A DNA stretch of 64,000 nucleotides, taken from IMG/VR virus record IMGVR_UViG_3300012944_000002, positions 1 to 64,000 of that record. The stretch is one strand, 5' to 3'. A program made the translations under genes and the position numbers. This stretch comes from a virus. The number at the start of each line of letters is the position of its first letter. Position 1 is the stretch's first letter. Below, piece by piece: positions 1 to 64,000 of the stretch. The notes under the pieces are model-generated. The model searched no databases, was not told the origin of the DNA, and saw nothing but the letters and a program-made list of their open reading frames with translations.

Positions 1-1
1 A

Positions 2-340
2 GCGTCCGGCGCGGACAGCATCGCCGCCGACTGGGCAAAGGCCAACCGCGAGCACGGCGTTGGCCACCAGCCGACGCCCGCCCGCTGGGAGCACTGCGCA
101 CCCAACTGCCCGCCCGGCCACCGCAAGCAGGCTCACGACCGCACGTACTGCCCCACCGCCGGCCACCGCCGCAACCAGGACATGGTCGACGCCGGGCCGC
201 TGATCGCCCTCGCCTTCATCGACGGCTGCGCCAGCACCCGCTGCACCGAGCCCAAGCCGCACGACTCCCACGGCGTCACCCACTGCATCAAGGCCGCCCG
301 CAAGGCCGGAGTGCCGGTCAGGGAGGTGCGGGCTGCATGA
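2..340 (+). CDS. hypothetical Cys/His-rich protein, 5' end outside window
   Basis: Frame 2 is open from the window edge to TGA 338-340. Third codon positions are almost all G/C. The stop overlaps the next start (ATGA). Confidence 0.55.
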   Translation, partial: ASGADSIAADWAKANREHGVGHQPTPARWEHCAPNCPPGHRKQAHDRTYCPTAGHRRNQDMVDAGPLIALAFIDGCASTRCTEPKPHDSHGVTHCIKAARKAGVPVREVRAA

Positions 341-450
341 ACCCCGAGACCCGCTGGCTGCTGTACGCCACCGCCCTGTCCGCTGCCGGCCTGATCCTCC
401 TCACCGTCGCGTTCCTCCTGTCCGGCCGCGAGCACCGGAGGCGGACGTGA
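337..450 (+). CDS. small membrane protein (37 aa)
   Basis: ATG 337 overlaps the upstream stop. The translation MNPETRWLLYATALSAAGLILLTVAFLLSGREHRRRT has one hydrophobic helix. The stop overlaps the next GTG. It is below the ORF-track size cutoff. Confidence 0.5.
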   Translation: MNPETRWLLYATALSAAGLILLTVAFLLSGREHRRRT

Positions 451-782
451 GCCTCGACCACCAGGCGCTGGCCGCCACCGTCCTCGGCATGGTCGCCATC
501 GTCGTGCTCGGCCTGGCGGTACTCGGCGCGGGCGTGGCGGTTCGCGCGGCCCTTCACTTCGCCGACGACCTGCGGGCCGAACGGGCCTGGCGACGGAGCA
601 CCCGAACCGTGCCGCTGCTGCCGGCCGACGAGGACGGGTGGACCGCGCTCGCCGACGCCGTGCACGAAGCGCCCCAGCCGCAACTACAACCCGACCTGCG
701 CGACGACCGCCGCGGCACCGACGACGACCTGCTCCAGCAGGTCCGCGACATCTGGCCGAACAGCCCGAGAGGAGACCAGTGA
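447..782 (+). CDS. hypothetical membrane protein
   Basis: Track ORF 447..782. N-terminal TM helix ATVLGMVAIVVLGLAVLGAGVAV, high GC3, translationally coupled on both sides. Confidence 0.6.
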   Translation: MSLDHQALAATVLGMVAIVVLGLAVLGAGVAVRAALHFADDLRAERAWRRSTRTVPLLPADEDGWTALADAVHEAPQPQLQPDLRDDRRGTDDDLLQQVRDIWPNSPRGDQ

Positions 783-1627
783 CCACCGCGACCAAGCCTG
801 CGCCGCACCACGACAACCTCACTTGCTACACCGACTACCGCTGCCGCCGCCCCGCATGCGTCGAGCGGTACAACGTCCGCAATCGGGAACGCCTCCAGGC
901 CCGCCGCCTCGGCACCTACGACCGGCTCATCGACGCCGAACCCGCCCGCCGCCACATCCTCCGCCTCCAGCACGCCGGTATGTCGTGCGCCGCCGTCGCG
1001 GTAGCGGCAGGACTCACCACCCAGTCCATCCTCGAATTCGTCCGCCCCATCCCCTCGCAGGGCCGCGGCCGACGCCAGCGCACCACGCCCACCACCGAGG
1101 CGAAGATCCTCGCAGTCACCCTCGGCGACCGCACTACGGGCCGCATCGACGCCACCGGAACGCTCCGCCGCGTACAAGCCCTCGCCGCACTCGGCTGGCC
1201 CACCCGGCACATCGCTGTCCACGCCGGACTCCAGGCAGCGAACGCTCACCACCTCGAAGGACGCGCCCGCGTCTACGTGGCCACCGCCAACGCCATCGCC
1301 AAGACCTACGACGAACTCCGCCGCAAGCGGCCCGAGAAGCACGGCGTCACCAAGTCACATGCCCAGAGGGCCAGGAACCGCGCCGCGCTCGCCCACTGGG
1401 CGCCGCCCAAGTACTGGGACGACCCCGACCATCCCATCGACGACGCCGGATTCGAGCCGGACTACGGCGTCACCCGGCGCCAGCAGATCGCCGACGACGC
1501 CCGCTGGCTCATGACCGTCGGCGGGTTGAACAAGGAGCAGGTCGCGCTCCGACTCCGCCGGTCCGCCTCCTACGTCAACGAGGCCCTGCGCGACTACCCC
1601 GCCGACGACGGGCAGGCCGCGGCATGA
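779..1627 (+). CDS. hypothetical DNA-binding-type protein (Cys-rich N-terminus)
   Basis: Same frame and stop as track ORF 638..1627. GTG 779 is preferred because of the GAGAGGAG RBS and the GTGA overlap with the upstream stop. Contains motif CYTDYRCRRPAC. Confidence 0.6.
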   Translation: MTTATKPAPHHDNLTCYTDYRCRRPACVERYNVRNRERLQARRLGTYDRLIDAEPARRHILRLQHAGMSCAAVAVAAGLTTQSILEFVRPIPSQGRGRRQRTTPTTEAKILAVTLGDRTTGRIDATGTLRRVQALAALGWPTRHIAVHAGLQAANAHHLEGRARVYVATANAIAKTYDELRRKRPEKHGVTKSHAQRARNRAALAHWAPPKYWDDPDHPIDDAGFEPDYGVTRRQQIADDARWLMTVGGLNKEQVALRLRRSASYVNEALRDYPADDGQAAA

Positions 1628-2031
1628 GCCGCCCCCGCGGTCCGGTCACCGCGAGCATCCAGAAGGCGTGGGCCGCACGCACCCGGCCGATCCCCGGCGG
1701 CCACCTGAAGTGGGTCGGCGGGTACGTACTGCGCCGCGGCGGTCAGACCTACAGCCCCGCCGCCGTGGCGTTCCGCATCCGCACCGGGCGCGACCCCGAG
1801 GGATCGGTGCGCGCAACCTGCCCGGCGTTCCGGTGCGTGGCCCCGGAACACGTGGACGACGCCGCCGGGCGGGCCCGCACCCGGGCACAGATCCGGGCCG
1901 ACAAAGGCTTGCCGCCACCGCCGCCCATCTGCAAGCGAGGCCACGACCAGGCCGTCCACGGACGCCTGCTCGCCAATGGCGCGCCCTACTGCGACGCCTG
2001 CGCCAACCACCGCGAGCAGGTCGTGGCATGA
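1624..2031 (+). CDS. hypothetical zinc-binding protein
   Basis: Tail of track ORF 823..2031 from ATG 1624 (ATGA overlap). Cys pairs CPAFRC and CDAC. High GC3. Confidence 0.55.
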   Translation: MSRPRGPVTASIQKAWAARTRPIPGGHLKWVGGYVLRRGGQTYSPAAVAFRIRTGRDPEGSVRATCPAFRCVAPEHVDDAAGRARTRAQIRADKGLPPPPPICKRGHDQAVHGRLLANGAPYCDACANHREQVVA

Positions 2032-2774
2032 CGCGCCGCGTAGACGCCCGCCCCGCCCGGCGCCAACTGCGGGACCTGCGCGCCATCGCCGGAGCACACG
2101 TCACCCGCGACGACTGCATGGACCTGCTCGTCCAACACGCCCTGACAAAGCCGCTGTTCGACGCGCTATTTACCCGGCCGTACCCGTTCGTCGCGCAGAC
2201 CCGCATCAGCCGCGCCCTCGCCGGCCCGCTCCAGATCCTCGAAGCCACCATCAGCGACGCAGACACAGCGCCCCTGGACGGCCTCTACCGGCAGGCGGCA
2301 GACCGGGCAGCGGCCGTCACCAACCACGCGGAACGCCAGCCCCTCATCACCGCGCTGTACGAGCACTTCTTCCGAACCGCGCTCCCGCGAGTCGCCGACC
2401 GGCACGGCATCGTCTTCACCCCAGTTGAGGTCGTCGACTTCATCCTCCGCGGCACCGACCAGGCGCTCCGCAAGAGCCACCGCTGCGGCCTTGCCGACGA
2501 ACGCGTACAGATTCTCGACCCGTTCGCCGGCACCGGCATCTTCACTGTCCGCCTCATCCAGAGCGACCTCATCGCGGACGCCGACCTGTCCCGGGTCTAC
2601 CGCCAGCAGATGCACGGCCACGAGATCGTCCCGCTGAGCTGGTACATCGCCACGGTCAACATCGAGATCGCCTACGCCGAACGGACTCAGCGGTACCTGC
2701 CGTTCACCGGCCTGCGGCTGGTCGACACGTTCGACAACCCGCCCTGCTGCGACAGGGGGCGGACCGATGGCTGA
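2028..2774 (+). CDS. gamma-class N6-adenine DNA methyltransferase-like protein, N-terminal half only (type ISP/IIG-like), ending at a degenerate motif IV
   Basis: Tail of track ORF 1668..2774 from ATG 2028 (ATGA overlap). Has GIVFTPVEVVDFIL (motif X) and ILDPFAGTGIF (motif I). DNPPCC replaces NPP[YFW], and the stop follows 8 codons later. No motifs V-VIII or target-recognition domain. Confidence 0.7.
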   Translation: MTRRVDARPARRQLRDLRAIAGAHVTRDDCMDLLVQHALTKPLFDALFTRPYPFVAQTRISRALAGPLQILEATISDADTAPLDGLYRQAADRAAAVTNHAERQPLITALYEHFFRTALPRVADRHGIVFTPVEVVDFILRGTDQALRKSHRCGLADERVQILDPFAGTGIFTVRLIQSDLIADADLSRVYRQQMHGHEIVPLSWYIATVNIEIAYAERTQRYLPFTGLRLVDTFDNPPCCDRGRTDG

Positions 2775-2982
2775 ACCGACAACGCCCCCGGCCGCCACCA
2801 GGCCCACGGACGGCTCGTGCTCGCGCTGGGTGGGGGACCGGTACTGCCGCGAGGTGGGCGGGGTCCGGTACTTCGTCAGCGGCCACCGATGCGAGCGGCA
2901 CACGCCGGCCGCGCTGCTGGGGCGGGCCGAGGTCGTGGCCGGTCCCGGAGCTGAGCGGAACCGCGGGGAGGGGGAGCGGTGA
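2767..2982 (+). CDS. hypothetical Cys-rich protein
   Basis: Track ORF 2767..2982. ATG overlaps the upstream stop (ATGGCTGA). High GC3. Confidence 0.45.
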   Translation: MAEPTTPPAATRPTDGSCSRWVGDRYCREVGGVRYFVSGHRCERHTPAALLGRAEVVAGPGAERNRGEGER

Positions 2983-2984
2983 GG

Positions 2985-3299
2985 TCAGTCGGAGCCAGTC
3001 ATCTCGCTGTACCAACGGACCAGAAAGCCGGGCACCTCTTCCGGATCCAGCCCCTCGAACGCTTTCGACAGCGATTCCAGGGCGCGCCGGTCCTGCTTGG
3101 CCTGGTCGTAGAGCTCGGGCGTGACCACGTAAGCGCTGCGTTCGCCGCGCTCGGTGAAGGCGCCTACGCCCGCGCCGTACCGCACGCCGCGCAGCAGGGG
3201 CGTCAGGTTCGCACGGGCCTCGGTCATGGACACCTCGGCGACGCCGTCTTCGGCGATCCGGATCCCCTGGTCAGCAGGCATGAACAGAGTGTAAGTCAT
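2985..3299 (-). CDS. Phd/YefM-family antitoxin-like protein, solitary
   Basis: Track ORF 2985..3323 minus. ATG at 3299 is preferred (GGAAGGA RBS 7 nt upstream). VSMTEARANLTPLLRGV...AFTERGERSAYVVTPELYD fits the Phd/YefM pattern. No toxin-like ORF lies downstream. Confidence 0.65.
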   Translation of the reverse strand: MTYTLFMPADQGIRIAEDGVAEVSMTEARANLTPLLRGVRYGAGVGAFTERGERSAYVVTPELYDQAKQDRRALESLSKAFEGLDPEEVPGFLVRWYSEMTGSD

Positions 3300-3408
3300 G
3301 GCCAATCCTTCCAATATTGCCAATCTTTAAAGTAGTATGGCGGAGCGCACCCGGCAACGCCAGACCGCGACACCCAGACCTGCCCGAGCGCAACCGAAAG
3401 AAGAACCG
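3300..3408. promoter_or_regulatory. AT-rich divergent intergenic region with CCAAT direct repeats
   Basis: The most AT-rich stretch I noticed, lying between divergent genes. CCAAT occurs at 3302-3306, 3311-3315 and 3320-3324 (9-bp spacing). Palindrome CAATATTG at 3312-3319. Confidence 0.45.
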
Positions 3409-4704
3409 ATGGCCGTCTCCAAGCGCCTCCGCTACGAGATCCTGCGGCGGGACAACTACACCTGCCGGTACTGCGGCGCCAAGGCGCCCGACGTACCGCT
3501 GCGCGTAGATCACGTCACGCCCGTGGCGCTCGGGGGAAGCGACGACCCGACCAACCTGGCGACGTCCTGCCACGACTGCAACGCCGGAAAGACCTCCAGC
3601 TCGCCCGACGCCACGCTCGTCGCCGACGTGGCCGATGGTGCACTCCGGTGGGCCGCGGCCATGGAGCAGGCAGCCGATGTGCTCCTCCGCCAGGACGAAC
3701 CGAAGGTCGCCTACCGCGAAGTGTTCGTCAGCGAGTGGAACCGCTGGGGCTACGGCGAAGGCGACGACCGCAAGAAGATCGAGCTCCCCAGCGACTGGAA
3801 GGCCGGCCTCGAACGCTTCCGTGTCGCCGGTCTGCCCGACTGGGCGTGGGCCGAGATCGTCGACGCGTCCATGGGCAACAAGAAGGTCAAGCATGAGAGC
3901 AAGTTCAAGTACTGCTGCGGCATCGCCTGGAACCAGGTCACGGTCATCCAGCACGAAGCCCGACGGTTGGTCGGTGCGAGCGCGTCGACCGCCGCTCCCC
4001 GAGACTCCACCGCCGACGCCATAGTGGCTGTCGTCCTGGCTGTGTGGACGGAAGTTACGGGCGAAGATCCGCAGCCCGATCAGCATAAGGAACTGGTACG
4101 TACTGCGCTTGCCTCGTATGCGGCCGAGCGCGAAGCCGAGGACATCGTGCGCGCCAGCCGCCAGGCCGCCTACTTCGGCCAATCCAGCATCGACGAGGGC
4201 TTCGAGGGGCTCGCGCGCGACGAGCAGTTCCGTGCGTACATCAACTGGCAGAACGCGTGGACGGCAACTGGAGAGGTCCCCCCGAACGAGGCCTTCACCC
4301 CTTTCTGGGAGACCTGCGAACGGCTCTTCGCTGCCGGCGTCGGCCTCCCCGAGGTGAAGACTGCGGCGTTCGTTGCCGGGTACCACCGTTCGACCGCGCC
4401 TCACTACGGCATCCCCGGCAAGACCCTGCGTGCGCTCGATATCCACCCCACCATCGAGCGGGCGACCGATGCATGGAAGCGCGCCTTCTACGGGTCGGCT
4501 GGCCGCTGGCCGGAGGCGGGCGAGGAGCGCAAATTCCGCGCTCAGCTTGAGCGGCTCGCGGACTGCGTATACCGCACCGGCGATGCCCTGAACGCCGCGA
4601 TCTCCGCCGGTGCGGTACAGGAAGCCGACATCTACTGGAACATGCCGCACCAGCTCTCTGCGCTGTTCGCCGCAGCCCTCCCGTTCGACGGGAGCAAGAA
4701 CTGA
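3409..4704 (+). CDS. HNH endonuclease domain protein with long C-terminal extension
   Basis: Track ORF 3337..4704. HNH motif CRYCGAK...DHVTPVALGGSDDPTNLATSCHDCNAGK. ATG 3409 is favoured because codons 3337-3408 have poor GC3. Confidence 0.8.
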   Translation: MAVSKRLRYEILRRDNYTCRYCGAKAPDVPLRVDHVTPVALGGSDDPTNLATSCHDCNAGKTSSSPDATLVADVADGALRWAAAMEQAADVLLRQDEPKVAYREVFVSEWNRWGYGEGDDRKKIELPSDWKAGLERFRVAGLPDWAWAEIVDASMGNKKVKHESKFKYCCGIAWNQVTVIQHEARRLVGASASTAAPRDSTADAIVAVVLAVWTEVTGEDPQPDQHKELVRTALASYAAEREAEDIVRASRQAAYFGQSSIDEGFEGLARDEQFRAYINWQNAWTATGEVPPNEAFTPFWETCERLFAAGVGLPEVKTAAFVAGYHRSTAPHYGIPGKTLRALDIHPTIERATDAWKRAFYGSAGRWPEAGEERKFRAQLERLADCVYRTGDALNAAISAGAVQEADIYWNMPHQLSALFAAALPFDGSKN

Positions 4705-5789
4705 TGGCGCGCATCCGTTCGATCAAGCCGGAGATGCGCACGTCGATCACGGTGTCGATGTGGCCGCGGGAGGTCCGGTACTTCTTCATCCTGCTGTGGG
4801 GCTACCTCGACGACTACGGCCGCGGCGTTGACGACGAACTGCTCATCGCCTCCGACTGCTTCCCGCGCGACCGGGACATCACGCCCGAGCGCGTTGACGC
4901 CTGGCTGGAGCTGATCGCCGACGCGGGGCCGCTGTGCCGCTACGAGGTGGACGGCCGGCAATACCTTCACGCCCCGAACTGGCGCGAGCACCAGAAGCCG
5001 TCTCACCCGACGCGGTCGAAGGTCCCGCCGTGCCCGGACGACGAGCCGGAGGACTTCAAGGCGTGGCGTGCGAAGAACCCGCAGCGTCTCCGGAATCGCT
5101 CGCGAAAGTCTCGCGAAGGATTCGAGAGCTTCCCGGAAGGTCTCCCAGCGGCCTCCCAGACCCCTTCTGGAGGGGCTCCGCAGGCCACTTTTGACGCCTC
5201 CGCGTCTGACGTGGGCACGACCAACGTTGAAGGCGTGCCCGGGGAGCCGTGGGTAGACGAACCCGCAGGTCATGGCGTGTACGAGAGCGCTCCGGATTCT
5301 TTCGCGAACAGCTCCGGAACCGCTCGGGATTCTTTCGCCCCTGAGCAAGGGAGCAAGGGAGCAAGGGAGCAAGGGGTTAAACCCCCCGCTGGCGCGCCTG
5401 CATCGACGACTGCACCTGGCGCCGTAGTGACCGGCGAGGGGATTCCAGACCGCATGGCGGCCGCGTTCATGGACCGCTTCGCCCGCGGCAACTCTTACCG
5501 ACTCAAGCCGGTCCGCCAGGTGATCGCCGACACGATCGCCAACCGCACCGACCCGGACGAGCTCTGGGAGGCGCTCATTCGCATCGGCGAATCGAGCAAG
5601 CCCGTCACCCCCGGCACCCTCCAGTTCGCCTTCCACGAGATCCGCAAGCCCAACAACGTCACCCAGCTGCGCCCGTCCACCACCGACGAACGCGTCGCCG
5701 CCGGCCTCGCCCTCGCCGCGAAGTACCGCGCCGAAGAGGAACGCGCCGCCCTCGAAGCCGCCCCGACCAAACCCCAGGAGTCAGCGTGA
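4704..5789 (+). CDS. replication initiator / replisome-organizer-like protein
   Basis: Track ORF 4704..5789 (TGATG overlap). N-terminus MARIRSIKPEMR. Lies just upstream of the helicase. A low-complexity central linker coincides with DNA repeats. Confidence 0.65.
   Translation: MARIRSIKPEMRTSITVSMWPREVRYFFILLWGYLDDYGRGVDDELLIASDCFPRDRDITPERVDAWLELIADAGPLCRYEVDGRQYLHAPNWREHQKPSHPTRSKVPPCPDDEPEDFKAWRAKNPQRLRNRSRKSREGFESFPEGLPAASQTPSGGAPQATFDASASDVGTTNVEGVPGEPWVDEPAGHGVYESAPDSFANSSGTARDSFAPEQGSKGAREQGVKPPAGAPASTTAPGAVVTGEGIPDRMAAAFMDRFARGNSYRLKPVRQVIADTIANRTDPDELWEALIRIGESSKPVTPGTLQFAFHEIRKPNNVTQLRPSTTDERVAAGLALAAKYRAEEERAALEAAPTKPQESA
5294..5385. repeat. ori-like repeat cluster inside the organizer gene
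   Basis: GGATTCTTTCGC at 5294-5305 and 5327-5338. Four perfect tandem octamers AGCAAGGG at 5344-5375. Palindrome GGGGTTAAACCCC at 5373-5385. Inverted partners TCGCGAAAG and TCGCGAAGG at 5100-5119. Confidence 0.5.
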
Positions 5790-6028
5790 CCCGCTCCGAG
5801 GCAGCCCAACTCCTCGCCGTCGCCGCCGGCATCGACCAGCGCACCATTGGCGACGCCGACGTCCAGGCGTGGCAGATGGTCCTTGCCGACATCCCCCTCG
5901 CTGATGCCATCGCCGCACTCACCGCCCACTACCGGGCCACCACCCGGCGCGTCATGCCCGCCGACATCGTCCAGCGCGTCAAGCCCACACCCGGCTACGA
6001 GGCCAACACCGAGCGGGGCGTTTTCTGA
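5786..6028 (+). CDS. hypothetical protein between organizer and helicase
   Basis: Track ORF 5786..6028. GTGA overlap upstream and TGATG overlap downstream. High GC3. Confidence 0.6.
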   Translation: MTRSEAAQLLAVAAGIDQRTIGDADVQAWQMVLADIPLADAIAALTAHYRATTRRVMPADIVQRVKPTPGYEANTERGVF

Positions 6029-7338
6029 TGGCCTTCGACGACGAGCAGCACATCAATCGGGTACCCCCCAACGACCTCGGCGCCGAGCAGGGTCTCCTCG
6101 GCGCCTGCTACTACAGCGTCCGCGTCCTCCAAGGCGCGCTCGAAGCCGTTCAAGGCGCCGACTACTACCGCCCGGCCCACACCACGATTCACAACGCCAT
6201 GGCCGCCATGCACGCCGCCGGCCAGCGCGTCGACCCCATCACCCTCGCGAAGTACCTCGCCGACGAAGGCACCCTCGGACTCGTAGGCGGCATCCCGTAC
6301 CTGCACACCCTCGCCACCGTCGGCCAGGGAGTCTTCAACGCCACCGAGTACGCCGAGATCGTCGTCGACCGGGCCCTGCGCCGCTCCCTCGTCGAGCACG
6401 GCATCGAAACCGCAGAGACCGCCTACGTCAACAGCGGCGAAACCTTCGCTCTCGTCGAACGGGCGGTTGCCCGCGCCCGCGAAATCCGCGACCGCGGCCA
6501 GGCCAACAGCGACCTGCCGACGCTGGATCTCCTCGACTTCGTTGCCGTTGAGGACACGTACAACTGGCTGATCCCCGACCTGCTGGAGTACGGCGACCGG
6601 CTCGTCCTCACCGCGAGCGAAGGTGGCGGCAAGAGCACGCTCCTGCGGCAGATCGCTGTCACCATCGCCGCCGGACTTCACCCGTTCCGGACCACGCAGT
6701 ACGTCGACCCCCACCGCGTCCTCGTCCTCGACTGCGAGAACGGCGCCCCCGTCTCCCGCCGCAAGTTCCGCCCCCTCCTCGACGCCGCCGCGAAGGTCAA
6801 CCGACCGCTGCAGCGCGGCATGTTCCACATCGAATGCCGCCCCGAAGGCTTGGACCTCACCCGGCCTGCCGACCGTGCCTGGCTCATGCGGCGCGTCGAA
6901 AAGCTCAAGCCCGAACTGTTGATCATCGGGCCGATCTACCGGCTCCACGCTGGCGACCCCAACTCCGAGGAACTGGCCCGCAAGGTCTCCGCCGTCATCG
7001 ACGAAGCCCGCGCCACCGCCAACTGCGCCGTCCTCATGGAAGCCCACGCCCCGCACCACAACGGCCAATCCGCGCACCGCAACCTCCGCCCTCTCGGCTC
7101 CAGCTTGTGGATGCGCTGGCCCGAGTTCGGCTTCGGGCTGCGCCCCGTCGAGGACGAGAAGTCCGCGTCCAACGCTGACGGCGCCCGCGGCCGGCGGTTC
7201 CTGCCCTGGCGCGGGATGCGCGACGAGCGCGCGTGGCCCGAGTTCATCAAGCAGGGCGAGCACTGGCCCTGGGAGGCGTACACGCCCATCGACACCGACC
7301 AGTTCACCGGGCTCTCGCAGACGGGAGCGATCTGGTGA
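6028..7338 (+). CDS. DnaB-like replicative helicase (DnaB N-terminal domain plus RecA/AAA_25-type ATPase)
   Basis: Track ORF 6028..7338. N-terminus PPNDLGAEQGLLGACYYS resembles the DnaB N-domain. Walker A in LTASEGGGKSTLL. Confidence 0.85.
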   Translation: MAFDDEQHINRVPPNDLGAEQGLLGACYYSVRVLQGALEAVQGADYYRPAHTTIHNAMAAMHAAGQRVDPITLAKYLADEGTLGLVGGIPYLHTLATVGQGVFNATEYAEIVVDRALRRSLVEHGIETAETAYVNSGETFALVERAVARAREIRDRGQANSDLPTLDLLDFVAVEDTYNWLIPDLLEYGDRLVLTASEGGGKSTLLRQIAVTIAAGLHPFRTTQYVDPHRVLVLDCENGAPVSRRKFRPLLDAAAKVNRPLQRGMFHIECRPEGLDLTRPADRAWLMRRVEKLKPELLIIGPIYRLHAGDPNSEELARKVSAVIDEARATANCAVLMEAHAPHHNGQSAHRNLRPLGSSLWMRWPEFGFGLRPVEDEKSASNADGARGRRFLPWRGMRDERAWPEFIKQGEHWPWEAYTPIDTDQFTGLSQTGAIW

Positions 7339-7604
7339 CCTACGCCCCGTACTCCGACACGTGCGAGAACTGCCTCCGCATCACCCGCACCGTCGCCCGC
7401 CCTGCCATGGCGGTCCCCGACGGAGACGGCGGTCTCATCGCCGCTTATCGCTGCCCCGCCTGCGGCCACACCTGGACCTGCTCGTGGGGCATACAGGCCG
7501 GCCCGCAGCCGCCACTGCCGCCAAAGGACCCGGTCGGCCTCGAAGACCTCGTTGCCCAGCTCCACATCCGCGCCGCCACCCAGAACCGCCCACCCGCCGC
7601 CTGA
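7335..7604 (+). CDS. hypothetical zinc-ribbon protein
   Basis: Tail of track ORF 7233..7604 from GTG 7335 (GTGA overlap). Contains CENC ... CPACGHTWTC. Confidence 0.55.
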   Translation: MTYAPYSDTCENCLRITRTVARPAMAVPDGDGGLIAAYRCPACGHTWTCSWGIQAGPQPPLPPKDPVGLEDLVAQLHIRAATQNRPPAA

Positions 7605-7618
7605 AAGGAACCGCCGCA

Positions 7619-7870
7619 ATGTCCCGTATGTCTGTTGTCATCCTCTCCGACTCCGGCCACCCCGACCGGTTCACGCACACCGATGTCGACGGCGACAAGC
7701 TGCTCATCACCACCGCGTTCGTGCCCGGCCACGGTTCGGGCGTGTACTTCCGCACCAGCCCCAACGGCTCCAGCGTGCTGCTCGCCGACATCCCCGCGCT
7801 GATCGCCCAGTTGCAGGTCATCGCTGACGCCGCGAAGGCCGACGCCGAGGCGGACGGGAGCGCCGTCTGA
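7619..7870 (+). CDS. hypothetical protein
   Basis: Tail of track ORF 7361..7870 from ATG 7619, preceded by AAAGGAA. High GC3. Confidence 0.55.
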   Translation: MSRMSVVILSDSGHPDRFTHTDVDGDKLLITTAFVPGHGSGVYFRTSPNGSSVLLADIPALIAQLQVIADAAKADAEADGSAV

Positions 7871-8112
7871 TGGCCGACTTCGAGCACACCGTCAGCAAGT
7901 CCACCGTCCACCGCCGGTCCGTCCCCGCTGCTGAGCCCTGGGGTGCCGCAGTTGAGGAGATCAGCAAGGCGTGGGGTGCGGCCACCGCCGTCTACCGCGA
8001 GGCGCACGGGCTCGCCAGCGACGCCGTCCTGTCCGGCAACGCGCTCACGTTCCACGTCGCCGACGACGCCGTGGTCATCGCGTTCACCGTCGAGACGGCG
8101 GGGGAGGCGTGA
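7870..8112 (+). CDS. hypothetical protein
   Basis: Track ORF 7870..8112. TGATG coupling on both sides. Confidence 0.55.
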   Translation: MADFEHTVSKSTVHRRSVPAAEPWGAAVEEISKAWGAATAVYREAHGLASDAVLSGNALTFHVADDAVVIAFTVETAGEA

Positions 8113-8657
8113 TGGGCGCCAACACCCCGCAGGAGACCGCAGCGGAGTTCGGCCTGCTGCTGAGCGCCGACGGCTGGCAGGTCTCGACCGATGTCGATTC
8201 CGCTGCGGCCCGCGTCGAGGGCATCCGGGACGACGCGGCGGTCATGGTCACCCACAAGGTGCGCCGCCGCCCCCGCCGGTTCTACGTCCTGCGCCCCGCC
8301 GGGTGGGGCATGCCCGGATGGCACGAGGTTGGCCGCGCGGTCTTCGAATACTTCGTTGGCCACCTGGACCTGCCGCCCGGTATCCGAGGGAAGCGAATTC
8401 GGAGCGCCTGCCACTGCGGCAAGTTCCGGTACCCGACCGAACAGCGCGCGGCCCGCGGCCTGCTGAACGTCAAGGTGCAGCGCGCGCTCGCCGGTGAGGG
8501 CCGCGCCGAGCGCCGGGCGGAATGCCGGGCGTACCGGTGCGATGACGATCAGCGGGTCTGGCACCTCACCAGCCGAGCCCACTGGCATGCCGCCACCCCC
8601 GCCTCTGAGCGCCCGCTTAGCCCTGTTCCCACCACCGACCGTTCGGACGGTGCGTGA
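8112..8657 (+). CDS. hypothetical protein with Cys/His cluster
   Basis: Tail of track ORF 7971..8657 from ATG 8112 (TGATG overlap). Contains CHCGKFRYP ... CRAYRCDDDQRVWHLT. Confidence 0.55.
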   Translation: MGANTPQETAAEFGLLLSADGWQVSTDVDSAAARVEGIRDDAAVMVTHKVRRRPRRFYVLRPAGWGMPGWHEVGRAVFEYFVGHLDLPPGIRGKRIRSACHCGKFRYPTEQRAARGLLNVKVQRALAGEGRAERRAECRAYRCDDDQRVWHLTSRAHWHAATPASERPLSPVPTTDRSDGA

Positions 8658-8845
8658 TGTCGGCCCTGAACCTGCGCGACGAGCGCCTGCTCCACCGGGC
8701 CCTGGACGCGGCGGCCGACGAACTGGATCTGCCGGTGACGCCCCGCCAGGTCGCGGCGCTGGCCCGGGTGGCGTCGCGGCGGCTGGCCGAGGCGGATGCG
8801 GTGCGGCCTCCGGTGGCGCCGCCGACGTTCCGGGGGCCGACGTGA
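8654..8845 (+). CDS. hypothetical protein
   Basis: Track ORF 8654..8845, coupled to the upstream gene. Confidence 0.45.
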   Translation: MMSALNLRDERLLHRALDAAADELDLPVTPRQVAALARVASRRLAEADAVRPPVAPPTFRGPT

Positions 8846-8995
8846 GCGCAATCCGATCCTCCGCGTCGGGCCCACCACCCCCGTCCCGCTGTCGCCATCG
8901 CGCTCAGAGCGCCTAACCCGCGTTCCGGGCCCCGTTCCTCCGCTGGCGCTCTGCGCGCCTCTCACAGCCCCGATATCGAACCGAAGGAGAAGCAC

Positions 8996-9250
8996 ATGAT
9001 CACGCACGGCGCTTGTGGCAAGACCTGGACCGGACTCCGCCGGGCGCATTGCCCCGTTTGTCACGAGACGTTCAACTCCGACTCTGCCGCCGAGAAGCAC
9101 CGCACCGGCAAGCCGGGCCCCGACCGTCGCTGCCTCCCGCCGACCGAAGCCGGACTCGTCGGAGTCGAGCAGCCGTGGGGCGCCTGCTGGCAGACCCCCG
9201 GCAGCGACGGTCGGTGGGTCGAGCGGGGCGAACAGGCCGCAGTCGCGTAG
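8996..9250 (+). CDS. putative zinc-binding protein
   Basis: Track ORF 8996..9250. Strong RBS GAAGGAGAAG. Contains CGKTW...CPVCHETF...EKHR. Confidence 0.65.
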   Translation: MITHGACGKTWTGLRRAHCPVCHETFNSDSAAEKHRTGKPGPDRRCLPPTEAGLVGVEQPWGACWQTPGSDGRWVERGEQAAVA

Positions 9251-9329
9251 CCACCCCGCCCCCGCCGGAACTCCACCCGCCCAACTCCCGCCCCGCCGAA
9301 CCCCACCCCAACCGAACGGAGACCCGGAC

Positions 9330-10751
9330 ATGACAACGCCGTACTACGCCAGCCTCGACGGGGAGGTGATCCTGCATCACGCCGATGCGCTGGACGTGCT
9401 GCCCACGTTGTCCGACGCGTCGGTCGACGCGGTCGTGTGCGACCCGCCCTATGGCCTCGCCGAGCTCGCTACCGAGACCGTCCTCCAGGCCATAGCCGCA
9501 TGGATGGCGGGCGATCGCACCCACGTCCCCGACGGTCCGGGGGGATTCATGGGCAGGAACTGGGACCGCTTCGTGCCCCCGCCCGGCGTGTGGGACGAAT
9601 GCCTGCGGGTGTTGAAGCCGGGCGGCCACCTGCTCGCCTTCGCCGGCTCGCGCACCGTGGACCTGATGGGCCTGTCCATCCGCATCGCGGGGTTTCAGCT
9701 TCGCGACACGATCACGTGGCACTACGGCAGCGGGATGCCGAAAGGCATCGACGTGTCCAAGGCCATCGACAAGGCGGCGGGTGCCGAGAGGAAGACCATC
9801 GGGCCGCCACGGGGAATCGGGGGGCGCGACCCCCAGCAGCACCAAGTGGTGCCCGGTTCCGAGGTCTACACGGGGCGGTGGGGTAACCGCTGGGCGGCAA
9901 ACGAAACGGCCCCGTCCACCGACGATGCTGCCCGGTGGTCGGGCTGGAACACCCAGCTCAAGCCTGGCGCCGAGCCGATCGTCGTGGCCCGCAAGTCGCT
10001 TGACGGCACGGTGGCCGCCAACGTGCTGCGGCACGGGACGGGCGCTCTCAACGTGGACGGGTGTCGGACCCCGATCGGCGCCGCCGATGCCAAGGCAATG
10101 GAGCGGGCCAACAGCCCTGGCAGCGCCCGCATGAAGCCCGGCGGCAGCAACATCGGCGCGTTCTCCCGCGCTTCCTCATCCGGGCCGCTGGACACCACCG
10201 CAGGCCGCTGGCCCACCAACGTCCTGCTGACGCACTCGCCGCTGCTGGCCGCTGACGGCGAGATCATCGGCGACGCCTGCGCCGACGGGTGCGTGGCCGG
10301 TTGCGCGGTGGCGGAGATGGACCGGCAGAGCGGGGTGCGCACGTCCGGTGCGATGCGCGCTGGGACGCCTCGCAGCAACCGCTCTGGGTGGTCCGGCGAC
10401 ATGCCCGCCGAGACGGGCGCCGAGACCTACGGCGACACCGGCGGCGCGTCCCGCTTCTTCCCGATCTTCCGCTACGAGGCGAAGGCCCCGGCGTCCGAGC
10501 GTCCCCGCCTCCCGGACGGCACCGCGTGGCCGACGGTGAAGCCCCTCGACCTCATGTCCTGGCTGGTGCGGCTCGTCACCCCGCCCGGCGGCGTCGTCCT
10601 CGACTGGTGCGCCGGCACTGGCACCACGCTGCAAGCCGCGGTTGCCGAGGGCATGCGCGCGATCGGCATCGAGCGGGAGCAGGACGGCGCGGACCTGTGC
10701 GTGATCCGCCTCGCCCGGCCCGTCGCGCTCGGCCTGTTCCCCGCCTCCTGA
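9330..10751 (+). CDS. beta-class N4/N6 DNA methyltransferase
   Basis: Tail of track ORF 9015..10751 from ATG 9330 (GGAGAC upstream). Catalytic VVCDPPYG lies near the N-terminus and the AdoMet motif VLDWCAGTGTT near the C-terminus (order IV then I). Confidence 0.85.
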   Translation: MTTPYYASLDGEVILHHADALDVLPTLSDASVDAVVCDPPYGLAELATETVLQAIAAWMAGDRTHVPDGPGGFMGRNWDRFVPPPGVWDECLRVLKPGGHLLAFAGSRTVDLMGLSIRIAGFQLRDTITWHYGSGMPKGIDVSKAIDKAAGAERKTIGPPRGIGGRDPQQHQVVPGSEVYTGRWGNRWAANETAPSTDDAARWSGWNTQLKPGAEPIVVARKSLDGTVAANVLRHGTGALNVDGCRTPIGAADAKAMERANSPGSARMKPGGSNIGAFSRASSSGPLDTTAGRWPTNVLLTHSPLLAADGEIIGDACADGCVAGCAVAEMDRQSGVRTSGAMRAGTPRSNRSGWSGDMPAETGAETYGDTGGASRFFPIFRYEAKAPASERPRLPDGTAWPTVKPLDLMSWLVRLVTPPGGVVLDWCAGTGTTLQAAVAEGMRAIGIEREQDGADLCVIRLARPVALGLFPAS

Positions 10752-10792
10752 CTCACCCTCCCCGCCCGTCAACCCGAACCGAAAGGCCCACT

Positions 10793-11158
10793 GTGACCGA
10801 GCCCGAGTCCACCACCGCCGCCCGCCTCCGCGAAGCCGCTGGGGTGGTGCGCGCCACCGCCGCTACAGCCACGAAAGGCCCGTGGTTCGCCGAGGACCCG
10901 AACGTCCGCTGGGGCGATGAATACGACCACCGCCTCGTTGGCGGAGGGAAGACTCTCGGCAGCCTCAGCACCGAGCACAACGGGCCGCTCAACCTGGAGT
11001 GGATCGCCCTGATGCACCCCGGGCATGGCGCGTTGCTGGCCGCGATGTTCGACCGGTGGGCGCGGATGGTCGAGTACGACGCCACGCAGATCAACCGCGT
11101 CGGCGGCCCGGAGACCCTCGCCCTGGCCGACGCCATCCTCGCGGCGGTGACCCGGTGA
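10793..11158 (+). CDS. hypothetical protein (KGPW motif, paralog-like to 33901..34284)
   Basis: Tail of track ORF 10289..11158 from GTG 10793 (GAAAGG upstream). ATKGPWFAEDP...WIALMHPG resembles the 33901 gene. Confidence 0.55.
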   Translation: MTEPESTTAARLREAAGVVRATAATATKGPWFAEDPNVRWGDEYDHRLVGGGKTLGSLSTEHNGPLNLEWIALMHPGHGALLAAMFDRWARMVEYDATQINRVGGPETLALADAILAAVTR

Positions 11159-11406
11159 GCGCCGCCGAGGTGGAGCCGTGGGCCGCGATGCGTGACGCGT
11201 CCTGGTACGCCCGGCCGAACACCCGCTCCGACAAGGCCATCCACGTGGCCGGCCGCACCGTCTCCGAGGGCGTCATGTCCCGCTGCGGCCGATCGCTCCT
11301 GGACGACGGGCTGACGTGGCCGCTCACCGACGCGCCCGCTGACGCGCGCTGCCGCAGCAACGGATGCCGCCAGGCGTGGCCCACGACGGACGGGGTGACC
11401 CGGTGA
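11155..11406 (+). CDS. hypothetical protein
   Basis: Tail of track ORF 10999..11406 from GTG 11155 (GTGA overlap). Confidence 0.5.
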   Translation: MSAAEVEPWAAMRDASWYARPNTRSDKAIHVAGRTVSEGVMSRCGRSLLDDGLTWPLTDAPADARCRSNGCRQAWPTTDGVTR

Positions 11407-12167
11407 GCGCGGGGCACGGGGCGGGGACGGCGGGGGGAGGGCTGCGTCTGCTGGCCGCGTTCTGCGGCGTCGGCGGCTGCACCCGCGGCTACCAGCAGGC
11501 CGGCTTCCACGTCACCGGCGTGGACATAGCCCCGCAGCCCCGGTACTGCGGCGACCGGTTCATCCAAGGCGACGCCGTGGCCTACATCCGCGAGCACGGC
11601 CACGAGTACGACCTGATCCACGCCGGGCCGCCCTGCCAGCACGACTGCACCCTGACCGCGGGCACCAACGCCGCCCGCCGCGGCCAGTACCCGGACCTGC
11701 TCGACCCGACGCGCGACGCCCTGGAGGCCACGGGCCGGCCCTACGTCATCGAGCAGCCCCCGGGCCGTGCCGCGAAGCGCATGCGCCTCGACGTGACGCT
11801 GTGCGGGGAGATGTTCGGCCTCGCCGTGATCCGGCACCGCAACTTCGAGTTGGGCGGCTGGGCCACCGCGGCGCCCGCGCACCTGAGGCACCGCGGCAGG
11901 GTCGCCGGCATGCGCCACGGCCAGTGGTTCACCGGCCCGTACTTCGCGGTGTACGGCGACGGCGGCGGCAAGGGCACGGTCGCGCAGTGGCAGCAGGCCA
12001 TGGGCATCGACTGGACGGACGTCCGCAAGGAGATCGCCGAGGCCATCCCGCCGGCCTACGCGCAGTGGCTCGGCGAGCGGGCCGCGGCGCACATCCTCGC
12101 CGCCCGCCGGCCGGTGCAGTTGGCGCTCGACCTGGACACCGCCCGCACCACGGGGGCCGCCGCGTGA
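11403..12167 (+). CDS. short C5-cytosine DNA methyltransferase-like protein
   Basis: Tail of track ORF 11364..12167 from GTG 11403 (GTGA overlap). Motif I LAAFCGVGG, motif IV HAGPPCQ. Later motifs are degenerate (AEAIPP). Confidence 0.7.
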   Translation: MSAGHGAGTAGGGLRLLAAFCGVGGCTRGYQQAGFHVTGVDIAPQPRYCGDRFIQGDAVAYIREHGHEYDLIHAGPPCQHDCTLTAGTNAARRGQYPDLLDPTRDALEATGRPYVIEQPPGRAAKRMRLDVTLCGEMFGLAVIRHRNFELGGWATAAPAHLRHRGRVAGMRHGQWFTGPYFAVYGDGGGKGTVAQWQQAMGIDWTDVRKEIAEAIPPAYAQWLGERAAAHILAARRPVQLALDLDTARTTGAAA

Positions 12168-12364
12168 GCTCCGTGGTGATCCACCGCATCCGCTGCGACG
12201 CCCCGTGGCCCGACGGAGGGCAATGCCTCACCGAGTGGGACGCCCCGTTCGAGACGCGCACCGCAACCGATCTGCGCGCCTGGCTGAAGACCAAGGGCTG
12301 GCACATCGGGATGCCCGGCGGCCGCGACATCTGCCCCGGCTGCTGGGCGGAGGGGCGGCGATGA
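12164..12364 (+). CDS. hypothetical Cys-rich protein
   Basis: Tail of track ORF 11801..12364 from GTG 12164 (GTGA overlap). Ends with CPGCW. Confidence 0.5.
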   Translation: MSSVVIHRIRCDAPWPDGGQCLTEWDAPFETRTATDLRAWLKTKGWHIGMPGGRDICPGCWAEGRR

Positions 12365-12501
12365 CCCCCACCGCCCCGTCGCGGCCCTCAGCGCCCCCGT
12401 AGGCCTCCTGGGGCCGCGCGCCCGTCCCCGAGTCGCCACGAACCCGCGGACGGCCCGCACAGACCCGCACGCCGATCCGACCAACCCACAAGGAGCCCCG
12501 C

Positions 12502-13038
12502 GTGCCCAAGACCTGCGACAACACGTCCGTCGGCGTGATCATCACGAACGCCGCCGGTGAGTACCTGATGTTCGACCGCAACACGTTCCCGTCCGGCGTC
12601 GCACCCGTCGCCGGTCACGTCGATACCCACGGCACGCTGCGGCAGGCCGCCGAGGCGGAGGTGCGTGAGGAAGTCGGGCTCGTAGTCCTCTCGCTGACCG
12701 AGGTGGCCACCGGGTGGCGCAACAACCGCTGCCGCCGCCAGCCCGGCCCGCGCGGCATCGGCCACCAGTGGACGATCTACCGCGCCATCGTCACCGGCGA
12801 CCTGGACCCGTCCGAGCGAGAGACCCGCAACGCCCGCTGGATCAACCACAGCGACCTGCAAACCCTCGCCGAACGCACCTCCACCTACGCCCGAGGCGGC
12901 CTCACCGACGCACAGTTCGCCAAGGCGCCCGGCCTCGAACCGGTCTGGGTGCAGTGGTTCTACGAGGCCGCCGCCATCGAGTTGGAGCCCGGCGAACTGC
13001 GGCTCATCGACCAGATCGCCAACGCCACCACCCCCTGA
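12502..13038 (+). CDS. NUDIX hydrolase
   Basis: Track ORF 12502..13038. RBS CAAGGAG. Nudix box GHVDTHGTLRQAAEAEVREEVGL. Confidence 0.85.
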   Translation: MPKTCDNTSVGVIITNAAGEYLMFDRNTFPSGVAPVAGHVDTHGTLRQAAEAEVREEVGLVVLSLTEVATGWRNNRCRRQPGPRGIGHQWTIYRAIVTGDLDPSERETRNARWINHSDLQTLAERTSTYARGGLTDAQFAKAPGLEPVWVQWFYEAAAIELEPGELRLIDQIANATTP

Positions 13039-13053
13039 CCCACCCCACCCCCT

Positions 13054-13081
13054 GCCGGCCCGGTCACCCACCCGGGCCGGC
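13054..13081 (+). terminator. GC-rich hairpin after the NUDIX gene
   Basis: Perfect 10-bp stem GCCGGCCCGG / CCGGGCCGGC with an 8-nt loop, 16 nt after the stop. No T-tract. Confidence 0.4.
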
Positions 13082-13099
13082 ACCCACCGAAGGAGCACC

Positions 13100-13585
13100 G
13101 TGTCCGCGTTCGACGACACCCTCGCCGCGCTGGAAGGCATCAGCCTCCAACGGCTCCGCGCCGAGGTCTACAACCTCCGCGCCATCAAGGCCTGGGCCCT
13201 GGACCAACTCGCCGTGGACTTCAAGCCCGGCGACCGCGTCACCATCACCAGCCCGAAGCCATCCGAAACGGGCGGCGGATGGAGCCACTACCGCGAGGCT
13301 CTCGCGCCCGGCCGCACCGGCAGCGCCGGGGAGATCACCTTCAATGAGCACGCCAACCGCTGGCAGTGCCTGGTCGGCATGGACCGCACCTGGTCTGTCC
13401 ACTGCGAAGAACGCTACGGCGCCCCGGACACGTACACCCGCTACTGGTTCGGTCCAGTCGGCGAGACCCCCGACGGTCACGAGCCGCCGTCCGGCTACGA
13501 CCAAGAGCGCCACCCCGAGGGCCAAATCAAGTACTTCGCGATGGACGTCGCGTGGCTCGCGTCCACCCCCATCAAAGGAGCCTGA
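13100..13585 (+). CDS. hypothetical protein
   Basis: Track ORF 13100..13585. RBS GAAGGAG. High GC3. Confidence 0.6.
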   Translation: MSAFDDTLAALEGISLQRLRAEVYNLRAIKAWALDQLAVDFKPGDRVTITSPKPSETGGGWSHYREALAPGRTGSAGEITFNEHANRWQCLVGMDRTWSVHCEERYGAPDTYTRYWFGPVGETPDGHEPPSGYDQERHPEGQIKYFAMDVAWLASTPIKGA

Positions 13586-13586
13586 C

Positions 13587-14096
13587 ATGGGCTACGCCCA
13601 CTACACCGTCGTCCGCAGCGACGGCAAAACCATCGAAGCCGGATACGGCGTTGACGCCGTCTGCGAAGAGCCCGGCTGCACCGAGGAGATCGACCGCGGC
13701 CTCGGCTGCCTCTGCGGGACCACGCCCGGCGACCCGGAGGACGGCTGCGGCAAGTACTTCTGCGGCAAGCACCTGTACGGCGCCAACCAGTGCGGTCCCT
13801 GCTCCGACGCCGCCGACGGGGCCAACGAGTGGGTCCATCCGGGCACTGGCGAAGAGTTCGACCTGCGCGACGACTTCCTGCCCGCCGACGCCCGCTACGA
13901 CGATCGCATGCCCGTCTGGCACCACACCGGGGAGTTCGCCCCGGACGGCGCCCCGGTTCTCGCCAAGATCGGATCGCACACCCGTCTGCCCGCCGACAGT
14001 CCGGACCGTCGAACCCTCGGCGAAGGCGACTGGGTGAATGCCGCGCTTCTCATGTACCGCCAGAGCACCACCACCCCGGAGGCGTCCGATGCCTGA
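13587..14096 (+). CDS. hypothetical Cys-rich protein
   Basis: Tail of track ORF 12714..14096 from ATG 13587 (AAAGGAG upstream). Contains CEEPGC...CLCG...CGKYFCGKH...CGPC. Confidence 0.6.
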
Positions 14097-14262
14097 TGCC
14101 TGCGCCGACCAGCTCTTCGGATGGACCTGCACCCTCCCGCCTGGACCGCACCCCCGCTGGCGGCACGTTGATGCCAACTCCGGGGCCTGGTGGACGCAGA
14201 GCGCCGAACCGCCGCACAGCAACCGCGAGCAGAGCGCAGCCGAGGAGGCGCCCCGTGCCTGA
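14089..14262 (+). CDS. hypothetical small protein
   Basis: Internal ATG 14089 of track ORF 14038..14262, overlapping the upstream stop by 8 nt. Confidence 0.4.
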
Positions 14263-14458
14263 CACGCCCGATCCCGCGACCAGCCGCCCGGAGCGGCCTC
14301 ACCGCCACGACTCCACCCCCGTTCTCAAAGCAGCCCTCGCCCGCGTTGGCCAGGATGCGAAGCGCTACGCCCTGACCGGGCCGAAGGTGCACGAGGACGC
14401 CCTGCACGTCATCGCCGACGAATTCCTCGACGAACTCCAGACCCGAGGTGAACTGTGA
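14255..14458 (+). CDS. hypothetical small protein
   Basis: Tail of track ORF 13790..14458 from GTG 14255, with GAGGAGG 7 nt upstream. Confidence 0.5.
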
Positions 14459-15384
14459 CCACCGAGCCCACCGTCCCCGCGCAGCCGACCGCCCCGCCCT
14501 CGTGCGCCGGGTGTGTGGGTTGCGGCGGACCCGACTGCGCCGAACGGCCGGACGCCGAGGGCCGTCCGTCGTGCACGTGGCCCAGTTGCCTCACTCCGGA
14601 GCAGCAGACCCAACTCGCCGATCAGGTGACCGCGTCGATGCTCGGCGAGGCCACCACGCCCATGCCCGACCAGCGGGTGGTGTGCGGATGCCGGGAGCCC
14701 GCGCCCGACCTTGGCCCCGCTGAGCTCACCGCCGAGGAGGCCCGCGCCGAGGTTGACCGCCTCAGCCTCGACCTGTACCGCGCCGGGGACGCGCTGCTGT
14801 TCGCCCGGGAGATGTGCGACCACGCCGAGGACGGGGGCCTGGCCGAGGTGCCGATCGCCCGCGTCCGGGAGTGGCTGGAGGGCGCCAAATGCGGGCGGGC
14901 GATCATGGCCGAACGGGGGCGGAGCATCACCGAGTTCGTCCAGCAGGCCGACGCCCCAACGGAGCTTGGCACCCCGGCCCCCAGTCCCAACGAAACCGGG
15001 GGCGGCGTTGGCACCAGCCACTCCTGCCCAAGCTGCGACCAGCCCGAGGCCATCGTCCCCAGCACCGAGACCGTGCGCGGCGGACGACGACTGTACCGAC
15101 CCGCCCCGTCCGCCGGCCGCGACACGATGCGCGAGGCCATCGCCGGGGGCGGCTGTGACAGCTGCGAGACGTGCGAACTGGCCACCGAGCTCGCCACAGA
15201 ACGCACCCGCACCCAGCAGGCCGGAATCCGGATCGCCGAACTGACCGCGCTGGTCGCAGCCCAGCAGCAGGTCATCGAACGCCTAGCCCGGGAAGCACTC
15301 GCGGCGATCGCCGTGCCCTACACGCCACGGGCACGCACCGCGCCGGTCGGGCCGGACGGACGGGGCGACGGGGGCGGGAAGTGA
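14455..15384 (+). CDS. hypothetical protein with multiple Cys clusters and coiled-coil segment
   Basis: Track ORF 14455..15384 (GTGA overlap). Contains CAGCVGCGGPDC, CPSC and CDSCETC. Confidence 0.6.
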   Translation: MTTEPTVPAQPTAPPSCAGCVGCGGPDCAERPDAEGRPSCTWPSCLTPEQQTQLADQVTASMLGEATTPMPDQRVVCGCREPAPDLGPAELTAEEARAEVDRLSLDLYRAGDALLFAREMCDHAEDGGLAEVPIARVREWLEGAKCGRAIMAERGRSITEFVQQADAPTELGTPAPSPNETGGGVGTSHSCPSCDQPEAIVPSTETVRGGRRLYRPAPSAGRDTMREAIAGGGCDSCETCELATELATERTRTQQAGIRIAELTALVAAQQQVIERLAREALAAIAVPYTPRARTAPVGPDGRGDGGGK

Positions 15385-15623
15385 CCGCCGAGCCCGAAGC
15401 CCACCCCACCCGCGTCGAGTACGTCGTCGAACGCGCCCTGTCCGACGGCCGCTGGATCGTGGAGAGCATCAGCCCCGCGCCCACCCCCGAGCGGGCGCTC
15501 GCCGACGCCGCATGGTTCATGGGCGACCCGGAGCTCGGCGGCGGCAACTACCGCACCGTCTGCCGAACCATCACCAGCACCGTCGTCGCCGAACACCCCG
15601 GCAAGCAAGGAGACCGGTCATGA
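15381..15623 (+). CDS. hypothetical protein
   Basis: Tail of track ORF 15171..15623 from GTG 15381 (GTGA overlap). Confidence 0.5.
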   Translation: MTAEPEAHPTRVEYVVERALSDGRWIVESISPAPTPERALADAAWFMGDPELGGGNYRTVCRTITSTVVAEHPGKQGDRS

Positions 15624-16153
15624 CCGAACCCCGCCGCTTCCATCTCCAGCGCACCACCGACATCACCGGCGTGTCCGGTACTGGCCGTGTGGCCGACGGC
15701 GTGCTCTGGCCCGACCAGACCGTCAGCATCCACTGGCGCGGTGACCGCCCCAGCACCGTGATCTGGCCCCGCCTCGAAGACGCCGAGGCGGTCCACGGCC
15801 ACGGTGGCGCGACGCGCATCGTGTGGGACGACGACCGTCTTGCCGCTCGCCTGGGCCGCATCGCCGCCGCGCACTCCAAGTACGTCGACCAGCACGGCGG
15901 GACCACCGGCGAATGCGTCGAATGCGGCAACCGCTGGCCCTGCCCTACTTACGCCTGGGCCACCGAGGACCGTGGGCCGCTCGCGACGTGGGACCCGGCC
16001 GACGACGAGCCGCCGCCCGCCTGCCCCGCCGGACTCCTCTCCGCCGACCCGGACGTGCCCGACGAGCGCTGCATCGTAGAAGGCCCCCACGACCGGCACG
16101 TCAGCCGCATCGGGACGCGCTGGACCAACCCTGACGACGGGAGTGACCTGTGA
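15620..16153 (+). CDS. hypothetical protein
   Basis: Tail of track ORF 15512..16153 from ATG 15620 (ATGA overlap). Contains CVECGNRWPC. Confidence 0.55.
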   Translation: MTEPRRFHLQRTTDITGVSGTGRVADGVLWPDQTVSIHWRGDRPSTVIWPRLEDAEAVHGHGGATRIVWDDDRLAARLGRIAAAHSKYVDQHGGTTGECVECGNRWPCPTYAWATEDRGPLATWDPADDEPPPACPAGLLSADPDVPDERCIVEGPHDRHVSRIGTRWTNPDDGSDL

Positions 16154-16281
16154 GCCACCGCTGCCGGTCGTGGCGCTGGCACCTGTGGCGGCCCGTGCGC
16201 TGCACCTGGCCGGCCGCCCACCGGACCCGCAGCAAGTGGCACTGCCACGAGCCGAGCGGGCGCACCTGGAGGAACCGGTGA
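16150..16281 (+). CDS. small Trp/Cys/His/Arg-rich peptide (43 aa)
   Basis: GTG 16150 overlaps the upstream stop (GTGA). This frame has nearly 100% G/C in third positions, whereas the track frame 16143.. is only about 75% over the same bases. Confidence 0.4.
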   Translation: MSHRCRSWRWHLWRPVRCTWPAAHRTRSKWHCHEPSGRTWRNR

Positions 16282-16445
16282 CCAGACCCCCGCGCGACCC
16301 CGAGGTGGAGCGGGTGTTCGGCCCCCCGGTCGGCCCGGACTGCGACCCCGAGTGGCCACCTCCCCGCGACACCGACGTACTGCCCGACATCGGCGACTAC
16401 CAGGAGGAACCCCATGATCTGCGCCCCATGCGGCCGAGCCGCTGA
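16278..16445 (+). CDS. hypothetical small acidic/Pro-rich protein
   Basis: GTG 16278 (GTGA overlap with the 16150 ORF) lies in the frame of track ORF 16143..16445. GC3 becomes high only from here on. Confidence 0.4.
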   Translation: MTRPPRDPEVERVFGPPVGPDCDPEWPPPRDTDVLPDIGDYQEEPHDLRPMRPSR

Positions 16446-16566
16446 CCAGCGCGCACCCCGCGACCAGCACTGTGACGACCCCGGGTGTGCCTGCGGGCAC
16501 CGGGTGGAGCGGTACGGGACGGTCACGGCGAAAAGCGCGGCCGGACAGGAGGCGAAGGCGCGGTGA
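16414..16566 (+). CDS. small zinc-binding protein (50 aa)
   Basis: ATG 16414 lies 6 nt after AGGAGG (16402-16407). Translation MICAPCGRAADQRAPRDQHCDDPGCACGHR.... The stop overlaps the next GTG. Below the track size cutoff. Confidence 0.55.
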   Translation: MICAPCGRAADQRAPRDQHCDDPGCACGHRVERYGTVTAKSAAGQEAKAR

Positions 16567-16748
16567 CTACCCACCTGTACGAGACGCCGCAGACGGAGAC
16601 CGACCCGCCCGGCGAGGAGCGGATTCGCATCGAGACCAGGCCCACCGTCCAGACGTGGCTGCCGGGCAACCCGGTCATCCCGGGCAAGGTCTGGTGCTGG
16701 TCGCACCGGGCGTGGGAGAAGCTGTCGGACCACGAGGAGACCAAGTGA
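16563..16748 (+). CDS. hypothetical small protein
   Basis: Tail of track ORF 16485..16748 from GTG 16563 (GTGA overlap). Confidence 0.5.
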   Translation: MTTHLYETPQTETDPPGEERIRIETRPTVQTWLPGNPVIPGKVWCWSHRAWEKLSDHEETK

Positions 16749-17071
16749 GCTACGACCTGTACCTGCGCATCGACACTGGCGGCGAAGAACCGGCCACCGT
16801 GCACAGCGTCGGCAACTACACCAGCAACGTCTCCGGGATGTGGTCGCAGGCCCTCGGCTACCCGTTGGCCGATCTCGACGGGCGTCTCGCCGACGCCGCA
16901 ATCCCCGACCTGCGCAGAGCCGCCTGGAACATGGCCAACAACCCCGACGTCTACCGGGCCATGGAGCCGGGCAACGGCTGGGGCAGCTACGAGGGCGCCC
17001 GCGACTACCTTGTGAGCCTCCTCGGAGCGTGCTTGGAACACCCGAAGACCATCATCGGCGTCAGCCGCTGA
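16745..17071 (+). CDS. hypothetical protein
   Basis: Tail of track ORF 16472..17071 from GTG 16745 (GTGA overlap). Balanced composition. Confidence 0.6.
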   Translation: MSYDLYLRIDTGGEEPATVHSVGNYTSNVSGMWSQALGYPLADLDGRLADAAIPDLRRAAWNMANNPDVYRAMEPGNGWGSYEGARDYLVSLLGACLEHPKTIIGVSR

Positions 17072-17088
17072 CGCGCCAGACTGGGGCC

Positions 17089-17310
17089 ATGACTACCCCC
17101 GCCGCGTCCCCGCTGCCCGGCTTGGCCACTGACACCGAGCTGGCGGCGGGGGTGCGCGTGGTGGAGTGCGCCGACTGTCATCGGCCGCTGAAGGGCTGGG
17201 CGGCTCGGCTGCGAGGCCGCGGCGATGCTTGCGCGCACAAGGCGGGAGAGCGGGACGTTCGCGGGCCCGGCCGGTTCGACGTGGCACAGGAGACGCTGCC
17301 GGGGGCGTAG
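17089..17310 (+). CDS. zinc-ribbon protein (CxxC...GxGxxC type)
   Basis: Tail of track ORF 16840..17310 from ATG 17089. Contains ECADCHRPLKGWAARLRGRGDAC. Confidence 0.55.
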   Translation: MTTPAASPLPGLATDTELAAGVRVVECADCHRPLKGWAARLRGRGDACAHKAGERDVRGPGRFDVAQETLPGA

Positions 17311-17331
17311 CCGAACCCCTGGCCAACGCTT

Positions 17332-17343
17332 TGGCATATGCCA
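17332..17343. promoter_or_regulatory. perfect 12-bp palindrome upstream of the TA-like pair
   Basis: TGGCATATGCCA lies in the 107-bp lower-GC gap before ATG 17418. Confidence 0.35.
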
Positions 17344-17417
17344 GACCGTGAGCTGATACCAGCCCGAGGGGGGACACGACTACCCTCAGATCATTCGGAA
17401 CATCTGGAGGATTCGCC

Positions 17418-17702
17418 ATGAGCGAGCAGACGTGGACCATCGAGACCATCTGTGATGCCCTCGGCGCCCCGCAGCTCGCTACCCGCTTCCTCGGCGAGAT
17501 CAACCGTGCGCCGGCCCACGAGCTGCTCAACGTGTTCGCGAAGTGGCAGGGCATCGCCGCCCGCACCCTCGAAGCAGTCGCCCGCGGCCGTGAACTCGCC
17601 GAGTACGACGCCCGCGGCGAACAGCCCCCCGGCGAGTGGATCGACGCCACCGACCGTATCCACGCAGAAGCTGAACGGATTCGGACCCGCGGCGCCGCCT
17701 GA
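17418..17702 (+). CDS. putative antitoxin partner (family not recognised)
   Basis: Track ORF 17418..17702. RBS TGGAGGA. Lies 17 nt upstream of a RelE/ParE-like gene. Confidence 0.5.
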   Translation: MSEQTWTIETICDALGAPQLATRFLGEINRAPAHELLNVFAKWQGIAARTLEAVARGRELAEYDARGEQPPGEWIDATDRIHAEAERIRTRGAA

Positions 17703-17719
17703 CCTGACAGGCTGACCGG

Positions 17720-17962
17720 GTGTACCGGCTCACCTACGATCTCGGCGTCGAAGCCGTCCACGACGCGCTCCCGCCGAGCATCTCCGAGGCCCTCACCGTC
17801 GCCCTCGACACGGCCTGCCAGGACCCGCTCGGAGCAACCGAGCCCTACGGCGAGGACGACGGCGTCATGAGATGGCTCATCACCCGCCAGGCGTCGGCCA
17901 TCCTCCTCATCGGGCACACGCTCAAGACCGTGACGGTGCTGCAAATCCACTACCTCGGCTGA
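17720..17962 (+). CDS. RelE/ParE-fold toxin-like protein
   Basis: Track ORF 17720..17962 (GTG start). YRLTYDLGVEAVHDALPPSI...DPLG...RWLITRQASAILLIGHTLKTVTVLQIHYLG follows the RelE/ParE layout. Confidence 0.5.
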   Translation: MYRLTYDLGVEAVHDALPPSISEALTVALDTACQDPLGATEPYGEDDGVMRWLITRQASAILLIGHTLKTVTVLQIHYLG

Positions 17963-17987
17963 GCCGCCGCCGGGTTGCCGTTCTTCT

Positions 17988-18007
17988 CCGGAGCCGGCTG
18001 GCTCCGG
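17988..18007 (+). terminator. hairpin after the TA-like pair
   Basis: CCGGAGCC GGCT GGCTCCGG: 8-bp perfect stem with a tetraloop, 26 nt after the stop. Confidence 0.4.
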
Positions 18008-18141
18008 TGGCGTACCAGGAAGCAGCTCATGCAGGCGGCCCCGTTCCCACGCGGCGACCGGGCCGGTCACAGCTCGGACACAGCCAGGGCGGGACGCGCT
18101 GACCCCTGCCACGCTCGGGGGCTCAACCACTAGGGGGACCC

Positions 18142-18546
18142 ATGCGCCGCACCACCGCAGCCGCACTACTCGCCGCCGGACTCGCACTCGCCGGCTGCTC
18201 GGCCAGCACCACCGCCACACCCGACAAGGCCACCAGCACGCCGACCGTCAGCAAGCAGGACCAGTTCCTCGCCGCCATCCACGGCGCCACCATCCAGAGC
18301 TGGGCAACCGCCGCACCCACCGACGACGAGATCGCCGCCTACCCGCAGCAGTGGTGCGACCAACTCGCCGCCGGCCACAGCCTGAACGACATCCTCGCCG
18401 TCCGCTCCGGCCTCTACCCGTCCGGCGACAACTGGGGCACCCAGATCAGCGACACCTACCAGGTCGTCATCCTCGGCGTCACCACGTACTGCCCGCAGTA
18501 CAGGGCGCAGGTCGTCCAGGAAGCGCAGGCCAGCGGGAACTACTGA
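18142..18546 (+). CDS. secreted lipoprotein (DUF732-like)
   Basis: Track ORF 18142..18546. Signal peptide with lipobox LALAGC. Isolated by noncoding DNA on both sides. Confidence 0.75.
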   Translation: MRRTTAAALLAAGLALAGCSASTTATPDKATSTPTVSKQDQFLAAIHGATIQSWATAAPTDDEIAAYPQQWCDQLAAGHSLNDILAVRSGLYPSGDNWGTQISDTYQVVILGVTTYCPQYRAQVVQEAQASGNY

Positions 18547-18553
18547 CCGGACG

Positions 18554-19003
18554 TCACGCCTTCGGGTCGAACGCCTCCGTGCACCGCCCGCACCACTTCG
18601 AGCGCGCCCACACTGCTCGCTTCCCGTCCGCCACAGCCACCTGCCGGGACATCACCACACCCCAGCCGATACCGCCGGCCAGCACCACAACGCCCGGCAG
18701 GACCGCGCCCGTCATCAGCAGCGCCACACCCAACAGCGCAACCCCGAGCGCGTACAGATACCGGACTTCCGCCTCGGACGGCTGCTTCAACCGGGCGTAG
18801 TGCACAGACCCGGGCGTCAGATCATTCCAATGACCCGACAGGCTCTTCGTCTGATCATCCCGCTTGCACAACGGGCATATGTCCGCCACCACGACCCCCT
18901 CGGTTGGCGGCCAGCCTGCCGGATAGAGGGAGGGCGTGGCGAGAGAGGAACCGGACAGGGTGCGCGGCGGTCGGTCAGAATCCGCCCGGCCGGTACTTCT
19001 CAC
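18554..19003 (-). CDS. membrane protein with zinc-ribbon-like CxxC pairs
   Basis: Track ORF 18554..19003 minus. CPLC ... CGRC flank two hydrophobic helices. The start lies 3 nt after the upstream stop. Confidence 0.55.
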   Translation of the reverse strand: MRSTGRADSDRPPRTLSGSSLATPSLYPAGWPPTEGVVVADICPLCKRDDQTKSLSGHWNDLTPGSVHYARLKQPSEAEVRYLYALGVALLGVALLMTGAVLPGVVVLAGGIGWGVVMSRQVAVADGKRAVWARSKWCGRCTEAFDPKA

Positions 19004-19006
19004 AGG

Positions 19007-19579
19007 TCAGCACGCCGGCCCGATGGTCACCTGTACCCCCTGGGGACGCTTCGCAGGCTCAGCGTCGGCGCTGTACCCCGGGTTGTCGCTCGCCCAAGCC
19101 GCTTCCGTGCAGTAGCCGGCGTCGGTCGGCGACGTCTCCTGAAGCCACTGGAACGTGGGCTCGCAGGTCGCCAGGTTGTAGTTCCCCAGCACCTGAGCAC
19201 TGTCGGGCAGGTCGGGCACCTTCATCCAGACGACGACGTCCCGCTCTGGGCCGCAAGTTTTCTCGGTGGGCGAGGCCGTGGTCGGTGGGTTCGTGGTCGG
19301 CGCCGTGGTTGCCGGTTCCGGTTTGGGCGACAGCGTGGTGGCGGTCGGCGCCGATGGCCTGCCGGAGCTGGGCGCCGCCGAGGAACTCGACTCGGCCGCG
19401 CTCGCCGCGGCCTTCGCGATCGGCTTGCTGTCGCCCTTCTTCGGCGGTCCGGCGATCGTGCCGATGATGAACATCAGCACGAGGAACCCGACGACTCCCG
19501 ATACTGACCACACCGTGACCTTCTTCCGCCGCGACCAACTACCCGGCCGGCCGCGCCCTGATCCATCGTTCAGCGTCAT
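19007..19579 (-). CDS. membrane-anchored secreted protein with Ser/Ala/Pro/Thr linker
   Basis: Track ORF 19007..19594 minus. ATG at 19579 is preferred. Has a TM helix VWSVSGVVGFLVLMFIIGTIAG, a low-complexity linker, then a Cys-containing domain. Confidence 0.6.
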   Translation of the reverse strand: MTLNDGSGRGRPGSWSRRKKVTVWSVSGVVGFLVLMFIIGTIAGPPKKGDSKPIAKAAASAAESSSSAAPSSGRPSAPTATTLSPKPEPATTAPTTNPPTTASPTEKTCGPERDVVVWMKVPDLPDSAQVLGNYNLATCEPTFQWLQETSPTDAGYCTEAAWASDNPGYSADAEPAKRPQGVQVTIGPAC

Positions 19580-19699
19580 GATGGTGCCCCCCAAAAATCA
19601 GTGAAGGACGGGAGCATTGCAGGATCGACGCGGCAAAGCAGGGCGTGTTGCGCGTCTGTGACAGAGCCTCACCGCTGCATCCGGATCGCGGGGGCCGAA

Positions 19700-20956
19700 C
19701 TATCCGAACTGAAAGCCCGGGTGGCATTTCGTGCAGGGGTGATCCGTCTTGTAGCCGTTACTGTCGATGCGTTCGCGCATGCGGCCGATGGGTTCGCACT
19801 CGACGTCCCCGCACCATGGGATCCCCGCGGCCTCGGTCGGGTTGGCCGGCGTGGTCCAGACGTCGTTGGTGTACGGCCGGTGGGGTTCGCGGCGGCCGAG
19901 GTCGGCGGCGACGGCAGCCCAGCCGGCCACCGTGCTGTCCGTGCCCCCGCCCATGCGGGCTCGGGCGCGAGCGGTGGCCTGTTCCCACATCCCGCCGGCC
20001 GGAGCTTCCTGGCGACCCGCGCCGAGGATGTCCTCGACCGTCAGGTTCGCGTACTCCTCGGCGGTCGGCATCCGGCCACGGACGCCACCACGGGCAGCAG
20101 GAGGAGCGGGGAGGGGTTCGGCGTCGGGCAGCACCTCGGGCTTCAACCGGTGGGCGTACACGGCGGCTGGTGAGTCCACGGCGGCCGTCCCGAGGTCGAG
20201 GTAGAGCGCCAGCCCGTCCACCGTCCAGCCGGACGCCAGAGCGGCCGTCAGCCGATCGGCGATCGTCCGTCGCTGCCGCTTGTCTGGCGTCTTGCCACGG
20301 TAGTCGAGAGCGGACGCGATCTCTTCGGCTGTGGATCTCGAATCATCGAGAGAACCGCCGCCTCCGCCCTCCTCGGTGTCAGGCGCGACTGCGGATGGGT
20401 CCGTGGAGGGCTCAGCCACGGAGGAGGAGGTAATACCCGAGGGGGTTTTAGAAGAGGGGTAAAGAGGGGTTGGGGTCACCTGAGAGGTGACCCGTTCTGC
20501 ATCCCAGAGGTGACCCGTTTCCTCTGACAGGTGACCCTCTCCATCCGAGAGGTGACCCGTTTCCAGCCCATCGCCCTCAGAATGGGTCACCTGAGAGGTG
20601 ACCCTCTCGACTCTCGCGCACTGCCCCAAGAACCCGTCATGCGGCGCCTCGGGACAGAGCGGCGCGATGCGGTAGACGGCAGCCTGCCCAGGGAACCCCG
20701 ACAGCTCACGGCCGCCGTGCACTGCGTAGGCCAAGACGCCCTTCTTCATCAGCTTGCCGATGGCGTTCTTCCATCCGCCAGCGCTCTTGCCCGTGCGCTT
20801 GAGGATGTACGACTGGTGAACGCCCCCCTTGGGCCAGGTCTCGCGGGTTCGGTCGTTGGCGTTCTCGGCGAGGACGAGCAGGTCATTCCGCTCACCAGCC
20901 GTCAGGCCCGCGTCCTGCCAGTGATCGAGGACTTCAACGATGATCCTGATCCCCAT
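19700..20956 (-). CDS. winged-helix initiator-like protein (AICE/plasmid Rep-like) with C-terminal zinc motif
   Basis: Track ORF 19700..20998 minus. ATG at 20956 is preferred. N-terminal wHTH-like domain, a central repeat RVTSQVT...GHLS x3, and a C-terminal PWCGDVECEP...HPCTKCHP. Carries an iteron array in its own coding DNA. Confidence 0.6.
   Translation of the reverse strand: MGIRIIVEVLDHWQDAGLTAGERNDLLVLAENANDRTRETWPKGGVHQSYILKRTGKSAGGWKNAIGKLMKKGVLAYAVHGGRELSGFPGQAAVYRIAPLCPEAPHDGFLGQCARVERVTSQVTHSEGDGLETGHLSDGEGHLSEETGHLWDAERVTSQVTPTPLYPSSKTPSGITSSSVAEPSTDPSAVAPDTEEGGGGGSLDDSRSTAEEIASALDYRGKTPDKRQRRTIADRLTAALASGWTVDGLALYLDLGTAAVDSPAAVYAHRLKPEVLPDAEPLPAPPAARGGVRGRMPTAEEYANLTVEDILGAGRQEAPAGGMWEQATARARARMGGGTDSTVAGWAAVAADLGRREPHRPYTNDVWTTPANPTEAAGIPWCGDVECEPIGRMRERIDSNGYKTDHPCTKCHPGFQFG
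20473..20604. repeat. iteron array (five GGTGACCC direct repeats, two 21-bp palindromes)
   Basis: GGTGACCC at 20486, 20509, 20530, 20551 and 20597, spaced 23, 21, 21 and 46 bp. GGGTCACCTGAGAGGTGACCC at 20473-20493 and 20584-20604. Confidence 0.7.
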
Positions 20957-21109
20957 CAGGCGCGTCCCCGCGATCGAGTCGAGACGCTCGGAGCGCACCG
21001 GCCGAAGCCAGGAATGGACAGAGTCATTGCGCGCAGGCGCCTTTCGTGCCGGTGGGGTGACCTGTTGATCGGCGGCCGGGCGGCTTTACGTCGCCCGGCC
21101 GTGGGGTGT

Positions 21110-21631
21110 TCAGCTCGGCCGAATCTCCAGCTCCATCGGCCAGTCCGCGACATCCACGCCGTGCGCTGCTGCGAGCAGGCCGCGGATCGTCAACTCCTGC
21201 TCCAGCGGGTCTTGGCCGATCGGCATCGACAGCACCCAGAGCCAGTGCCGGCTGTTCGTGAGGCGGCGGATGGAGCCCCGGAAGTCCAGGCTCGGCGCAG
21301 CGATCTCGCGGTACTCCGCCCGCGCCATCAGGATCAGCGTGTTCAGCGGCATCGACAGGAAGTCCCACCGATCCAGGGCTTTCGCGTCGTGCAGGCCGCG
21401 AGGGCTCAGGTCGTAGTCCGGCACGTCGATGGGAATCGGCGTCGTCTCGCTGCCGGGGCACCTGTCGCCCGTCCACGACGACCGGTGCTTGCGCAGCAGG
21501 CCGTCGAGGCGGACGTACTCACGGTCTTGGCATCCGGGGCACACGGCTCGGCGACGCTGCGGGCTGGGCGTGACGGTCGACACAGGGGTGGCTGGCGCGG
21601 GAACGGCAGACCCCTTCGTTGGTAAAGTCAA
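21110..21631 (-). CDS. hypothetical protein
   Basis: Track ORF 21110..21631 minus. TTG start preceded by AGGAGAG. Contains CPGCQ. Confidence 0.55.
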   Translation of the reverse strand: MTLPTKGSAVPAPATPVSTVTPSPQRRRAVCPGCQDREYVRLDGLLRKHRSSWTGDRCPGSETTPIPIDVPDYDLSPRGLHDAKALDRWDFLSMPLNTLILMARAEYREIAAPSLDFRGSIRRLTNSRHWLWVLSMPIGQDPLEQELTIRGLLAAAHGVDVADWPMELEIRPS

Positions 21632-21735
21632 GACGGAGCTCTCCTATCTAGCGACTGGATCTCTACCGATCAGCGGGCTGCAACCCGCTGGTTCTTGCGG
21701 CGGCCGGGTGGTGGTACACCCGGCCGTTCGTGCGT

Positions 21736-22245
21736 TCAGGTGACGGTCGCGCCGATCTCTGCGACTGCGGCCTCTACGACTTCAACGGGATCACCGAGCG
21801 GCGTGAAGTCGAACCATTCGCCGCGCACTCGATGTCCTGCGAACCGCCGATGCAGGGCCCTCTCGTAGGGACCTTTCGTCACCCAGAGAAGGGACAACAC
21901 CATGGGATGCCCGATCTGAAGAAGGGCGAGACGCTTCTTCGGATCCTTAGCCCATCCGATCTTCACCAGACCTGAACCCTTGATCCCGATCAGGTAGGTG
22001 TGAGACGAGTCGGGTTGGTAGCTGCTCCCGAGACGCTTCTGTCGCGGCGGCTCCACTTCCCTGGGGGCGGCTTTGGTGTGATCGCTCTGACAGTGATGGG
22101 TCGGCGGGAATCGCAGATCGTCCACGGAGATGGGCGGCGAGTCCGAAGTGGCGTCCAGGTCGAGGCCGAGGCGCCGAGGGTCCTCCCAGGTATACGCGGG
22201 GCGCTCGTGTCGAGCTGGCAGGGTTGGGTGTAGCGGATCGGGCAT
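21736..22245 (-). CDS. T5orf172 / GIY-YIG-superfamily domain protein
   Basis: Track ORF 21736..22245 minus. YLIGIKGSGLVKIGWAKDPKKRLALLQ...YERALHRRFAGHRVRGEWFDF. Confidence 0.75.
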   Translation of the reverse strand: MPDPLHPTLPARHERPAYTWEDPRRLGLDLDATSDSPPISVDDLRFPPTHHCQSDHTKAAPREVEPPRQKRLGSSYQPDSSHTYLIGIKGSGLVKIGWAKDPKKRLALLQIGHPMVLSLLWVTKGPYERALHRRFAGHRVRGEWFDFTPLGDPVEVVEAAVAEIGATVT

Positions 22246-22319
22246 ACGTGTCCCCTTCGATACGCACGGTCACCACTTCCCAGCGTGAAGCGGCGTTGCG
22301 TAGCATTGAGTCTGACCGC

Positions 22320-22331
22320 TTCTTCGAAGAA
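22320..22331. promoter_or_regulatory. candidate Kor/GntR operator
   Basis: Perfect palindrome TTCTTCGAAGAA in the divergent gap between 22245 (minus start) and 22410. The same motif recurs at 23255 and 23290. Confidence 0.55.
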
Positions 22332-22409
22332 CTTCAAGGGTTTCGCAGAGTTCGCACCTCAACTGGTCGGTGGCTAGCATCTCTGAAGAAGCCGATCTAG
22401 GAGGAAACC

Positions 22410-23159
22410 TTGCCCAGCAAGCCCGAGCGCGGGCCGCGCCGCCATCAGGAGATCGCGGACGAGCTGCGCGCGAAGATCCTCAGCGGCGAGCTAGCACCGG
22501 GCTCGAAGCTCGAAGGCGAGAATGGCCTCATGGAGCGGCATGTGGCCGCTCGATCCACAGTGCGGCAAGCCCTGGACGCCCTGCGCGCCGAAGGCCTCAT
22601 CGAGAGCAAGCAGGGCGTCGGCGTCACGGTCCGGGCCTTCCGTCCGATCAGACGGCCCGCAGTTCAGCGCCTCTCCTCAGAGGTGTGGCACGCCGGGCGG
22701 TCAATCTGGGACGTGGACCTAGAGGACCGCCCGCGTCGCGTTGAGGTGGACGTCAACGAGGTCGATGCGCCTGATCATGTGGCCCAACTCCTGGAGTCCG
22801 ACGAGCGCATGTGCCGCCGCAGCCGGCGCTTCCATGTGGAGGGGCGGCTCATCCAGACGGCCGTCTCGTATGTGCCAATGAGCTTGGCGGCTGGCACGGC
22901 CATCACCCAGCCCGACACCGGCCCTGGTGGCATGTATGCCCGACTTGCCGAGATCGGCCATGCGCCTGCGCGGTTCAAGGAGGAGGTGAGGACGAGGATG
23001 CCCACGCCCCAGGAGGCGGCCGATTTCAGCTTGGGCCCCGGTACTCCCGTCTTCCAGATCATCCGCATCGCGGCAGACCAGAATGACCGCCTCGTAGAAG
23101 TCAACGAGATGACGCTCGACGGGTCCAACTACATCCTGGAGTACGTCTTCTCCTCCTGA
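22410..23159 (+). CDS. GntR-family transcriptional repressor (HTH plus UTRA domain), KorSA-like
   Basis: Track ORF 22410..23159. TTG start after AGGAGG. N-terminus IADELRAKILSGELAPGSKLEGENGLMERHVAARSTVRQALDALRAEGLIESKQGVG. Confidence 0.85.
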   Translation: MPSKPERGPRRHQEIADELRAKILSGELAPGSKLEGENGLMERHVAARSTVRQALDALRAEGLIESKQGVGVTVRAFRPIRRPAVQRLSSEVWHAGRSIWDVDLEDRPRRVEVDVNEVDAPDHVAQLLESDERMCRRSRRFHVEGRLIQTAVSYVPMSLAAGTAITQPDTGPGGMYARLAEIGHAPARFKEEVRTRMPTPQEAADFSLGPGTPVFQIIRIAADQNDRLVEVNEMTLDGSNYILEYVFSS

Positions 23160-23174
23160 CCTGCGAACTCCTGC

Positions 23175-23209
23175 GCCCCCCATCGCTTCGGCGGTGGGGG
23201 GCTTCTTCG
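23175..23209 (+). terminator. rho-independent terminator after the GntR gene
   Basis: 12-bp stem GCCCCCCATCGC / GCGGTGGGGGGC (one G-U pair) with a TTCG loop, followed by TTCTTCGT. Confidence 0.6.
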
Positions 23210-23254
23210 TGCGTCGGGGGCGCGCCGGGAGCGTGCGAACTAGAAGAGCTTGCC

Positions 23255-23301
23255 TTCTTCGAAGAACTCGGCTTCACTGAGGATGTGCCTCTTCGAAGAA
23301 G
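23255..23301. promoter_or_regulatory. two candidate Kor/GntR operators upstream of the transfer-type operon
   Basis: TTCTTCGAAGAA at 23255-23266 and core TCTTCGAAGA at 23290-23299, in the lower-GC gap before GTG 23337. Confidence 0.55.
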
Positions 23302-23336
23302 ATAAGCACCCCTTCAACCGCGCCTCAGGAGCCCCC

Positions 23337-23582
23337 GTGTGCCACGACCCGACTGCCCCGACTACGGCCCCCGCCACCGTTGAGCCGTTGCTGCGGGCAC
23401 AGCAGGTCGCGGACCGCCTCGACGTCCACGTGTCCACCGTGTACCGCCTCGCCGACTCCGGACGCATCCGCGCCCACCGCATCGGCGAAGGGCGGCTGCG
23501 GAAGCGCGGACTGCGCATCCCCGAGTCGGCCGTGGCCGAGTTCCTCCAGGCGTCTCAGATCTCCGCCGAGGAAGTTGCCTGA
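23337..23582 (+). CDS. excisionase-family (HTH_17/MerR-like) DNA-binding protein
   Basis: In frame with track ORF 23250..23582. GTG 23337 is preferred (CAGGAG upstream). LLRAQQVADRLDVHVSTVYRLADSGRIRAHRIG. Confidence 0.7.
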   Translation: MCHDPTAPTTAPATVEPLLRAQQVADRLDVHVSTVYRLADSGRIRAHRIGEGRLRKRGLRIPESAVAEFLQASQISAEEVA

Positions 23583-23662
23583 CCGCACAAAACCCCGGCC
23601 GGCGCTGTGAACGCCGACCGGGGCCCGACCGCCCGAAGCCTGCAAGCACCCGGGAGATCATC

Positions 23663-23923
23663 GTGAACAGTACTGCCACCGCAACCCACCCCACCCCGCC
23701 GCGTTTCCCCGACCACGTCGCGGCCCGTGTTGCCGCGGCGTGGGAGGACTCACGGTCCGCCATCCCGCGCCTGCCGATTCCTGGCCCGCGCGGGCCGGTC
23801 GACCATGACGGCGACTCGGACCCGGACATGGACGAGGCGTACCGCCGGGTGCGCGAGAGCGGCCGGGCGATCCGCGCCGGTCTCGCCGAGTACCGCGAGT
23901 GGGCTGCGGGGGCTGCGGCATGA
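23663..23923 (+). CDS. hypothetical protein
   Basis: Track ORF 23663..23923. GTG start after GGGAGA. Confidence 0.5.
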   Translation: MNSTATATHPTPPRFPDHVAARVAAAWEDSRSAIPRLPIPGPRGPVDHDGDSDPDMDEAYRRVRESGRAIRAGLAEYREWAAGAAA

Positions 23924-24126
23924 GCGCCGACCAGCCCGTCATGTCGTTCCCGACCCGCAAGGGCGCGGTGGTCGAGGTGACCGCGACCGGCAACAACCTC
24001 TTCCCGTACCGGTTCGAGTGCTCGGGCTCGGAGAAGCACCGCAGCCTCGGCTACTCGGCGCTTCCCTTCGCCCGCGATGGCGCCAAGAAGCACGCCGACG
24101 GCTGCCGGAAGCGGGGTGCGAAGTGA
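23920..24126 (+). CDS. hypothetical protein
   Basis: Internal ATG 23920 of track ORF 23899..24126 (ATGA overlap). Confidence 0.5.
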   Translation: MSADQPVMSFPTRKGAVVEVTATGNNLFPYRFECSGSEKHRSLGYSALPFARDGAKKHADGCRKRGAK

Positions 24127-24191
24127 TCACCTCCTGCGACTGGTGCGGCCAGGACGACCGCGAGTCGTTCCCCGCCGGAGCCGACGACTGA
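24123..24191 (+). CDS. very small ORF (22 aa)
   Basis: GTGA overlap upstream and TGATG overlap downstream. Translation VITSCDWCGQDDRESFPAGADD. Supported only by coupling and GC3. Confidence 0.3.
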   Translation: MITSCDWCGQDDRESFPAGADD

Positions 24192-24286
24192 TGACCGCCG
24201 AGGAAGAGCTCGCCCAGGCCGCCCGCGACTACGAGGTCGCGCAGGAATGGCTCAACCCCACACCCGTCCGCGAAGAGACCGACTAG
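24191..24286 (+). CDS. very small ORF (31 aa)
   Basis: ATG 24191 in the frame of track ORF 24077..24286. Supported only by coupling. Confidence 0.3.
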   Translation: MTAEEELAQAARDYEVAQEWLNPTPVREETD

Positions 24287-24329
24287 ACCGCCGGGGCCGC
24301 CGGCACCCAACCCGAGAGAGGAGCCCGTC

Positions 24330-24497
24330 ATGGGCTGGAGCACCAACGACATCGCCTCCGAACTGATCATCGCCTCCGGTGACCCGGCCCGGTTCCACCG
24401 GGTGAACGAGCAGGTTCAGGCGCTCCCGCCGAAGGACCGGCAGGCCGTGTACGAGCGGCTCGCCGACACCACCCCCAACCCCACCGGGGACCGCTGA
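24330..24497 (+). CDS. hypothetical small protein (55 aa)
   Basis: ATG 24330 after GAGAGGAG. High GC3. Below the track cutoff. Confidence 0.5.
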   Translation: MGWSTNDIASELIIASGDPARFHRVNEQVQALPPKDRQAVYERLADTTPNPTGDR

Positions 24498-24576
24498 CGG
24501 CCGCTGCGTCGCCCCCGGGCCGCCACGGTCGGGGACGGCGCAGGACCGGACAGCCCGGCCCAGACAGGAGAACCAC

Positions 24577-24744
24577 ATGCCCATCGTGCTCGGTTTCAGC
24601 AACGGCGAGCCCACTGACCCGACAGACCAGGGACTCATCCCCACTCACAGCTACACCGTGAACCCCGGCGAAACGGTCACCGAGACAGCCGCGGACGGCA
24701 CCACCCACACCTACGCCGCCACCAACGCGGACAGCACCGAATGA
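24577..24744 (+). CDS. hypothetical small protein (55 aa)
   Basis: ATG 24577 after CAGGAGAA. The stop overlaps the next ATG (ATGA). Below the track cutoff. Confidence 0.5.
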   Translation: MPIVLGFSNGEPTDPTDQGLIPTHSYTVNPGETVTETAADGTTHTYAATNADSTE

Positions 24745-24929
24745 GCCTCCGCGACAAGCTGCTCGGCCGCCCCGAGGACGTCAAGGCGTCCAAGGCCGCC
24801 GACTCCGCACTGCACGCCAACCAACGCGCCGACGAGGCCGCCGGGATCCACGACGAAACGCCCGAGTACCTGGAGCTGAACCGCGCGGCCAATGAGGCCG
24901 CCGCAAAGCTCCCCTGGCACCTCCGCTAG
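24741..24929 (+). CDS. hypothetical small protein
   Basis: Track ORF 24741..24929. Confidence 0.5.
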   Translation: MSLRDKLLGRPEDVKASKAADSALHANQRADEAAGIHDETPEYLELNRAANEAAAKLPWHLR

Positions 24930-24973
24930 CCACCGACTGACGGCTGCCCGCAACAACCCGAGAGGAACTGCGA

Positions 24974-25729
24974 ATGTCCACCGCTACCGAGGCAGCCGCT
25001 GTCGCAAAGGCGGTTATAGACATCGCAGTTCGCCATGGCGTCGGCGACGAGGCACGCCGGCAGATCGACTGCCTACTCACGGGCTGCGGCGCCGACGCCA
25101 TCTCCGATGTAGTCCGGCTCCTGGAAGTCGGGGCTAAGAGCATCCGTAGAGCCGTCCGCCAGGAGTTGCCGGTGATGGCTACGGGGCTCGCCGAGAACGA
25201 AGGCAACGTGGATGGGGAGCAGTGGCTACCCATACCTGGCTACGAGAACTTGTACAAGGTCAGCACCCAAGGGCGCGTCTACAGCATGGCGCGGAGAGCC
25301 CGCAACGCCATGACGCTCAAAGGCCGCTTCATGGCCCAGCAGCCAACGCGGTTCGGCCACACAAGGGTGAACCTGCGGGATGCCACAGGGCGCCGCATGA
25401 CGTGGTCAGTACACCGCTTGGTGGCCTTGGCCTTCCTTGGGTCGCAGCCCGGGGGTTGCGAGGTGAGACATCTCAACGGAGTCCCAAACGACAACCGCCT
25501 CGAAAACCTCGCGTGGGGGACCAAGGTCGAGAACTCCCAGGACACCCTGCGCCACGGCCGGCACAACTGGGCTTCCAGGACGGAGTGCGCGGAAGGGCAT
25601 CCGCTTCGCGGAGCAAACCTCTCCCGGGACGGCAAGGGCGCCCGCGTGTGCTTGGCCTGCAAGCGCGGTCGCCAGCGCCGATACGAAGAGCGCAAACGCC
25701 AACGGCTCGGCAGATCTCAGATCACCTGA
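24974..25729 (+). CDS. NUMOD4 plus HNH (HNH_3) homing-type endonuclease
   Basis: Track ORF 24974..25729. WLPIPGYENLYKVSTQGRVYS (NUMOD4) and HRLVALAFLG...VRHLNGVPNDNRLENLAWGTKVEN (HNH). Third-position GC is visibly lower than in neighbouring genes. Confidence 0.85.
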   Translation: MSTATEAAAVAKAVIDIAVRHGVGDEARRQIDCLLTGCGADAISDVVRLLEVGAKSIRRAVRQELPVMATGLAENEGNVDGEQWLPIPGYENLYKVSTQGRVYSMARRARNAMTLKGRFMAQQPTRFGHTRVNLRDATGRRMTWSVHRLVALAFLGSQPGGCEVRHLNGVPNDNRLENLAWGTKVENSQDTLRHGRHNWASRTECAEGHPLRGANLSRDGKGARVCLACKRGRQRRYEERKRQRLGRSQIT

Positions 25730-25780
25730 GGCTCGCGGAGAACCGCCAGCCACACCCGCCACCGAGAGAGGAGCCCCTCC

Positions 25781-25936
25781 GTGGGATGGAACCCGTTCGC
25801 CCCGACCTACCCGGAACCCGACACCCCCGCCGACACCACCCTGACCCCCAACCAAGCCCGGCAGGCGGAAGAAGCACGCCAGACCACCGCCCGACTGCGA
25901 GAGCAAGTCCAGCGCCGCGCAACCCGGAACCCGTAA
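25781..25936 (+). CDS. hypothetical small protein (51 aa)
   Basis: GTG 25781 after GAGAGGAG. Below the track cutoff. Confidence 0.45.
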   Translation: MGWNPFAPTYPEPDTPADTTLTPNQARQAEEARQTTARLREQVQRRATRNP

Positions 25937-25974
25937 ACCACCCGACCACCCGCCTCACCCCGAAGGAGCCCGCA

Positions 25975-26172
25975 ATGCGTAACCCCATCACCGCCGCGAA
26001 GGCCGTCGTCCGACTCAAGGCCGCCGACAAGGCCATGGACGCCTACTTCGAGCAGGTCGCCGACCCGACCGTCGAAACCACGCAGTCCCGGTACCTGTAC
26101 CTGGACGTCGAAGACGCCTACGACAACCCGGCGTTGCCCGACCGGTACCGCGACCCCCGCGACCGCACCTGA
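25975..26172 (+). CDS. hypothetical small protein
   Basis: Tail of track ORF 25222..26172 from ATG 25975 after GAAGGAG. Confidence 0.55.
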   Translation: MRNPITAAKAVVRLKAADKAMDAYFEQVADPTVETTQSRYLYLDVEDAYDNPALPDRYRDPRDRT

Positions 26173-26204
26173 TCCGGCACCCACCACACCCGAAGGAGCT
26201 CACC

Positions 26205-26414
26205 GTGCGCGCCATCCTCGGCGGCATCCTGTTCGGCCTCACCGCCGCCTACCCCACGCTCGCCGCGCTGCTCTGGCACGCCACCAGTTGGGCCGCGTCC
26301 CCCGCGGTGGCCGCGGCCGCCTGGTCGCTGCACCAACCCGCCGCCGTCGTAGCGCTCGCCGTGGCCGTCGGCTGGCGGTACGTCGTGCGGCGCATGAGGG
26401 GGCGGACGGCGTGA
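26205..26414 (+). CDS. small membrane protein
   Basis: Track ORF 26205..26414. GTG start after GAAGGAG. Two hydrophobic helices. Confidence 0.55.
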   Translation: MRAILGGILFGLTAAYPTLAALLWHATSWAASPAVAAAAWSLHQPAAVVALAVAVGWRYVVRRMRGRTA

Positions 26415-27433
26415 ACGAGAAGCCCCCGTTCAACCTCGTCGAGTCCTTCACCCTCGCGCCCGGGCTCACGCCGGCCGCCACCCCGCGCGGCGACCGGTGG
26501 CGCACCGTCGGCCACTGGCTGCGCGACACCGGCCTCGGTGTCGTCGGGTTCCTCATCGTCCTCGTCGTCGCCGTGTCCGGCTGGACCGCCAGCTTCATCG
26601 GCCTGCACTCGTTCGGCATGACCCACATGGGCTTGACTGCGCACACCGGCTGGCTGGTGCCCGCGACGTTCGACGGCGCCCCCCTCGGTCTGTCCCTCGT
26701 CGTGTTCCGCGCGTCGATCCATGGCCGCAGCGCCACCGTGTGGCGGCTCCTCATCGTCGTCTTCACAGGCCTGTCGTCGTGGATCAACTACCAGCACATC
26801 AGCGACCCCACCGGCCGGTGGATCGCCTCGTTCATGCCGCCCGCCGCAGTGCTGCTCTTCGAGGGCCTGATGTCCGAGGCCCGCGCCGCGGCAGCCCGGC
26901 GCGACGGGCAGGAACGGCCCCGCCTCCACCCGCTTCGGTGGGTCATCGACCGGTCCGGAACCTGGGCGATCTACCGCGCCTACGTCCTCGGCATCGAACT
27001 CCCCGAGGCGCTCAAGGAAGCGGCCGGAGAGGTCGCGGCGAGCGCCGAGAGCGAGCGCCCCATGGACGCTCAGCCCGAGCGCGCCCCCGACGCTCACACC
27101 GAGGCCCCGGTGAGCGCTCACGGTGAGCGCCCAAGCGACGCTCAGCCCACGCGCTCATCCAGGACCAACCGCGGGCGCTCAGCGGGCGGCCAGAAGAGCG
27201 CGCCCAGGAAGACCACAACCGAGCGCCGCCGTGAGCGCGTCCGTGCGCTCTACGACGAGCTGGACAAGCGGCCCGAGTGGACCGAGATCCGTGACGTCCT
27301 CGTTGAAGCGAAGCTCGCCCCCAGGGCGATCTCCCGCCCCACATGCCAGCGGATCCGCGACGCCGTCGAGAAGAACGAACCGCACCTCGCCGCCCTCGGC
27401 CAGACCAACGTCCGCACACTCACCGGAAGCTGA
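26411..27433 (+). CDS. DUF2637-like membrane protein with C-terminal DNA-binding-type tail (Spd-like)
   Basis: Tail of track ORF 26288..27433 from GTG 26411 (GTGA overlap). Four TM helices in the N-terminal half, then a charged linker and a basic C-terminus. Confidence 0.65.
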   Translation: MNEKPPFNLVESFTLAPGLTPAATPRGDRWRTVGHWLRDTGLGVVGFLIVLVVAVSGWTASFIGLHSFGMTHMGLTAHTGWLVPATFDGAPLGLSLVVFRASIHGRSATVWRLLIVVFTGLSSWINYQHISDPTGRWIASFMPPAAVLLFEGLMSEARAAAARRDGQERPRLHPLRWVIDRSGTWAIYRAYVLGIELPEALKEAAGEVAASAESERPMDAQPERAPDAHTEAPVSAHGERPSDAQPTRSSRTNRGRSAGGQKSAPRKTTTERRRERVRALYDELDKRPEWTEIRDVLVEAKLAPRAISRPTCQRIRDAVEKNEPHLAALGQTNVRTLTGS

Positions 27434-27442
27434 ATCACCGCG

Positions 27443-28210
27443 ATGGATCAACTCACCTGCCAAGCCCAGCGCGACGGCGCGCCCTGCATCCACGCGGCGA
27501 CGCTGGTCGTGCCGGTTCGGCTGTGCGACGAGCACAAGTTGCAGGTCGCGGCGTTCGTCGTGCCGGAGATGCTGGTCGGCGCGTTGCGTGATGCTCGCGC
27601 GCTGAGTAGCCGAACCCTGCCGCCTGACCTTGCGCACCTGGTGGCGAGCGCGCAGGCCGCGCAGATGCCGGCGACGGACCCGCATTCGGCGCTGGTGTAC
27701 TTCATGGCCAACGGCGGCCGGGTCAAGATCGGATACACGAAGTCCCTGTTCAGCCGCGTGCAGTCGCTATCGCTCAGGGAAGACGCGGTGCTACTTCTGC
27801 TGCACGGCGGGATGGATCTGGAGCGGGCGCTGCACGCGAAGTTCGGGGCCTATCGCGTGGCCGACAGCGAGTGGTTCGAACTCGCCCCGGACGTCGTCCA
27901 CTTCATCTCCGGCAAGGGGCCGAAGCACCGCGCCGGCGCCGCGCCCCGTCCGACCAGGGCAAAGGCCCGAGCCAGTCGTTCGCGCGCAGCCAAGAAGGCA
28001 CCGCGCCGATCTCTCGATGAGTGGGTGGATGCCGCCGCGCCGATCTTCCATATCGAGTTCGCCCGACTCCGTCGAAACCCCACGGCTACCGAGTTTGCAT
28101 CCGCACTCGCCGCCGCCGGCCTCGGCGTCGTCTCCGACTCCACAGCCAAGAACATCCGCGCCGAAATCCTCGACCGCGCGCCCCTGCCCAGCCTCGACGG
28201 AGAAAGCTGA
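27443..28210 (+). CDS. T5orf172 / GIY-YIG-superfamily domain protein with basic C-terminal tail
   Basis: Track ORF 27443..28210. VYFMANGGRVKIGYTKSLFSRVQSL...LERALHAKFGAYRVADSEWFEL. Confidence 0.75.
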   Translation: MDQLTCQAQRDGAPCIHAATLVVPVRLCDEHKLQVAAFVVPEMLVGALRDARALSSRTLPPDLAHLVASAQAAQMPATDPHSALVYFMANGGRVKIGYTKSLFSRVQSLSLREDAVLLLLHGGMDLERALHAKFGAYRVADSEWFELAPDVVHFISGKGPKHRAGAAPRPTRAKARASRSRAAKKAPRRSLDEWVDAAAPIFHIEFARLRRNPTATEFASALAAAGLGVVSDSTAKNIRAEILDRAPLPSLDGES

Positions 28211-28212
28211 CC

Positions 28213-30369
28213 ATGACCATCACCGACGGCACCGTCATCAACGGGCACGAGCAGCCGCTGAGGCTCGTGAAGATCGGCGACCCGCCGGCCACGCAGCCCA
28301 GCGCCCCGCCCGTACAGCCGGCCACGCAGCCGACGCCGCCGGCCGAGCGTCCCGCCGCCGACCCGCTGCTGCGCCGCTCCGTCCGCCGAGTGCGCGTCGT
28401 CGTCACCCACGACCGCACCAAGAGCGGTGCCCGTCTGGTCGCTCGCCATGGCGCTTTCGTCGCGGGCGGAGCGGGCATCCTCGCGAAGCGCACTTGGGAC
28501 GGCCGCAGCGCCGCCCGGTACGAGCGGATGATGCGCACCGCAGAAGCCGCAGGTCAGCGCGAGGAAGCCATGATCTGGGAGGAGCGCGGCCGGGCCTTCC
28601 GTGCCGCCCGCCACCAGCGGCGAATGGACCTGCTGAAGGCGCCGCAGCAGATCGCCAAGGCCACCGCGGTCGGCACTGCGGCAACGGCCGGCGGGCTGCT
28701 CGGCCTGGGCGTCCTCATGGCCATCGCCGAGAAGGACCCCTTGCAGGTCATCGTGCCCGTCATGGGCACCATCGAGGCGATCCGGTGGGCCGTGGTCTTC
28801 GTGTCGATCATCTGGGGCCCGGCCGTGTTCCTCGCCCCGTGGATGATCCTCCTGGGCCTGTGGCACACCGGCCACCAGCGGCAGACCGCTCCGCAGTGGG
28901 CACTGCCCCCGCGTCAGCGCAGCGATGGTGAGCCGATCACCCCGTCGATCGTTGTCACCGCCCTGCGCGACCTGGGCATTGGCCAACTGCGGGGCGCCAT
29001 CAAGAACATGGAGGACGCAGGCGCGGGCATGCTCGGCCCCATCGTCATCGCAGGCTGCGGCGTCGAACTCGACGTGCTGCTGCCGTCCGGCGTCAGCACC
29101 GAAGAGGTCATGAACCGGCGGCGGAAGCTCGCCGAGAACATGGGCCGGCACGAGCACGAGGTGTTCGTCACCAAGGCGACCGCCGCCCGCACCGTGCACC
29201 TGTGGATCGCCGACTCCGGGGCGCTCGATGAGCCGATCGGCCCGTCGCCGCTGGTCATCGACCCGGACTCGACCGCCGACTACAAGAACGGCCGCGCCCC
29301 ATGGGGCGTTGACCTGCGCGGCGACGCCGCCCTGATCAGCGTCTACCAGTGCCACATGCTCATCACCGGCCTGTCCAACCAGGGCAAGACCGCGTCGCTG
29401 CGGTCCCTGTTCCTGTGGCTCGCCCACGACGTCGCCGTGGAGTTCCGCGTCGCCGACCTCAAGGGCATCGGCGACTGGTCGTGCGCGGACGGCATCGCCA
29501 CCGAGCTGATCGAAGGTCCCACCGACCAGCACGTCATCGCCGCCACGCTGATGATGGAGGACGGCGTCGCCGAGATGCAGTGGCGCCTCCAGCAGCCCAA
29601 GGGCACCGTGTTCACCCCGCTGGTCCTGATCTGCGACGAAGCCCAGGTCGCTTACGGATCCGGGGCGGTCGGCGACGACAAGCGGCCCTACGGCGGCGCC
29701 AAGGCCACCTCCCGGTACTTCCAGGCGGTCAAGGCGATCCACGACCAGGGCCGCGCGGTGAACGTCACCGTCTGGGAAGGCACCCAGGACCCCACCGACC
29801 AGAACCTGCCCAAGCGCTCCCGCGAGGGCAACCACATCCGCGCCTCACTGGTCCTGGGCACGGAGTCGCAGGCCAGGATGGCGCTGGGCGACAAGGCCAT
29901 CGACGGCGGCGCCGCCCCCCACAAGCTCCGCCAGGGCCTCGACAAGGGCGTACTGGTCGTCGCGGGCGACGGCGTGAAACTGGCGCCCGGCCAATCGTCG
30001 ATCACCATCCGCACGCACTTCATCAACGACGACGAGGCCGACGAGCTCGCCGACCGCATCAAAAACCGCAGGTCAGGCGTCAAGTCCCGCAATGGCGAAG
30101 GCCAGGGCGAGCCGGCCGACCACCTCGCCGACATTGTCCAGGTGGTCGGGGCCGAGCCGCGCGTGCGTACCCCCGAAGTGCTGCACCGCCTTATCGAGCT
30201 CAACCCGGACGAGTACCGCGGGTGGACGTTCCCGGACCTGACGCGCGTCCTCGGCGAGTTCGGTGCTGCCCCCCACCGGTACGACGGCTACCCCGTCGTC
30301 GATCGCCAGAAGGTTGTCAACGCTCTCTCCGAGCGGGACTGGGACGCCGAAATTGACGACTCTGAGTAA
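28213..30369 (+). CDS. traB: FtsK/SpoIIIE-family DNA translocase, TraB/TraSA-like
   Basis: Tail of track ORF 28021..30369 from ATG 28213. TM helices, Walker A ITGLSNQGKT, Walker B LVLICDEAQ, and a C-terminal winged-helix-like segment. Confidence 0.85.
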   Translation: MTITDGTVINGHEQPLRLVKIGDPPATQPSAPPVQPATQPTPPAERPAADPLLRRSVRRVRVVVTHDRTKSGARLVARHGAFVAGGAGILAKRTWDGRSAARYERMMRTAEAAGQREEAMIWEERGRAFRAARHQRRMDLLKAPQQIAKATAVGTAATAGGLLGLGVLMAIAEKDPLQVIVPVMGTIEAIRWAVVFVSIIWGPAVFLAPWMILLGLWHTGHQRQTAPQWALPPRQRSDGEPITPSIVVTALRDLGIGQLRGAIKNMEDAGAGMLGPIVIAGCGVELDVLLPSGVSTEEVMNRRRKLAENMGRHEHEVFVTKATAARTVHLWIADSGALDEPIGPSPLVIDPDSTADYKNGRAPWGVDLRGDAALISVYQCHMLITGLSNQGKTASLRSLFLWLAHDVAVEFRVADLKGIGDWSCADGIATELIEGPTDQHVIAATLMMEDGVAEMQWRLQQPKGTVFTPLVLICDEAQVAYGSGAVGDDKRPYGGAKATSRYFQAVKAIHDQGRAVNVTVWEGTQDPTDQNLPKRSREGNHIRASLVLGTESQARMALGDKAIDGGAAPHKLRQGLDKGVLVVAGDGVKLAPGQSSITIRTHFINDDEADELADRIKNRRSGVKSRNGEGQGEPADHLADIVQVVGAEPRVRTPEVLHRLIELNPDEYRGWTFPDLTRVLGEFGAAPHRYDGYPVVDRQKVVNALSERDWDAEIDDSE

Positions 30370-30532
30370 AGGGAGGCCGTCAGGGAGGCAGGGAGTTCTC
30401 CCTAGCCGCCTCCCTGAACCCTCACTTCGCGTCTGACCTGCTGAAACGCTTCCGTCAGGGAGGCAGTGAGGCGCCCTTGATCGGCCCCGCAAGCCCCCGA
30501 ATTGACGCACAGAGCGACCCGTCCCCTCCCTG
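30369..30532. repeat. clt-like repeat cluster directly after traB
   Basis: CAGGGAGG at 30381-30388 and 30456-30463. Its complement CCTCCCTG at 30409-30416 and 30525-30532. A 15-bp perfect direct repeat CCGTCAGGGAGGCAG at 30377-30391 and 30452-30466. Confidence 0.55.
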
Positions 30533-30558
30533 TCAGCTCACCGAAGGAGTCACACCCA

Positions 30559-30744
30559 GTGATCCGCACCCACCCCAACGACCCGCCGCTGACCACCGTG
30601 GAGGCCGGCCGGATCGCCCGCATCACTGCCATGGCCGTGGTCCGCGGCGGAGTCCTCACCACCCGCCAGCAGAACACCATCGACCGCATCATCATCGGCG
30701 CCTGGAAGCGCGCCGCCCGAGCCGCGGCCCCCGCCAAGAAGTAA
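30559..30744 (+). CDS. hypothetical small protein
   Basis: In frame with track ORF 30502..30744. GTG 30559 is preferred (GAAGGAG upstream). Confidence 0.5.
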   Translation: MIRTHPNDPPLTTVEAGRIARITAMAVVRGGVLTTRQQNTIDRIIIGAWKRAARAAAPAKK

Positions 30745-30756
30745 GGAGCCCAACCC

Positions 30757-31176
30757 ATGTCCCCGCCGACGCTGCCCGAGCCGGTGCAGCCCACCTATCT
30801 GACTCCGACCGGGCAGCAGCCCATCGGCGTGCCGCCCGGCTACATCGTCGGCTACACCGCCGGCGGCGTGCCCACCTACGTGCCGCAGCAGCCCGCCGTC
30901 GTCAACCTCCAGGCCCCGGAGGCGACGATCCCGCCGTGGCTGGTGCAGCTGATCATCGTGACGTTCCTGATCCTCGCCGTGGTCACCGTGTGCGTGGGTG
31001 CAATCTGCGCGGTCGTCGTCCTCATGGGCGGAACGCTCATCGGGATCATCGGCGTGGTCGGCGCACAGCTGCCCCTGGTCGCCGCGACGCTGATCGGCGC
31101 GATCCTCGCCGCCGGCTGGGCCGCATCCAAGCTCAAGGGCGTCGTGCCGGCGGCGAAGGGCCGGGGGAAGCGATGA
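30757..31176 (+). CDS. Pro-rich membrane protein (Spd-like)
   Basis: Track ORF 30757..31176. RBS TAAGGAG. Long hydrophobic C-terminal half. Confidence 0.6.
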   Translation: MSPPTLPEPVQPTYLTPTGQQPIGVPPGYIVGYTAGGVPTYVPQQPAVVNLQAPEATIPPWLVQLIIVTFLILAVVTVCVGAICAVVVLMGGTLIGIIGVVGAQLPLVAATLIGAILAAGWAASKLKGVVPAAKGRGKR

Positions 31177-31331
31177 CCGGAGCCTGCCAGTCCTGCCATG
31201 CCCCCGGCCGCGCGCCGTACTGCAACGCCGACTGCAAAGCCGCCTCCGCCGGACCCGACGGGGTGAACGTGCCCGCACCGCGCGATCCGGTCGACCCGCT
31301 GCCCTCACGCTCCAACCCGACCCACATCTGA
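31173..31331 (+). CDS. small Cys-rich protein (52 aa)
   Basis: ATG 31173 (ATGA overlap) in the frame of track ORF 30477..31331. Contains CQSCH...YCNADC. Confidence 0.45.
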   Translation: MTGACQSCHAPGRAPYCNADCKAASAGPDGVNVPAPRDPVDPLPSRSNPTHI

Positions 31332-31344
31332 CCAGGAGACCGCC

Positions 31345-31524
31345 ATGTCCCGCACCTACCAGACCCCCGCCGGCCAGACCGTCGAGCTCGACGAGCGCGT
31401 CTTCGGCGACCACCTCAGTTGCACCGGCTGCACGACGGACTGGCAGGCGCCCGTCGGCGCCGGTCCGAAGGATGCCGCCACGCACGCGGCGAACTGCCGG
31501 GACGAACCCGAACGGAGCCGCTGA
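31345..31524 (+). CDS. hypothetical small protein (59 aa)
   Basis: ATG 31345 after CAGGAGA. The stop overlaps the next ATG. Below the track cutoff. Confidence 0.5.
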   Translation: MSRTYQTPAGQTVELDERVFGDHLSCTGCTTDWQAPVGAGPKDAATHAANCRDEPERSR

Positions 31525-31919
31525 TGTTCGCCACGACCTTCGTCCTGCTGCTCGTCGCCCACCTGCTCGCGGACTACGCCTTGCAGACGGACCGGCAGGC
31601 CACCCTGAAAGCCGAGCGATCGGCGGCCGGCTGGTGGGCGAACCTGTCCCACGCCGGAACCCACGTCCTTCTGTGCGCGGTCGCCCTCGGCGCGGGGGCG
31701 GCGCTCCTGCCCGGGACCCACCTGCCCGCGGCCCGGACCGTTCTGGCCGTGGCGTGGGTCGGCGTCAGCCACGGATTCGTGGACCGGCGCTGGCCCGTCG
31801 CCTGGTGGATGGACAACACCGGCTCAGCCGCGTTCCGCACCCGCGGCGGTGCGCAGCACGTCGACCAGACCGCACACATCCTCGCCCTCGCCGTGGCCGC
31901 CCTGGCCATCGCAGCCTGA
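31524..31919 (+). CDS. DUF3307-like integral membrane protein
   Basis: Tail of track ORF 31419..31919 from ATG 31524. N-terminus FVLLLVAHLLADYALQTD and several TM helices. Confidence 0.6.
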   Translation: MFATTFVLLLVAHLLADYALQTDRQATLKAERSAAGWWANLSHAGTHVLLCAVALGAGAALLPGTHLPAARTVLAVAWVGVSHGFVDRRWPVAWWMDNTGSAAFRTRGGAQHVDQTAHILALAVAALAIAA

Positions 31920-31964
31920 CCGCACCCCAGAGCCCGAACCACCTCAACCCGAACGGAGTTCCCC

Positions 31965-32252
31965 ATGAACACCACCGACAGCCTCATCGCCGACTACGCC
32001 AAGCCGATCGCCAACAGCGTCGACCTCGCCGCATCCGACTACGACCAGACCGCCGAAGGGCTCGCCAGTCTCCTCCGGGACGCCGCGAACTGCCTCGGCT
32101 CCATGGATCAGACCCGCGACTGGCTGGACGCCGCCGCCGCCGACCTCGACGCCATCGCCCGGCTCGGAGACGGCGGCGCCAAGACGCAGCGGCTGCTCGA
32201 CCGCATCGACAGCACGTTGTACGAGGCCAAGTCCGAGCTGGAGATGCACTGA
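31965..32252 (+). CDS. hypothetical protein
   Basis: Track ORF 31965..32252. Balanced, acidic composition. Confidence 0.55.
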   Translation: MNTTDSLIADYAKPIANSVDLAASDYDQTAEGLASLLRDAANCLGSMDQTRDWLDAAAADLDAIARLGDGGAKTQRLLDRIDSTLYEAKSELEMH

Positions 32253-32387
32253 CCGTCCGCTCGACGTGACCCCCGCGCCCTCGTCGTGTACGCCACGGCG
32301 GGGGCGCGGTGCTGTCGGCGGGGGAGATGGGTGCGGCCGGCCGATAACCCCCGCGGCGGTGTCGGGCGGCCGGTGCACACTGGCGGC

Positions 32388-32735
32388 ATGGCTGAACTCG
32401 ATGCTGATGTGGTCGTCCAGCAGTACCTCGACCGGATCCCGCGCGGTCACGAGCTCCACAACCGCGACCCGCTGTTCCACGGGCACATCACCTGGCTGCG
32501 CACCATCTGGCCCCCGCTGAACCGGGTGCTCGCCGAGGATGGCGTCAGTGGGGAAACGCGTGAGCGGGCGCTCAACACCATCGTCTACGGGTCACCGGAC
32601 CCGACGGAGGCCATTGGGCGCCTGCGCGACTTCGAAGCGAAGCTCGACCTCATGCAACGGGACATGCTCGGCGACCTGCGCCCCGGCCACCAGTTCACGG
32701 GTATCGACGGACTGTTCGGCGGCGAGGGGCCGTGA
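32388..32735 (+). CDS. hypothetical protein
   Basis: Tail of track ORF 32286..32735 from ATG 32388. Confidence 0.55.
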   Translation: MAELDADVVVQQYLDRIPRGHELHNRDPLFHGHITWLRTIWPPLNRVLAEDGVSGETRERALNTIVYGSPDPTEAIGRLRDFEAKLDLMQRDMLGDLRPGHQFTGIDGLFGGEGP

Positions 32736-33226
32736 CGTACCGCACGAGCGCGGAGCGCGCCAATCTGGCCTGGTGGCTTTATGGGCTGTCCCCGATCTTT
32801 ACGCAGGCCGCCCGCGCAGGGATGAAGCAGATTGATGCGGAGGAGCACTACTACGCCGTGGCCCGGGCCATCGGCTTCGCCGAGGCGGATGCCTACGCGC
32901 TTCTGGGCGACGTGCTGCCGACGACCGAGGACGAGTGGCGGGCGGCGCGACAGCCGCTCTACGCCCCACCCTCCCGCCTCGCCGAACTCAAGGACGTGGC
33001 CCGCAGGGGTGGCATCTCCGGGGTGCGCGCATGGCTGGCTGGCGAGGGCTTCTGTACGCAGATGGACTTGCTGACCGCGCAGATGGGCGCCGCCCTCGCA
33101 GAGGTCGAGCGCCTGCGGGGCGCCGTCCTGCGAATGGCCGCCGACTGCGGGCCGCCGCCTCTCGCCATCGACGGGCACGCCTACCGGCAGCGGCAGCGCA
33201 ACAGGGTGAAGAGGGGGCGGCGGTGA
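32732..33226 (+). CDS. hypothetical protein
   Basis: Track ORF 32732..33226 (GTGA overlap). Confidence 0.55.
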   Translation: MTYRTSAERANLAWWLYGLSPIFTQAARAGMKQIDAEEHYYAVARAIGFAEADAYALLGDVLPTTEDEWRAARQPLYAPPSRLAELKDVARRGGISGVRAWLAGEGFCTQMDLLTAQMGAALAEVERLRGAVLRMAADCGPPPLAIDGHAYRQRQRNRVKRGRR

Positions 33227-33327
33227 GCGACATCAACTGGTGGCTTGGCGCGCTGACCGGGTTCTGCGTTGGCGTCGGGCTCGTGGGGACGCTCCTGTTC
33301 CTGAACGCTTGGGGGCGTCGACCATGA
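33223..33327 (+). CDS. small membrane peptide (34 aa)
   Basis: GTG 33223 (GTGA overlap). Translation VSDINWWLGALTGFCVGVGLVGTLLFLNAWGRRP. The stop overlaps the next ATG. Confidence 0.4.
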   Translation: MSDINWWLGALTGFCVGVGLVGTLLFLNAWGRRP

Positions 33328-33608
33328 CCGAACCGTTGAGTTGGGACCAACTCGCCGCCGAGCTCGGCTTCCTCGACATCGTCCGCGAGGAGTCCAAGCG
33401 GACGATCTACTGCGAGCCGCACCGTGTGCACCAGATCCGGGCGGCCGTTGACCAGAAGGGCGCGACCGACATCCTCACCGTGCGGGCGAGCGCGGCGCGT
33501 CCGCCCGGCCAACTCATCATCATCGACGAGGGCGCCATGGCCGCAGCAGAGGCGGAGTTCATCCAGGGGCTCGGCCGCGCGCCGTGGCGATTCGGAGGAA
33601 GACCGTGA
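33324..33608 (+). CDS. hypothetical protein
   Basis: Tail of track ORF 33240..33608 from ATG 33324 (ATGA overlap). Confidence 0.55.
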   Translation: MTEPLSWDQLAAELGFLDIVREESKRTIYCEPHRVHQIRAAVDQKGATDILTVRASAARPPGQLIIIDEGAMAAAEAEFIQGLGRAPWRFGGRP

Positions 33609-33904
33609 GCAACGTCGTCGTGTCCGTCGCAGAGCCGGGTCGCGAACTGAGTCTCGCGGAGCCGGTACGCGTCGGGGACATTCTGCGGATCGGGCAGCCC
33701 ATGCAGTCCTACTACAGCGACGGCAGCCCGGGCGGGGTGCGGGACCTCGTGGTGCACGTCGCACAAGCGTTTCCCGGGGCGCCTTGCAATGTGATCGTCG
33801 GCGATCCCACGCCATACGCCGGAATGGGCTACGTCTGGCGGTACGTCAACGCTGGCGAGCCTGTTGTGGTCGTTGGGAACGCCCGGGCCAAGGTGAGCCC
33901 GTGA
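33605..33904 (+). CDS. hypothetical protein
   Basis: Tail of track ORF 33584..33904 from GTG 33605 (GTGA overlap). Confidence 0.55.
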   Translation: MSNVVVSVAEPGRELSLAEPVRVGDILRIGQPMQSYYSDGSPGGVRDLVVHVAQAFPGAPCNVIVGDPTPYAGMGYVWRYVNAGEPVVVVGNARAKVSP

Positions 33905-34284
33905 CCACCTCCCCCCTGGCCTTCCTGCACGCCACCCTGGACGCGGCGCAGGCCGAAGCCGAAGCGGCGACGAAGGGCCCGTGGGAGGCGGAAGGCGATG
34001 ACCCCACCGACGACACCGTTTACTCCGTCTGCGAAGACCCCGACCTTGTCGGCCACCAGGTGGCCTTCACTCGCGGCCCGGAGTCCTACGCCAACATGGT
34101 CCACATCGCCAGCCACGACCCCGCCGCCACCCTCCGCCGGATCGCCGCCGACCGGAAGCTGATCGAGGTCTGCGAGGAGGTGCTCGCCGTGGACGGCTGG
34201 GAGTACGACGACGCGCCGAAGTTGGCCGAGCACGTCATCAGTAACCTAGCCGAGGGCTGGGGCTGGATGGGGGAGCCGACGTGA
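33901..34284 (+). CDS. hypothetical protein (KGPW motif, paralog-like to 10793..11158)
   Basis: Tail of track ORF 33424..34284 from GTG 33901 (GTGA overlap). Contains ATKGPWEAEGD...VHIASHDPA. Confidence 0.55.
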   Translation: MTTSPLAFLHATLDAAQAEAEAATKGPWEAEGDDPTDDTVYSVCEDPDLVGHQVAFTRGPESYANMVHIASHDPAATLRRIAADRKLIEVCEEVLAVDGWEYDDAPKLAEHVISNLAEGWGWMGEPT

Positions 34285-34607
34285 AGCGCACCGAATCATC
34301 GACGATCACCACGCGGCACCGGCTTGAGCCCGGCTGCCGGATCGCGCTCGACGGCGAAGACCTCCTCTGGGTCATCGCCACCACGGCCACCGGCAGGTAT
34401 TACACGTCCACGGTCCGCCGCACCCCGACCCTGCGCATCCGTGCCCGACAGGTTTGGGCGCGACTCACCCGTCCGTACCGAGCGTGGTGGCAGAGCCGCT
34501 GCCGTCCCAGCGACGACCGGCGCACCGTCTGCCCGCGCCGCGAGACGTACAACGGGCGCTGCGACCGGCACACCCTCTGGGCCATCGAGGAGGGCGAGGA
34601 GCTGTGA
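34281..34607 (+). CDS. hypothetical protein
   Basis: Track ORF 34281..34607 (GTGA overlap). Confidence 0.5.
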   Translation: MKRTESSTITTRHRLEPGCRIALDGEDLLWVIATTATGRYYTSTVRRTPTLRIRARQVWARLTRPYRAWWQSRCRPSDDRRTVCPRRETYNGRCDRHTLWAIEEGEEL

Positions 34608-34990
34608 CGGCCGTTGACACGCGCGCGGAGTCCTGGGCTGCGCATATCGCCCACCAGCACTGGTGCTGCTGGGTCGTCGGCGACGACCCGTGCGGGTTGT
34701 GGTGCGGCCACGACGGCGAGCACCTGCCCTACGCGCCCGGCGACTACCTGTCGGCGCCCATCGTGGACCCGATCGCCATGTGGCGACTGCGCGACTTTCG
34801 AGTCCCGGCCGCTTTGAAGCGCTGCCCCATCTGCGGAAGCGCAGGGGACCGGTGGGGCTTCGGTTTGGGCATCGACTGCTCCACCGGACTCATCTCCCGG
34901 CAGGTCGGCGACGAGATCCACCTGTCGACCGAAGCCATCTGGCGGTTCTGGCCGTGCGGCTGCGAAGGCCGCGAGATCCTGCCGGACTGA
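34604..34990 (+). CDS. hypothetical Cys/Trp-rich protein
   Basis: Tail of track ORF 34454..34990 from GTG 34604 (GTGA overlap). Contains HWCCWVVGDDPCGLWCGHDGEH and CPICGS. Confidence 0.55.
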   Translation: MTAVDTRAESWAAHIAHQHWCCWVVGDDPCGLWCGHDGEHLPYAPGDYLSAPIVDPIAMWRLRDFRVPAALKRCPICGSAGDRWGFGLGIDCSTGLISRQVGDEIHLSTEAIWRFWPCGCEGREILPD

Positions 34991-35053
34991 CGCCTCCGGG
35001 CACTGTCGGGCGGACCCCGCACAATGGGGCCAGCCGCACACCTGGGAGCGAAC

Positions 35054-35215
35054 ATGACCGACAACCCTCAGCCCCCGCTCACCGAACTCGCCGCTGAAGC
35101 CGCCCTGCACCACGAGATGTTCAACGCCTGGACCGAGGCGGGATTCACCGAGGGGCAGGCCATCAAGCTCCTCGCCGCGATCGTCACGGCTAACGCGACT
35201 GGCGGTGCGAAGTGA
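35054..35215 (+). CDS. hypothetical small protein
   Basis: Internal ATG 35054 of track ORF 35024..35215, after TGGGAG. Confidence 0.5.
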   Translation: MTDNPQPPLTELAAEAALHHEMFNAWTEAGFTEGQAIKLLAAIVTANATGGAK

Positions 35216-35934
35216 TCGCGCCGACCGCCTGCCCTGGCCGCTGCAACACCGCGTACCGCCGCGCCGAGAAGGACCGCACCACTCTCGGCACCCTGCACGA
35301 CCTCAGCCCCCGGTGGGGCGCCCCTCTGCACTGCGAGCCCTGCGCAGTCCGGGCCCGCCAGCAGTTGGCCGAACTGCCCGAGTTGGTCGCGGCGATCTGG
35401 CTGGAGGCCGCCCACGGCTCGCGGGGCCCGAAGGTCGGCACCATCGGCCGGTCGGCGGCCACGCACGCATCGTGGCCCGGACAGGCGTCCCGGCTCCTCA
35501 CGGACCTCATCGTGGGCGGGATGCTGGAACTGGAGGACGACATCCGGGAGTTGTGCCGGCTCCGCATCCGGCCGGGCCGCGGCATCGAGGGCCACGACGT
35601 CACAGGGGCCGTGCAGTTCCTCGGCGTGCACCTGGACTGGGCGCTGATCTCCCACCCTGCCGCGAACGAGATCCACGAGCGGGACAGCGCCAACCCCGCC
35701 TCGCAGATCGGCGGCTGGCACCGGGCGGCACAGAGGTTCACCGCGCGAGACCCGCGGCTCGAACACCACCGCGTACCGTGCCCGCGCTGCCAGCTGCTGA
35801 CCCTGTTCCGGGCCGACGGGGACGACTACATCGAGTGCCGGAACACGGCCTGTGGGTCACTGCTGACCCCCGCCGAGTACCTGGACTACACGCGCGAAGT
35901 CGCCCGTGGATACCAAGGCGAAAGGGTCGCTTGA
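35212..35934 (+). CDS. hypothetical protein with terminal zinc-ribbon motifs
   Basis: Track ORF 35212..35934 (GTGA overlap). CPGRC...CEPC at the N-terminus and CPRC...CRNTAC at the C-terminus. Confidence 0.6.
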   Translation: MIAPTACPGRCNTAYRRAEKDRTTLGTLHDLSPRWGAPLHCEPCAVRARQQLAELPELVAAIWLEAAHGSRGPKVGTIGRSAATHASWPGQASRLLTDLIVGGMLELEDDIRELCRLRIRPGRGIEGHDVTGAVQFLGVHLDWALISHPAANEIHERDSANPASQIGGWHRAAQRFTARDPRLEHHRVPCPRCQLLTLFRADGDDYIECRNTACGSLLTPAEYLDYTREVARGYQGERVA

Positions 35935-35995
35935 CCTTTGATCGTCGGAACCGTAACGTTCTGGCCAGAGGCGTATGTCTCCAGCCAAAACGCAA

Positions 35996-36024
35996 GCCCC
36001 GAACTCGACCCGGTTCGGGGCTTT
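35996..36024 (+). terminator. rho-independent terminator
   Basis: GCCCCGAAC / GTTCGGGGC: 9-bp stem with an 8-nt loop, followed by TTTCC. Lies 60 nt after stop 35934. Confidence 0.65.
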
Positions 36025-36044
36025 CCGCATGCACGGAGGTGAAC

Positions 36045-36263
36045 ATGACCTCCATCGAGGGGAGTCTCCTCGACGCCGTCTGGTCGACCGCCGAAGCCGC
36101 CGAAGCGGTTGGCGTCGAACCGGGCGTCATCCGGATCTGGGCGCACCGGGGGCACCTCAAGCGCATCAACGGCAGCGGTCGTCCGCTCTACCGCGCGATG
36201 GACGTGCTCGCCGCCGAGAAGGCCACCCGCGAGCGCGCCCGCCGCGCCTACGCAGCCGCCTGA
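36045..36263 (+). CDS. excisionase-family (HTH_17) DNA-binding protein
   Basis: Tail of track ORF 35205..36263 from ATG 36045 after ACGGAGG. STAEAAEAVGVEPGVIRIWAHRGHLKRI. Confidence 0.65.
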   Translation: MTSIEGSLLDAVWSTAEAAEAVGVEPGVIRIWAHRGHLKRINGSGRPLYRAMDVLAAEKATRERARRAYAAA

Positions 36264-36326
36264 CCCCAACACGCCCCGCGCTGTCGTCGCCGGGGCCCGC
36301 AGGTGGTGCCTGAAGGCCGATCCTGC

Positions 36327-36358
36327 CCGCGCGGCCCGGCGAGGGCTGGGCCGCGCGG
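36327..36358. terminator. bidirectional GC hairpin between convergent genes
   Basis: CCGCGCGGCCC / GGGCCGCGCGG: perfect 11-bp stem with a 10-nt loop, between 36263 (+ stop) and 36362 (minus stop). Confidence 0.5.
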
Positions 36359-36361
36359 CAC

Positions 36362-36574
36362 TCACTCGTCTTCGTCGTCGTACAGAGCGCCGAAGCTGCG
36401 GTGGGCTACGAACTCGGCGTGGGCGAACATCGCCGCCATTTGCTCCGCCTGCTCTTCGGGCGTACCGGTCGGCTCCTCGGTCATGCCGCGCACCATGGCG
36501 TCGATGAGCTGGCCGCCAAGCCTCGTGTATGCCTTGCTGATCGACTCGCGGCGGCGGAACGGGTTCGGTCTCAT
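36362..36574 (-). CDS. hypothetical small acidic protein
   Basis: Same stop as track ORF 36362..36817 minus. ATG at 36574 is preferred because GC3 is high only downstream of it. No clear RBS. Confidence 0.45.
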   Translation of the reverse strand: MRPNPFRRRESISKAYTRLGGQLIDAMVRGMTEEPTGTPEEQAEQMAAMFAHAEFVAHRSFGALYDDEDE

Positions 36575-36662
36575 CCGGCCAGTATCGCCGCCCCCAACTC
36601 CCGCTGCTCCGCCACCGGCCCACGGAACCCGCGGGGCGGCGGGGAACTCGAACACCTCATCG

Positions 36663-36715
36663 CCTGCCGTTGATCGCGGCAGGTAGGCGGCCCCGGCGTT
36701 CCAGGCGCCGGGGCC
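36663..36715. promoter_or_regulatory. two hairpins in the divergent gap before gene 36738
   Basis: CCTGCCG / CGGCAGG at 36663-36683 and GGCCCCGGCG / CGCCGGGGCC at 36689-36715. Confidence 0.3.
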
Positions 36716-36737
36716 TCCGCACACCTGGAGGAACACC

Positions 36738-37163
36738 ATGGCCGACCAGCGGCAGACCCGGCAGCCCACCCCGGAAGAGGACATCCGCGTCCTGTACAAG
36801 CGCGTCGCCCGGCTCAACGATCAGGTCGCCGCCCTCCTCAACCCCGAGTGGGGTGCGAGCAACGGCATCCTGCCTGAAGGCCACCCGCTGCACCCGGACA
36901 CCATGAAGTCCGACGCCGCCGACCCGCAGAGCGAAGCGGACCCCGAGCGGCTGACCGCGACTACGGCACCGTGCACCGCTTCCTTCCGCGACGTGAGGGG
37001 CACCGTCCGGGCCTGCAACCAAGCGGCCGGACACTACGACGAGACCCGTGAACCCGCCTGGCCGACGCCGCTCGGACCACCCACACCCGGGGGCTTGCAC
37101 ACTGACGGCGAATCCATCTGGCACGACCGGGCCGACGGCGCCACCCCGCATCGGGGCGGGTGA
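36738..37163 (+). CDS. hypothetical protein
   Basis: Track ORF 36738..37163. RBS TGGAGGAA. Confidence 0.6.
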   Translation: MADQRQTRQPTPEEDIRVLYKRVARLNDQVAALLNPEWGASNGILPEGHPLHPDTMKSDAADPQSEADPERLTATTAPCTASFRDVRGTVRACNQAAGHYDETREPAWPTPLGPPTPGGLHTDGESIWHDRADGATPHRGG

Positions 37164-37351
37164 CTGTGCGCCTCACCATCGTCTCCGGCGACAAGCAGGT
37201 CCACGTCACCGTCAAGGGCAAGAGCCGCAAGAAGCTCGCGGCAGCCGAAGCGACCGCCCACCGACTTCTCGCCGCCACACCCGAACGCGACGCCAAGGCG
37301 TCCATCGGATTCAGCGCGGTCGCCGACACCGAACGCGACGGGGGGGCGTGA
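37160..37351 (+). CDS. hypothetical small protein
   Basis: Track ORF 37160..37351 (GTGA overlap). Confidence 0.5.
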   Translation: MTVRLTIVSGDKQVHVTVKGKSRKKLAAAEATAHRLLAATPERDAKASIGFSAVADTERDGGA

Positions 37352-37650
37352 TGAGCGTCGACCTGCATGTGTCCGAGGAACTGCTCAATGCCATCGGCGT
37401 CGACCGGTTCGAGGCGCATCTGAAGCTGTTCGATGCCACCGTCGTGGAGAGGGTCGATGCCGACCGCTACAGCGACAACCCTTTCACGGTCGTGTACCGC
37501 CTCGACGTTCCTGGAGCCCCGGAACGCGCGACCAGGATAGTGCCGATCTTCCAGAGCATCGGCGCGAGCCGCCGCGTGAGGCTGCAAAGCATTGAATGGA
37601 TCGACGCTGTCGGCCGCATCGTCGGACCTACGGAGGCCGCTGATGTCTGA
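37351..37650 (+). CDS. hypothetical protein
   Basis: Tail of track ORF 37048..37650 from ATG 37351 (TGATG overlap). Confidence 0.55.
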   Translation: MSVDLHVSEELLNAIGVDRFEAHLKLFDATVVERVDADRYSDNPFTVVYRLDVPGAPERATRIVPIFQSIGASRRVRLQSIEWIDAVGRIVGPTEAADV

Positions 37651-37939
37651 CGATCAGTCCGACCCGGCCCCCGCCATCACTCAGCCGGCCGCGTACTGCA
37701 CCGCGACTCCGCGCATCGGCGACCGCCTCACCGACGCCTGCCCGGACTGCGCCCACGCCACCGTGCTGCACATCGGCGTCGACCACTGCCCGGTGTGCGA
37801 ACTGGTCGACCTCAACCAGCGGGCGCGGGCGGAGACGCACCTGACGGTCAACGTCACCGACGCAGCGATCGACAAGGCCATTGAGCGCTACGAGCGCAAC
37901 AGGCGCGCCATCAACCGGACCGCCGCGTTCGGACGCTGA
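37643..37939 (+). CDS. hypothetical zinc-binding protein
   Basis: Tail of track ORF 37592..37939 from ATG 37643. Contains CPDCAH ... CPVCE. Confidence 0.55.
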   Translation: MSDDQSDPAPAITQPAAYCTATPRIGDRLTDACPDCAHATVLHIGVDHCPVCELVDLNQRARAETHLTVNVTDAAIDKAIERYERNRRAINRTAAFGR

Positions 37940-37951
37940 CGGGAGGCGACG

Positions 37952-38323
37952 GTGCCGCAACTCCCCAACCAGGTCAACTTCGCCACCGCCGCCGGGAGCG
38001 TGTGGCAGCAGACGTTCACCCTGACCGACGCGTCCGGCGTGGCGATCAACCTGACCGGGCTGACGTGGGAGTTCGTGATCCGGCCGAACGTCACCGACGC
38101 CACGGCGCCCGCGCTCGTACAGGTCACCACCACTGCCACCGCGCAAGGGCAGATCACCGTCGTGCCGCTCACCGGCACCGTGACCGTCACCCTCACTCCC
38201 GCCGCGACCGCGCTCCTCGGCCAGAACACCCGGCCGCACGCCCTCTGGTCCAACCCCGGCACCGCGACCGCGACCTGCTGGACCGAAGGCCGGTTCAACA
38301 CCGCGCTCGTCAGCCAGCCGTAG
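37952..38323 (+). CDS. hypothetical beta-rich (Ig-like?) protein
   Basis: Track ORF 37952..38323. Thr/Val/Ala-rich beta-strand-like sequence. Adjacent to the collagen-repeat gene. Confidence 0.55.
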
Positions 38324-38331
38324 GGGGGACG

Positions 38332-39042
38332 ATGCCCGTCAACGTCAGCGTCCCGGCCACCGTGACCGTGGCAGCGGCCGGAACCCAGGGACCGCCGGGC
38401 GCCAACGGAGCGGCCGGAGCTACTGGTCCCGCCGGAACCAATGGGACGAACGGCGCCGCTGGAGCAACGGGGGCGGCCGGGCCAGCCGGTGCCACCGGCT
38501 CAACCGGTCCCGCAGGACCCACGGGCGCAACCGGGGCCACCGGCCCCCAGGGACCAGCCGGGCCCGGCGGCGGCGCACCAACCCCCTACGACGACCCGAT
38601 CGGCGCGGGCATCATCGTGCTGACCGCCGCCTCGGACTGGACGCAGGTGATCGGCTCCAACGGCGTGCACGTGCGGCGCGTCATTCCGGCTGCGGTCGGC
38701 AACCTCATGATGTGGTCGGCGTCGTTCCTCCGAACCGGGACCGTCTACGACCTCGACGCCAGGATCCTCAAGGGCGACGGCTCGGTATCGCGCTACATCA
38801 GCTCCGGAACCGCAACGGCCAACGACCAGGGCTACGCCCCCTGGTACGGCCAGAGCGTCAGCTTTCCCGGCGCGGCCGGCGTCCGGTTCTTCACCGTGGG
38901 AGCCGACGAGATCGACGGCTCCGGAAACTGGACCATCGAGATGGTGTACCGCGGCCCGAGCATCTCCGGCACCGACAGCCGCCTGTACTTCGGAACGGGC
39001 TACGACGGGTACTGGACCGTCGCCAAATGGGCCGTGAGCTGA
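38332..39042 (+). CDS. collagen-like repeat protein with globular C-terminal domain (fibre-like)
   Basis: Tail of track ORF 38002..39042 from ATG 38332. About 21 uninterrupted G-X-Y triplets followed by a 150-aa non-repetitive domain. Confidence 0.75.
38380..38577 (+). repeat. coding G-X-Y (collagen) triplet repeat
   Basis: [63 protein letters not shown]. 9-nt periodic GGN-NNN-NNN DNA. Confidence 0.8.
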
Positions 39043-39052
39043 GGAGGCGACC

Positions 39053-39436
39053 GTGACCACCGAACCCGTAGCCCCCGACGGCCCGGCGTGCACCCTGTGC
39101 GGCGCCCCTGCGGTCGTCCACTGGCAGCGGCGCCTCACCCCCACCGAGGTGGGCGCGGCCCAAGCCATCGAGCAGGACCGCCGCGACCAGGCAGACCTCC
39201 TCGCCGACCCGCAGAAGCCCCCCGCGCTGTGGCCGCCGCTACCCGACTGCGCCGACTGGACCCGCATCGTCCACGGCTGCATGGTGCACGCCATCAGCCG
39301 GGACGCCGCCGCACTCGTACACCAGGCGACGTGCACCGCGCCCGGCGTTGGGCTGCCCGGATGCGACTGCGAGCCCGAAGCCGCGCCCGCCGACGAGCCT
39401 GAGCCGGTGGCGGCCGAGCTGCCGGCCGGCTGGTAG
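39053..39436 (+). CDS. hypothetical Cys-rich protein
   Basis: Track ORF 39053..39436. Contains CTLCG ... HGCMVH ... CDC. Confidence 0.55.
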   Translation: MTTEPVAPDGPACTLCGAPAVVHWQRRLTPTEVGAAQAIEQDRRDQADLLADPQKPPALWPPLPDCADWTRIVHGCMVHAISRDAAALVHQATCTAPGVGLPGCDCEPEAAPADEPEPVAAELPAGW

Positions 39437-39450
39437 GAGAGGAGGCGGCG

Positions 39451-39981
39451 ATGCCCACCAAAGCCCAATCGGTCGGCCCGACCAAAGCAGTCCGCGCCAC
39501 AGTCGCCGAACGCCGCACCAAACTCATCGACGCACGCCTCGAAGGGCGCCGCTTCGAAGACATCTGGCGCGAGCTCGGCTACAGCTCCCGCAGCCACGCC
39601 ACCAAGGACTTTCACCGCACCCTCGAAAAGCACATCGCCGAACAGTCCGCCAGTACGGAGGTGTACCGCGAAGCCGAGTTGATGCGGCTCGATGACGAGC
39701 TCGCTCGCCTCACCAAGCTTTACGCCAAGGTCGAACGCCTTGCGGCTAAGAACGGCGACACCCAGTACCTGCCCTACGTCGACCGGCTCCTGCGCATCGA
39801 GGACAACCGCCGGCGCGTCGCCGAGCGCCGCGCGAAGCTCCAAGGGCTCGATGCCCCGCTGCGAGCGGAGGTGCGGACCCTCAATGCCATCGACGAAGAG
39901 ATCGCCGATCTCACCAAGCAACTCGCCGCTCTTGACAGCGAAGATCGAGAGACTGCGGACCCTGAAGGGGCTGAGGACTGA
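39451..39981 (+). CDS. terS: terminase small subunit (putative)
   Basis: Track ORF 39451..39981. HTH-like N-terminus (RRFEDIWRELGYSSRSHATKDF) and a coiled-coil C-terminus. Lies immediately upstream of TerL. Confidence 0.65.
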   Translation: MPTKAQSVGPTKAVRATVAERRTKLIDARLEGRRFEDIWRELGYSSRSHATKDFHRTLEKHIAEQSASTEVYREAELMRLDDELARLTKLYAKVERLAAKNGDTQYLPYVDRLLRIEDNRRRVAERRAKLQGLDAPLRAEVRTLNAIDEEIADLTKQLAALDSEDRETADPEGAED

Positions 39982-40006
39982 GGTCAACCGGCGCCGCGGA
40001 GAACAG

Positions 40007-41485
40007 ATGCGCGGCATCGACGTGTTCGGGAAGCTCGAATATGTACCCACGCCGAAGCAGAGCATCTTTCACGAAGCCGCCGAGTTCGACGTGTTGTACG
40101 GCGGAAGCGCGGGCGGGGGCAAGACCAGGGCCCTCCTCATGGACGACCTGCTGGACTGCGTTCGCCACCCAGGCATCCGCATCGGAGCGTTCCGCCGAAC
40201 CTACGGCGAGCTGAAAGAGTCCCTGCTCGCCGAACTGGCGCAGGTCGGCTACGCGGGCGCCCTGGGTGCGTCCTGGAATGGCACTGAGTACGAACTGCGC
40301 TTCCCCAACGGCTCATTGCTGATGTTCCGCTACGCCGAGTCTGTGAAGGACGCGTCCCGCAGACAGGGCGGCCAGTACCAGAAGTTGACCTTCGACGAGC
40401 GGACTCTTACACCTCCGGACGTGTGCAGCTTCCTCGAATCCCGGCTTAGGTCCGGGCGCGCTGATATCCCAGTCCTCGGGATCCGGTCCGGCACCAACCC
40501 CGGCGGCGCTGGGCACGGCGCGGTCAAGACTCGATACATCAAGCCGACCAACTACGGCGAACGGACCGTCATCGACGAGCGCGGACGCACAGTGCGGTTC
40601 ATCCCGTCCAAGCTCGCCGACAACCCGCACGTCAACCCTGAGTACGCCCGCGACCTACAGGCGCTCGACGGGAAACTCCGTGCCGCATTCCTGGACGGTG
40701 ACTGGGACGTGTTTGCCGGCCAGATGTTCCCCGAAGTCAAGCGCGACCGACACGTCATCGACCCGATCACGCTGCCCGCATCGTGGAAGCGGTACAACGG
40801 CATCGACTGGGGCTTCACCAAGCCCTGGGCGGTGCTGTGGGCCGCTGTCGACGAAGACGGCCGCGTGTGGGTTTACCGGGAGCTGTACAAGACGCACGTG
40901 GGGGAGATCGACCAGGCTGAGCGGATCCTCGCCGCGGAAGCCGCGGACGAGCACGTCGCAGTCCGGTTCGCGGACGATGCCATGTGGGCTACCCGCGGTG
41001 ACGCCAAGCCGATCGCACAGGTGTACGCCGAGAATGGGGTCCACCTCACCCAGGCCGGGAAGGGCGCCGGGTCTCGGGTCACGGGCTGGCAGCGTGTTCG
41101 CTCCTACCTGGCCGAGGCTCCCGCATGCTCGCACCACCGCGCACACGGTTGGGACACCTGTCCTGGAATTCACGTGTTCAGCACGGTCACCGAGTTGTAC
41201 CGGGAGCTCACTGACCTGCCGCACGCCACCAAAGGCAACCCGGAAGACGCGGACACCACCGCAAGCGACCACGCGGTCGACGGTCTCCGCTACCTGCTGA
41301 CCAACATCGGTGGCGGCCCCGAGTTCCTGATGCTCGACGCCATCCCCGACGCGTCCGCTCTCCCGGTCGGTGAGCAGTTCGGCGGGGTGTACGCGGTACG
41401 GCCGGCCGAAAGCGCCGACGACTGGTGGAACCACGCAGACGACGATGACGGCCCGCGGCCCGGGGGGACGGTGATCGCCCCGTGA
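40007..41485 (+). CDS. terL: terminase large subunit
   Basis: Tail of track ORF 39692..41485 from ATG 40007 (GGAGAA upstream; an in-frame TTG at 39932 is an alternative start). Walker A YGGSAGGGKT, Walker B-like QKLTFDE. The C-terminal half was not examined for nuclease motifs. Confidence 0.85.
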   Translation: MRGIDVFGKLEYVPTPKQSIFHEAAEFDVLYGGSAGGGKTRALLMDDLLDCVRHPGIRIGAFRRTYGELKESLLAELAQVGYAGALGASWNGTEYELRFPNGSLLMFRYAESVKDASRRQGGQYQKLTFDERTLTPPDVCSFLESRLRSGRADIPVLGIRSGTNPGGAGHGAVKTRYIKPTNYGERTVIDERGRTVRFIPSKLADNPHVNPEYARDLQALDGKLRAAFLDGDWDVFAGQMFPEVKRDRHVIDPITLPASWKRYNGIDWGFTKPWAVLWAAVDEDGRVWVYRELYKTHVGEIDQAERILAAEAADEHVAVRFADDAMWATRGDAKPIAQVYAENGVHLTQAGKGAGSRVTGWQRVRSYLAEAPACSHHRAHGWDTCPGIHVFSTVTELYRELTDLPHATKGNPEDADTTASDHAVDGLRYLLTNIGGGPEFLMLDAIPDASALPVGEQFGGVYAVRPAESADDWWNHADDDDGPRPGGTVIAP

Positions 41486-43008
41486 GCATCCGGACCTGGT
41501 GGCAGGGCGTCACCGGCGGTGGTCGGGCGGAGATCGAAGAGAAGGCGTCGGCCACTCCGGCGACGCTGCCGCCGCGGACTGGTTTCGAGTACGGTATCGG
41601 CCAGTCGGGTCTGAACGAGTGGGACCAGGGCGTCGGCGCGGCTACCGGTTCGGACCGCCGCTCGATGCTCTCGCAGCTCAACGAGGCGTACCTGGCCTGC
41701 CCGTGGGCGTGGGCGTGCGTCAACGCCATCGCCCGGACCATCACCGCGGGCGGTCTGGAGATGGAGTGGGACCCGGCCGACGGTGAGGAGCGGGAGCAGC
41801 CGCCTAAGCCTGCCGAGGTGCTGGCGCTGGAGCGGATGCTCGCGTACTGCAATCCGACCGAGTCCATCGTCAAGATTCTGCGCGGTGTCATCGCCGACCT
41901 GCAGGTCTTTGGTGACGCCTACCTCGAAGTGGTGTGGGTCGGCGCACAGCCCGTCGCTTTGTACTCGCTGGACTGCCCGTCGATGATGCCCGTCACCGAC
42001 CCGCATGGCGCGATCATCCGCTACGTGCAGCAGACCGACCACGGGCAGCGCGCCGAGTTCGAGCCCCGCGAGGTCATCCACATCTCGCTGGACTCGCCCC
42101 GGTCCTCGATCTTCGGCGTCTCCCCGACGCAGGCCGCACTGCTGCCCATCACCGGCTACCTGTTCGGCGCGGCCACCCTCAAGGAGATCTTCCGCAAGGG
42201 CAACCCGCCATTGCTCCATGTGGACCTGCCGGCCGCGACGTCCGCTGGCGAGGGCAACAAGTGGGTTGCCCAGCACATGACCCGCAACGTTGGGCCGAAA
42301 AACATCGGCGTCCCGGTCATGACCAAGGGCGGCGCGACCGTCAACGAACTCGCGGCCAACCGGACCGTCGACTACATCAAGTACCTCGACCAGCGACGCG
42401 ACGAGATCCTTGCCTGCTACGGCGTACCCCCGGCAAAGGCTGGCGTCATCGAGTCCGGGAACCTCGGAGGCGGCACCGGCGAGGCGCAGGATCGCACGTT
42501 CCTCGTCAACACCTGCCAGCCGACCGCCGAACTGGTACTGGAGGCCCTGAACTGGCATCTCGCCCGACTCGGGTTCGGTATCGACGGCTGGCGGATCAAG
42601 TTCCGTGACGTCGACATGCGCGACTCCAAGACCGTCGAGGACATCCGCGACATGCGGATCCGCAACGGCATCTGGACGCTGGACCGCGCCCGCGCCGACG
42701 TTGGCGAACCCGCAGTTCCCGGTGGTGACGAGCCGGTGCTGATCGACCGGCAGAACCTCGTCCTCTGGTCGCACATGGCCGACATGTCCGCAGCCAACAT
42801 CGCATCCAAGGCGGCGAAGGCCGCACCCCTCGCCCCAGCCGATCATCCACCCCCCGAGGACCATTCAGCGGCCGACGCGGAACCCCCGGAGGCGGAGGCG
42901 CCCGACGAGCCCGAGCAGCCGGCCGAGTCCCACCGGCTCCTCTACCGGCGCCGACTTCGTGAGGCGCTGGCCACGCTGCCAGGAGGCGTCGATGAGCGAG
43001 CAGCCTGA
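41482..43008 (+). CDS. portal protein
   Basis: Track ORF 41482..43008 (GTGA overlap with terL). The size, the position and ACPWAWACVNAIARTI are typical of HK97-type portals. Confidence 0.8.
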   Translation: MSIRTWWQGVTGGGRAEIEEKASATPATLPPRTGFEYGIGQSGLNEWDQGVGAATGSDRRSMLSQLNEAYLACPWAWACVNAIARTITAGGLEMEWDPADGEEREQPPKPAEVLALERMLAYCNPTESIVKILRGVIADLQVFGDAYLEVVWVGAQPVALYSLDCPSMMPVTDPHGAIIRYVQQTDHGQRAEFEPREVIHISLDSPRSSIFGVSPTQAALLPITGYLFGAATLKEIFRKGNPPLLHVDLPAATSAGEGNKWVAQHMTRNVGPKNIGVPVMTKGGATVNELAANRTVDYIKYLDQRRDEILACYGVPPAKAGVIESGNLGGGTGEAQDRTFLVNTCQPTAELVLEALNWHLARLGFGIDGWRIKFRDVDMRDSKTVEDIRDMRIRNGIWTLDRARADVGEPAVPGGDEPVLIDRQNLVLWSHMADMSAANIASKAAKAAPLAPADHPPPEDHSAADAEPPEAEAPDEPEQPAESHRLLYRRRLREALATLPGGVDERAA

Positions 43009-43081
43009 ACCACCGCCCGAACCCCCGCACCCGCTGCGGGCCAAGGACGTGCTGCCGCTCATCAAGAAGAGGATCGGATGA
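42992..43081 (+). CDS. very small ORF (29 aa)
   Basis: ATG 42992 lies 5 nt after AGGAGG (42981-42986). The stop overlaps the next ATG (ATGA). Below the track cutoff. Confidence 0.4.
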   Translation: MSEQPEPPPEPPHPLRAKDVLPLIKKRIG

Positions 43082-43347
43082 GCGGCGGAAGCTACGACTA
43101 CCTCTACTTCAACGCTCCCGAGATGGGTGGCCACCGAGGGCAACTGGAAGCGATGGCTGAGCGTCTGGACCAGCTGCCCTACGCCAAGGAAGCCGCAGCG
43201 GCGACTCGCCGCATCCTCCTCGCGCTTGATGACGAGGCGCTCGCCGAGGTGTGGCATGCCGTCGAGTGGTGGGACTCGGGTGACTACGGCGAAGACCAGG
43301 TCCGATCGGCCACCAGCAAATACGCGGAGAAGACCAGCCGGGGGTGA
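43078..43347 (+). CDS. hypothetical protein
   Basis: Track ORF 43078..43347, coupled on both sides. Confidence 0.55.
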   Translation: MSGGSYDYLYFNAPEMGGHRGQLEAMAERLDQLPYAKEAAAATRRILLALDDEALAEVWHAVEWWDSGDYGEDQVRSATSKYAEKTSRG

Positions 43348-45455
43348 TCGTGGCGTCCCCGGATTTCTCCGACGGTCTACTCGATCACCCCATGGCCGCG
43401 CCCGCGCGGGAAGCCTTTGCGGCCGGCTGGGCAATCTCGGGCGGGCCGATGACGGAACGGATCCGAGTCGCCAGTACCACCGCGGTCCGACTTGCCATCG
43501 AGTCCGCCGACGACCCGGACGCCCTCAAGGTCACCATCGACCTCGGGCGGCTGGAGGGCATGTGGGCGCTGCTGTTCCAGCGACGCGAGGAGCAGCAGGC
43601 CGCCCATATCAAGGCCGTTCGCAGCGAGTGGCGATCGCTCATCGACCGCGACGTCCTAGCCGCCGCAGTGGATCGCCTGCGAGGGCTGCTCGGTCTCGGT
43701 GAAGCCGACCGTGACCACTCGATCCGGGCGGACGCCCTCGCCGCCGCACAGGCCATGCTCCACGCTCTGCGAGACCTGACCGGCTGGCACGCGCTCCGCG
43801 ACAAGCTCACCGACGCCATCCGCGCCGGCCGGGCGGAGGGAATGGTCAACGCCGTCGCCATCGCCGCAGAACAGACAGCGGTCCTGGGGCTGGACTGGAA
43901 CATCGCCTTCCGCGACGCCTACGACTCCCTGGCGCGCCTCGACGAGATCTGGACCGACACCGACGGATGGCTCGCCAAGACCCTCGACCGGGCCACCGCC
44001 GACCTCGGCAGCACCCTCGCCGATGCTGCCGAACAGGGCCTGTCGCGCGAAGAGATGATCGACGCCGGGATGGACATCCTCACCGCCGACCGGGACGCCG
44101 TGGCGTTCGTCACCGACTGGGCCATGACCACCGCCGCCGACCAAGGCGCCCTGTCGCTGTACGCCAGCGAGGGTGTCTCGCAGATCGACATCATTTCGGC
44201 TGGCGACGGAAGGGTGTGCCCTGCATGCCTCGATGCCGAAGCGAAAAGTCCGTGGACCATGGGCGACCAGCCGCCCATGCCACTCCACCCGCTGTGCGTG
44301 GTCGGCTCAACTCGCGTTGCGGTCCCGGGTCGCGTTGTGCCCGCTGATATAGCGGACCGGCTGGCCCCTGACCCAACCCATGCGGGAGTTAGTGACTTTG
44401 GCGAGATTGGTTCGTCCGCCACATCCGCAGTGACAGGAGCCGGGAGCGACTTCGGCCGGGCGAATGTTGGGGCGGTTGCTGTTCGGGATTACGTCGGGGA
44501 TGTTGTCATCGTCCGCACGGCCTCCGGCAAGGAGTTGACCGCTACCCCGAATCACCCGGTAGCAACGCGGCTCGGCTGGGTTCCGATCGCGGAACTCAAG
44601 GTGGGAGATCACGTACTTAGCAGCACCCGGTCCGAGTGGAGTAGCTTCAGTGGCCCACACGTAGACGACGTCCCACCCAGAATTGAGGAGGTAGCGGAGT
44701 CGTTTCCCGTGACTCTTGGACCGGTGCCAACCTCCTCCGAGGATTTCCACGGCGACGGAGCCGGAAGCAACGTCCACGTTGTACGTACCGACGGCTTTCT
44801 GTGGGATCGCGGGGAACCCGGCAGTCAGCAGCATGTGGGCGAACCTGATCTCGGCGGGGGATACGTTGCTGGTTATGCGTCCTTCTCTGTGGAGCGCAGC
44901 GCTCATGAGTTCCTCATGGGTGCGCCGGACTCCGCGCCGCGCGGTGTGGGCAGCTTCGGAGAGGCGCGCTCTTTCCTCAGGGCTGGTGGCCGCCATGCGG
45001 ACGTACATGGCGGCACTGCGATCGCGGGGCTCAATCCCAGCCCTGCGCAACCTGATGCGGATGGCAGTGCGCCCGATGCCGAGCGCCTCCGACAGGGCCT
45101 TCTCGCTCTCCCCGGCCAGGTAGCGGGTGATCAGCGCCGAAGTGTCCACCGTGACGTGCTCGCGGCCCATGTTGCGCTCGCTGGAATTCCGGAGAGGAAT
45201 GTCGGCAGCCTTGAGGCGCGAATTGATCACACCCCTGCTGACGCCGAGGGATTTTGCGAGCGCACTCTGACTCTCGCCAGCGACGTAACGTCGGACGAGG
45301 TCGTCAATATCGAACTCCAGAGGTTTTCCGGGCACGTATACAACCTCGAAACGGTTGAGGGCTGGTATGTGGCTAATGGAATTCTAACCCACAACTGCCG
45401 TTGCACATACGCCGCCGATGTCGATCTCGCCCACTTCGCCAGCTGGTTCACCTGA
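43344..45455 (+). CDS. MuF / SPP1 gp7-like head morphogenesis protein, interrupted by an intein
   Basis: Track ORF 43344..45455. The MuF C-terminal motif DGRVCPACLD...PPMPLHPL-[367-codon insert]-CRCTY is split by Hint sequences. Confidence 0.85.
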   Translation: MIVASPDFSDGLLDHPMAAPAREAFAAGWAISGGPMTERIRVASTTAVRLAIESADDPDALKVTIDLGRLEGMWALLFQRREEQQAAHIKAVRSEWRSLIDRDVLAAAVDRLRGLLGLGEADRDHSIRADALAAAQAMLHALRDLTGWHALRDKLTDAIRAGRAEGMVNAVAIAAEQTAVLGLDWNIAFRDAYDSLARLDEIWTDTDGWLAKTLDRATADLGSTLADAAEQGLSREEMIDAGMDILTADRDAVAFVTDWAMTTAADQGALSLYASEGVSQIDIISAGDGRVCPACLDAEAKSPWTMGDQPPMPLHPLCVVGSTRVAVPGRVVPADIADRLAPDPTHAGVSDFGEIGSSATSAVTGAGSDFGRANVGAVAVRDYVGDVVIVRTASGKELTATPNHPVATRLGWVPIAELKVGDHVLSSTRSEWSSFSGPHVDDVPPRIEEVAESFPVTLGPVPTSSEDFHGDGAGSNVHVVRTDGFLWDRGEPGSQQHVGEPDLGGGYVAGYASFSVERSAHEFLMGAPDSAPRGVGSFGEARSFLRAGGRHADVHGGTAIAGLNPSPAQPDADGSAPDAERLRQGLLALPGQVAGDQRRSVHRDVLAAHVALAGIPERNVGSLEARIDHTPADAEGFCERTLTLASDVTSDEVVNIELQRFSGHVYNLETVEGWYVANGILTHNCRCTYAADVDLAHFASWFT
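44295..45395 (+). mobile_element. intein (Hint domain with non-canonical interior)
   Basis: Cys1 at 44295 (CVVGSTRVAV). Block B GKELTATPNHPVATRLGWVPIAELKVGDHV. C-terminus HVYNLETVEGWYVANGILTHN, followed by +1 Cys at 45396. Confidence 0.8.
44307..45335 (-). CDS. antisense-nested endonuclease gene: two HTH repeats plus Vsr/DUF559-like PD-(D/E)xK domain and Cys/His tail
   Basis: Track ORF 44307..45335 minus. GTG start with GAGG 9 nt upstream. Balanced composition, unlike other antisense ORFs. Third-position GC favours the minus frame here. Internal duplication LVRRYVAGESQSALAKSLGVSRGVINSRL / LITRYLAGESEKALSEALGIGRTAIRIRL. Nuclease-like core YNVDVASGSVAVEILGGGWH. Confidence 0.65.
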   Translation of the reverse strand: MPGKPLEFDIDDLVRRYVAGESQSALAKSLGVSRGVINSRLKAADIPLRNSSERNMGREHVTVDTSALITRYLAGESEKALSEALGIGRTAIRIRLRRAGIEPRDRSAAMYVRMAATSPEERARLSEAAHTARRGVRRTHEELMSAALHREGRITSNVSPAEIRFAHMLLTAGFPAIPQKAVGTYNVDVASGSVAVEILGGGWHRSKSHGKRLRYLLNSGWDVVYVWATEATPLGPGAAKYVISHLEFRDRNPAEPRCYRVIRGSGQLLAGGRADDDNIPDVIPNSNRPNIRPAEVAPGSCHCGCGGRTNLAKVTNSRMGWVRGQPVRYISGHNATRDRNAS

Positions 45456-45468
45456 CCCCGGAGATTCC

Positions 45469-45876
45469 ATGAGCAGCTACAAGCCGGCCCGGGTCCTGTG
45501 GAACCTGACCAGCGGCGCCACGATCCCCACCCTGTCCGGAGCGGCCACCACGAACGGCCCCACGATCAGCCTCGGCGACATCAGCGACGTGTGGCTCGCG
45601 GTCAACGTCACCGGCACTCCCACCGGCACGCTGCCGACTCTCGATGTCGGGCTGGATGTGCAGGACGCCGACGGCAACTGGTTCCCGACCGTCGTGAAGA
45701 TCACGCAGTTGACGGCCAGCGCGGGCCGCGGTTCGGCCTACGCCGGGCTGCACATGCCGATCGTCGCCTCCAACAGTGCTGCCCTCGTGCTTCCCGCCAA
45801 CGGGCGCGTCACCTGGACCCTCGGCGGCACCACGCCCGTCTACCCGCAGACGTCGATCTGCCTCTACGGCCGCTGA
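45469..45876 (+). CDS. hypothetical structural-region protein
   Basis: Internal ATG 45469 of track ORF 45418..45876, after GGAG. Confidence 0.55.
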   Translation: MSSYKPARVLWNLTSGATIPTLSGAATTNGPTISLGDISDVWLAVNVTGTPTGTLPTLDVGLDVQDADGNWFPTVVKITQLTASAGRGSAYAGLHMPIVASNSAALVLPANGRVTWTLGGTTPVYPQTSICLYGR

Positions 45877-45900
45877 AGGCCCTGACACCTTGGAGGATGC

Positions 45901-47550
45901 GTGGCCGCCATCGCCACGGTGTCCGGGACCGCCATCCGGCCCGGCATCTCCCGCAACAACCGGCTCTACACCCCACAGGCCATCGGCCGCATGGTGGAGC
46001 GCGCCAACGAACGCCTCGCCGAGGGCGACATGCCCCTGACGACGCTCACCCACCACGAGGCTGGTGACGACTCCACCCGCATTGTCGGCCGCATCACCCG
46101 CATCAACCAGGAAGCCGACGGATCCGCCTCATACGAAGCGGAGATCGCCGACACCAGTCACGGCCGCGACATCCTCGGCCTCGTCTCCGGCGACAGTCCG
46201 GCCCTCAAGGGCGTATCCATCCGCGGCGCATGGGTCGGCCCGGTCCGTCGCGAAGCCGGCCCCGGCGGCGTCGCCCTGGAGGCCGGCGACGACTTGGAAC
46301 TTCACGGCCTGGACTACACCCACAAGCCCGGCGTACCTGGCGCTGGCATCGAATCGGTGGCACTGGCCGGCGCAGAACCTCGCGAGTCCGACGGCACTGC
46401 TCGCGTTCCCATCACCGAGAGCGCCCCGGAGGCGAGTGTGACCATCACCGAGACCGCGGCCGAGAATGGCCCGTTCGCCGATCACGGCTACCGCGGCGAA
46501 CCCCGCTTCCCCGTCGGCACCCGTTCCGAGGCGAAGGCCGCGTGGCTGGCCCTGACGGAGTCGGCGAACACGCGGGACTACACCGCGGCGCAGCTCAAGC
46601 GCGTCAAGCAGCGAGCCGGCAAGGCCCTCAAGACCCACGGCGTGACCGTCGAATCCGTGGGTACCGAGAGCTGGCTCATCGACCCGCCCGCGCCCCTGAG
46701 CGAGTGCTTCGGCTACGGCGACGATCCCGGACACGGCGGCGATCTTGCCGTCACCATGTCGAACGGTCCGGTGACCGTCACGATCTCGTCCTGGTGCGTC
46801 GACCCCCACGATTTGATGGCCGTCGGCCGCGCGGCGATGACTGGGGCCTGTGGGGCGCTGGCCACCATCGACCCCGACATGGATGCCGACATCGACGTGC
46901 CCGGGGCCGACGCCGAGGACACCGACGGCGACTTGGGTGCAGCCGAGACTGCACCGTCCACCGAGCCGGCCGCGACTGTGGACGAGTCCGCCGCCACCAT
47001 CACACCCTCCACCCAGACCCCGGCCCCGGAGACCCCGGCCGCCGAACGCCCCACTCCTGAGGAGGAGCCCGCCATGGCGGAGCCCATCAACGCAGCGGAG
47101 ACCGCTGCCGCCCCCGCCGCCGGTGGGGTCGCCCTGACCTACGACCAGTTCCAGGAGCTGCTCGCGGCCGTCCGCGGCCAGGGAGGTTCGACGCCCGCGG
47201 AAGCGGCCCCCGCCGCTGCCGCCTCGGTCGCCGAAGCTGCCCCCGTGGTGGAAACCCCGGCTGCGGTCGCCGAGACCGAGGACCAGCGCATCCAGCGCCT
47301 CGTCCGGGAGGGCATCGCCGCCGCCCTCCCTGCGGCGATCCAGGAGAGCGTCGAGCAGAACGGCCCGCCCGCCCGCAAGGGCATCGTCCCCGGAGTCACC
47401 GAGCACACCGCCACGGTCACCCCCGGCCTGCCCGAGGGCGCCCCGGCGAAGCCCCTGCACGAGTACACCGACGAGGAATGGCGCGAGCACATCGCGCCGG
47501 CCGTCGTCGGGGCCGTGCTCGGCGGGCGCACCGTCGCCCCGGCCGCCTGA
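45901..47550 (+). CDS. prohead protease fused to scaffold-like Ala/Pro/Glu-rich C-terminal region
   Basis: Track ORF 45901..47550. RBS TGGAGGA. Lies between MuF and the major capsid gene. Globular N-terminal domain and a low-complexity acidic C-terminal half. Confidence 0.7.
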   Translation: MAAIATVSGTAIRPGISRNNRLYTPQAIGRMVERANERLAEGDMPLTTLTHHEAGDDSTRIVGRITRINQEADGSASYEAEIADTSHGRDILGLVSGDSPALKGVSIRGAWVGPVRREAGPGGVALEAGDDLELHGLDYTHKPGVPGAGIESVALAGAEPRESDGTARVPITESAPEASVTITETAAENGPFADHGYRGEPRFPVGTRSEAKAAWLALTESANTRDYTAAQLKRVKQRAGKALKTHGVTVESVGTESWLIDPPAPLSECFGYGDDPGHGGDLAVTMSNGPVTVTISSWCVDPHDLMAVGRAAMTGACGALATIDPDMDADIDVPGADAEDTDGDLGAAETAPSTEPAATVDESAATITPSTQTPAPETPAAERPTPEEEPAMAEPINAAETAAAPAAGGVALTYDQFQELLAAVRGQGGSTPAEAAPAAAASVAEAAPVVETPAAVAETEDQRIQRLVREGIAAALPAAIQESVEQNGPPARKGIVPGVTEHTATVTPGLPEGAPAKPLHEYTDEEWREHIAPAVVGAVLGGRTVAPAA

Positions 47551-47608
47551 CCCACCTCCTCCTCGACCGCCAGCCTGGCTGGTGCCGCCCCGGCAGCGAT
47601 GGTCACCC

Positions 47609-47634
47609 GCCCCGCCCACCTCCGTGAGCGGGGC
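47609..47634 (+). promoter_or_regulatory. hairpin between protease-scaffold and capsid genes
   Basis: GCCCCGC / GCGGGGC stem followed by TTCGTC, 33 nt before ATG 47667. Confidence 0.3.
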
Positions 47635-47666
47635 TTCGTCATACCTGCCGAGAAAGGCACCTCACC

Positions 47667-49037
47667 ATGACTGGTGACCTCCGCGAGGCCCTGACCGCCG
47701 CAGGCGCGTCCCCCCTCGTCCCGACAATCGTCGACCCGATGCTGCTGGAGTACCAGCGCCGGTACGCCCCCCTGGTGCGGGCGATCCCGTCCCGCAAGTG
47801 GGACTCGACGGTCTACTACTTCAACCAGCGCACCGCCCGCGCGGCCGGCGGCTTCGTGTCCGACGGCGGCGCCCGCCCCGTCACCAACTCCACCTACGCG
47901 CAGAACGCGTTCCCCATCCGCAACCTGCAGTCCGTCGGGTCCGTGACCGGCTACGCCCAGGCCGTCACCCGGGGCCTCGCCGGAGACCTGCGCGCGCAGG
48001 AAATCGAAGGCTCCATCCAGGGCCTGTACTGGGACATCGAGAACGCCGTCCTGTGGGGCAACTCCGGCTCCACCAGTCTGGGTGGCTACCCGCAGTTCGA
48101 CGGCCTCGACACCCAGGTCTCCACCTTCTCCGGCGGAACCCAGAACGCACAGGACGCCGCGGGCGCTTCCCTGTCGCTGGGGTGGCTGGACAAGCTCATC
48201 GACATGGTGGAGCAGCAGGCCGCCATGAAGATCAACGGGCCGGGTTGGATGTTCGTCCTGAGCTCCACCGCCGAGTCGCGGATCGCGCAGCTCGCCATCG
48301 CCAACCAGCGCTACCTGACCTCCACCGAGGTCGCGGCCGGTCTGAACGTGCAGGCGTACCGCGGTGTACCGCTGGTGACGAGCTCGTTCCTGTCGGCCCG
48401 CTCTTACCTGATGGGCGCAGTCACTACGGCGACCGCCACCACCGGCGGCACCCTCGCCGCAGCCACGTACTACTACCAGATCGCGCCGGTCATCGCCCGC
48501 CAGGGCGAGATCCTGCCCTCCGTCGAGGTCTCGCAGGCCACCACCGGCGCCACCTCAACGGTCACCCTGTCGTTCTCCACCCCGGGCGGCCTGGACGGCG
48601 CACAGCCCAACCTCTACAAGGTGTTCCGGTCCACCACCACGGGCCTGGAGACGTTCCTCGGCTACGTCGATGCCACCGTCGGTATCGCCGCGGACGGCGT
48701 CACCCCGATTCTCACCACGTCGATCCTGGACGACGGGGCGAAGCTCACCCCGAAGAACGGCTCCACCGTCCCGGCGAACATCCCCGCCGCCTACGTCGGC
48801 ACCAACGCCGCGATGAAGCCGCAGGCGTCGGGCAGCGAGAACATCTACCTGATGGCCCGCGACCCCCAGTTCGTCCTGCGGCCCTACGTGCGCGAGCTCC
48901 AGAGCCTCGACGTGTACCCCACCGCTGCGGCGCCGGACCAGCTGCCCTACGCCATCGCCTCGGACTGCACCCTCGCCGTGCGTGCGCCGAAGTACCTGGG
49001 CCGAATCAGCCGGGTCTCCAGCTCGCTGACGTCCTGA
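47667..49037 (+). CDS. major capsid protein (HK97-fold type)
   Basis: Track ORF 47667..49037. The size, the position after protease-scaffold and the balanced composition are typical. Followed by a strong hairpin. Confidence 0.8.
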   Translation: MTGDLREALTAAGASPLVPTIVDPMLLEYQRRYAPLVRAIPSRKWDSTVYYFNQRTARAAGGFVSDGGARPVTNSTYAQNAFPIRNLQSVGSVTGYAQAVTRGLAGDLRAQEIEGSIQGLYWDIENAVLWGNSGSTSLGGYPQFDGLDTQVSTFSGGTQNAQDAAGASLSLGWLDKLIDMVEQQAAMKINGPGWMFVLSSTAESRIAQLAIANQRYLTSTEVAAGLNVQAYRGVPLVTSSFLSARSYLMGAVTTATATTGGTLAAATYYYQIAPVIARQGEILPSVEVSQATTGATSTVTLSFSTPGGLDGAQPNLYKVFRSTTTGLETFLGYVDATVGIAADGVTPILTTSILDDGAKLTPKNGSTVPANIPAAYVGTNAAMKPQASGSENIYLMARDPQFVLRPYVRELQSLDVYPTAAAPDQLPYAIASDCTLAVRAPKYLGRISRVSSSLTS

Positions 49038-49043
49038 CCCCAC

Positions 49044-49073
49044 CCGCGGCCGGCCATTCACGGCCGGCCGCGG
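49044..49073 (+). terminator. strong GC hairpin after the major capsid gene
   Basis: CCGCGGCCGGCC / GGCCGGCCGCGG: perfect 12-bp stem with a 6-nt loop, 7 nt after the stop. Confidence 0.5.
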
Positions 49074-49117
49074 CTCCCGGGTCCGCCATCGGGCCCCAAC
49101 TTGCCCGAGGAGGGCTC

Positions 49118-49465
49118 ATGCCGCACATCCGTAAGGCCCAAGCGGGTAGCGACAGCTTCGGCAACACCTGGGACAGCGACGGCTCGGTCGTTGAAGTCCC
49201 GCACGAGCAGGCCGAGCAGCTGCTCGCCATCGACGACGCCGGGTTCACCCTCGCTGAGGGTCCGGCCGTCGAGTCCGATCCGGACGGGGACGACGACCCC
49301 GACGACGGCAAGGAGAACCCCGAGTTCTCCGAGGTCAACCCGGACGTCCCGACCGGCAGCCCGGAAGTCGACCCCGAGCCGCTGCCCGAGGTCGAGGACA
49401 AGCCCAAGCCCGCGGCGAAGAAGACCGCGGCCCGCAAGACGGCCGCCAGCAAGCCGCAGGAGTAG
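49118..49465 (+). CDS. acidic head-region protein with Lys-rich tail
   Basis: Tail of track ORF 47798..49465 from ATG 49118 after GAGGAGGG. Confidence 0.6.
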   Translation: MPHIRKAQAGSDSFGNTWDSDGSVVEVPHEQAEQLLAIDDAGFTLAEGPAVESDPDGDDDPDDGKENPEFSEVNPDVPTGSPEVDPEPLPEVEDKPKPAAKKTAARKTAASKPQE

Positions 49466-49468
49466 CCC

Positions 49469-50140
49469 ATGCCGACGGACTCTCCGGTACCGCTCGCGAC
49501 GTCGGCGGACATGCAGACCGGGCAGTTCGCCGACCTGGTCCGCGACCTCTCCGCCGACGCACTCGACCAACTGATGGTCGACTCGACCCGGGTGTGCGAG
49601 GGCATCGCCGGACGACGTCTCGCCCCGTTCACGGCCGTGCCGGAAACCCACCGGGCCACTGGCATCGACCCCGATGAGGCATCCGACTCCAGCGGCATCC
49701 CCGTCAGCATGCAGGCGACGCTGGCCACGTCGTACTCCAACGCCCTTGCGGGCAGCGGCAACATGGTCCGTCACATCTGGCTCAACGAGCACGCTCCCCG
49801 ATACCCGGAGATGTGGACCTACTCCAACCTGTCGGTGCAGGTGTTCCTGTCAATCGGCGGCTCGCAGTCGTTCCCAAACGTGCAGTTGATCGGCGCAGAG
49901 CCGGACAGCGGCCACATCTGGTTCTACCTCGGCTCGTACATCCCGGCCGGCTCCCTGATCCGGGTCACATACGGCGGCGGATACACCACAGTGCCCGCCG
50001 ACCTGGTCCGCGCCGGCAAACTCCAGGCCGCGGTCCTGGTTCTCGGGGAGATCGACCCGGCGGGCGACCAGTACGGCCACGACCCGAACAGCCTCGCTGC
50101 GCAAGCCGAGAAGATCCTCACCCGCTACCAGCCGACCTGA
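49469..50140 (+). CDS. head-tail connector/adaptor protein (putative)
   Basis: Track ORF 49469..50140. The call rests on its position after the capsid genes. Confidence 0.55.
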   Translation: MPTDSPVPLATSADMQTGQFADLVRDLSADALDQLMVDSTRVCEGIAGRRLAPFTAVPETHRATGIDPDEASDSSGIPVSMQATLATSYSNALAGSGNMVRHIWLNEHAPRYPEMWTYSNLSVQVFLSIGGSQSFPNVQLIGAEPDSGHIWFYLGSYIPAGSLIRVTYGGGYTTVPADLVRAGKLQAAVLVLGEIDPAGDQYGHDPNSLAAQAEKILTRYQPT

Positions 50141-50154
50141 GCGGGGGTGGTGCG

Positions 50155-50661
50155 GTGACAACGCCAGTACCGAGCTCAGCAACTGCCGTCACCCGCGAGG
50201 CGGAGTGGCTGGCCGCGTACAACCCGAACGACGGGCTGTCGGCGCTTCTGCGGGGGCAGGGCGGCCCCTTCGATGTGGTGCAGCCCTACTGGCGCCGCAC
50301 GCCGGGTGGGCGCCAGAACAGCCTGTACGTGCTGCGGCGGCGCATCGAGTCGGGCCGTACCGCGAACGTGCGGACCATGAACCGCTACGAGTTCCTGCTG
50401 CGGATCATCTGGCCGATGTCATCGACCACCGGCTCGGCCGAGGTCGCGCAGCAGGCCCTTGATGAGGCCGTCGAACTCGTCCTCCAGCGGGTCGGCGGCC
50501 TCTTCATGGACAAAACCCACGGCGGCCGGTTCCTGTCCGTCGCCGAGAACCCGCCGCAGTCCGACGCGGACTTCACCGACCCCGAAGCGTCCATCGCCGC
50601 GAAGGCGGACCTGCGGGTCGACATCACGTACTGGGCCGACGACTTCGAAACCAGCGGCTGA
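50155..50661 (+). CDS. head-tail joining protein (putative)
   Basis: Tail of track ORF 49813..50661 from GTG 50155. Confidence 0.5.
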   Translation: MTTPVPSSATAVTREAEWLAAYNPNDGLSALLRGQGGPFDVVQPYWRRTPGGRQNSLYVLRRRIESGRTANVRTMNRYEFLLRIIWPMSSTTGSAEVAQQALDEAVELVLQRVGGLFMDKTHGGRFLSVAENPPQSDADFTDPEASIAAKADLRVDITYWADDFETSG

Positions 50662-50737
50662 CCCACACCCCCGCCCCTCCAGCCCCCGCGCCTGTCTGGC
50701 CGGGGGCTTTCCCACGCCCCGACCACGGGAGAGCCCT

Positions 50738-51055
50738 GTGCGCCAGCGCAACGACACCCCACACGCCTGGTCGTTCGCGGCCACGCCCGCCACCGACGAC
50801 ACCCCTGAGCAGCCGCCCTTCGTGGTGGAGCCCGGCGAAACCACCGACCGCCCGAACCTCCTGGACGGCTGGACTGCCGTCGACGAGCCCGAGCCGGACT
50901 CCAGCCAAGACAGCGGTACCACCGCCAGCGAGACCGGCGACGCCTCGACCACGAGCGAGAACGCCGCTGCCGACAGCCCGCCGGCCAGAACCCCGAGTAG
51001 GACCAAGCGCGCCGCCGCGGCGGACACCGACAAGGACGGAGGTGAGCCGCAGTGA
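50738..51055 (+). CDS. hypothetical acidic protein
   Basis: Tail of track ORF 50459..51055 from GTG 50738 after GGGAGAG. The stop overlaps the major tail start. Confidence 0.45.
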   Translation: MRQRNDTPHAWSFAATPATDDTPEQPPFVVEPGETTDRPNLLDGWTAVDEPEPDSSQDSGTTASETGDASTTSENAAADSPPARTPSRTKRAAAADTDKDGGEPQ

Positions 51056-52203
51056 CGCTCCTCTCCCGGCTCGGCTGGATCGGCATCGCCAAGGAGAGCG
51101 TGCAGGGCACGTTCCTGGCACCCACCTTCTACCTGCCCGTGACGAAGGCCGACTTCACCATCGACTACACGCAGCTTCGTGACGAGTCGTACCGGGCCAA
51201 CGACAGCAACTTGCAGGGCAACTACCAGGGCGTCGGCGAGGGCACCGCCGACATCGAGCTCGCCGCGTACCCGGACGCGATCGGCTACGGCCTGCGCATC
51301 ATCGGCCCAGACACCGTCACCGCGGGCGTTTCCACCACGCTGTCGTCGTCCACGACCATCGGCGCCACGTCGATCAGCACGGCGGCGTCAATCCCGCTGG
51401 GCACCACGATCGCGATCGACACCGCGGCCAACCTGGAGTACGCGACCACCGGCACCCCCACCGGCGCCGGCCCCTACACCATTCCGATCGTCACGCCCGT
51501 GGGCGGTCTGACGAAGGCCCACAGCTCGGCGGTCGCCGTCCTCGGCCAGACCACGCACACGTTCAAGCAGTCCACGACCGTCCTGAAGCCCACCTACTCG
51601 TTCGTCGACTACAACGTGCTGGAGACGTGGGGCTACCCCGGGATGATGCTGTCCGAGGTAGACATCAAGATCGACCCCAAGGGCATGGTGACCCTCGGCT
51701 ACAAGTGCACCGGCTGGATCGGCACAGTCCAGACAGGCCTGGCCGCGCCAACGTTCACCGCCGTGCAGCCGATGCTCGGATGGCAGTGGGCCATGACCAA
51801 CTCCGGCTCCACCAGCACCCGCGGCCTGTCCTACGAGCTGACCCTCAAGCGGGACATCGAGGCCATCCACGCGAGCAACGGGAGCCAGGGCCCCCGCGAG
51901 GTCTTCAGCGGCGTGATGGACGCGGACATCAAATACAAGGCGCTCTACGAGTCGGACACCGACTACAACCAGTATCTACAGGCCCTGCAGACGTCCCCGA
52001 CGTCCGCCGTGGTCACGCAGCCCCTGGTGACCGGCGGCGCCTCGCTGACGATGACGACCACCACGCCCGCCTGGACGAAGGGCACCTACGACAAGTCCGG
52101 GACCTACGTGACCTTGGACGCGGAAATCTCCGGCATCTACAACGCCACCGACGCCGGCGCCATGCAGGTCGTCCTTCGCAACTGGACCACGGTCGCGTAC
52201 TGA
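51052..52203 (+). CDS. major tail protein
   Basis: Track ORF 51052..52203 (GTGA overlap). Lies upstream of the chaperone pair and the tape measure. Followed by a hairpin. Confidence 0.7.
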   Translation: MTLLSRLGWIGIAKESVQGTFLAPTFYLPVTKADFTIDYTQLRDESYRANDSNLQGNYQGVGEGTADIELAAYPDAIGYGLRIIGPDTVTAGVSTTLSSSTTIGATSISTAASIPLGTTIAIDTAANLEYATTGTPTGAGPYTIPIVTPVGGLTKAHSSAVAVLGQTTHTFKQSTTVLKPTYSFVDYNVLETWGYPGMMLSEVDIKIDPKGMVTLGYKCTGWIGTVQTGLAAPTFTAVQPMLGWQWAMTNSGSTSTRGLSYELTLKRDIEAIHASNGSQGPREVFSGVMDADIKYKALYESDTDYNQYLQALQTSPTSAVVTQPLVTGGASLTMTTTTPAWTKGTYDKSGTYVTLDAEISGIYNATDAGAMQVVLRNWTTVAY

Positions 52204-52216
52204 GATCCCCCCACCT

Positions 52217-52262
52217 CCCCGACCGTGGCCCGCGCATGAGGGTGTCGCGCCCACGGTCGGGG
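52217..52262 (+). terminator. hairpin after the major tail gene
   Basis: CCCCGACCGTGG / CCACGGTCGGGG: 12-bp stem with a 22-nt loop. Confidence 0.4.
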
Positions 52263-52306
52263 ACTCCACACCCTCAACACCCTCACCGCACAAGGAGACC
52301 GCCCCC

Positions 52307-52705
52307 ATGGGCTACAACGAGCCTTACGTCCTGCTGCCCTTCCCGGACCTCGGCGCGGACTGCAGCGTGCTGCTGAAGAACCCGCAGCTGCTGGCGCCGT
52401 CGGAGATTACCCCAGAGGACGTGCCGCTGGACGACAAGGGACAGCCGGTCGACCCGCAGGGCGCCAACGAGGCCATGTACAAGGTCATGGCGAAGATCAT
52501 CGTCGCCTGGAAGGTCTACGAGGCATTCGCCGCGGACTTGCCGCAGGTGGACCCCGACGCGGACCCGGCCGACGTGCTGGCCACCTTGCAGGCGATGGAG
52601 CAGCGCCGGATCGGCGCGGTCACCCCGGAGAACGTCGGCCGCCTGCCGCTGGCCATCATCAACCGCATCGGCGAGGAGATCGGCCGCGTCGCGGACCCCA
52701 AGTAG
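52307..52705 (+). CDS. tail assembly chaperone (G-like)
   Basis: Track ORF 52307..52705. RBS AAGGAGA. Lies just upstream of a -1 frame extension and the tape measure. Confidence 0.75.
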   Translation: MGYNEPYVLLPFPDLGADCSVLLKNPQLLAPSEITPEDVPLDDKGQPVDPQGANEAMYKVMAKIIVAWKVYEAFAADLPQVDPDADPADVLATLQAMEQRRIGAVTPENVGRLPLAIINRIGEEIGRVADPK

Positions 52706-52959
52706 GCCCCGGGTCGCCGTACTACGAAGACGTCCTCATCCCCGTCGAATCGATCATCGAGGGTACATGGGCGTCCGACGAGGCACCCGCCGAGTGGGCC
52801 GACTTCATCCTGATGCAGCGTATGCGCTGGTCGTGGGAGCAACTGCGGGCCACGCCGCTGTACGTGCGGCGATACACGCTCGACTTCCTCGGCATGATCT
52901 CCGAGCACGAAAACCAGGAGCAGCGCCGCGCAGAGGCCAGGGCCAAACGGGCGGGGTGA
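52307..52959 (+). CDS. tail assembly chaperone, -1 frameshift product (GT-like)
   Basis: The -1 frame is open from before 52690 to TGA 52957-52959. It reads ...YYEDVLIPVESIIEGTWASDEAPAEWADFILMQRMRWSWEQLRATPLYVRRYTLDFLGMI. The C-run GAC-CCC-AAG-TAG at 52694-52705 is the candidate slip site. Confidence 0.55.
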
Positions 52960-52962
52960 CCC

Positions 52963-53424
52963 ATGGCAGCCGAGTTGCGACCTGGCACGTTCGTCCGCCT
53001 GTTCGCCGAGATCAACGCCGCGCATGAGGCGAAGGTGCGCCGGGTGCTGACGCAGATCGCACTGGTCGCCGAACGGCAGGCAAAGATCAACGCTTCGGTG
53101 GGCGCGCATAAGCGCGGCACCCCGACGCCTGCCCGGCCCGGCGCCGGTCCGGCTGTCATCTCGGGGACGCTGCGGCGCTCCCTCACCCACACCACGCCCG
53201 TTCGTACCGGCGTCGGGTGGGAAGTGAAAGTCGGCACCGCCGTCGGATTCACGCCGCCCTACGGCAAGACTTCCGCCAGCCAGTACGGGCTGATCTTGGA
53301 GAAGACCGGGCTGAAGAACGGCAACACCTACCCGTTCCTGGTGCCCGCCGCAACGTTCGCCATGCGAGTAGCAGCACCCGCCTTGTATCGGGCCTCGTTC
53401 GGCGGCGCCTGGCCCCGCATCTGA
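52963..53424 (+). CDS. HK97 gp10-like tail/neck component (putative)
   Basis: Track ORF 52963..53424. SGTLRRSLTHT...VGT resembles the gp10-family pattern. Confidence 0.5.
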   Translation: MAAELRPGTFVRLFAEINAAHEAKVRRVLTQIALVAERQAKINASVGAHKRGTPTPARPGAGPAVISGTLRRSLTHTTPVRTGVGWEVKVGTAVGFTPPYGKTSASQYGLILEKTGLKNGNTYPFLVPAATFAMRVAAPALYRASFGGAWPRI

Positions 53425-53472
53425 CCACAGCTCGCCACCCCCCTTTCCGCAGCGGATCCGCCAGGGGGTGTC

Positions 53473-56400
53473 ATGGGCGCCGAAGTCGCCGACCTCTACA
53501 CGGTGCTCCGCGCGGAGACCGCGCCGTTCTCCCGGGGCATGCGCGCGGCCGCCGAAGAGGGCGAGTCGCTCACCACCCGCATGGGCGGCCTGCGGCAGAC
53601 GATGATCAAGCTCGGTGCGGCCACCACGCTGGTCGGCGTCGGCTTCGTCGCCTACGGCGTCAAGGCGGCCGGAGACTTCCAGCAGAAGATGAACCTGCTG
53701 GTCACGGCATGCGGTGAGTCCACGTCCAAGCTGAAGCAGGTCTCTAACGGCGTACTGTCCCTGGCCCGCGAGACCGGCACGTCGACCAACGAACTGGCCG
53801 ACGGTATGTACCAGGTGGAGAAGGCCGGCTACCGGGCTGGCGACGGCCTGACGGTGCTCAGAGCGGCGGCGCAGGGTGCGCGCGAGGAAGGTGCGAACCT
53901 CAAGGACGTCACCAATGCGATGACGTCGGTGATGGCCTCGTACCACCTCAAGGCCAGCGACTCCGTCCGCGTCATGAACGCCCTCAAGACCGCGGCTGGC
54001 GAAGGCAAGATGACCATGGAGGAGTTCTCCAGGTCGCTGTCCACGGTCATCCCCATCGCGTCCGCCAACAAGATCTCGTTCGGTGAGATCGGCGGCGCCA
54101 TCGCGACCCTGACCCAACACGGCACCACTGCGGCCGAAGCCACCCAGGAACTCTCCAACACGATCCGCAACCTGGCCGCGCCGAACAACGTCGCCGTTCA
54201 GCAGATGCAGCGCCTCGGCCTGTCCTCCGTAGATGTGGCCACCAACCTCGGGAAGCGCGGACTGACCGGAACTCTCGATCTGCTGTCGCAGACCGTCCTG
54301 TCCAAGATGGGCAAGTCCGGCACATTTCTGCTGTCGTCGTTCAACCAGACGAAGCAGGCCAGCGCCGACCTCAAGATCATGCTCGGGTCGATGCCGAAGA
54401 CCGTCAAGGATCTCGCATCGAGCCTGCAGAGCGGCTCGATGTCGCTCGGCGACTACAAGCAGGGGATCAAAGCCCTCCCGGCCGATCAGGCCGCGATGGG
54501 CATGCAGTTCCTCACTTTGTATCAGCGCAGCCACGGCTTCAATGACGCGCTGAAGAAGGGCGGCCCGGCTGCACAGACGTACACCGACGCCATCAAGAAG
54601 ATGACTGGCGGCGCGACCGGGCTCAACACCACGCTGCAACTCACCGGCGAGAACATGGCCGGGTTCAAGTCTCGCAGCGACAAGGTCTCCACGAGCCTCA
54701 ACCACGCATCGAAGGACGTCGAGGGCTGGAAGGTCACGCAGGCCAGCTTCAACGTGCAGATGGGGCGCCTCAAAGAGGTCGTGACCACCGCGGCCATTAC
54801 GGTCGGCCTGAAACTGATCCCGGTCATCCTGCGCGTCATCGGGTACTTCGAGACGCACAAGGCCGCCTCCATGGCCCTGGCCGGCGTCATCGGGGGAATC
54901 CTCGTCTCGTCAGTCCTGATGTTCATCGGGACCGCCCTCAAGCCCCTCCTGTCGATGCTGCAACTCGTCGGCAAGGGCGCCCTCGCGCTTGGTCGGGCCT
55001 TTACGAAGATCCCGTGGGGCTCGATCGGCGGCGGATTCACCAGTCTGCGACTGCGGGCGATGTACGCCTGGGACGGCATCAAGGCGGGTGCGGGCAGGGC
55101 GGCAACGGCCGTCACCTCGTTCGGCCGGAGAGCCGCTACGGCTACGGCCAGCGCAGGAAAAGCAGCGTGGTCAGGTCTCGTGACTGGCCTCAAGAGCGTC
55201 GGCACGGCGTTCAAAACCGCCGGGCTGGCCGCGCTCGATTTCGGCAAGAAGATGGCGCTGTCCGCACTGTCCGGGCTGCGGGCTGCGGCGGCGTGGACGA
55301 TCCAGAAGGTCGCGCTCGTTGCGTCGGCCATCGCGGAGAAGGCTGCGGCGCTGGCTCAGTGGGCTCTGAACGTGGCGATGGACGCGAATCCGATCATGCT
55401 TGTGGTGCTCGCGATCGCGGCCGTTGTCGCAGCGCTCGTGTTCGCCTACACGCACTTCGCGTGGTTCCGCACGGGCGTGCAGGCCGCGTTCCACGCGATC
55501 GCGGACGCGGTGATGTTCGTCGTGAACTTCGTGAAGGCCCACTGGCTTCCGATCCTCGCGATCATCACCGGGCCGGTAGGGCTCGCTGTCATGCTCGTGA
55601 TCAAGTACTGGTCGCAGATCAAGTCCGCCATCATGACCGCGATCAATGCGGTCGTCGGCTTCGTGCGCGGACACTGGCCGCTGTTGCTGGCGATCCTGAC
55701 GGGCCCGATCGGCATCGCGGTCCTGCTGATTACCCGCTACTGGGGCAAGATCAGCTCCGCTTTCTCATCCGCCTACCACGCCGTGGTCAGCACCGGGCGG
55801 AGCCTCGTCGGCTGGGTCTCCGGCCTGCCCGGGATGATCCTGAGCGGCCTGGCATCCCTCGGCGGGAAACTCGCATCGTGGGCGTCGGCCGCTTTCGGCC
55901 GAGCCAAGTCGGCGGCCATCGCCAAAGCGAACGACCTCAACACCTGGATGGGTGGACTTCCGCGCCGGATACTCAGCTCGCTCGGCGACCTCAGCAAACT
56001 GCTGTACACCGCGGGGCAGGACATCATGACCGGCCTGTGGAACGGGATTTCGTCCATGGGCTCGTCGATCGCCGGGAAGATCGGCGGCCTGGTCAAGTCC
56101 GTCGTCCCCGGGCCCGTGCTCAAGGTGCTGGGGATCAACTCGCCGTCGAAGGTTTTCCACGACATTGGCCTTGGCGTCACCGAGGGCCTGGTTAACGGCC
56201 TGACCGTGAGCATGCCGCAGGCCGCACAGGCGTCGGTGGCAGTGGCGCAGGCCACCGTCGACTCCTTCTCCTCCGAACTCGGCATCAACTCGCCGTCGAC
56301 GGTTTTCCGGCAGCTCGGCATCTACGTCAACGAGGGACTGGTCGACGGCCTCACGGGCTCGACGGCCAAGGTCAAGGCGGCGACTCGACGTATCGAGACG

Positions 56401-57423
56401 CTGCTGATCCAGACCAAGAACAAGGCCACCGACCTGCTCTCCAGCAGCGCCGCGCAGGGCAAGAAGGGCGCCGGCCTGCGCGATTGGGTCGCGGCCCAGG
56501 AAAAGACCGTCAGCCGCCTGCAGGTCTACGCAGCGCGCGAGGACAAGGAGTTGCGGAAGCTCGCCTCCAACCGGGATGCGGTCGCCGGCCGACTGAAGAC
56601 CGCGCAGAAGAAACTGTCGGACCTCCAGAAGTCGTGGGCGAGCGAGAAGAACAGCGTCGCGAGCGGCATCACGCAGGGCACGTCGCTCATCACGGAATCC
56701 CCGCAGGAGGGCGCCGCGCTCACGGGCGCTGACGTCCTGAACAACCTCAAGACCCAAGCCGCGAAGGTCGCAGCGTTCTCCGCGCAACTGCAGGCCCTGA
56801 AGAAGAAGGGGCTGTCGGCCTCCCTCATCGAGCAGATTGCGTCGGCTGGCGTCGACCAGGGGGGGGCGACCGCAGCAGCGCTGGCCAGTGCGAGCAGCGA
56901 CACGATCGCGCAGATCAACAACACCCAGAAGGGCATCACCACCGCCGCGAACGCGACGGGCAAGACCGTTGCTGATGCGATGTACGGGGCCGGGATCAAG
57001 AGCGCCCAGGGCCTCGTCAAGGGGCTGCAGTCGCAGGAAAAGACCATCGAGAAGCAGATGCTCAAGATCGCCAAATCCATGGAGTCGGCGATCAAGAAGG
57101 CTCTCGGGATCAAGAGCCCGTCGCGGGTGTTCGCGGCGCTCGGCCGGTTCATCCCGCAGGGCCTCGCCCAAGGAATCGGCGATGCCGCGCACCACGCCAC
57201 GACCGCCGCCAGCGGTCTCGCGGCATCGGTGGCCGGCGCCGGATCCTTCGGTGGTGCCGCCATGGTCGGCGCGGGCGGAGGAGGAACGGTCGTCCACAAC
57301 CACTACGAGTTCCACATCGCGGGCAACGTCCGGACGATCAAGGACTTGGCTGCAGACGTCGAGACCGAGTTCCTGAAGCGCGCCAGGAGCAACCCCACCA
57401 CCTACACGCCGTTCAAGCGCTGA
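53473..57423 (+). CDS. tape measure protein
   Basis: Track ORF 53473..57423 (1316 aa). Long helical and Gly/Ala-rich segments, central TM-like helices, canonical position. Confidence 0.9.
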   Translation: MGAEVADLYTVLRAETAPFSRGMRAAAEEGESLTTRMGGLRQTMIKLGAATTLVGVGFVAYGVKAAGDFQQKMNLLVTACGESTSKLKQVSNGVLSLARETGTSTNELADGMYQVEKAGYRAGDGLTVLRAAAQGAREEGANLKDVTNAMTSVMASYHLKASDSVRVMNALKTAAGEGKMTMEEFSRSLSTVIPIASANKISFGEIGGAIATLTQHGTTAAEATQELSNTIRNLAAPNNVAVQQMQRLGLSSVDVATNLGKRGLTGTLDLLSQTVLSKMGKSGTFLLSSFNQTKQASADLKIMLGSMPKTVKDLASSLQSGSMSLGDYKQGIKALPADQAAMGMQFLTLYQRSHGFNDALKKGGPAAQTYTDAIKKMTGGATGLNTTLQLTGENMAGFKSRSDKVSTSLNHASKDVEGWKVTQASFNVQMGRLKEVVTTAAITVGLKLIPVILRVIGYFETHKAASMALAGVIGGILVSSVLMFIGTALKPLLSMLQLVGKGALALGRAFTKIPWGSIGGGFTSLRLRAMYAWDGIKAGAGRAATAVTSFGRRAATATASAGKAAWSGLVTGLKSVGTAFKTAGLAALDFGKKMALSALSGLRAAAAWTIQKVALVASAIAEKAAALAQWALNVAMDANPIMLVVLAIAAVVAALVFAYTHFAWFRTGVQAAFHAIADAVMFVVNFVKAHWLPILAIITGPVGLAVMLVIKYWSQIKSAIMTAINAVVGFVRGHWPLLLAILTGPIGIAVLLITRYWGKISSAFSSAYHAVVSTGRSLVGWVSGLPGMILSGLASLGGKLASWASAAFGRAKSAAIAKANDLNTWMGGLPRRILSSLGDLSKLLYTAGQDIMTGLWNGISSMGSSIAGKIGGLVKSVVPGPVLKVLGINSPSKVFHDIGLGVTEGLVNGLTVSMPQAAQASVAVAQATVDSFSSELGINSPSTVFRQLGIYVNEGLVDGLTGSTAKVKAATRRIETLLIQTKNKATDLLSSSAAQGKKGAGLRDWVAAQEKTVSRLQVYAAREDKELRKLASNRDAVAGRLKTAQKKLSDLQKSWASEKNSVASGITQGTSLITESPQEGAALTGADVLNNLKTQAAKVAAFSAQLQALKKKGLSASLIEQIASAGVDQGGATAAALASASSDTIAQINNTQKGITTAANATGKTVADAMYGAGIKSAQGLVKGLQSQEKTIEKQMLKIAKSMESAIKKALGIKSPSRVFAALGRFIPQGLAQGIGDAAHHATTAASGLAASVAGAGSFGGAAMVGAGGGGTVVHNHYEFHIAGNVRTIKDLAADVETEFLKRARSNPTTYTPFKR

Positions 57424-57432
57424 GGGGGACTC

Positions 57433-60400
57433 GTGGCGAAACTGTCCACCCTGGTCGACGCGTTCACCGCATCCGCGATCAACACCACCCTGTGGAACTC
57501 AATCACGGGTGCGGCAACCCTGGACACGGTCAACGACCAGATCACGCTGGCGGTCCCCACGGTCAGCGGCACAACCAACGCGCTCGGCACGACGTCCACG
57601 TGGGACGCCACGGCCAGCAGCATCTACGCGCAGGTCGCCGTCGCACCGAACGGCAACGGCGGCACCACCACCGCGCTCCGCCTGTCCCTGAACGCCAACA
57701 ACAACATCGCCGTCCGGCTCGCGGCCGGCGTGTTTGGCGCGGCCCTCACCACCGCCGGCACGCCGGTCGTCACCACGCTGGCCACCTACGACCCGCACGC
57801 CCACCGGTGGTGGCGCATCTCGGAGGCGAGCGGATCGTTCCTCATCGCGGCCGGCCCGGACGGCCTCAACTGGACGACCCTGGCGACCCTCGCCTACTCG
57901 TGGTCGGCGACCGCCGTGACCGTGGCGTTCCAGACCGCGGCCACAGTGACCGAGGCCGCAGGGAACACGGCGACGATCGGCCGCATCAACACCCGCCTCG
58001 GTGGCACCCTCAACCCGAACTGGCCGCAGGTCGAATACGGCAGCGGCCTGTGGTGGGGCGCCAACGGCGGGGCGATCCCGACCGACCTGTACGTGGACGT
58101 ATCCCAGCGCACCCAGGGCGCGACGACGGCAACCAGTGGCAAGCAGTACGAACTGGACCAGGTGCGGGCCGGCGAGGAATCGGTGACGCTGGCCAACACC
58201 GACGGCGTCCTGGATCCCACCAGCGCCAGCAGCCCGTTCACCGGCCACATCAAACCGTTCCAGCCGTTCCGGGTGCGCACTCAGTGGCCGGGCACCGTCA
58301 ACCTGATGTCGCAGGGCATTGCGTCCGGCGGCTCCTACGGCGGCGTGGCGCTGGGCGCCATCACTCCGTCGAGCGCGCTGGATCTGTACTCGGACACCGA
58401 TGTCACCGGCGGCTCGGTGGTCGCGTCCGCCTCGGCGTGGATCGGCCCGAACGTCACCCAGTTCTCGGTGCCGAACGCGACTGCGTCCGGGCAGCGGATC
58501 GTTCGCTGCGCGCAGGTCGCGGTCATTCCCGGCCAGCCGTACACGATTCAGATCCGCGTCCGGGACGTCACCGCGTCCACCAGTCTCCAGGTCAAGGCGC
58601 TCATCGGCTGGTACGGGCCGATCCTGAGCAGCCCCACCACCTGGTCCTACGGCTCGGCCGTGACCCTCACCGGGTCCAGCACCGCCGGATGGTCGTACCT
58701 GACCGTCTCCGGCACCGCCCCGGCGGCCTGCTACGGCATGGAGGTCGGCGTCGCGGTGGCCGCGACCGCGGGCGCACTGTGCAGCGTGCAGAGCAGCGGC
58801 TGGCAGTTGGAGCACGGCTCCACAGCCTCGGCGTGGGCGATGCCCGGCGCATGGTCCCCGCTGGCCGCGGTGTTCACGGCGGACTACCCGGCCCAGTGGA
58901 CGATGTCCGGGACCTACGGCACGGTCGCGCCGTCGGGCGCGGACGCGTTCAGTTTGCTGAGCCAGCTGCAATTGGACGACGCGCTGACCGCCGAGATCAA
59001 CAGCCACTCACCGACGTACCTGTACACCCTGAGCGACCCGGCGGGGTCGACCGGCGCCACCGATCTGATCGGCGCGTACCCGGCGGCGCCCATCATGATC
59101 AGCAAGGGCGGCGCCGGCAGCATCGCATTCGGCACGGCCATCACCGCGACCGCCCCGACGGGCATATACACCGGCTCAACCGGCACGGTCGCGGCCGTCA
59201 CCAACGCCTCGCCCGGATCGGCCGCCGCCGGGCCCGCGAGCTTCCTGTCGCTCAACGCCGCGGGCATCAAAGGGCCCGTCACCACCATCTACAGCCGCGT
59301 CATCGCGTTCCGGTACACCGGGCCGGCGCCCGCGAGCGCAGTGGACATCTGGACCGCGATGGACGGCGGCCACCAGATCAGCCCGAGCAGTTTTTTGCGC
59401 CTCTTCATCGACGGTGCGGGCAAGCTGAACGTCACCACGAGCTCCCTGTCCACCGGCGGGATCACCCTCACCTCCACCCCCACCGTCAATGACGGCAACT
59501 GGCACCTGGTCGTGTTCGGGCAGACCACCGCCGCGGGAGGCCTCTTTTTTCTCAGCCTCGACGGTGCCTACACCTCGACCGCCGCGAGCCTGAGCTACTT
59601 CCCCGCGGGGGCGCTGTGGGACAACGTGGGCTGCCAGGCGGACGGAACCACGGGCTACGGCACGAGGTACAACTTCACCGGCGCGGTGTCGTTCGTCGGG
59701 GAGTTCCCGGTGGCGCTCAACGGCACCGACTGCGCGAACCTCTACACGGCGTGGCGTTCGGCGTGCGCGGGGGAGTCCACCGACACCCGGTACGCGCGGA
59801 TCCTGCGGTACGCCGGATACACCGGCACCACGAGCATCCAGGCCGGACTGACCACCTCGATGGGTCCGGCGGCGTTCGGCGGCCAGGACGTCGTCAGCGC
59901 CTTGGAAGACGTCGTCACCACGGAGAGCGGCGCCCATTTCGTGGCGGGCGACGGCACGATCACGTTCCTCTCCCGCTCCGCCCGCTACAACGCCCTCACT
60001 CCGGCCTACGTGTTCGGGGAGCGGGCGGACCTGGGGGAGTGGCCGTATGAGGACTGCAAACCGGTCTACGACTCCACGCACCTCGGCAACCAGGTCGAAG
60101 TCACCCAGCCGTCCACCTCGCAGATCTTCTACGCCCGCGACGACGCGTCACGCACCGCCTACTTCCCTCGGACGATCACCCGCACCATCAACTCGTCGTC
60201 CGCCCTGGAATGCCAGGACGCCGCGAACTACCTGGTCAGCAGGTACGCGCAGCCGCTGACGCGCATCACCAGCCTGGTCCTGCACCCGGCGGGGAACCCG
60301 GCGATGTGGCCGGTCTGCCTGGCGCTGACCCTCGGCACCCGGGTACGGGTGATGCGCCGGCCGCCGGGCTTGACGGCGACGCAGTTGGAGGTGTTCGTCG

Positions 60401-60828
60401 AGAACCTTGCCTGGTCGTTGGACGACAAGGGCGAGGCGATGCTCACCCTCCAGTGCTCCCCGGCGGACACCACCCCCTACGCCGTTTTCGCCGCCTGGCA
60501 TACGACGCTGCACACCACGATCTCCTCCGGCGTCTCCTCGATCACCGTGGACGCCAGCGCCGACACCACCAACGTGCTCGCCGCACAGCTCGCGCCGGGG
60601 CAGCAGCTGACCCTCGGCCAGAACAGCGCCAACGCCGAGACCGTCCACGTGCTGTCCGTGGGCGCCACATCGCCCGGCTGGACTACCGCGGTCCTCACAC
60701 TGACCGCGCCCACCACCAAGGGCCACACCGCCGGCGACCTCGTCAACGAACCGCTGCCCCCCGGGGTCACGGACCCGTCCACCTACGACGCGGCCTCCGC
60801 GTTCGACGCCTCAGCGTTCGCTTACTAG
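57433..60828 (+). CDS. large minor tail protein (distal tail / fibre-type, lectin-like repeats)
   Basis: Track ORF 57433..60828 (1131 aa). Thr/Ser/Gly/Ala-rich beta-type sequence immediately after the tape measure. Confidence 0.75.
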   Translation: MAKLSTLVDAFTASAINTTLWNSITGAATLDTVNDQITLAVPTVSGTTNALGTTSTWDATASSIYAQVAVAPNGNGGTTTALRLSLNANNNIAVRLAAGVFGAALTTAGTPVVTTLATYDPHAHRWWRISEASGSFLIAAGPDGLNWTTLATLAYSWSATAVTVAFQTAATVTEAAGNTATIGRINTRLGGTLNPNWPQVEYGSGLWWGANGGAIPTDLYVDVSQRTQGATTATSGKQYELDQVRAGEESVTLANTDGVLDPTSASSPFTGHIKPFQPFRVRTQWPGTVNLMSQGIASGGSYGGVALGAITPSSALDLYSDTDVTGGSVVASASAWIGPNVTQFSVPNATASGQRIVRCAQVAVIPGQPYTIQIRVRDVTASTSLQVKALIGWYGPILSSPTTWSYGSAVTLTGSSTAGWSYLTVSGTAPAACYGMEVGVAVAATAGALCSVQSSGWQLEHGSTASAWAMPGAWSPLAAVFTADYPAQWTMSGTYGTVAPSGADAFSLLSQLQLDDALTAEINSHSPTYLYTLSDPAGSTGATDLIGAYPAAPIMISKGGAGSIAFGTAITATAPTGIYTGSTGTVAAVTNASPGSAAAGPASFLSLNAAGIKGPVTTIYSRVIAFRYTGPAPASAVDIWTAMDGGHQISPSSFLRLFIDGAGKLNVTTSSLSTGGITLTSTPTVNDGNWHLVVFGQTTAAGGLFFLSLDGAYTSTAASLSYFPAGALWDNVGCQADGTTGYGTRYNFTGAVSFVGEFPVALNGTDCANLYTAWRSACAGESTDTRYARILRYAGYTGTTSIQAGLTTSMGPAAFGGQDVVSALEDVVTTESGAHFVAGDGTITFLSRSARYNALTPAYVFGERADLGEWPYEDCKPVYDSTHLGNQVEVTQPSTSQIFYARDDASRTAYFPRTITRTINSSSALECQDAANYLVSRYAQPLTRITSLVLHPAGNPAMWPVCLALTLGTRVRVMRRPPGLTATQLEVFVENLAWSLDDKGEAMLTLQCSPADTTPYAVFAAWHTTLHTTISSGVSSITVDASADTTNVLAAQLAPGQQLTLGQNSANAETVHVLSVGATSPGWTTAVLTLTAPTTKGHTAGDLVNEPLPPGVTDPSTYDAASAFDASAFAY

Positions 60829-60837
60829 GAGGCTGGC

Positions 60838-61371
60838 ATGACCCGTACCGCCCCCGTCATGCCCACCGAGGTCCCCGGAAACTACAACACCGCCGCGCTG
60901 TTCGCCGCCGCCACCGGGGCCGTCGGCAACTGGCAGATCAACGTTCCGCGTTTCAAGGGCTACTCGGGCACGGGCCAGGCGTTCACCACCGGGACCACTT
61001 TCGTCAGCGTGACGCTGGACAGCGAGTACCTCGACTCCGACGGCGGCCACTCCACCGTCACCAACACGTCCCGGTACACCTGCCAGGTCGCCGGTTGGTA
61101 CTGGTGCCACGGATCCATGAACTTCCCCACCAACTCCACCGGCAACAGGTCCCTGCAGCTCGCCGTCAACGGAACCACCTACCCGGGCACGTCCGTTCTC
61201 CTGGCGGCACCTGCCGGCAACAGCTGGATCGGCATGACCGCCGGACTCGTACAGCTCGCCGTGGGTGACTACCTGGAGCTCCAGGCGTTTCAGAACTCCG
61301 GCAGCACCCTCACCACCACGGTGATCAGCGGCATCCAGCCGACGCTGTCCGCGGTATGGATCTCCAGCTGA
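60838..61371 (+). CDS. minor tail protein with C1q/TNF-like jelly-roll pattern
   Basis: Track ORF 60838..61371. RBS TAGGAGG. YTCQVAGWYWCHGSMNF...LQLAVNG...LVQLAVGDYLELQAFQNSG. Confidence 0.6.
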   Translation: MTRTAPVMPTEVPGNYNTAALFAAATGAVGNWQINVPRFKGYSGTGQAFTTGTTFVSVTLDSEYLDSDGGHSTVTNTSRYTCQVAGWYWCHGSMNFPTNSTGNRSLQLAVNGTTYPGTSVLLAAPAGNSWIGMTAGLVQLAVGDYLELQAFQNSGSTLTTTVISGIQPTLSAVWISS

Positions 61372-61413
61372 CCGTCCGTCACCCGGCCCGCCCTCCCGAG
61401 AGGTCCCTTCCGC

Positions 61414-62583
61414 ATGCCCATGCGCCTCCGCACCGTCGCCCTCGCAGTGGCTGGCCTGCTCGCCGCGGCCGCGGTCATCCTGGCCCCCGCCCCGGCCCAC
61501 GCTGTCACCTGCACGACGACGCTGTGGACGGCTGGCACCGGCGGCTACGCCTCCTACCGCATCCCCGCCGTGGTGGCCGAGGGCAGCGTCGTCCTGGCGT
61601 TCGCCGAGGGGCGCCGCGATTCCGCCGCGGACAACGGGTCGATCGCGGTGGTCGAGCGCAGGTCGACCGACGGCGGCTGCACGTGGACGGCGCAGCAGCG
61701 TGTCGCCGCGGACGGCGGACAGACCGTCGGCAACCCGCAGCCGATGGTCGCCGCCGACGGCACGTTGGTGCTGCTGACGACGTGGCAGGGCGGCGCCTAC
61801 ACCCAGACGCAGATCGTCGCCGGGCAGGTGCCCGCGCCGTGGGGGCGCCGGGTGTACGTACAGACCAGCGCGGATCAGGGCGTCACGTGGACGGCCCGCC
61901 GCGAGATCACCAGTAGCGTCAAGATCGCCGACTGGCTCTGGTACGCCACCGGTCCCGGCCACGGCCTGACCCTCACGACCGGCCCGCACTCCGGGCGCCT
62001 GGTCGCCGCCGCCGACCACTGGAACCTGGACGGCGTCGAGCACGGCGTCGTACTGATCACCAGCGACGACGCCGGCGCGACCTGGCAGATGGGCGCGGAC
62101 GACACGCAGTCCGGCGCGCTGCACCCGGATGAGGCGTCGGCGGCGCAACTCCCCGACGGGCAGATCTACATCTCGGCGCGCGACCAGGGCGGCACGGATC
62201 CCAGCAGCCGCGACGACACCTACAGTGCGGACTCCGGCGAGACGTACACCCAGCCGTTCCAGGCGCAGCCCCAGATCGTCACCAGCGAGGTTGAGGGGTC
62301 CGTCCTCCAGGACTCGGGCCTGCCCGCCGGGGTCTCCTGCCACCCGCTGCTGTACTCCGGACCGGAGGATCCTGCGGCCCGCCAGCACCTGACGATCCGG
62401 CGCAGCGATGACGACGGGGTCACCTGGCGCACCGTCACCACCATCACCGCGGCCACGGTCCCGGCCGGGTACTCCGACATCGCCAAGACCTCGCGGACGA
62501 CCCTCGGCGTCCTCTACGAGACCGGGACGACGGGCTACGCCGAGCGGATCGACTTCAAGAGCGTCGCCGTTGTCTGCCCCTGA
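61414..62583 (+). CDS. secreted exo-alpha-sialidase (GH33-like, BNR/Asp-box beta-propeller)
   Basis: Track ORF 61414..62583. Signal peptide ending APAHA. YRIP motif. Asp boxes STDGGCTW, SADQGVTW, SDDAGATW, SADSGETY and SDDDGVTW. Confidence 0.85.
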   Translation: MPMRLRTVALAVAGLLAAAAVILAPAPAHAVTCTTTLWTAGTGGYASYRIPAVVAEGSVVLAFAEGRRDSAADNGSIAVVERRSTDGGCTWTAQQRVAADGGQTVGNPQPMVAADGTLVLLTTWQGGAYTQTQIVAGQVPAPWGRRVYVQTSADQGVTWTARREITSSVKIADWLWYATGPGHGLTLTTGPHSGRLVAAADHWNLDGVEHGVVLITSDDAGATWQMGADDTQSGALHPDEASAAQLPDGQIYISARDQGGTDPSSRDDTYSADSGETYTQPFQAQPQIVTSEVEGSVLQDSGLPAGVSCHPLLYSGPEDPAARQHLTIRRSDDDGVTWRTVTTITAATVPAGYSDIAKTSRTTLGVLYETGTTGYAERIDFKSVAVVCP

Positions 62584-62609
62584 CCACCACCTCGCCCCGG
62601 GAGAGCGCC

Positions 62610-63548
62610 ATGGCATCTGTCAGTTACGCGGTGGACGTGTCGGGGAACCAGGACGCCCACCAGCCGTGGGCGTCCTTCGGGGTGCACCTCGGCTTCGCGA
62701 AAGCCAGCGAGGGCGAGCACACCCACGACCCGTGGTTCGTCCGGCACATCACCGATATCAAGGCGGCCGGGCTGATCCCGGGCGCGTACCACTTCGCCTG
62801 GCCGAACCAGAGCGCGGCCACCGAGGCGGCCAACTACATCTCAGCGGTGCAGCTCGCCGCCGGCCACGGCTTCGTCCACGCGCTCGACCTGGAGCGGTAT
62901 CCCAACGGCGCCCGGAACTACGCCGGCCTGGACGACGCGCAGGTTCGGAAGTACGCGCACGACTGGATCGCCGCGGTGAAGGCCGCGTTCCCCGGCCAGA
63001 AGGTCGGGATCTACACGAGCGGCGATGACATCCTCGACGGCCACCTCCCCGGCAACGAGGACTTCCTGTGGTACCCGGCGTACCCGGTGCAGGGCCGCAC
63101 CTTCGCGCAGGCCGCGGCCGCCACCCGCCCGGCGCCCAGCGGAAAGACCGTGTGGGGCTGGCAGTTCGCCTCGGTGCCCCGCGATCAGACCGTGATCTAC
63201 ACCTCTCCGGCCGTGCTCCGCACGTGGGCCGCCGGCACCCCGCAGGAGGACCCCATGCCCACCGCAGACGAGATCGCCAAGGCCGTCTGGACCTACCCCC
63301 TCGCCAGCCCTACCGCCGCCGAGGGCACCAACCCGAACCGGTCCGCGGGAACGTTCCTGCGGTACGACGACGCCCGGCACGCCGATGTCGTGAAGCGCCT
63401 CGCCGCGCAGGACGCCGCGATCACCACCCTGGTCGCGCACCTTGGCCAGGACGTCGACACCGCGCAGGTCGTGGCCGCGGTGCAGCAGGCCATCGCGGCC
63501 GCCGTCGTCCACGTCCAGGTCGACGTCACCGGCCGACCGGCCGCCTGA
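62610..63548 (+). CDS. endolysin, GH25 muramidase domain plus C-terminal domain
   Basis: Track ORF 62610..63548. DVSGNQ...GFAKASEGEHTHDPWF...GAYHFAW is the GH25 pattern. Confidence 0.8.
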   Translation: MASVSYAVDVSGNQDAHQPWASFGVHLGFAKASEGEHTHDPWFVRHITDIKAAGLIPGAYHFAWPNQSAATEAANYISAVQLAAGHGFVHALDLERYPNGARNYAGLDDAQVRKYAHDWIAAVKAAFPGQKVGIYTSGDDILDGHLPGNEDFLWYPAYPVQGRTFAQAAAATRPAPSGKTVWGWQFASVPRDQTVIYTSPAVLRTWAAGTPQEDPMPTADEIAKAVWTYPLASPTAAEGTNPNRSAGTFLRYDDARHADVVKRLAAQDAAITTLVAHLGQDVDTAQVVAAVQQAIAAAVVHVQVDVTGRPAA

Positions 63549-63583
63549 CTTCCCCGCACCCTTCCAGAAGAACGGATTCCGCC

Positions 63584-63955
63584 ATGTCCTTCAAGATCTT
63601 CGACAACGAACCGGCTGTCATCGTCGGCACCATCTCCGCCGCCCTGTCCCTCGTAGTCACCCTCGGCGTGGGCCTGTCGGCCGACCAGGCGGGCGCGTGG
63701 GTCGCGGTCATCACCGCGGCGTTCGCGGTCGTCACCGCGGTCATGACCCGCCCGATCGCCCCGGCAGCGTTCACCGGCCTCGTCACCGTCGTGGCGGTCC
63801 TGCTCGCCGCCTACCACTTCAACGTGTCCGGCGGCACCGTCGCGGCCGTCAACGGGACCGTGCTCGCCGTGCTGACGCTCCTGACCCGCGGCCAGGTGTC
63901 GCCGGCGCTGGCGGCCACGAAGAGCGCCGACGCCCCGCCCGTCTCCAGCGTCTGA
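63584..63955 (+). CDS. holin-like membrane protein
   Basis: Tail of track ORF 63068..63955 from ATG 63584. Three or four TM helices. Lies directly after the endolysin. Confidence 0.6.
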   Translation: MSFKIFDNEPAVIVGTISAALSLVVTLGVGLSADQAGAWVAVITAAFAVVTAVMTRPIAPAAFTGLVTVVAVLLAAYHFNVSGGTVAAVNGTVLAVLTLLTRGQVSPALAATKSADAPPVSSV

Positions 63956-64000
63956 TCCTCCGTACCTGATCCACTGCACCACCGGAGGACTCCGTGGCCG

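Follow-up and report, generated by a model that had tools for sequence, protein, structure and literature searches.

The tailed phage described here probably carries, in its early-to-middle region, an intact cassette for the transfer of double-stranded DNA of the kind found in AICEs and Streptomyces plasmids, a function proposed from homology and gene order. The window, i.e. the whole stretch of 64,000 nucleotides that was analyzed, is part of a high-GC genome of ~86.2 kb with a circular assembly. Two metagenome contigs, independent of each other and 86,265 and 86,329 bp long, have different start points, and the ends of the ENA contig share a 141-nt overlap that is located inside the window. 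The genome encodes a terminase, a portal, a capsid protein, a tape measure protein and a GH25 lysin, and a tyrosine recombinase above the Pfam thresholds lies ~4 kb outside the window; the genome is that of a complete, temperate, Streptomyces-type tailed phage from soil. Gene coordinates were checked by GC3-based calls and by the independent ENA gene calls, and the genes are real. The phage has its own initiator and DnaB module at 4.7-7.3 kb, as had been read from the sequence, with the initiator gene immediately 5' of the helicase gene; this is the first replication module. A NUDIX gene, previously listed as an AICE accessory, is real but shows no similarity to the compared AICE loci, and it contributes nothing to the case for an AICE module.

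4704..5789, plus strand, phage replication initiation protein (PHROG 2149 'replication initiation protein', 1.7e-30; PHROG 1408, 6.9e-26)
6028..7338, plus strand, DnaB-type replicative helicase (Pfam DnaB 2e-19, AAA_25 1e-24)
12502-13038, NUDIX gene (profile match 3e-14)

The central component of the cassette is an FtsK-fold translocase.

28213..30369, plus strand, TraB-like FtsK-family dsDNA translocase of 718 aa (PHROG, fold, Walker A, homologues)

This protein has no direct match to Pfam FtsK_SpoIIIE; it is FtsK-like by PHROG 1358 (1e-11), its best Foldseek match is the FtsK motor 2IUT (1.7e-10), the Walker A motif GLSNQGKT is found at residue 386, and many homologues at 60-74% identity match PF01580. 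The N-terminal part includes three hydrophobic segments (residues 153-216), whereas residues 637-717 were modelled as helices and a beta hairpin with a block-mean pLDDT mostly of 82-94, so that the C-terminus is confidently predicted to form a winged-helix-like domain. The translocase is 68-74% identical to relatives that include four canonical AICE translocases (68-72% for these four), from elements carrying GntR, SpdB, DUF6257, rep, Xis and Int, and it keeps all the invariant columns of the family alignment A1. The proposal of a membrane-anchored, TraB-like translocase with a C-terminal winged helix is supported by fold, Walker A motif, hydrophobic segments and identity.

Directly after the stop codon of this gene there is a clt-like locus.

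30370..30472, clt-like locus
30370 and 30382, copies of AGGGAGGC, with an inverted copy at 30408
30390-30403, palindrome AGGGAGTTCTCCCT
CTGACCTGC..AAAC, conserved core of the locus
30457-30472, tandem AGGGAGGC-AGTGAGGC

The repeated 8-mers noticed at this place are indeed clustered, given that four of the five copies of AGGGAGGC in the window occur at 30370-30464. According to passages in PMC4447253 and PMC3583192, known clt loci consist of 8-bp repeats to which TraB binds with its C-terminal winged helix. In an alignment of 13 loci, taken from AICEs as well as phages, the architecture of the repeat element is kept 3' of the translocase gene, and the 8-mer changes in concert in all the copies of one locus (GGGAGGC or GTGAGGC); when the C-terminus of the translocase was compared with the 8-mer type, no clean covariation was seen, L013 being an exception. 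The left half of the element folds as a hairpin (z = -2.3), which makes it plausible that this half is also a transcription terminator.

The genes around the translocase encode several membrane and accessory proteins.

26411..27433, plus strand, DUF2637 membrane protein (Pfam DUF2637 7e-34)
27443..28210, plus strand, T5orf172/MUG113 (GIY-YIG-like) gene (Pfam MUG113 9e-9, T5orf172 1e-6)
30502..30744, plus strand, DUF6257-like small protein (Pfam DUF6257 1e-4, under the curated cut-off)
30757..31176, plus strand, 139-aa protein (three hydrophobic segments, no family match)
31524..31919, plus strand, DUF3307 membrane protein (Pfam DUF3307 3e-12; PHROG 2470 'membrane protein' 3e-19)

The DUF2637 protein has hydrophobic segments at its N-terminus, followed by a repeat-rich linker and, towards the C-terminus, a helical region; by hydropathy one segment is over the threshold, and the additional hydrophobic stretches come from reading the sequence by eye. 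In L006 and L008, weak relatives of this protein are encoded directly 5' of the translocase. Its earlier description as DUF2637/Spd-like holds for the DUF2637 membrane protein itself, but homology to the SpdB of AICEs is not demonstrable (hhalign probability 11%), and it would be SpdB-like by position and architecture. Similarly, the genes at 30757..31919 that had been called small membrane Spd-like genes encode membrane proteins, the one at 31524..31919 also having three hydrophobic segments by hydropathy, but a Spd identity is without support; homologues of the DUF3307 protein are found in the AICE plasmid L001 (33%) and in the phage contig L062 (59%). The GIY-YIG-like gene separates the DUF2637 gene from the translocase and is missing from this position in L006 and L008-L010. 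The DUF6257-like protein is 35-46% identical to proteins that L007, L011-L013 and L082 encode just 5' of the translocase; in AICEs this gene is located immediately 5' of the translocase, whereas in this phage it is 3'. Because the GIY-YIG-like gene splits the DUF2637/translocase pair and the gene for the DUF6257-like protein has changed sides, the cassette is rearranged relative to AICEs.

The transfer/regulation block spans 18.5-31.9 kb of the window, and its regulatory part is placed upstream of the genes described above.

22320..22331, operator-like palindrome O1 (TTCTTCGAAGAA), in the divergent intergenic region ~80 bp 5' of the GntR start
22410..23159, plus strand, GntR/UTRA (HutC-type) repressor (Pfam GntR 4e-16, UTRA 1e-19; PHROG 10724 7.5e-48)
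23175..23202, plus strand, terminator-like hairpin of 12 pairs that ends the GntR transcription unit before the HTH_17 operon
23255-23266, operator-like palindrome O2 (TTCTTCGAAGAA), 5' of the HTH_17 operon
23289-23300, operator-like palindrome O3 (CTCTTCGAAGAA), 5' of the HTH_17 operon
23337..23582, plus strand, HTH_17 (Xis/AlpA/MerR-like) DNA-binding protein (Pfam HTH_17 1e-12; PHROG 66 3e-9)
24974..25729, plus strand, HNH/NUMOD4 homing-endonuclease-like gene (HNH_3 3e-14, NUMOD4 7e-12; PHROG 1492 2e-61)

The sequence-only reading had proposed a KorSA-like repressor, and both Pfam domains were matched; the gene also matches the NCBIfam HutC and PhnF models, its product is 29-42% identical to the GntR proteins of AICEs, and it is an analogue of KorSA/TraR. 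The palindromic operators proposed near this gene were likewise recovered: the exact 10-mer TCTTCGAAGA has three copies in 64 kb (22321, 23256 and 23290), all of them flanking the GntR gene, and a search that tolerated one mismatch gave 7 matches versus 0.7 expected, a number reached in 0 of 100 shuffles. The Xis-type protein was confirmed by its Pfam and PHROG matches, the latter annotated as 'excisionase and transcriptional regulator'; its gene is the first of the rightward operon, a position matched in L074 and L075. The HNH/NUMOD4 gene is an insertion in this operon.

The genes on the other strand include a candidate for a second replication initiator.

18554..18889, minus strand, 111-aa protein with one hydrophobic segment (two sets of gene calls; hydropathy)
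19007..19513, minus strand, 168-aa protein with a single hydrophobic segment (43% identity to a gene of locus L011)
19700..20956, minus strand, candidate second replication initiator of 418 aa
20473..20604, iteron cluster of 7 copies of AGGTGACCC (5 direct, 2 inverted), inside the previous gene
21110..21631, minus strand, 173-aa protein (homologue with 35% identity in phage contig L006)
21736..22245, minus strand, T5orf172/MUG113 (GIY-YIG-like) gene (precomputed Pfam)

The first of these proteins has no family match in Pfam, PHROG, NCBIfam or PADLOC, and the last gene is a paralogue of the GIY-YIG-like gene at 27443-28210 (37% over 73 aa). The 418-aa protein begins with a conserved, winged-helix-like domain, followed by a linker that consists of the translated iterons, then by a middle domain and, at the C-terminus, by a CxxC...CxxCHP zinc ribbon. 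It has about 140 homologues, all 'hypothetical' and mostly from Streptomyces (alignment A3), and a gene of this kind adjoins GntR in L074, L075 and pSLE1. In the AlphaFold2 model, residues 1-100 have a block-mean pLDDT of 66-92 and the linker is below 40. The fold matches are weak (E >= 0.19) and all of them are winged-helix domains, including the N-domains of Rep initiators; from these matches a winged helix is tentatively assigned. Of the earlier description as a winged-helix initiator-like gene with intragenic iterons, the iterons are confirmed, and the winged helix is a tentative assignment. Seven of the eight copies of AGGTGACCC in the window are within this gene, the inverted copies form two GGGTCACCTGAGAGGTGACCC palindromes (3 matches in a palindrome search versus 0.39 expected), and a stretch of 57-58% GC, at about 20410-20530, overlaps the cluster and reaches beyond it. 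The homologous genes of L074 and L075, which are only 45-56% identical, contain 6-7 repeats of the iteron core, and throughout the family the iterons read out as GHLS/GYLT peptide repeats. The iterons could be operator or partition sites instead of an origin; ParAB genes did not turn up in the ~83 kb examined, and plasmid-like maintenance is therefore unsupported.

An independent AICE nested in a prophage was considered and rejected, given that the block has no integrase, convincing att repeats or tRNA and that a similar layout recurs in other phage-like elements. The absence of att-like boundaries had been stated before, and a search around the block found no convincing repeats and no tRNA. 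A prophage-like region of S. anulatus, a phage-like contig and pSLE1 share the order Rep-like / GntR / HTH_17 / operon, with a ~700-aa protein encoded at the end of the operon. On balance, we favor a chimera of phage and conjugative element. Judged by homology and anatomy, the core of the sequence-only reading is supported: an AICE/plasmid-type module runs co-directionally inside a tailed phage, beside a second candidate replicon. Related phages that lack the translocase do exist; the closest backbone relatives with visible upstream context, L068 and L069 (terminase 80% identical), have no translocase, and the cassette is thus dispensable for the phage.

At least four further phage contigs contain the translocase and repeat cassette. 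In L006, L007, L009, L010 and L082 the translocase has a multi-membrane-span gene 5' and the repeat element 3', and these cassettes adjoin DnaB or portal, capsid and terminase genes; the other phages with this translocase family also keep the 3' repeat element, and relatives without a clt-type target, sought as counter-evidence, did not appear. A BLAST comparison with 50,697 deposited phages found no relatives of the cassette, whereas isolate genomes gave 80 relatives, 65 of them AICE-borne. The cassette is rare in phages, as had been expected of the Kor, operator, TraB, clt and Spd ensemble, but it is not unprecedented. According to work cited in a passage of PMC3583192, the Streptomyces plasmid-phage pZL12 requires a tra locus for its conjugal transfer, so that a phage with conjugation genes has an earlier counterpart; its relative pSLE1 shows the same GntR / tra operon / terminase layout with unrelated genes, and SpdB2 homologues in phages phiC31 and VWB were noted in earlier literature.

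From this anatomy we infer how repression, transfer and a second origin might function, and the pay-off is deduced throughout. The HutC-type GntR repressor would bind the three TTCTTCGAAGAA-type palindromes and shut both the promoter region of its own gene and the rightward operon (HTH_17, small ORFs, DUF2637, translocase), following the logic of KorSA and TraR. Upon derepression, the membrane-anchored translocase would assemble as a ring, recognize the 8-mers of the adjoining clt-like locus through its C-terminal winged helix, and pump circular double-stranded phage DNA through hyphal contacts or septal cross-walls, assisted by the DUF2637 protein as a SpdB analogue. The divergent winged-helix protein may bind the iterons within its own gene, an arrangement like that of lambda O / RepAM, and provide a second origin apart from the phage initiator and DnaB, e.g. 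for transfer-coupled replication or plasmid-like maintenance. The phage genome would then move without virions, either spreading in the mycelium ahead of lysis or lysogenizing receptor-less mycelia by conjugation. In addition to forming virus particles, this phage would probably be able to pass from hypha to hypha as naked DNA.

The window belongs to a tailed-phage genome that was assembled from two independent metagenomes, as a JGI contig of 86,265 bp (sample 3300015245) and as an ENA contig of 86,329 bp (ERZ27253147), with different start points. The ends of the ENA contig (k141) share exactly 141 nt, placed by coordinate arithmetic at window positions 14167-14307, and the window reads through this junction; the end overlap indicates a circular or circularly permuted genome of ~86,188 bp (~86.2 kb). 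The translocase, DnaB, lysin and Rep-like proteins are identical between the contigs of the two independent samples. The GC content of the window is ~70% and nearly all the genes, which were called from third-position GC (GC3) in agreement with independent calls on the public contig, are on the plus strand. The early region includes, besides a replication initiation protein and DnaB, DNA methyltransferases, HNH endonucleases and a NUDIX gene; the late region encodes the large terminase, portal, SU10-type capsid, tape measure, a BNR-repeat protein and a GH25 lysin. The features on which the replication and integration of this genome may depend are the following:

4704-5789, plus strand, replication initiation protein (PHROG, 1.7e-30)
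6028-7338, plus strand, DnaB, in the early region
19700-20956, minus strand, candidate second initiator of 418 aa, with iterons in the gene (homologue alignment)
L016:14961-16121 (L016 is the locus covering the stretch beyond the window), minus strand, tyrosine recombinase of 386 aa, ~4 kb past the window's right end, with matches to Phage_integrase (30.0 bits) and Phage_int_SAM_1, both over the Pfam cut-offs
L016:18140-18379, minus strand, GntR protein of 79 aa with the HTH domain only, 3' of the lysis genes

The recombinase and the HTH-only GntR protein, both encoded past the lysis genes, likely mark a region for integration or lysogeny; another gene, ~5 kb further on, has a faint recombinase match. 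The backbone is far from deposited phages, with a portal identity of at most 24%. Its relatives in IMG/VR are numerous, with terminases 57-86% identical, and several of them have contig identifiers that resemble those of isolate genomes. Among the accessory genes, the early operon encodes a 177-aa protein (15620-16153) with a precomputed Pfam match to Acb5 (PF26761), possibly an anti-defence gene. The methyltransferases of the early region, located at 2028-2774 (a fragment resembling a Type ISP coupler and N6 methyltransferase), 9330-10751 and 11364-12167, probably protect against restriction, and a 70% identical homologue of the last one adjoins the translocase in the isolate locus L145. Two possible tail-fibre or host-envelope-degrading accessories are a BNR/sialidase-like beta-propeller protein (61414-62583), whose gene separates the tail genes from that of the GH25 lysin, and the product of a collagen-repeat gene just past the window's end.

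The last large gene of a rightward operon, placed after a T5orf172-type gene, encodes a translocase of 718 aa. It is similar to PHROG 1358 (1e-11), which is filed under host takeover, and has no direct Pfam match to FtsK_SpoIIIE at E <= 0.01; its homologues do match PF01580, so that of the profile matches anticipated by the sequence-only reading those to GntR/UTRA and DUF2637 were recovered directly and that of the translocase only through its relatives. A sequence search of this protein against PDB gave no match and fold comparison alone succeeded: with an AlphaFold2 model whose mean pLDDT is 63 and whose core and C-terminus are confident, the best PDB matches given by Foldseek were the FtsK motor 2IUT (1.7e-10) and the conjugation coupling protein TcpA. 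The Walker A motif is GLSNQGKT, D475 and E476 of Walker B are invariant in the family, and all the family-invariant residues are kept in the window protein. The fold, the Walker motifs, the PHROG match and the homologues identify an FtsK/HerA-type motor domain, as in TraB/clt systems. N-terminal membrane anchoring is predicted from three hydrophobic segments in residues 153-216 (hydropathy) and from long N-terminal helices in the model, and in residues 637-717 the model has helices and a beta hairpin, for the most part at block-mean pLDDT values of 82-94.

The translocase family has more than 2,600 matches and is typical of Streptomyces, Kitasatospora and Actinacidiphila. Its closest members are found in actinomycete integrative conjugative elements (AICEs) and related loci:

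L012, L013, L081 and L083, textbook AICEs with GntR, spd/membrane genes, translocase, rep or Prim-Pol/DUF3631, HTH_17 (Xis) and integrase: translocase 68-72% identical to that of the window
L001, a 13.5-kb plasmid with the same AICE gene content: translocase 58% identical
Best 80 isolate-genome relatives: 59-74% identical, with int and rep within 10 kb in 65 of the 80

Pfam SpdB and DUF6257 are present in three of the four AICEs, and no phage structural marker of the panel used was found within the 10-kb flanks of any of the best 80 isolate-genome relatives. The identity of 68-74% to the AICE-type relatives indicates orthology with transfer proteins of conjugative elements. Among 50,697 deposited phages, tblastn gave no match to the translocase, and none to its motor domain even at E <= 1; the only viral FtsK-like folds in BFVD are at 13-18% identity.

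Four of the five copies of AGGGAGGC in the window lie within 100 nt after the stop codon of the translocase. An alignment of 13 loci, which include AICEs and phages, revealed a common architecture for this repeat element: 8-mer copies, a GGGAG-TTCT-CTCCC palindrome, inverted 8-mer copies, a conserved CTGACCTGCG-AAAC core and a tandem 8-mer pair ~50 nt past the hairpin that the left half of the element forms directly after the stop codon. This left half could act as a terminator. The 8-mer is GGGAGGC in most loci and GTGAGGC in L013 and in the phage loci L008 and L006, and all the copies of one locus change together, which points to recognition by a protein rather than to a hairpin alone. In a small sample, the type of translocase C-terminus tends to agree with the type of 8-mer, in L006 and L008 on the one hand and in the window and the phage contig L009 on the other, with L013 as the exception. 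The clustering of the copies and the architecture kept in 13 loci correspond to cis-acting 8-bp repeats adjoining a tra gene; in published clt loci, 8-bp repeats are contacted by the winged helix at the C-terminus of TraB (PMC4447253; PMC3583192). Judged by sequence, the translocase and the clt-like element are very probably the same unit, at the level of homology, as that of AICEs. The proposal that an AICE/plasmid-type transfer module resides in a tailed phage was supported by the translocase identity, by this element, and by the GntR gene with its palindromes. A DUF6257-like gene (30502-30744) is located 3' of the translocase and the clt-like locus, followed by genes for two small proteins with three hydrophobic segments each. 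Its homologue is immediately 5' in AICEs and in the phage contigs L007 and L082, which suggests a local rearrangement or recombination through the clt region.

The regulator encoded at 22410-23159 has GntR and UTRA domains of the HutC type according to Pfam; the NCBIfam models HutC and PhnF also matched, all below their equivalog cut-offs, and the protein is 29-42% identical to the GntR products of AICEs. The palindrome core TCTTCGAAGA has exactly three copies in 64 kb: one precedes the GntR start by ~80 bp and the other two lie 5' of the HTH_17 gene, so that repeated operator-like sites, predicted from sequence, accompany the promoter of the transfer operon. Between GntR and the promoter region of HTH_17 lies a terminator-like hairpin of 12 pairs, and a sigma-70 promoter scan, which is uninformative for Streptomyces, gave no sites in the block (~18.5-31.9 kb). 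The rightward operon then runs through HTH_17, small ORFs, an HNH/NUMOD4 gene, a DUF2637 gene (7e-34), the T5orf172-type gene and the translocase. The product of the DUF2637 gene (26411-27433) is an integral membrane protein encoded upstream of the translocase, as expected from the position of a spread protein, and it is ~27% identical to the products of the upstream genes of L006 and L008. Of its description as DUF2637/Spd-like, the first part and the position stand, and membership of the SpdB family of AICEs (SpdB_N/HTH_SpdB_C) is not supported: Pfam matches DUF2637 only, phmmer gives E = 0.039 against AICE SpdB and hhalign a probability of 11%. Among deposited phages, tblastn found no match to the DUF2637 protein or to the Rep-like protein. 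Tandem repeats with a 24-nt register (27029-27154) in the DUF2637 gene encode ERP-DAQP-like peptides of the linker that joins the membrane domain to the C-terminal helical region.

Homing-endonuclease-like genes are abundant in this genome, also within this operon (21736-22245 on the minus strand; 27443-28210, 24974-25729 and 3409-4704 on the plus strand). Those at 21736-22245 and 27443-28210 are T5orf172/MUG113 paralogues, 37% identical over 73 aa, and the latter is wedged between the DUF2637 gene and the translocase; the HNH/NUMOD4 gene (24974-25729) is inside the operon, and the gene at 3409-4704, which encodes a 431-aa HNH protein, adjoins the phage initiator. In the isolate locus L102 a T5orf172 homologue is also found beside the translocase. 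A reading of the leftward cluster of the block as a defence system was discarded, given that PADLOC had no match on it; with a limit of 0.001 this search returned two matches only, both marginal, on GntR (6e-4) and on the T5orf172 gene (9e-4), and no defence family on the translocase, the DUF2637 protein or the leftward cluster.

Seven of the eight copies of AGGTGACCC in the window are clustered within 132 bp inside the minus-strand gene of the 418-aa protein, and a stretch of 57-58% GC overlaps the cluster. This protein has no match to any Pfam, NCBIfam, PHROG or PADLOC family, so that neither Phage_rep_O nor DUF3631 matches; it has approximately 140 homologues, annotated as hypothetical and mostly from Streptomyces. 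In the alignment, a conserved N-terminal domain is followed by a linker of variable length built from GHLS/GYLT repeats and then by a middle domain, and a zinc ribbon forms the C-terminus. These repeated peptides are the iterons in translation, since GGTCACCTG encodes Gly-His-Leu. In the homologous genes of L074, a prophage-like region of the Streptomyces anulatus chromosome with DnaB nearby, and of L075, a phage-like contig that encodes a holin, this iteron core is present in 6-7 copies, so that iterons inside the gene of the putative initiator are kept in its homologues. The fold matches of the N-terminal domain are weak (E >= 0.19), and all of them are winged-helix domains, some from Rep initiators. 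Lambda O and RepAM of pMEA300 are initiators with the origin repeats inside their own gene. As in them, the repeats are placed in the linker-coding part that follows an N-terminal, putatively DNA-binding domain and overlap a lower-GC stretch, although the 418-aa protein has no sequence membership in either family (no Pfam match at all). The idea that this gene is the only initiator of the phage, in the manner of lambda O, was dropped once the product of 4704-5789 was recognized as a PHROG replication initiation protein. As the phage has a standard initiator and DnaB in addition to the candidate iteron replicon, the assignment of two replication modules seems reasonable from the gene content.

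The most likely mechanism, which we propose with moderate confidence from these sequence features, is a GntR-gated translocation of the TraB/clt type that would carry the circular phage genome from one hyphal compartment or mycelium to another, supported by a dedicated iteron replicon. It is unlikely that the translocase has a phage-internal or host-manipulating role in replication, segregation or septation/development, and that the repeats are a mere terminator. Annotations of FtsK-like genes are routine for cultured Streptomyces phages, and such genes have been treated, loosely, in this way (PMC11536984; PMC13587820), the category of PHROG 1358 is host takeover, and a hairpin does follow the stop codon directly; nonetheless, the protein is related to AICE transfer proteins at the level of orthologues and has no BLAST relative in the deposited phages, the tandem 8-mer pair lies well past the hairpin and changes in concert with the other copies of its locus, and a multi-membrane-span gene is always present upstream, as in transfer operons.

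Equivalent cassettes, consisting of a translocase and a repeat element with a membrane-protein gene, were found in five other contigs with phage genes nearby. In three of them (L007, L009 and L010) portal, HK97-type capsid and terminase genes are located 1.5-7 kb 3' of the translocase, and these structural modules are unrelated to that of the window; L006 encodes a DnaB 78% identical to the window's, and L082 carries DnaB, Lsr2 and HNH genes and a translocase 72% identical. A multi-membrane-span gene is 5' of the translocase and the repeat element 3' in all five; in every phage locus examined the multi-span protein has 270-430 aa, and its gene adjoins that of the translocase in four of five. 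The question of whether related phages lack the block, raised by the sequence-only reading, could be answered with the close backbone relatives L068 and L069, which are devoid of the translocase, and L070, which has only a distant FtsK-like gene; among deposited phages, a megablast of the block found no match. Given its absence from L068, L069 and the deposited phages and its presence in five phage contigs, the cassette is accessory, rare and recurrent. The absence from the close backbone relatives, together with the rearrangement relative to AICEs (the DUF6257-like gene downstream and the inserted endonuclease genes), could also be expected if the cassette were a recently captured and functionally inert passenger heading for decay. 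We regard that as improbable: every ORF of the cassette is intact with coding-type GC3, the cis elements and the family-invariant residues are preserved, the proteins looked up are identical across two independent samples, and cassettes of this kind persist in several divergent phage lineages in which the translocase identity ranges from 31% to 72%.

Also improbable is a role in conflict between elements, in which the cassette would exclude or hijack resident AICEs and plasmids, through competition for clt or mobilisation of host DNA, instead of moving the phage. Cross-recognition is conceivable because GGGAGGC is common to many AICEs, and these are abundant in the likely hosts (Streptomyces, Kitasatospora or Actinacidiphila), as seen in the 65 of 80 isolate loci with int and rep; in contrast, the phage has a clt-like locus in its own genome, right behind the translocase gene, as would be expected for self-transfer, and the PADLOC matches are limited to the two marginal ones outside the translocase, the DUF2637 gene and the leftward cluster.

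The block itself was compared with the organization of a complete AICE. AICEs usually have their att direct repeats in a tRNA gene. The criteria used by Ghinet et al. 2011 to define them are the presence of Int, Rep and Tra. No recombinase is encoded between 17 and 34 kb, and consequently no integrase with attP is found at one end; the nearest tyrosine recombinase is ~37 kb off, beyond the lysis genes and outside the window. An AICE-type Rep (RepSA, RepAM/DUF3631 or Prim-Pol) was not detected in the block with Pfam, NCBIfam or PHROG, and the window has no tRNA gene. A repeat search and a k-mer comparison of the flanks gave a single exact direct repeat of 15 nt or more, the 16-nt GACCAACTCGCCGCCG at 18358-18373 and 33345-33360 (42 nt at 76% identity), which brackets ~15 kb including the whole block. 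Both copies are inside ORFs and encode WDQLAA in two proteins that are otherwise unrelated, and for this reason the repeat was rejected as a pair of att sites; it is probably a coincidence or a shared motif, and less probably a relic att core. The earlier remark that the block has no visible att-like boundaries agrees with this.

The only gene of the block that is close to AICEs is the translocase; the GntR, DUF2637 and Rep-like genes are distant or of other families. Besides, the same layout, a Rep-like gene, GntR, a divergent HTH_17 and an operon ending in a protein of ~700 aa, is present in L074, L075 and the plasmid pSLE1, in which the large end-of-operon protein belongs to different families. 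The ~700-aa proteins in the position of the translocase in L074 (591-2681, minus strand) and L075 (3346-5502, minus strand) have no Pfam match and no canonical Walker A by pattern, show phmmer similarity of ~1e-4 to the translocases of L007 and L010, and may represent an unrecognised family of transfer proteins; their genes are each followed by similarly organised inverted and direct repeats, with the motifs TAGACGG or AGACCGG. The lack of int, AICE Rep, tRNA and att, the isolated closeness of the translocase to AICEs and the recurring layout indicate that the scaffold is a phage-type module and that the translocase-plus-clt unit has been exchanged with AICEs. It is therefore very improbable that an independent AICE, with its own excision and transfer, is inserted in a prophage that served merely as a landing site: the AICE-like translocase, a repertoire of GntR, HTH_17, Rep-like and membrane proteins, a repeat spanning a typical AICE length and the backbone relatives without the block would agree with it, but the integrase is neither within nor adjoining the block, no tRNA gene is in the window, the repeat is intragenic with only a hexapeptide in common, GntR and DUF2637 (the latter akin to phage loci) are distant and the Rep-like protein is not of an AICE family, the layout is built into other phage-like elements, and phage-typical homing-endonuclease genes are inside the operon.

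The sequence-only reading had called the full ensemble unusual for a siphovirus; it is not unique, given the precedent of pZL12 and pSLE1 and the FtsK-like genes of cultured phages. pZL12 (phiZL12) is reportedly a Streptomyces plasmid-phage, said to have been described by Zhong and coworkers in 2010, and to our knowledge it is the only phage-conjugation hybrid studied in the laboratory; its repA and traA-traC loci have reportedly been mapped. [quoted passage not shown] A relative of pZL12, pSLE1 of S. leeuwenhoekii (NZ_LN831788), is circular, has 86.4 kb and carries ParAB and two integrases. Both plasmids resemble the window genome in being circular, with 86-90 kb, ~69-70% GC and a full tailed-phage structural module. 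In pSLE1, as in the window, GntR diverges from an operon that encodes small and membrane proteins and ends, just 5' of the terminase, in the gene of a large transfer ATPase, a homologue of the N-terminal domain of the Rep-like protein is beside GntR, and tyrosine recombinases are present; the plasmid-phage layout, a structural operon and a GntR-controlled tra operon 5' of the terminase on one circular replicon, is thus found in both. In contrast, the backbone of pSLE1 is unrelated, with matches only to the Rep-like N-domain (40%), GntR (25%) and a DUF6221 protein; its transfer protein (774 aa, "type IV secretory system conjugative DNA transfer family") has no detectable similarity to the window translocase and no 8-mer repeat element after it; and ParAB has no counterpart among the precomputed Pfam matches over about 83 of the 86 kb of the phage genome.

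The TraB/clt systems of Streptomyces plasmids and AICEs of the pSVH1, pIJ101, pSAM2 and SLP1 type (PMC4447253, PMC2440964) share with the window an FtsK-like membrane translocase (with a C-terminal winged helix, to which the domain of helices and a beta hairpin in the window model may correspond), clt or clt-like 8-bp repeats adjoining its gene, a GntR-type Kor/TraR repressor with repeated operators or operator-like sites, and membrane proteins encoded upstream. The window differs from them in that the replicon is an 86-kb tailed phage, and from AICEs in the absence from the block of an integrase-attP pair and an AICE-type Rep, in the use of DUF2637 instead of SpdB_N/HTH_SpdB_C as membrane partner, and in the DUF6257-like gene on the opposite side of the translocase. 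The NUDIX gene, taken before for an AICE accessory, has no similarity to the AICE loci compared and lies 10 kb away in the early operon, and it was discarded as evidence. Cultured actinophages also carry genes related to plasmid spread or FtsK, i.e. the SpdB2 homologues of phiC31 and VWB and the FtsK-like genes of Geonosis, Jaresh and AndoPrime; in these phages they are single genes, and the ensemble of Kor, Tra and clt is unreported. A different case is pAmyja1 (NZ_CP008954), a 92.5-kb circular plasmid of Amycolatopsis japonica with a full structural module homologous to that of the window (identities of 69% for the terminase, 63% for the capsid and 57% for the portal, besides the tail genes) and a GntR gene at 33%. 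It exists as a plasmid, and the translocase, the DUF2637 protein and the Rep-like gene have no counterparts in it. It also carries ParB-like genes, WhiB and a tyrosine recombinase, and looks like a phage-plasmid annotated only as a plasmid.

If the cassette works, the phage would have two routes from host to host, the virion, which depends on a surface receptor, and TraB-type pumping of double-stranded DNA, which depends on hyphal contact; the second route, if real, would change the thinking on host range, resistance and the spread of lysogeny in mycelial bacteria. The presence of the same translocase clade in AICEs and phages implies that translocase-plus-clt cassettes move between the two, and the window would represent a second solution, independent in sequence from that of pZL12, whose genes are unrelated to those of the window as judged from its relative pSLE1. 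The conserved repeat element is a ready-made candidate for the recognition site of the translocase, and the GntR palindromes are a defined candidate for a regulatory switch. Since at least four further phage contigs carry the cassette and no deposited phage does, metagenomes may hold a class missed by culture collections. We suggest tentatively that conjugative tailed phages could be a recurrent and overlooked class in Streptomyces and its relatives, formed by temperate phages of several unrelated structural lineages that exchange cassettes with AICEs, whose whole genomes of 36-88 kb would be moved in virions and also as naked dsDNA via hyphal contacts or cross-walls, with a dedicated iteron replicon distinct from the lytic module. 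If such a class is true, its members would escape receptor-based resistance, and the line between phages and conjugative elements would be blurred beyond the single case of pZL12.

Follow-up and report, generated by a model that had tools for sequence, protein, structure and literature searches.

The O protein of phage lambda binds the iterons of its origin by the N-terminal domain, and its C-terminal part serves in recruitment. The iteron region of the gene encodes a linker and is adjoined by an easily opened, strand-asymmetric tract, and in lambdoid relatives the N-terminal domain and the iterons vary jointly, with the C-terminal part being shared. Another protein with binding sites (oriL) within its own gene is G38P of phage SPP1, which works with the loader G39P and the DnaB-type helicase G40P; the oriL-dependent replication of SPP1 is the topic of a separate paper (PMC5737612). 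The four iterons of lambda occupy nt 349-433 of the 900-nt O gene, at spacings of 20, 24 and 23, and are followed by an AT-rich tract, and lambdoid iterons, 4-6 in number, are partly palindromic, ~19-21 bp long and spaced by ~20-24 bp (PMC7466680). In Stx phages, iterons have been recoded by synonymous changes (PMC7466680). In Streptomyces theta plasmids, direct and inverted repeats are bound by Rep, and in the case of pWTY27 the iterons are located in the adjacent non-coding sequence, outside rep (PMC3583192). The Streptomyces element pSLE1 is a circular plasmid-prophage of 86.4 kb (PMC4487206).

While a lambda-like layout is as such already known, the protein family considered here is uncharacterised. 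One of its members is encoded in the 64-kb stretch of virus DNA, from a Streptomyces phage-like genome, that we analysed (hereafter, the window), by a gene with an array of repeats in its interior. For this family, which comprises 'hypothetical proteins' of Streptomyces and Frankia, we propose the likely function of an origin-binding initiator together with a likely cis site of its action.

Results

The window contains 14 GGTGACCC sites, seven of which are clustered within 132 bp (20473-20604) inside the minus-strand gene 19700..20956, at nt 352-484 of its 1257 nt (Table 1). Shuffled sequences contained on average 5.09 matches per whole 64 kb, and 14 was reached in none of 100 shuffles. Five direct copies on the plus strand start at 20486, 20509, 20530, 20551 and 20597 (spacings of 23, 21, 21 and 46), exactly as an earlier note on this DNA had listed them. 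Two inverted copies, at 20473 and 20584, each complete one of two identical 21-bp palindromes of the composition GGGTCACC-N5-GGTGACCC (units 1 and 5), to which the first and last direct copies had rightly been assigned. The earlier note also placed two AAGAGGGGT repeats beside the array; they are present, as the only two copies in the window, at 20452-20460 and 20462-20470, and the end given for them (20469) was one base short. The repetitive peptide that had been described for the array region, ERVTSQVT..ETGHLSDGEGHLSEETGHL..ERVTSQVTPTP, is indeed encoded there. In homologous loci of 11-13.5 kb, the core of the given subfamily is almost confined to the array (e.g., 8 of 8, 8 of 8 and 7 of 8 copies).

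Table 1. Positions of the initiator-like gene, its predicted parts and other relevant features in the window
Feature	Position	Strand	Remarks
Initiator-like gene, 418 aa	19700..20956	-	ATG at 20956, stop 19700-19702; ORF and homologue alignment
N-terminal winged-helix DNA-binding domain (predicted), aa 1-115	20612..20956	-	AlphaFold2 and Foldseek
Iteron 1 (gene order), perfect 21-bp palindrome GGGTCACCTGAGAGGTGACCC	20584..20604	.	codes for ERVTSQVT, in two frames and in either orientation
Iteron 2, 21-bp unit with degenerate second arm	20538..20558	-	core GGTGACCC at 20551-20558 (plus strand); read as GHL, frame 2
Iteron 3	20517..20537	-	core at 20530-20537
Iteron 4	20496..20516	-	core at 20509-20516
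Iteron 5, second perfect 21-bp palindrome, final repeat ahead of the CT-rich tract	20473..20493	.	
Candidate DNA-unwinding element	20420..20472	-	pyrimidine-rich on the gene strand; adjoins iteron 5
Disordered linker, aa 119-199	20360..20602	-	corresponds to the iterons plus the CT-rich tract; pLDDT <50, between two confident domains
C-terminal module	19703..20359	-	helical domain, variable region and Cys4-type zinc ribbon
GntR/UTRA regulator, conserved neighbour	22410..23159	+	Pfam; divergent from the initiator-gene block
Second, canonical replication module	4704..7338	+	361-aa 'replication initiation protein', 80-aa protein, DnaB-like helicase

The CT-rich tract that adjoins the last iteron has a GC content of 55-58%, as compared with ~68-75% in its flanks, and a GC skew of +0.74 to +0.82. 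It contains three CCCCTC motifs (GAGGGG on the plus strand) at 20439, 20454 and 20464; GAGGGG is otherwise under-represented (36 found vs. 75 expected). In each of the 19 homologous loci, the last iteron is succeeded by a tract with ACCCCT(A/C/T)C periodicity, which in subfamily C is read in another frame. In comparison with the AT-rich tract of the lambda type, it spans 50-60 bp here at ~55% GC, with strong strand asymmetry, and is not AT-rich in absolute terms. This conserved, CCCCTC-periodic tract of lowered GC content is a candidate unwinding element.

In the window and the 19 homologous loci, the core occurs in each of the reading frames (0, 1 and 2) and in either orientation. The peptides that it specifies are ERVTS, GHL, QVT, GDP and NGSP in subfamily A, and KGPG, KGSGN, RVRE, PDP and RTQ in subfamily C. 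The GC3 value, ~90% elsewhere, drops over the array to 50-60% in the window and to 30-60% in homologues. In subfamily B pairs, identical residues are encoded by identical codons in 96-98% of cases inside the array vs. 65-71% outside it (Fisher p 1.8e-6 to 6.6e-9), and the contrast in codon identity is significant at p<0.05 in 12 of 16 pairs. Homologues that conserve the peptide repeat and scramble the DNA motif synonymously were named in the earlier note as an argument for selection on the protein only; what we see is the opposite, namely a core that persists across changes of frame, orientation and peptide, and synonymous sites that are frozen. Judged from these comparisons, selection on the array evidently acts at the DNA level and not on the peptide.

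Since homologues of the window protein begin with MGIRLIVEV, we took the ATG codon as its true start and rejected the GTG at 20998 that had been picked by the ORF lister. The AlphaFold2 model of the N-domain (pLDDT 88-97; four helices followed by a beta hairpin) is confidently predicted as a winged helix over residues 1-110, with the putative recognition helix at ~aa 59-71 (GGWKNAIGKLMKK). The model agrees with two earlier suggestions, that the gene product contains a winged helix and that the array encodes an interdomain linker. Foldseek matches of the full model are limited to generic winged-helix regulators (MarR/ArsR/CodY; probability up to 0.99, E ~0.2). Behind the single winged helix, the model shows the disordered linker and then an unrelated helical/zinc-ribbon module, whose helical domain is at aa ~200-275 (LDYRGK..GW..YLDLG..AVYAHRL) and zinc ribbon at aa ~380-415. 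This C-module also occurs in combination with other N-domains, of at least four types. Used alone as a Foldseek query, it had no PDB fold match (E >1), and in view of this lack of structural relatives the recruiting role ascribed to it is conjectural. A Rep_3-type plasmid Rep (RepA/RepE/Pi), which contains two winged helices, was considered and rejected, as there is no Pfam match and the model has one N-terminal winged helix only.

The window protein has no match in Pfam (E<=0.01), NCBIfam or PHROG. Its 140 homologues are mostly Streptomyces 'hypothetical proteins'. A tblastn search of 50,697 phage records gave no match, and that of 72,556 plasmids gave two partial matches only; megablast of window positions 17-27 kb against plasmids returned nothing relevant, and a PDB sequence search with a 99-sequence profile nothing meaningful. 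The N-domain occurs in 161 representative clusters, nearly always at the N-terminus. Among distant relatives reached by phmmer from the window N-domain, 48 of 98 representatives match phrog_270 ('replication initiation protein', best E 7.5e-37) and 38 of 98 match phrog_391 ('replication initiation O-like'); the subfamily C locus L011 matches phrog_270 at 2.4e-23. The window N-domain itself remains below threshold over the cognate region (phrog_270, E 0.19; phrog_1032, E 0.42), and its presumable membership in the PHROG 270/1032/391/8540 initiator superfamily rests on transitivity. Alternative N-domains fused to a C-module of the window's type match initiator PHROGs as well (4e-14, 1.5e-9 and 3.6e-10). 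The lambda O family (Pfam Phage_rep_O; PHROG 277) was rejected as a relative: there is no Pfam or PHROG match, and hhalign against lambda O gave a probability of 0.2%, whereas lambda O itself matches phrog_277 at 1e-152. Of the comparison with lambda O/ori made in the earlier note, the analogy of layout holds and membership in the family does not.

A full dnaB gene is directly downstream of the family gene in the Parafrankia/Frankia loci L007 and L009 (Pfam DnaB_C, E 1e-97 and 4e-96), and tblastn matches to DnaB are at the equivalent position in L008 and L010. In five of five subfamily C loci of Streptomyces (L011-L015), the gene directly downstream encodes an IstB/DnaA-type AAA+ protein (DnaC-like loader). 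Together with the transitive PHROG matches, this gene order points to the initiator role that had been supposed for the window protein. Such coupling is, however, a property of the family and not of the window copy, for which DnaB is encoded 13 kb away on the other strand. The window gene is followed by one for a 168/195-aa small protein without a Pfam match, which by our reading of its sequence may carry a hydrophobic, membrane-anchor-like segment. The initiator-like gene belongs to a divergently transcribed block beside GntR and HTH_17 genes and not to the early operon, and the synteny with GntR/UTRA is the same in L021, L022, L034, pSLE1 and pZL12.

The existence of a separate organizer/DnaB module in the window, mentioned previously, was confirmed: its 361-aa initiator matches PHROG 2149/1408 (E 1e-30 and 7e-26) and its helicase is of the Pfam DnaB and AAA_25 type. 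The gene of this other initiator contains repeats too, at ~5.1-5.4 kb. Because the genome has this second initiator with DnaB, the role of the window protein might be accessory. The same pairing is found in the S. anulatus chromosome, where DnaB is encoded ~9 kb from the family gene, on the other strand; a close relative of the element is thus chromosomal. In a ~10-kb int/repressor/xis island of a Streptomyces chromosome, a single initiator candidate emerged among the genes annotated by Pfam, namely a subfamily B relative.

The element is carried by two permuted metagenome contigs of ~86.3 kb, and the sequences suggest a circular or terminally redundant genome. It has two Tyr-recombinase-like genes, and phage structural genes alongside FtsK/TraB-like and DUF2637 genes; the terminase and portal genes are 20 kb from the array. 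ParA, ParB, DciA and Tra proteins of pSLE1/pZL12 have no tblastn matches in 77.6 kb of the ~86.3 kb. No Streptomyces DnaA boxes were found near the array, and neither the promoter/terminator scan nor the Rfam scan gave a hit. The tblastx comparison of the window with pSLE1/pZL12 was dominated by high-GC noise and was set aside.

The homologue comparison proposed in the earlier note revealed co-variation of protein and repeats. The subfamily cores are GGGTCACC in A, GGGTTA[T/G]C in B and GGGTCCGG in C. The predicted helix WKNAIGKL is paired with the core GGGTCACC, WRNAIT(A/G)L with GGGTCATC, WRISINRL with GGGTTA[T/G]C, and SRYEVLKAL with GGGTCCGG. Where unrelated N-domains are joined to the shared C-module, unrelated palindromic repeats are in the same place (CCCAAC..GTTGGG; CATGGCCC..GGGCCATG; CCGGTTGA..TCAACCGG). 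The core changes together with the predicted recognition helix or the DNA-binding domain.

Discussion

Results of our analysis indicate, with a probability that we put at about 75%, that the array of 132 bp, jointly with the CT-rich tract beside it, is a replication origin placed inside the gene of its own initiator, in a layout like that of lambda O. By its phased direct repeats, DNA-level constraint and co-variation with the initiator, the array would be classified as an iteron-containing origin. We infer binding, CT-tract unwinding, recruitment by the C-module and replication activity in the following form. The N-terminal winged helix, probably as a dimer, would bind the five 21-bp units, of which units 1 and 5 are perfect palindromes and units 2-4 have one arm; as the direct cores are 21-23 bp apart, i.e., about two helical turns, they are on the same face of the helix. 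This arrangement might build an O-some-like nucleoprotein complex, by which the neighbouring CCCCTC-periodic tract, with its lower GC content and strand asymmetry, would be opened more readily, and the C-module, with its helical domain and zinc ribbon, might recruit the replication machinery (helicase, loader or primase). That the gene tolerates these DNA signals may be explained by their position in the part that encodes an intrinsically disordered linker.

Among other explanations, the one that deserves most attention assumes that the array is bound by an initiator with an accessory or alternative role, which supplies the replisome also served by the 4704-7338 module, so that one system would have two origin-binding proteins, e.g., for early vs. 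late replication or for theta vs. post-excision replication, and there would be no independent replicon. Both genes are in one ~86-kb genome, the S. anulatus chromosome likewise has a family gene and, ~9 kb off in the opposite strand, DnaB, the window gene has no adjacent helicase or loader gene while Frankia relatives couple the family directly to DnaB, and no ParA/ParB related to those of pSLE1/pZL12 was found in 77.6 kb of ~86.3 kb. On the other hand, the subfamily B relative is the sole initiator candidate among the Pfam-annotated genes of its ~10-kb island, the gene is outside the early operon, in a divergent block beside a regulator, and the C-module is found at the syntenic position of pSLE1, which is a genuine plasmid-prophage, circular and 86 kb in size (PMC4487206). 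We consider an accessory role possible, yet rather unlikely on balance. A replicon separate from the second initiator and DnaB module, as the earlier note proposed, is plausible.

Less probable by a good deal is that the protein is a transcription factor, either repressing or autoregulating, which controls its own operon through the intragenic repeats, these being operators or a roadblock and no origin. The structural matches to MarR/ArsR-type regulators, the regulatory-looking divergent block with GntR and HTH_17 genes, and a one-mismatch site at 21056-21063, ~100 bp upstream of the start, would fit this, and iteron-binding initiators commonly autoregulate too. However, 5-11 phased intragenic sites with a conserved unwinding-type tract are not an operator layout, an upstream copy of the core is conserved in none of 18 loci, the family is tied to DnaB/DnaC-like genes and to PHROG initiator families, and the N-domains among which the C-module is exchanged are themselves of initiator type. 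It is very improbable that the protein binds the sites for purposes other than initiation, as a centromere-like, an incompatibility-only or a packaging (pac) site: phased direct and inverted repeats bound by a winged-helix protein do occur in some parS, incompatibility and pac sites, and pZL12-type elements are said, in the study of pZL12, to package from semi-random ends, but no ParA-type partner was found adjacent, the terminase and portal genes are 20 kb off, and the helicase/loader neighbourhood and PHROG matches of the family point to initiation. Hardly credible, and rejected by us on the three-frame reading, the GC3 drop and the frozen synonymous sites, is that the repeats serve the protein as a flexible repetitive linker (GHL / RVTSQVT) selected as a peptide, with the regularity of the DNA resulting incidentally from a recent duplication. 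A peptide repeat can indeed be seen, and close homologues conserve it; still, one DNA core, used in three frames and two orientations, yields different peptides, palindromy makes no sense at the peptide level, the codons used are strongly non-optimal, and the segment is predicted to be disordered.

Returning to an origin inside the initiator gene, a wider interpretation can be put forward tentatively, as one that may well prove wrong. The gene with its internal origin could be the replicon for plasmid-state or post-excision maintenance of a Streptomyces phage/conjugative-element hybrid, separate from the lytic initiator and DnaB module. The N-domain with the iterons could be an exchangeable specificity/incompatibility cassette that passes between elements with a C-terminal recruiting module in common, and the conserved 10-bp-periodic CCCCTC tract could be an unwinding or ssDNA-binding element of a type not described so far, fit for the origins of high-GC actinomycetes.

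The locus may serve to study origin opening in genomes of 70% GC and bears on lytic vs. maintenance replication in phage-plasmid hybrids of the pZL12/pSLE1 type. With four or more iteron specificities, and with five or more N-domain types combined with one C-module, a potentially compatible set of replicons is available for the design of Streptomyces vectors. In the high-GC background, the DNA-level constraint is unusually readable (GC3 collapse, frozen synonymous sites, a motif in three frames), and the family is therefore likely a clean natural example of a coding sequence overwritten by a replication signal.

Comparison with known systems

The Streptomyces theta plasmids (pWTY27 RepA, pFP1, pFP11 and SCP2) share with the window the combination of a Rep protein with direct and inverted repeats, but the iterons of pWTY27 are next to rep, whereas those of the window are inside the gene. 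In SPP1 G38P/oriL, the sites of the origin-binding protein are within its own gene, as predicted here; the protein families are unrelated as far as tested, and the three SPP1 genes are contiguous, in contrast to the window, where DnaB is 13 kb away. With the PHROG 270/1032/391/8540 initiator and replisome-organizer families, the window protein appears to share a transitively homologous N-terminal winged helix, and actinobacterial relatives within its family show the classical gene order of initiator followed by loader or helicase; the window protein differs in its subthreshold matches, its C-terminal module and the lack of an adjacent loader or helicase gene.

In the case of pSLE1, the syntenic place is occupied by the same C-module, and the genes are ordered as GntR, small ORF, family gene. 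The pZL12.82 gene of pZL12, also at this place, has five mid-gene TTCCAGGAT copies, three of them spaced by 21 bp, although its product has no homology to the window protein detectable by hhalign. Unlike in pSLE1/pZL12, ParAB of their kind was not found in the window genome (77.6 kb of ~86.3 kb).

From lambda O/ori-lambda and the other lambdoids (Stx phages, P22 gene 18), the window differs by the lack of sequence or profile similarity and of a P-like loader gene downstream, by a C-module with a zinc ribbon and no known fold relative, by a tract that is ~55% GC and CCCCTC-periodic in an element of a high-GC actinomycete host, and by the divergent block in place of the early rightward operon that includes O. 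What is alike is the location of the origin, as proposed for the window, in the middle of the initiator gene, with iterons of comparable number, size and spacing, the strand asymmetry of the adjoining tract (in the window a candidate unwinding element), the predicted division between an N-terminal binding and a C-terminal recruiting part, the linker-coding array, and the co-variation of N-domain and iterons on a shared C-terminal part.

Iteron array and conservation of its DNA signal

The best-supported reading of the repeat array in the window is that of an origin embedded in its own putative initiator gene. A motif scan confirmed the five direct copies of GGTGACCC described in the earlier note, together with their coordinates and palindromes, and placed two inverted copies that complete two identical 21-bp palindromes. 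Seven of the 14 occurrences of GGTGACCC in the window fall within 132 bp, as compared with a mean of 5.1 per whole 64 kb in shuffled sequences. Alignment of all sites defines a unit of about 21 bp, which in subfamily A (the group that includes the window gene) is gaaaGGGTCACCTnnnaGgT, an imperfect palindrome GGGTCACC-N5-GGTGACCC, and in subfamilies B and C is GGGTTAtCTGaCaGcT and GGGTCCGGgaacccCG, respectively. In the window, the palindrome is perfect in units 1 and 5, one arm is kept in units 2-4, and the directly oriented cores are spaced by 46, 21, 21, and 23 bp. A lone copy of the core with one mismatch lies in the putative promoter, some 100 bp before the ATG, and might serve for autoregulation; no upstream core copy is conserved across 18 homologous loci.

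In gene-strand numbering, frame 1 translates the core GGGTCACC to (E)RVT(S), frame 2 gives GHL three times, and the complement of the core codes for QVT in frame 0. Every informative homologue in our set (19 loci from GTDB genomes and further contigs) has a core specific to its subfamily, in 7-11 copies and at the same place, approximately nt 290-570, and these copies use all three frames and both orientations, giving unrelated peptides; the core of subfamily C, GGGTCCGG, is translated as KGPG, KGSGN, RVRE, PDP, and RTQ. Within the array, GC3 drops to 30-60%, as compared with about 90% elsewhere in these genes. Codons at identical residues of homologue pairs are identical in 96-98% of cases in the array and flanking tract vs. 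65-71% elsewhere (Fisher p from 1.8e-6 to 6.6e-9 for subfamily B pairs; p<0.05 in 12 of 16 tested pairs). Outside the array, the core is nearly missing from loci of 11-13.5 kb, with 8/8, 8/8, and 7/8 copies located inside it in subfamily B. The variation of frames and orientations, the drop in GC3, the codon identity, and the confinement of the core to the array make the peptide repeat clearly a by-product of a DNA signal, and selection on the peptide alone is excluded. The earlier note had itself proposed to weigh peptide against DNA conservation, and the outcome favours DNA, since the core is kept and the peptides are unrelated. The repeat peptide lies in a segment predicted by AlphaFold2 to be disordered (residues 119-199, pLDDT <50).

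Immediately after the last unit, there is a tract of 50-60 bp whose gene strand is rich in pyrimidines; its GC content is 0.55-0.58 and its GC skew up to 0.82, and it has three CCCCTC copies. In each of the 19 loci examined, a tract of this type with ACCCCT(A/C/T)C periodicity comes after the last iteron, and in subfamily C the same DNA, GACCCCTACTCC, is read in another frame, giving PDPYS instead of TPTP. We consider this tract the strongest candidate for an unwinding element. GAGGGG/CCCCTC is strongly rare in the window (36 copies vs. 75 +/- 9 expected), and three of its copies are clustered next to the iterons.

Coordinates of features in the window and in related loci
Feature	Position	Strand	Sequence or remark
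Window gene	19700-20956	-	ATG at 20956 by homologue alignment; 418 aa
Direct cores (starts)	20486, 20509, 20530, 20551, 20597	+	GGTGACCC
Inverted cores (starts)	20473, 20584		reverse complement of GGTGACCC
21-bp palindromes	20473-20493, 20584-20604		GGGTCACCTGAGAGGTGACCC
Short repeat	20452, 20462		AAGAGGGGT; only copies in the window
CT-rich tract	20420-20472
Clustered GAGGGG/CCCCTC	20439-20469		three copies
Upstream core copy	21056-21063	+	GGTGACCT
Canonical replication module	4704-7338
361-aa initiator gene	4704-5789	+	PHROG 2149/1408; just upstream of DnaB
Repeats in 361-aa initiator gene	5088-5128, 5290-5341, 5343-5374
DUF2637 protein gene	26288-27433	+
FtsK/SpoIIIE-like (FtsK/TraB-like) gene	28021-30369	+	782 aa
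T5orf172/MUG113 gene	21736-22245	-	GIY-YIG-like
Second T5orf172/MUG113 gene	2747-3514 (L020)		255 aa; same genome
pZL12.82	18632-20179 (L032, GQ919031)
Repeats in pZL12.82	~19196-19305		five TTCCAGGAT copies mid-gene
RLB3-5 island	~6375-16731 (L035, CP041650)		~10 kb
pPaSha2 homologue	~5004-6130 (L027, CP052773)		no CDS in PLSDB gene table

The protein and its relation to replication initiators

The AlphaFold2 model of the window protein comprises a winged helix (residues 1-110, pLDDT 88-97), for which Foldseek matched only generic MarR/ArsR/CodY winged helices, a confident helical domain (residues 200-275), and a C-terminal Cys4-type zinc ribbon. The protein has no family match in Pfam, NCBIfam, or PHROG and no detectable relation to lambda O; no fold relative of its C-terminal module was found in the PDB, and we regard this module as new.

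A phmmer search of 1.84 billion proteins with the 115-aa N-domain resulted in 161 representative clusters, in which this domain is nearly always N-terminal and in nearly all representatives is followed by a short repetitive stretch. Of 98 distant representatives, 48 match phrog_270 (replication initiation protein; best E 7.5e-37) and 38 match phrog_391 (replication initiation O-like); the match of one fetched locus, L011, to phrog_270 has an E-value of 2.4e-23. The window N-domain itself aligns with the cognate region of phrog_270 at E 0.19 only, and therefore its predicted membership among the winged helices of phage initiators and replisome organizers is by transitive homology. A full DnaB helicase gene directly follows the N-domain gene in two Parafrankia/Frankia loci (L007 and L009; Pfam DnaB_C E 1e-97 and 4e-96), the corresponding position in L008 and L010 has tblastn matches to DnaB, and an IstB/DnaA-type AAA+ protein (DnaC-like loader) is encoded directly downstream in all five Streptomyces loci of subfamily C.

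The predicted recognition helix and the iteron core change together between subfamilies: WKNAIGKL occurs with GGGTCACC, WRNAIT(A/G)L with GGGTCATC, WRISINRL with GGGTTA[T/G]C, and SRYEVLKAL with GGGTCCGG, the first four bases, GGGT, being constant. The C-module is also joined to at least four unrelated N-terminal domains, and three such proteins sequenced at the DNA level have different palindromic repeats at the same linker position, namely, CCCAAC-N-GTTGGG (six copies in 21-bp phase), CATGGCCC/GGGCCATG, and CCGGTTGA/TCAACCGG. These alternative N-domains match replication-initiator PHROGs (P0031 and the pSLE1 protein to phrog_4707, E 4e-14 and 3.6e-10; P0040 to the O-like phrog_391, E 1.5e-9).

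The lambda-type arrangement proposed in the earlier note is backed by comparative evidence. A protein acting purely as a transcription factor, with the repeats as its operators, is an unlikely explanation in view of the helicase and loader neighbours of the family and its matches to initiator families, and the same evidence makes a centromere or pac site improbable. If the array is an origin within its initiator gene, the window locus would mediate binding, unwinding, recruitment, and replication. We give roughly even odds to its serving as a second, independent replicon, for maintenance in a plasmid state or after excision, as against its encoding an origin-binding protein that is accessory within one replication system.

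Genome context

The window is part of a phage-like genome of about 86.3 kb, represented by two contigs from separate metagenome assemblies (ENA ERZ27253147 k141_3893502 and JGI Ga0137409_10000067). The two lengths are 86,329 and 86,265 bp, and the contigs are differently permuted, their different starts fitting a circular or terminally redundant genome. It encodes portal, capsid, tape-measure, and lysin proteins, and two tyrosine-recombinase-like genes lie past the window end. The window gene belongs to a minus-strand block of four to five genes, beside a divergent GntR/UTRA regulator and an HTH_17 gene, and related contigs share this arrangement, as does the S. anulatus chromosome. The DUF2637 and FtsK/SpoIIIE-like genes lie between that regulatory block and the phage structural genes. 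Such FtsK/TraB-like and DUF2637 proteins are typical of Streptomyces conjugative plasmids and AICEs, which suggests a phage/conjugative-element hybrid of the pZL12 kind. No ParAB related to that of pSLE1 or pZL12 was found in 77.6 kb of the genome. Two GIY-YIG-like genes are present, endonuclease genes of the HNH/NUMOD4 and HNH types lie close to the replication genes, and homing-endonuclease-like genes can therefore be called frequent.

The canonical replication module encodes three proteins: a replication initiation protein of 361 aa, which matches PHROG 2149 at E 1.7e-30, another of 80 aa, and DnaB. The 361-aa initiator gene has mid-gene repeats, with CTCCGGA(A/T) and TCGCGAA arranged as two inverted clusters at a distance of 190 bp, after which comes a tandem (GAGCAAGG)x4; these repeats may represent a second intragenic origin in the genome, again within the gene of an initiator. 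The genome raises the question of the use of two initiators by phage-plasmid hybrids, and the finding is of practical value for Streptomyces replicon engineering.

Comparison with known systems

The size of the window genome is near that of pSLE1, which is a genuine circular plasmid-prophage of 86.4 kb and has ParAB (PMC4487206), of pZL12 (90.4 kb), and of two Streptomyces plasmids of about 88 kb with the same C-module. The syntenic gene of pSLE1, directly followed by a GIY-YIG gene, has only the C-module in common with the window gene. In pZL12/phiZL12, the synteny is the same, but the syntenic pZL12.82 is not homologous to the window gene; three of its repeats are at 21-bp spacing, and they code for FQDSGT units that separate an HTH-like region at the N terminus from a C terminus rich in Cys.

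The island in the chromosome of Streptomyces sp. RLB3-5 has host transporter genes on its flanks and looks like a satellite or a small integrative element. Its gene order is int, HTH_3 repressor, HTH_17 (xis-like), an unannotated 257-aa gene, a 557-aa subfamily B homologue, small ORFs, and a second integrase, and the 557-aa homologue is the sole initiator candidate among its Pfam-annotated genes. The Pseudonocardia alni plasmid pPaSha2, a 41.9-kb circular phage-like plasmid, has an N-domain homologue with KGP-type repeats; an apparent shift of its reading frame past the repeats points to a pseudogene, an error in sequencing, or a programmed frameshift.

In lambda, four iterons at nt 349-433 of O, spaced by 20, 24, and 23, are followed by an AT-rich tract (PMC7466680). 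The window protein is not a member of the lambda O family. Lambda O/ori-lambda is a functional analogue of the layout proposed for the window, an origin embedded in its initiator gene.
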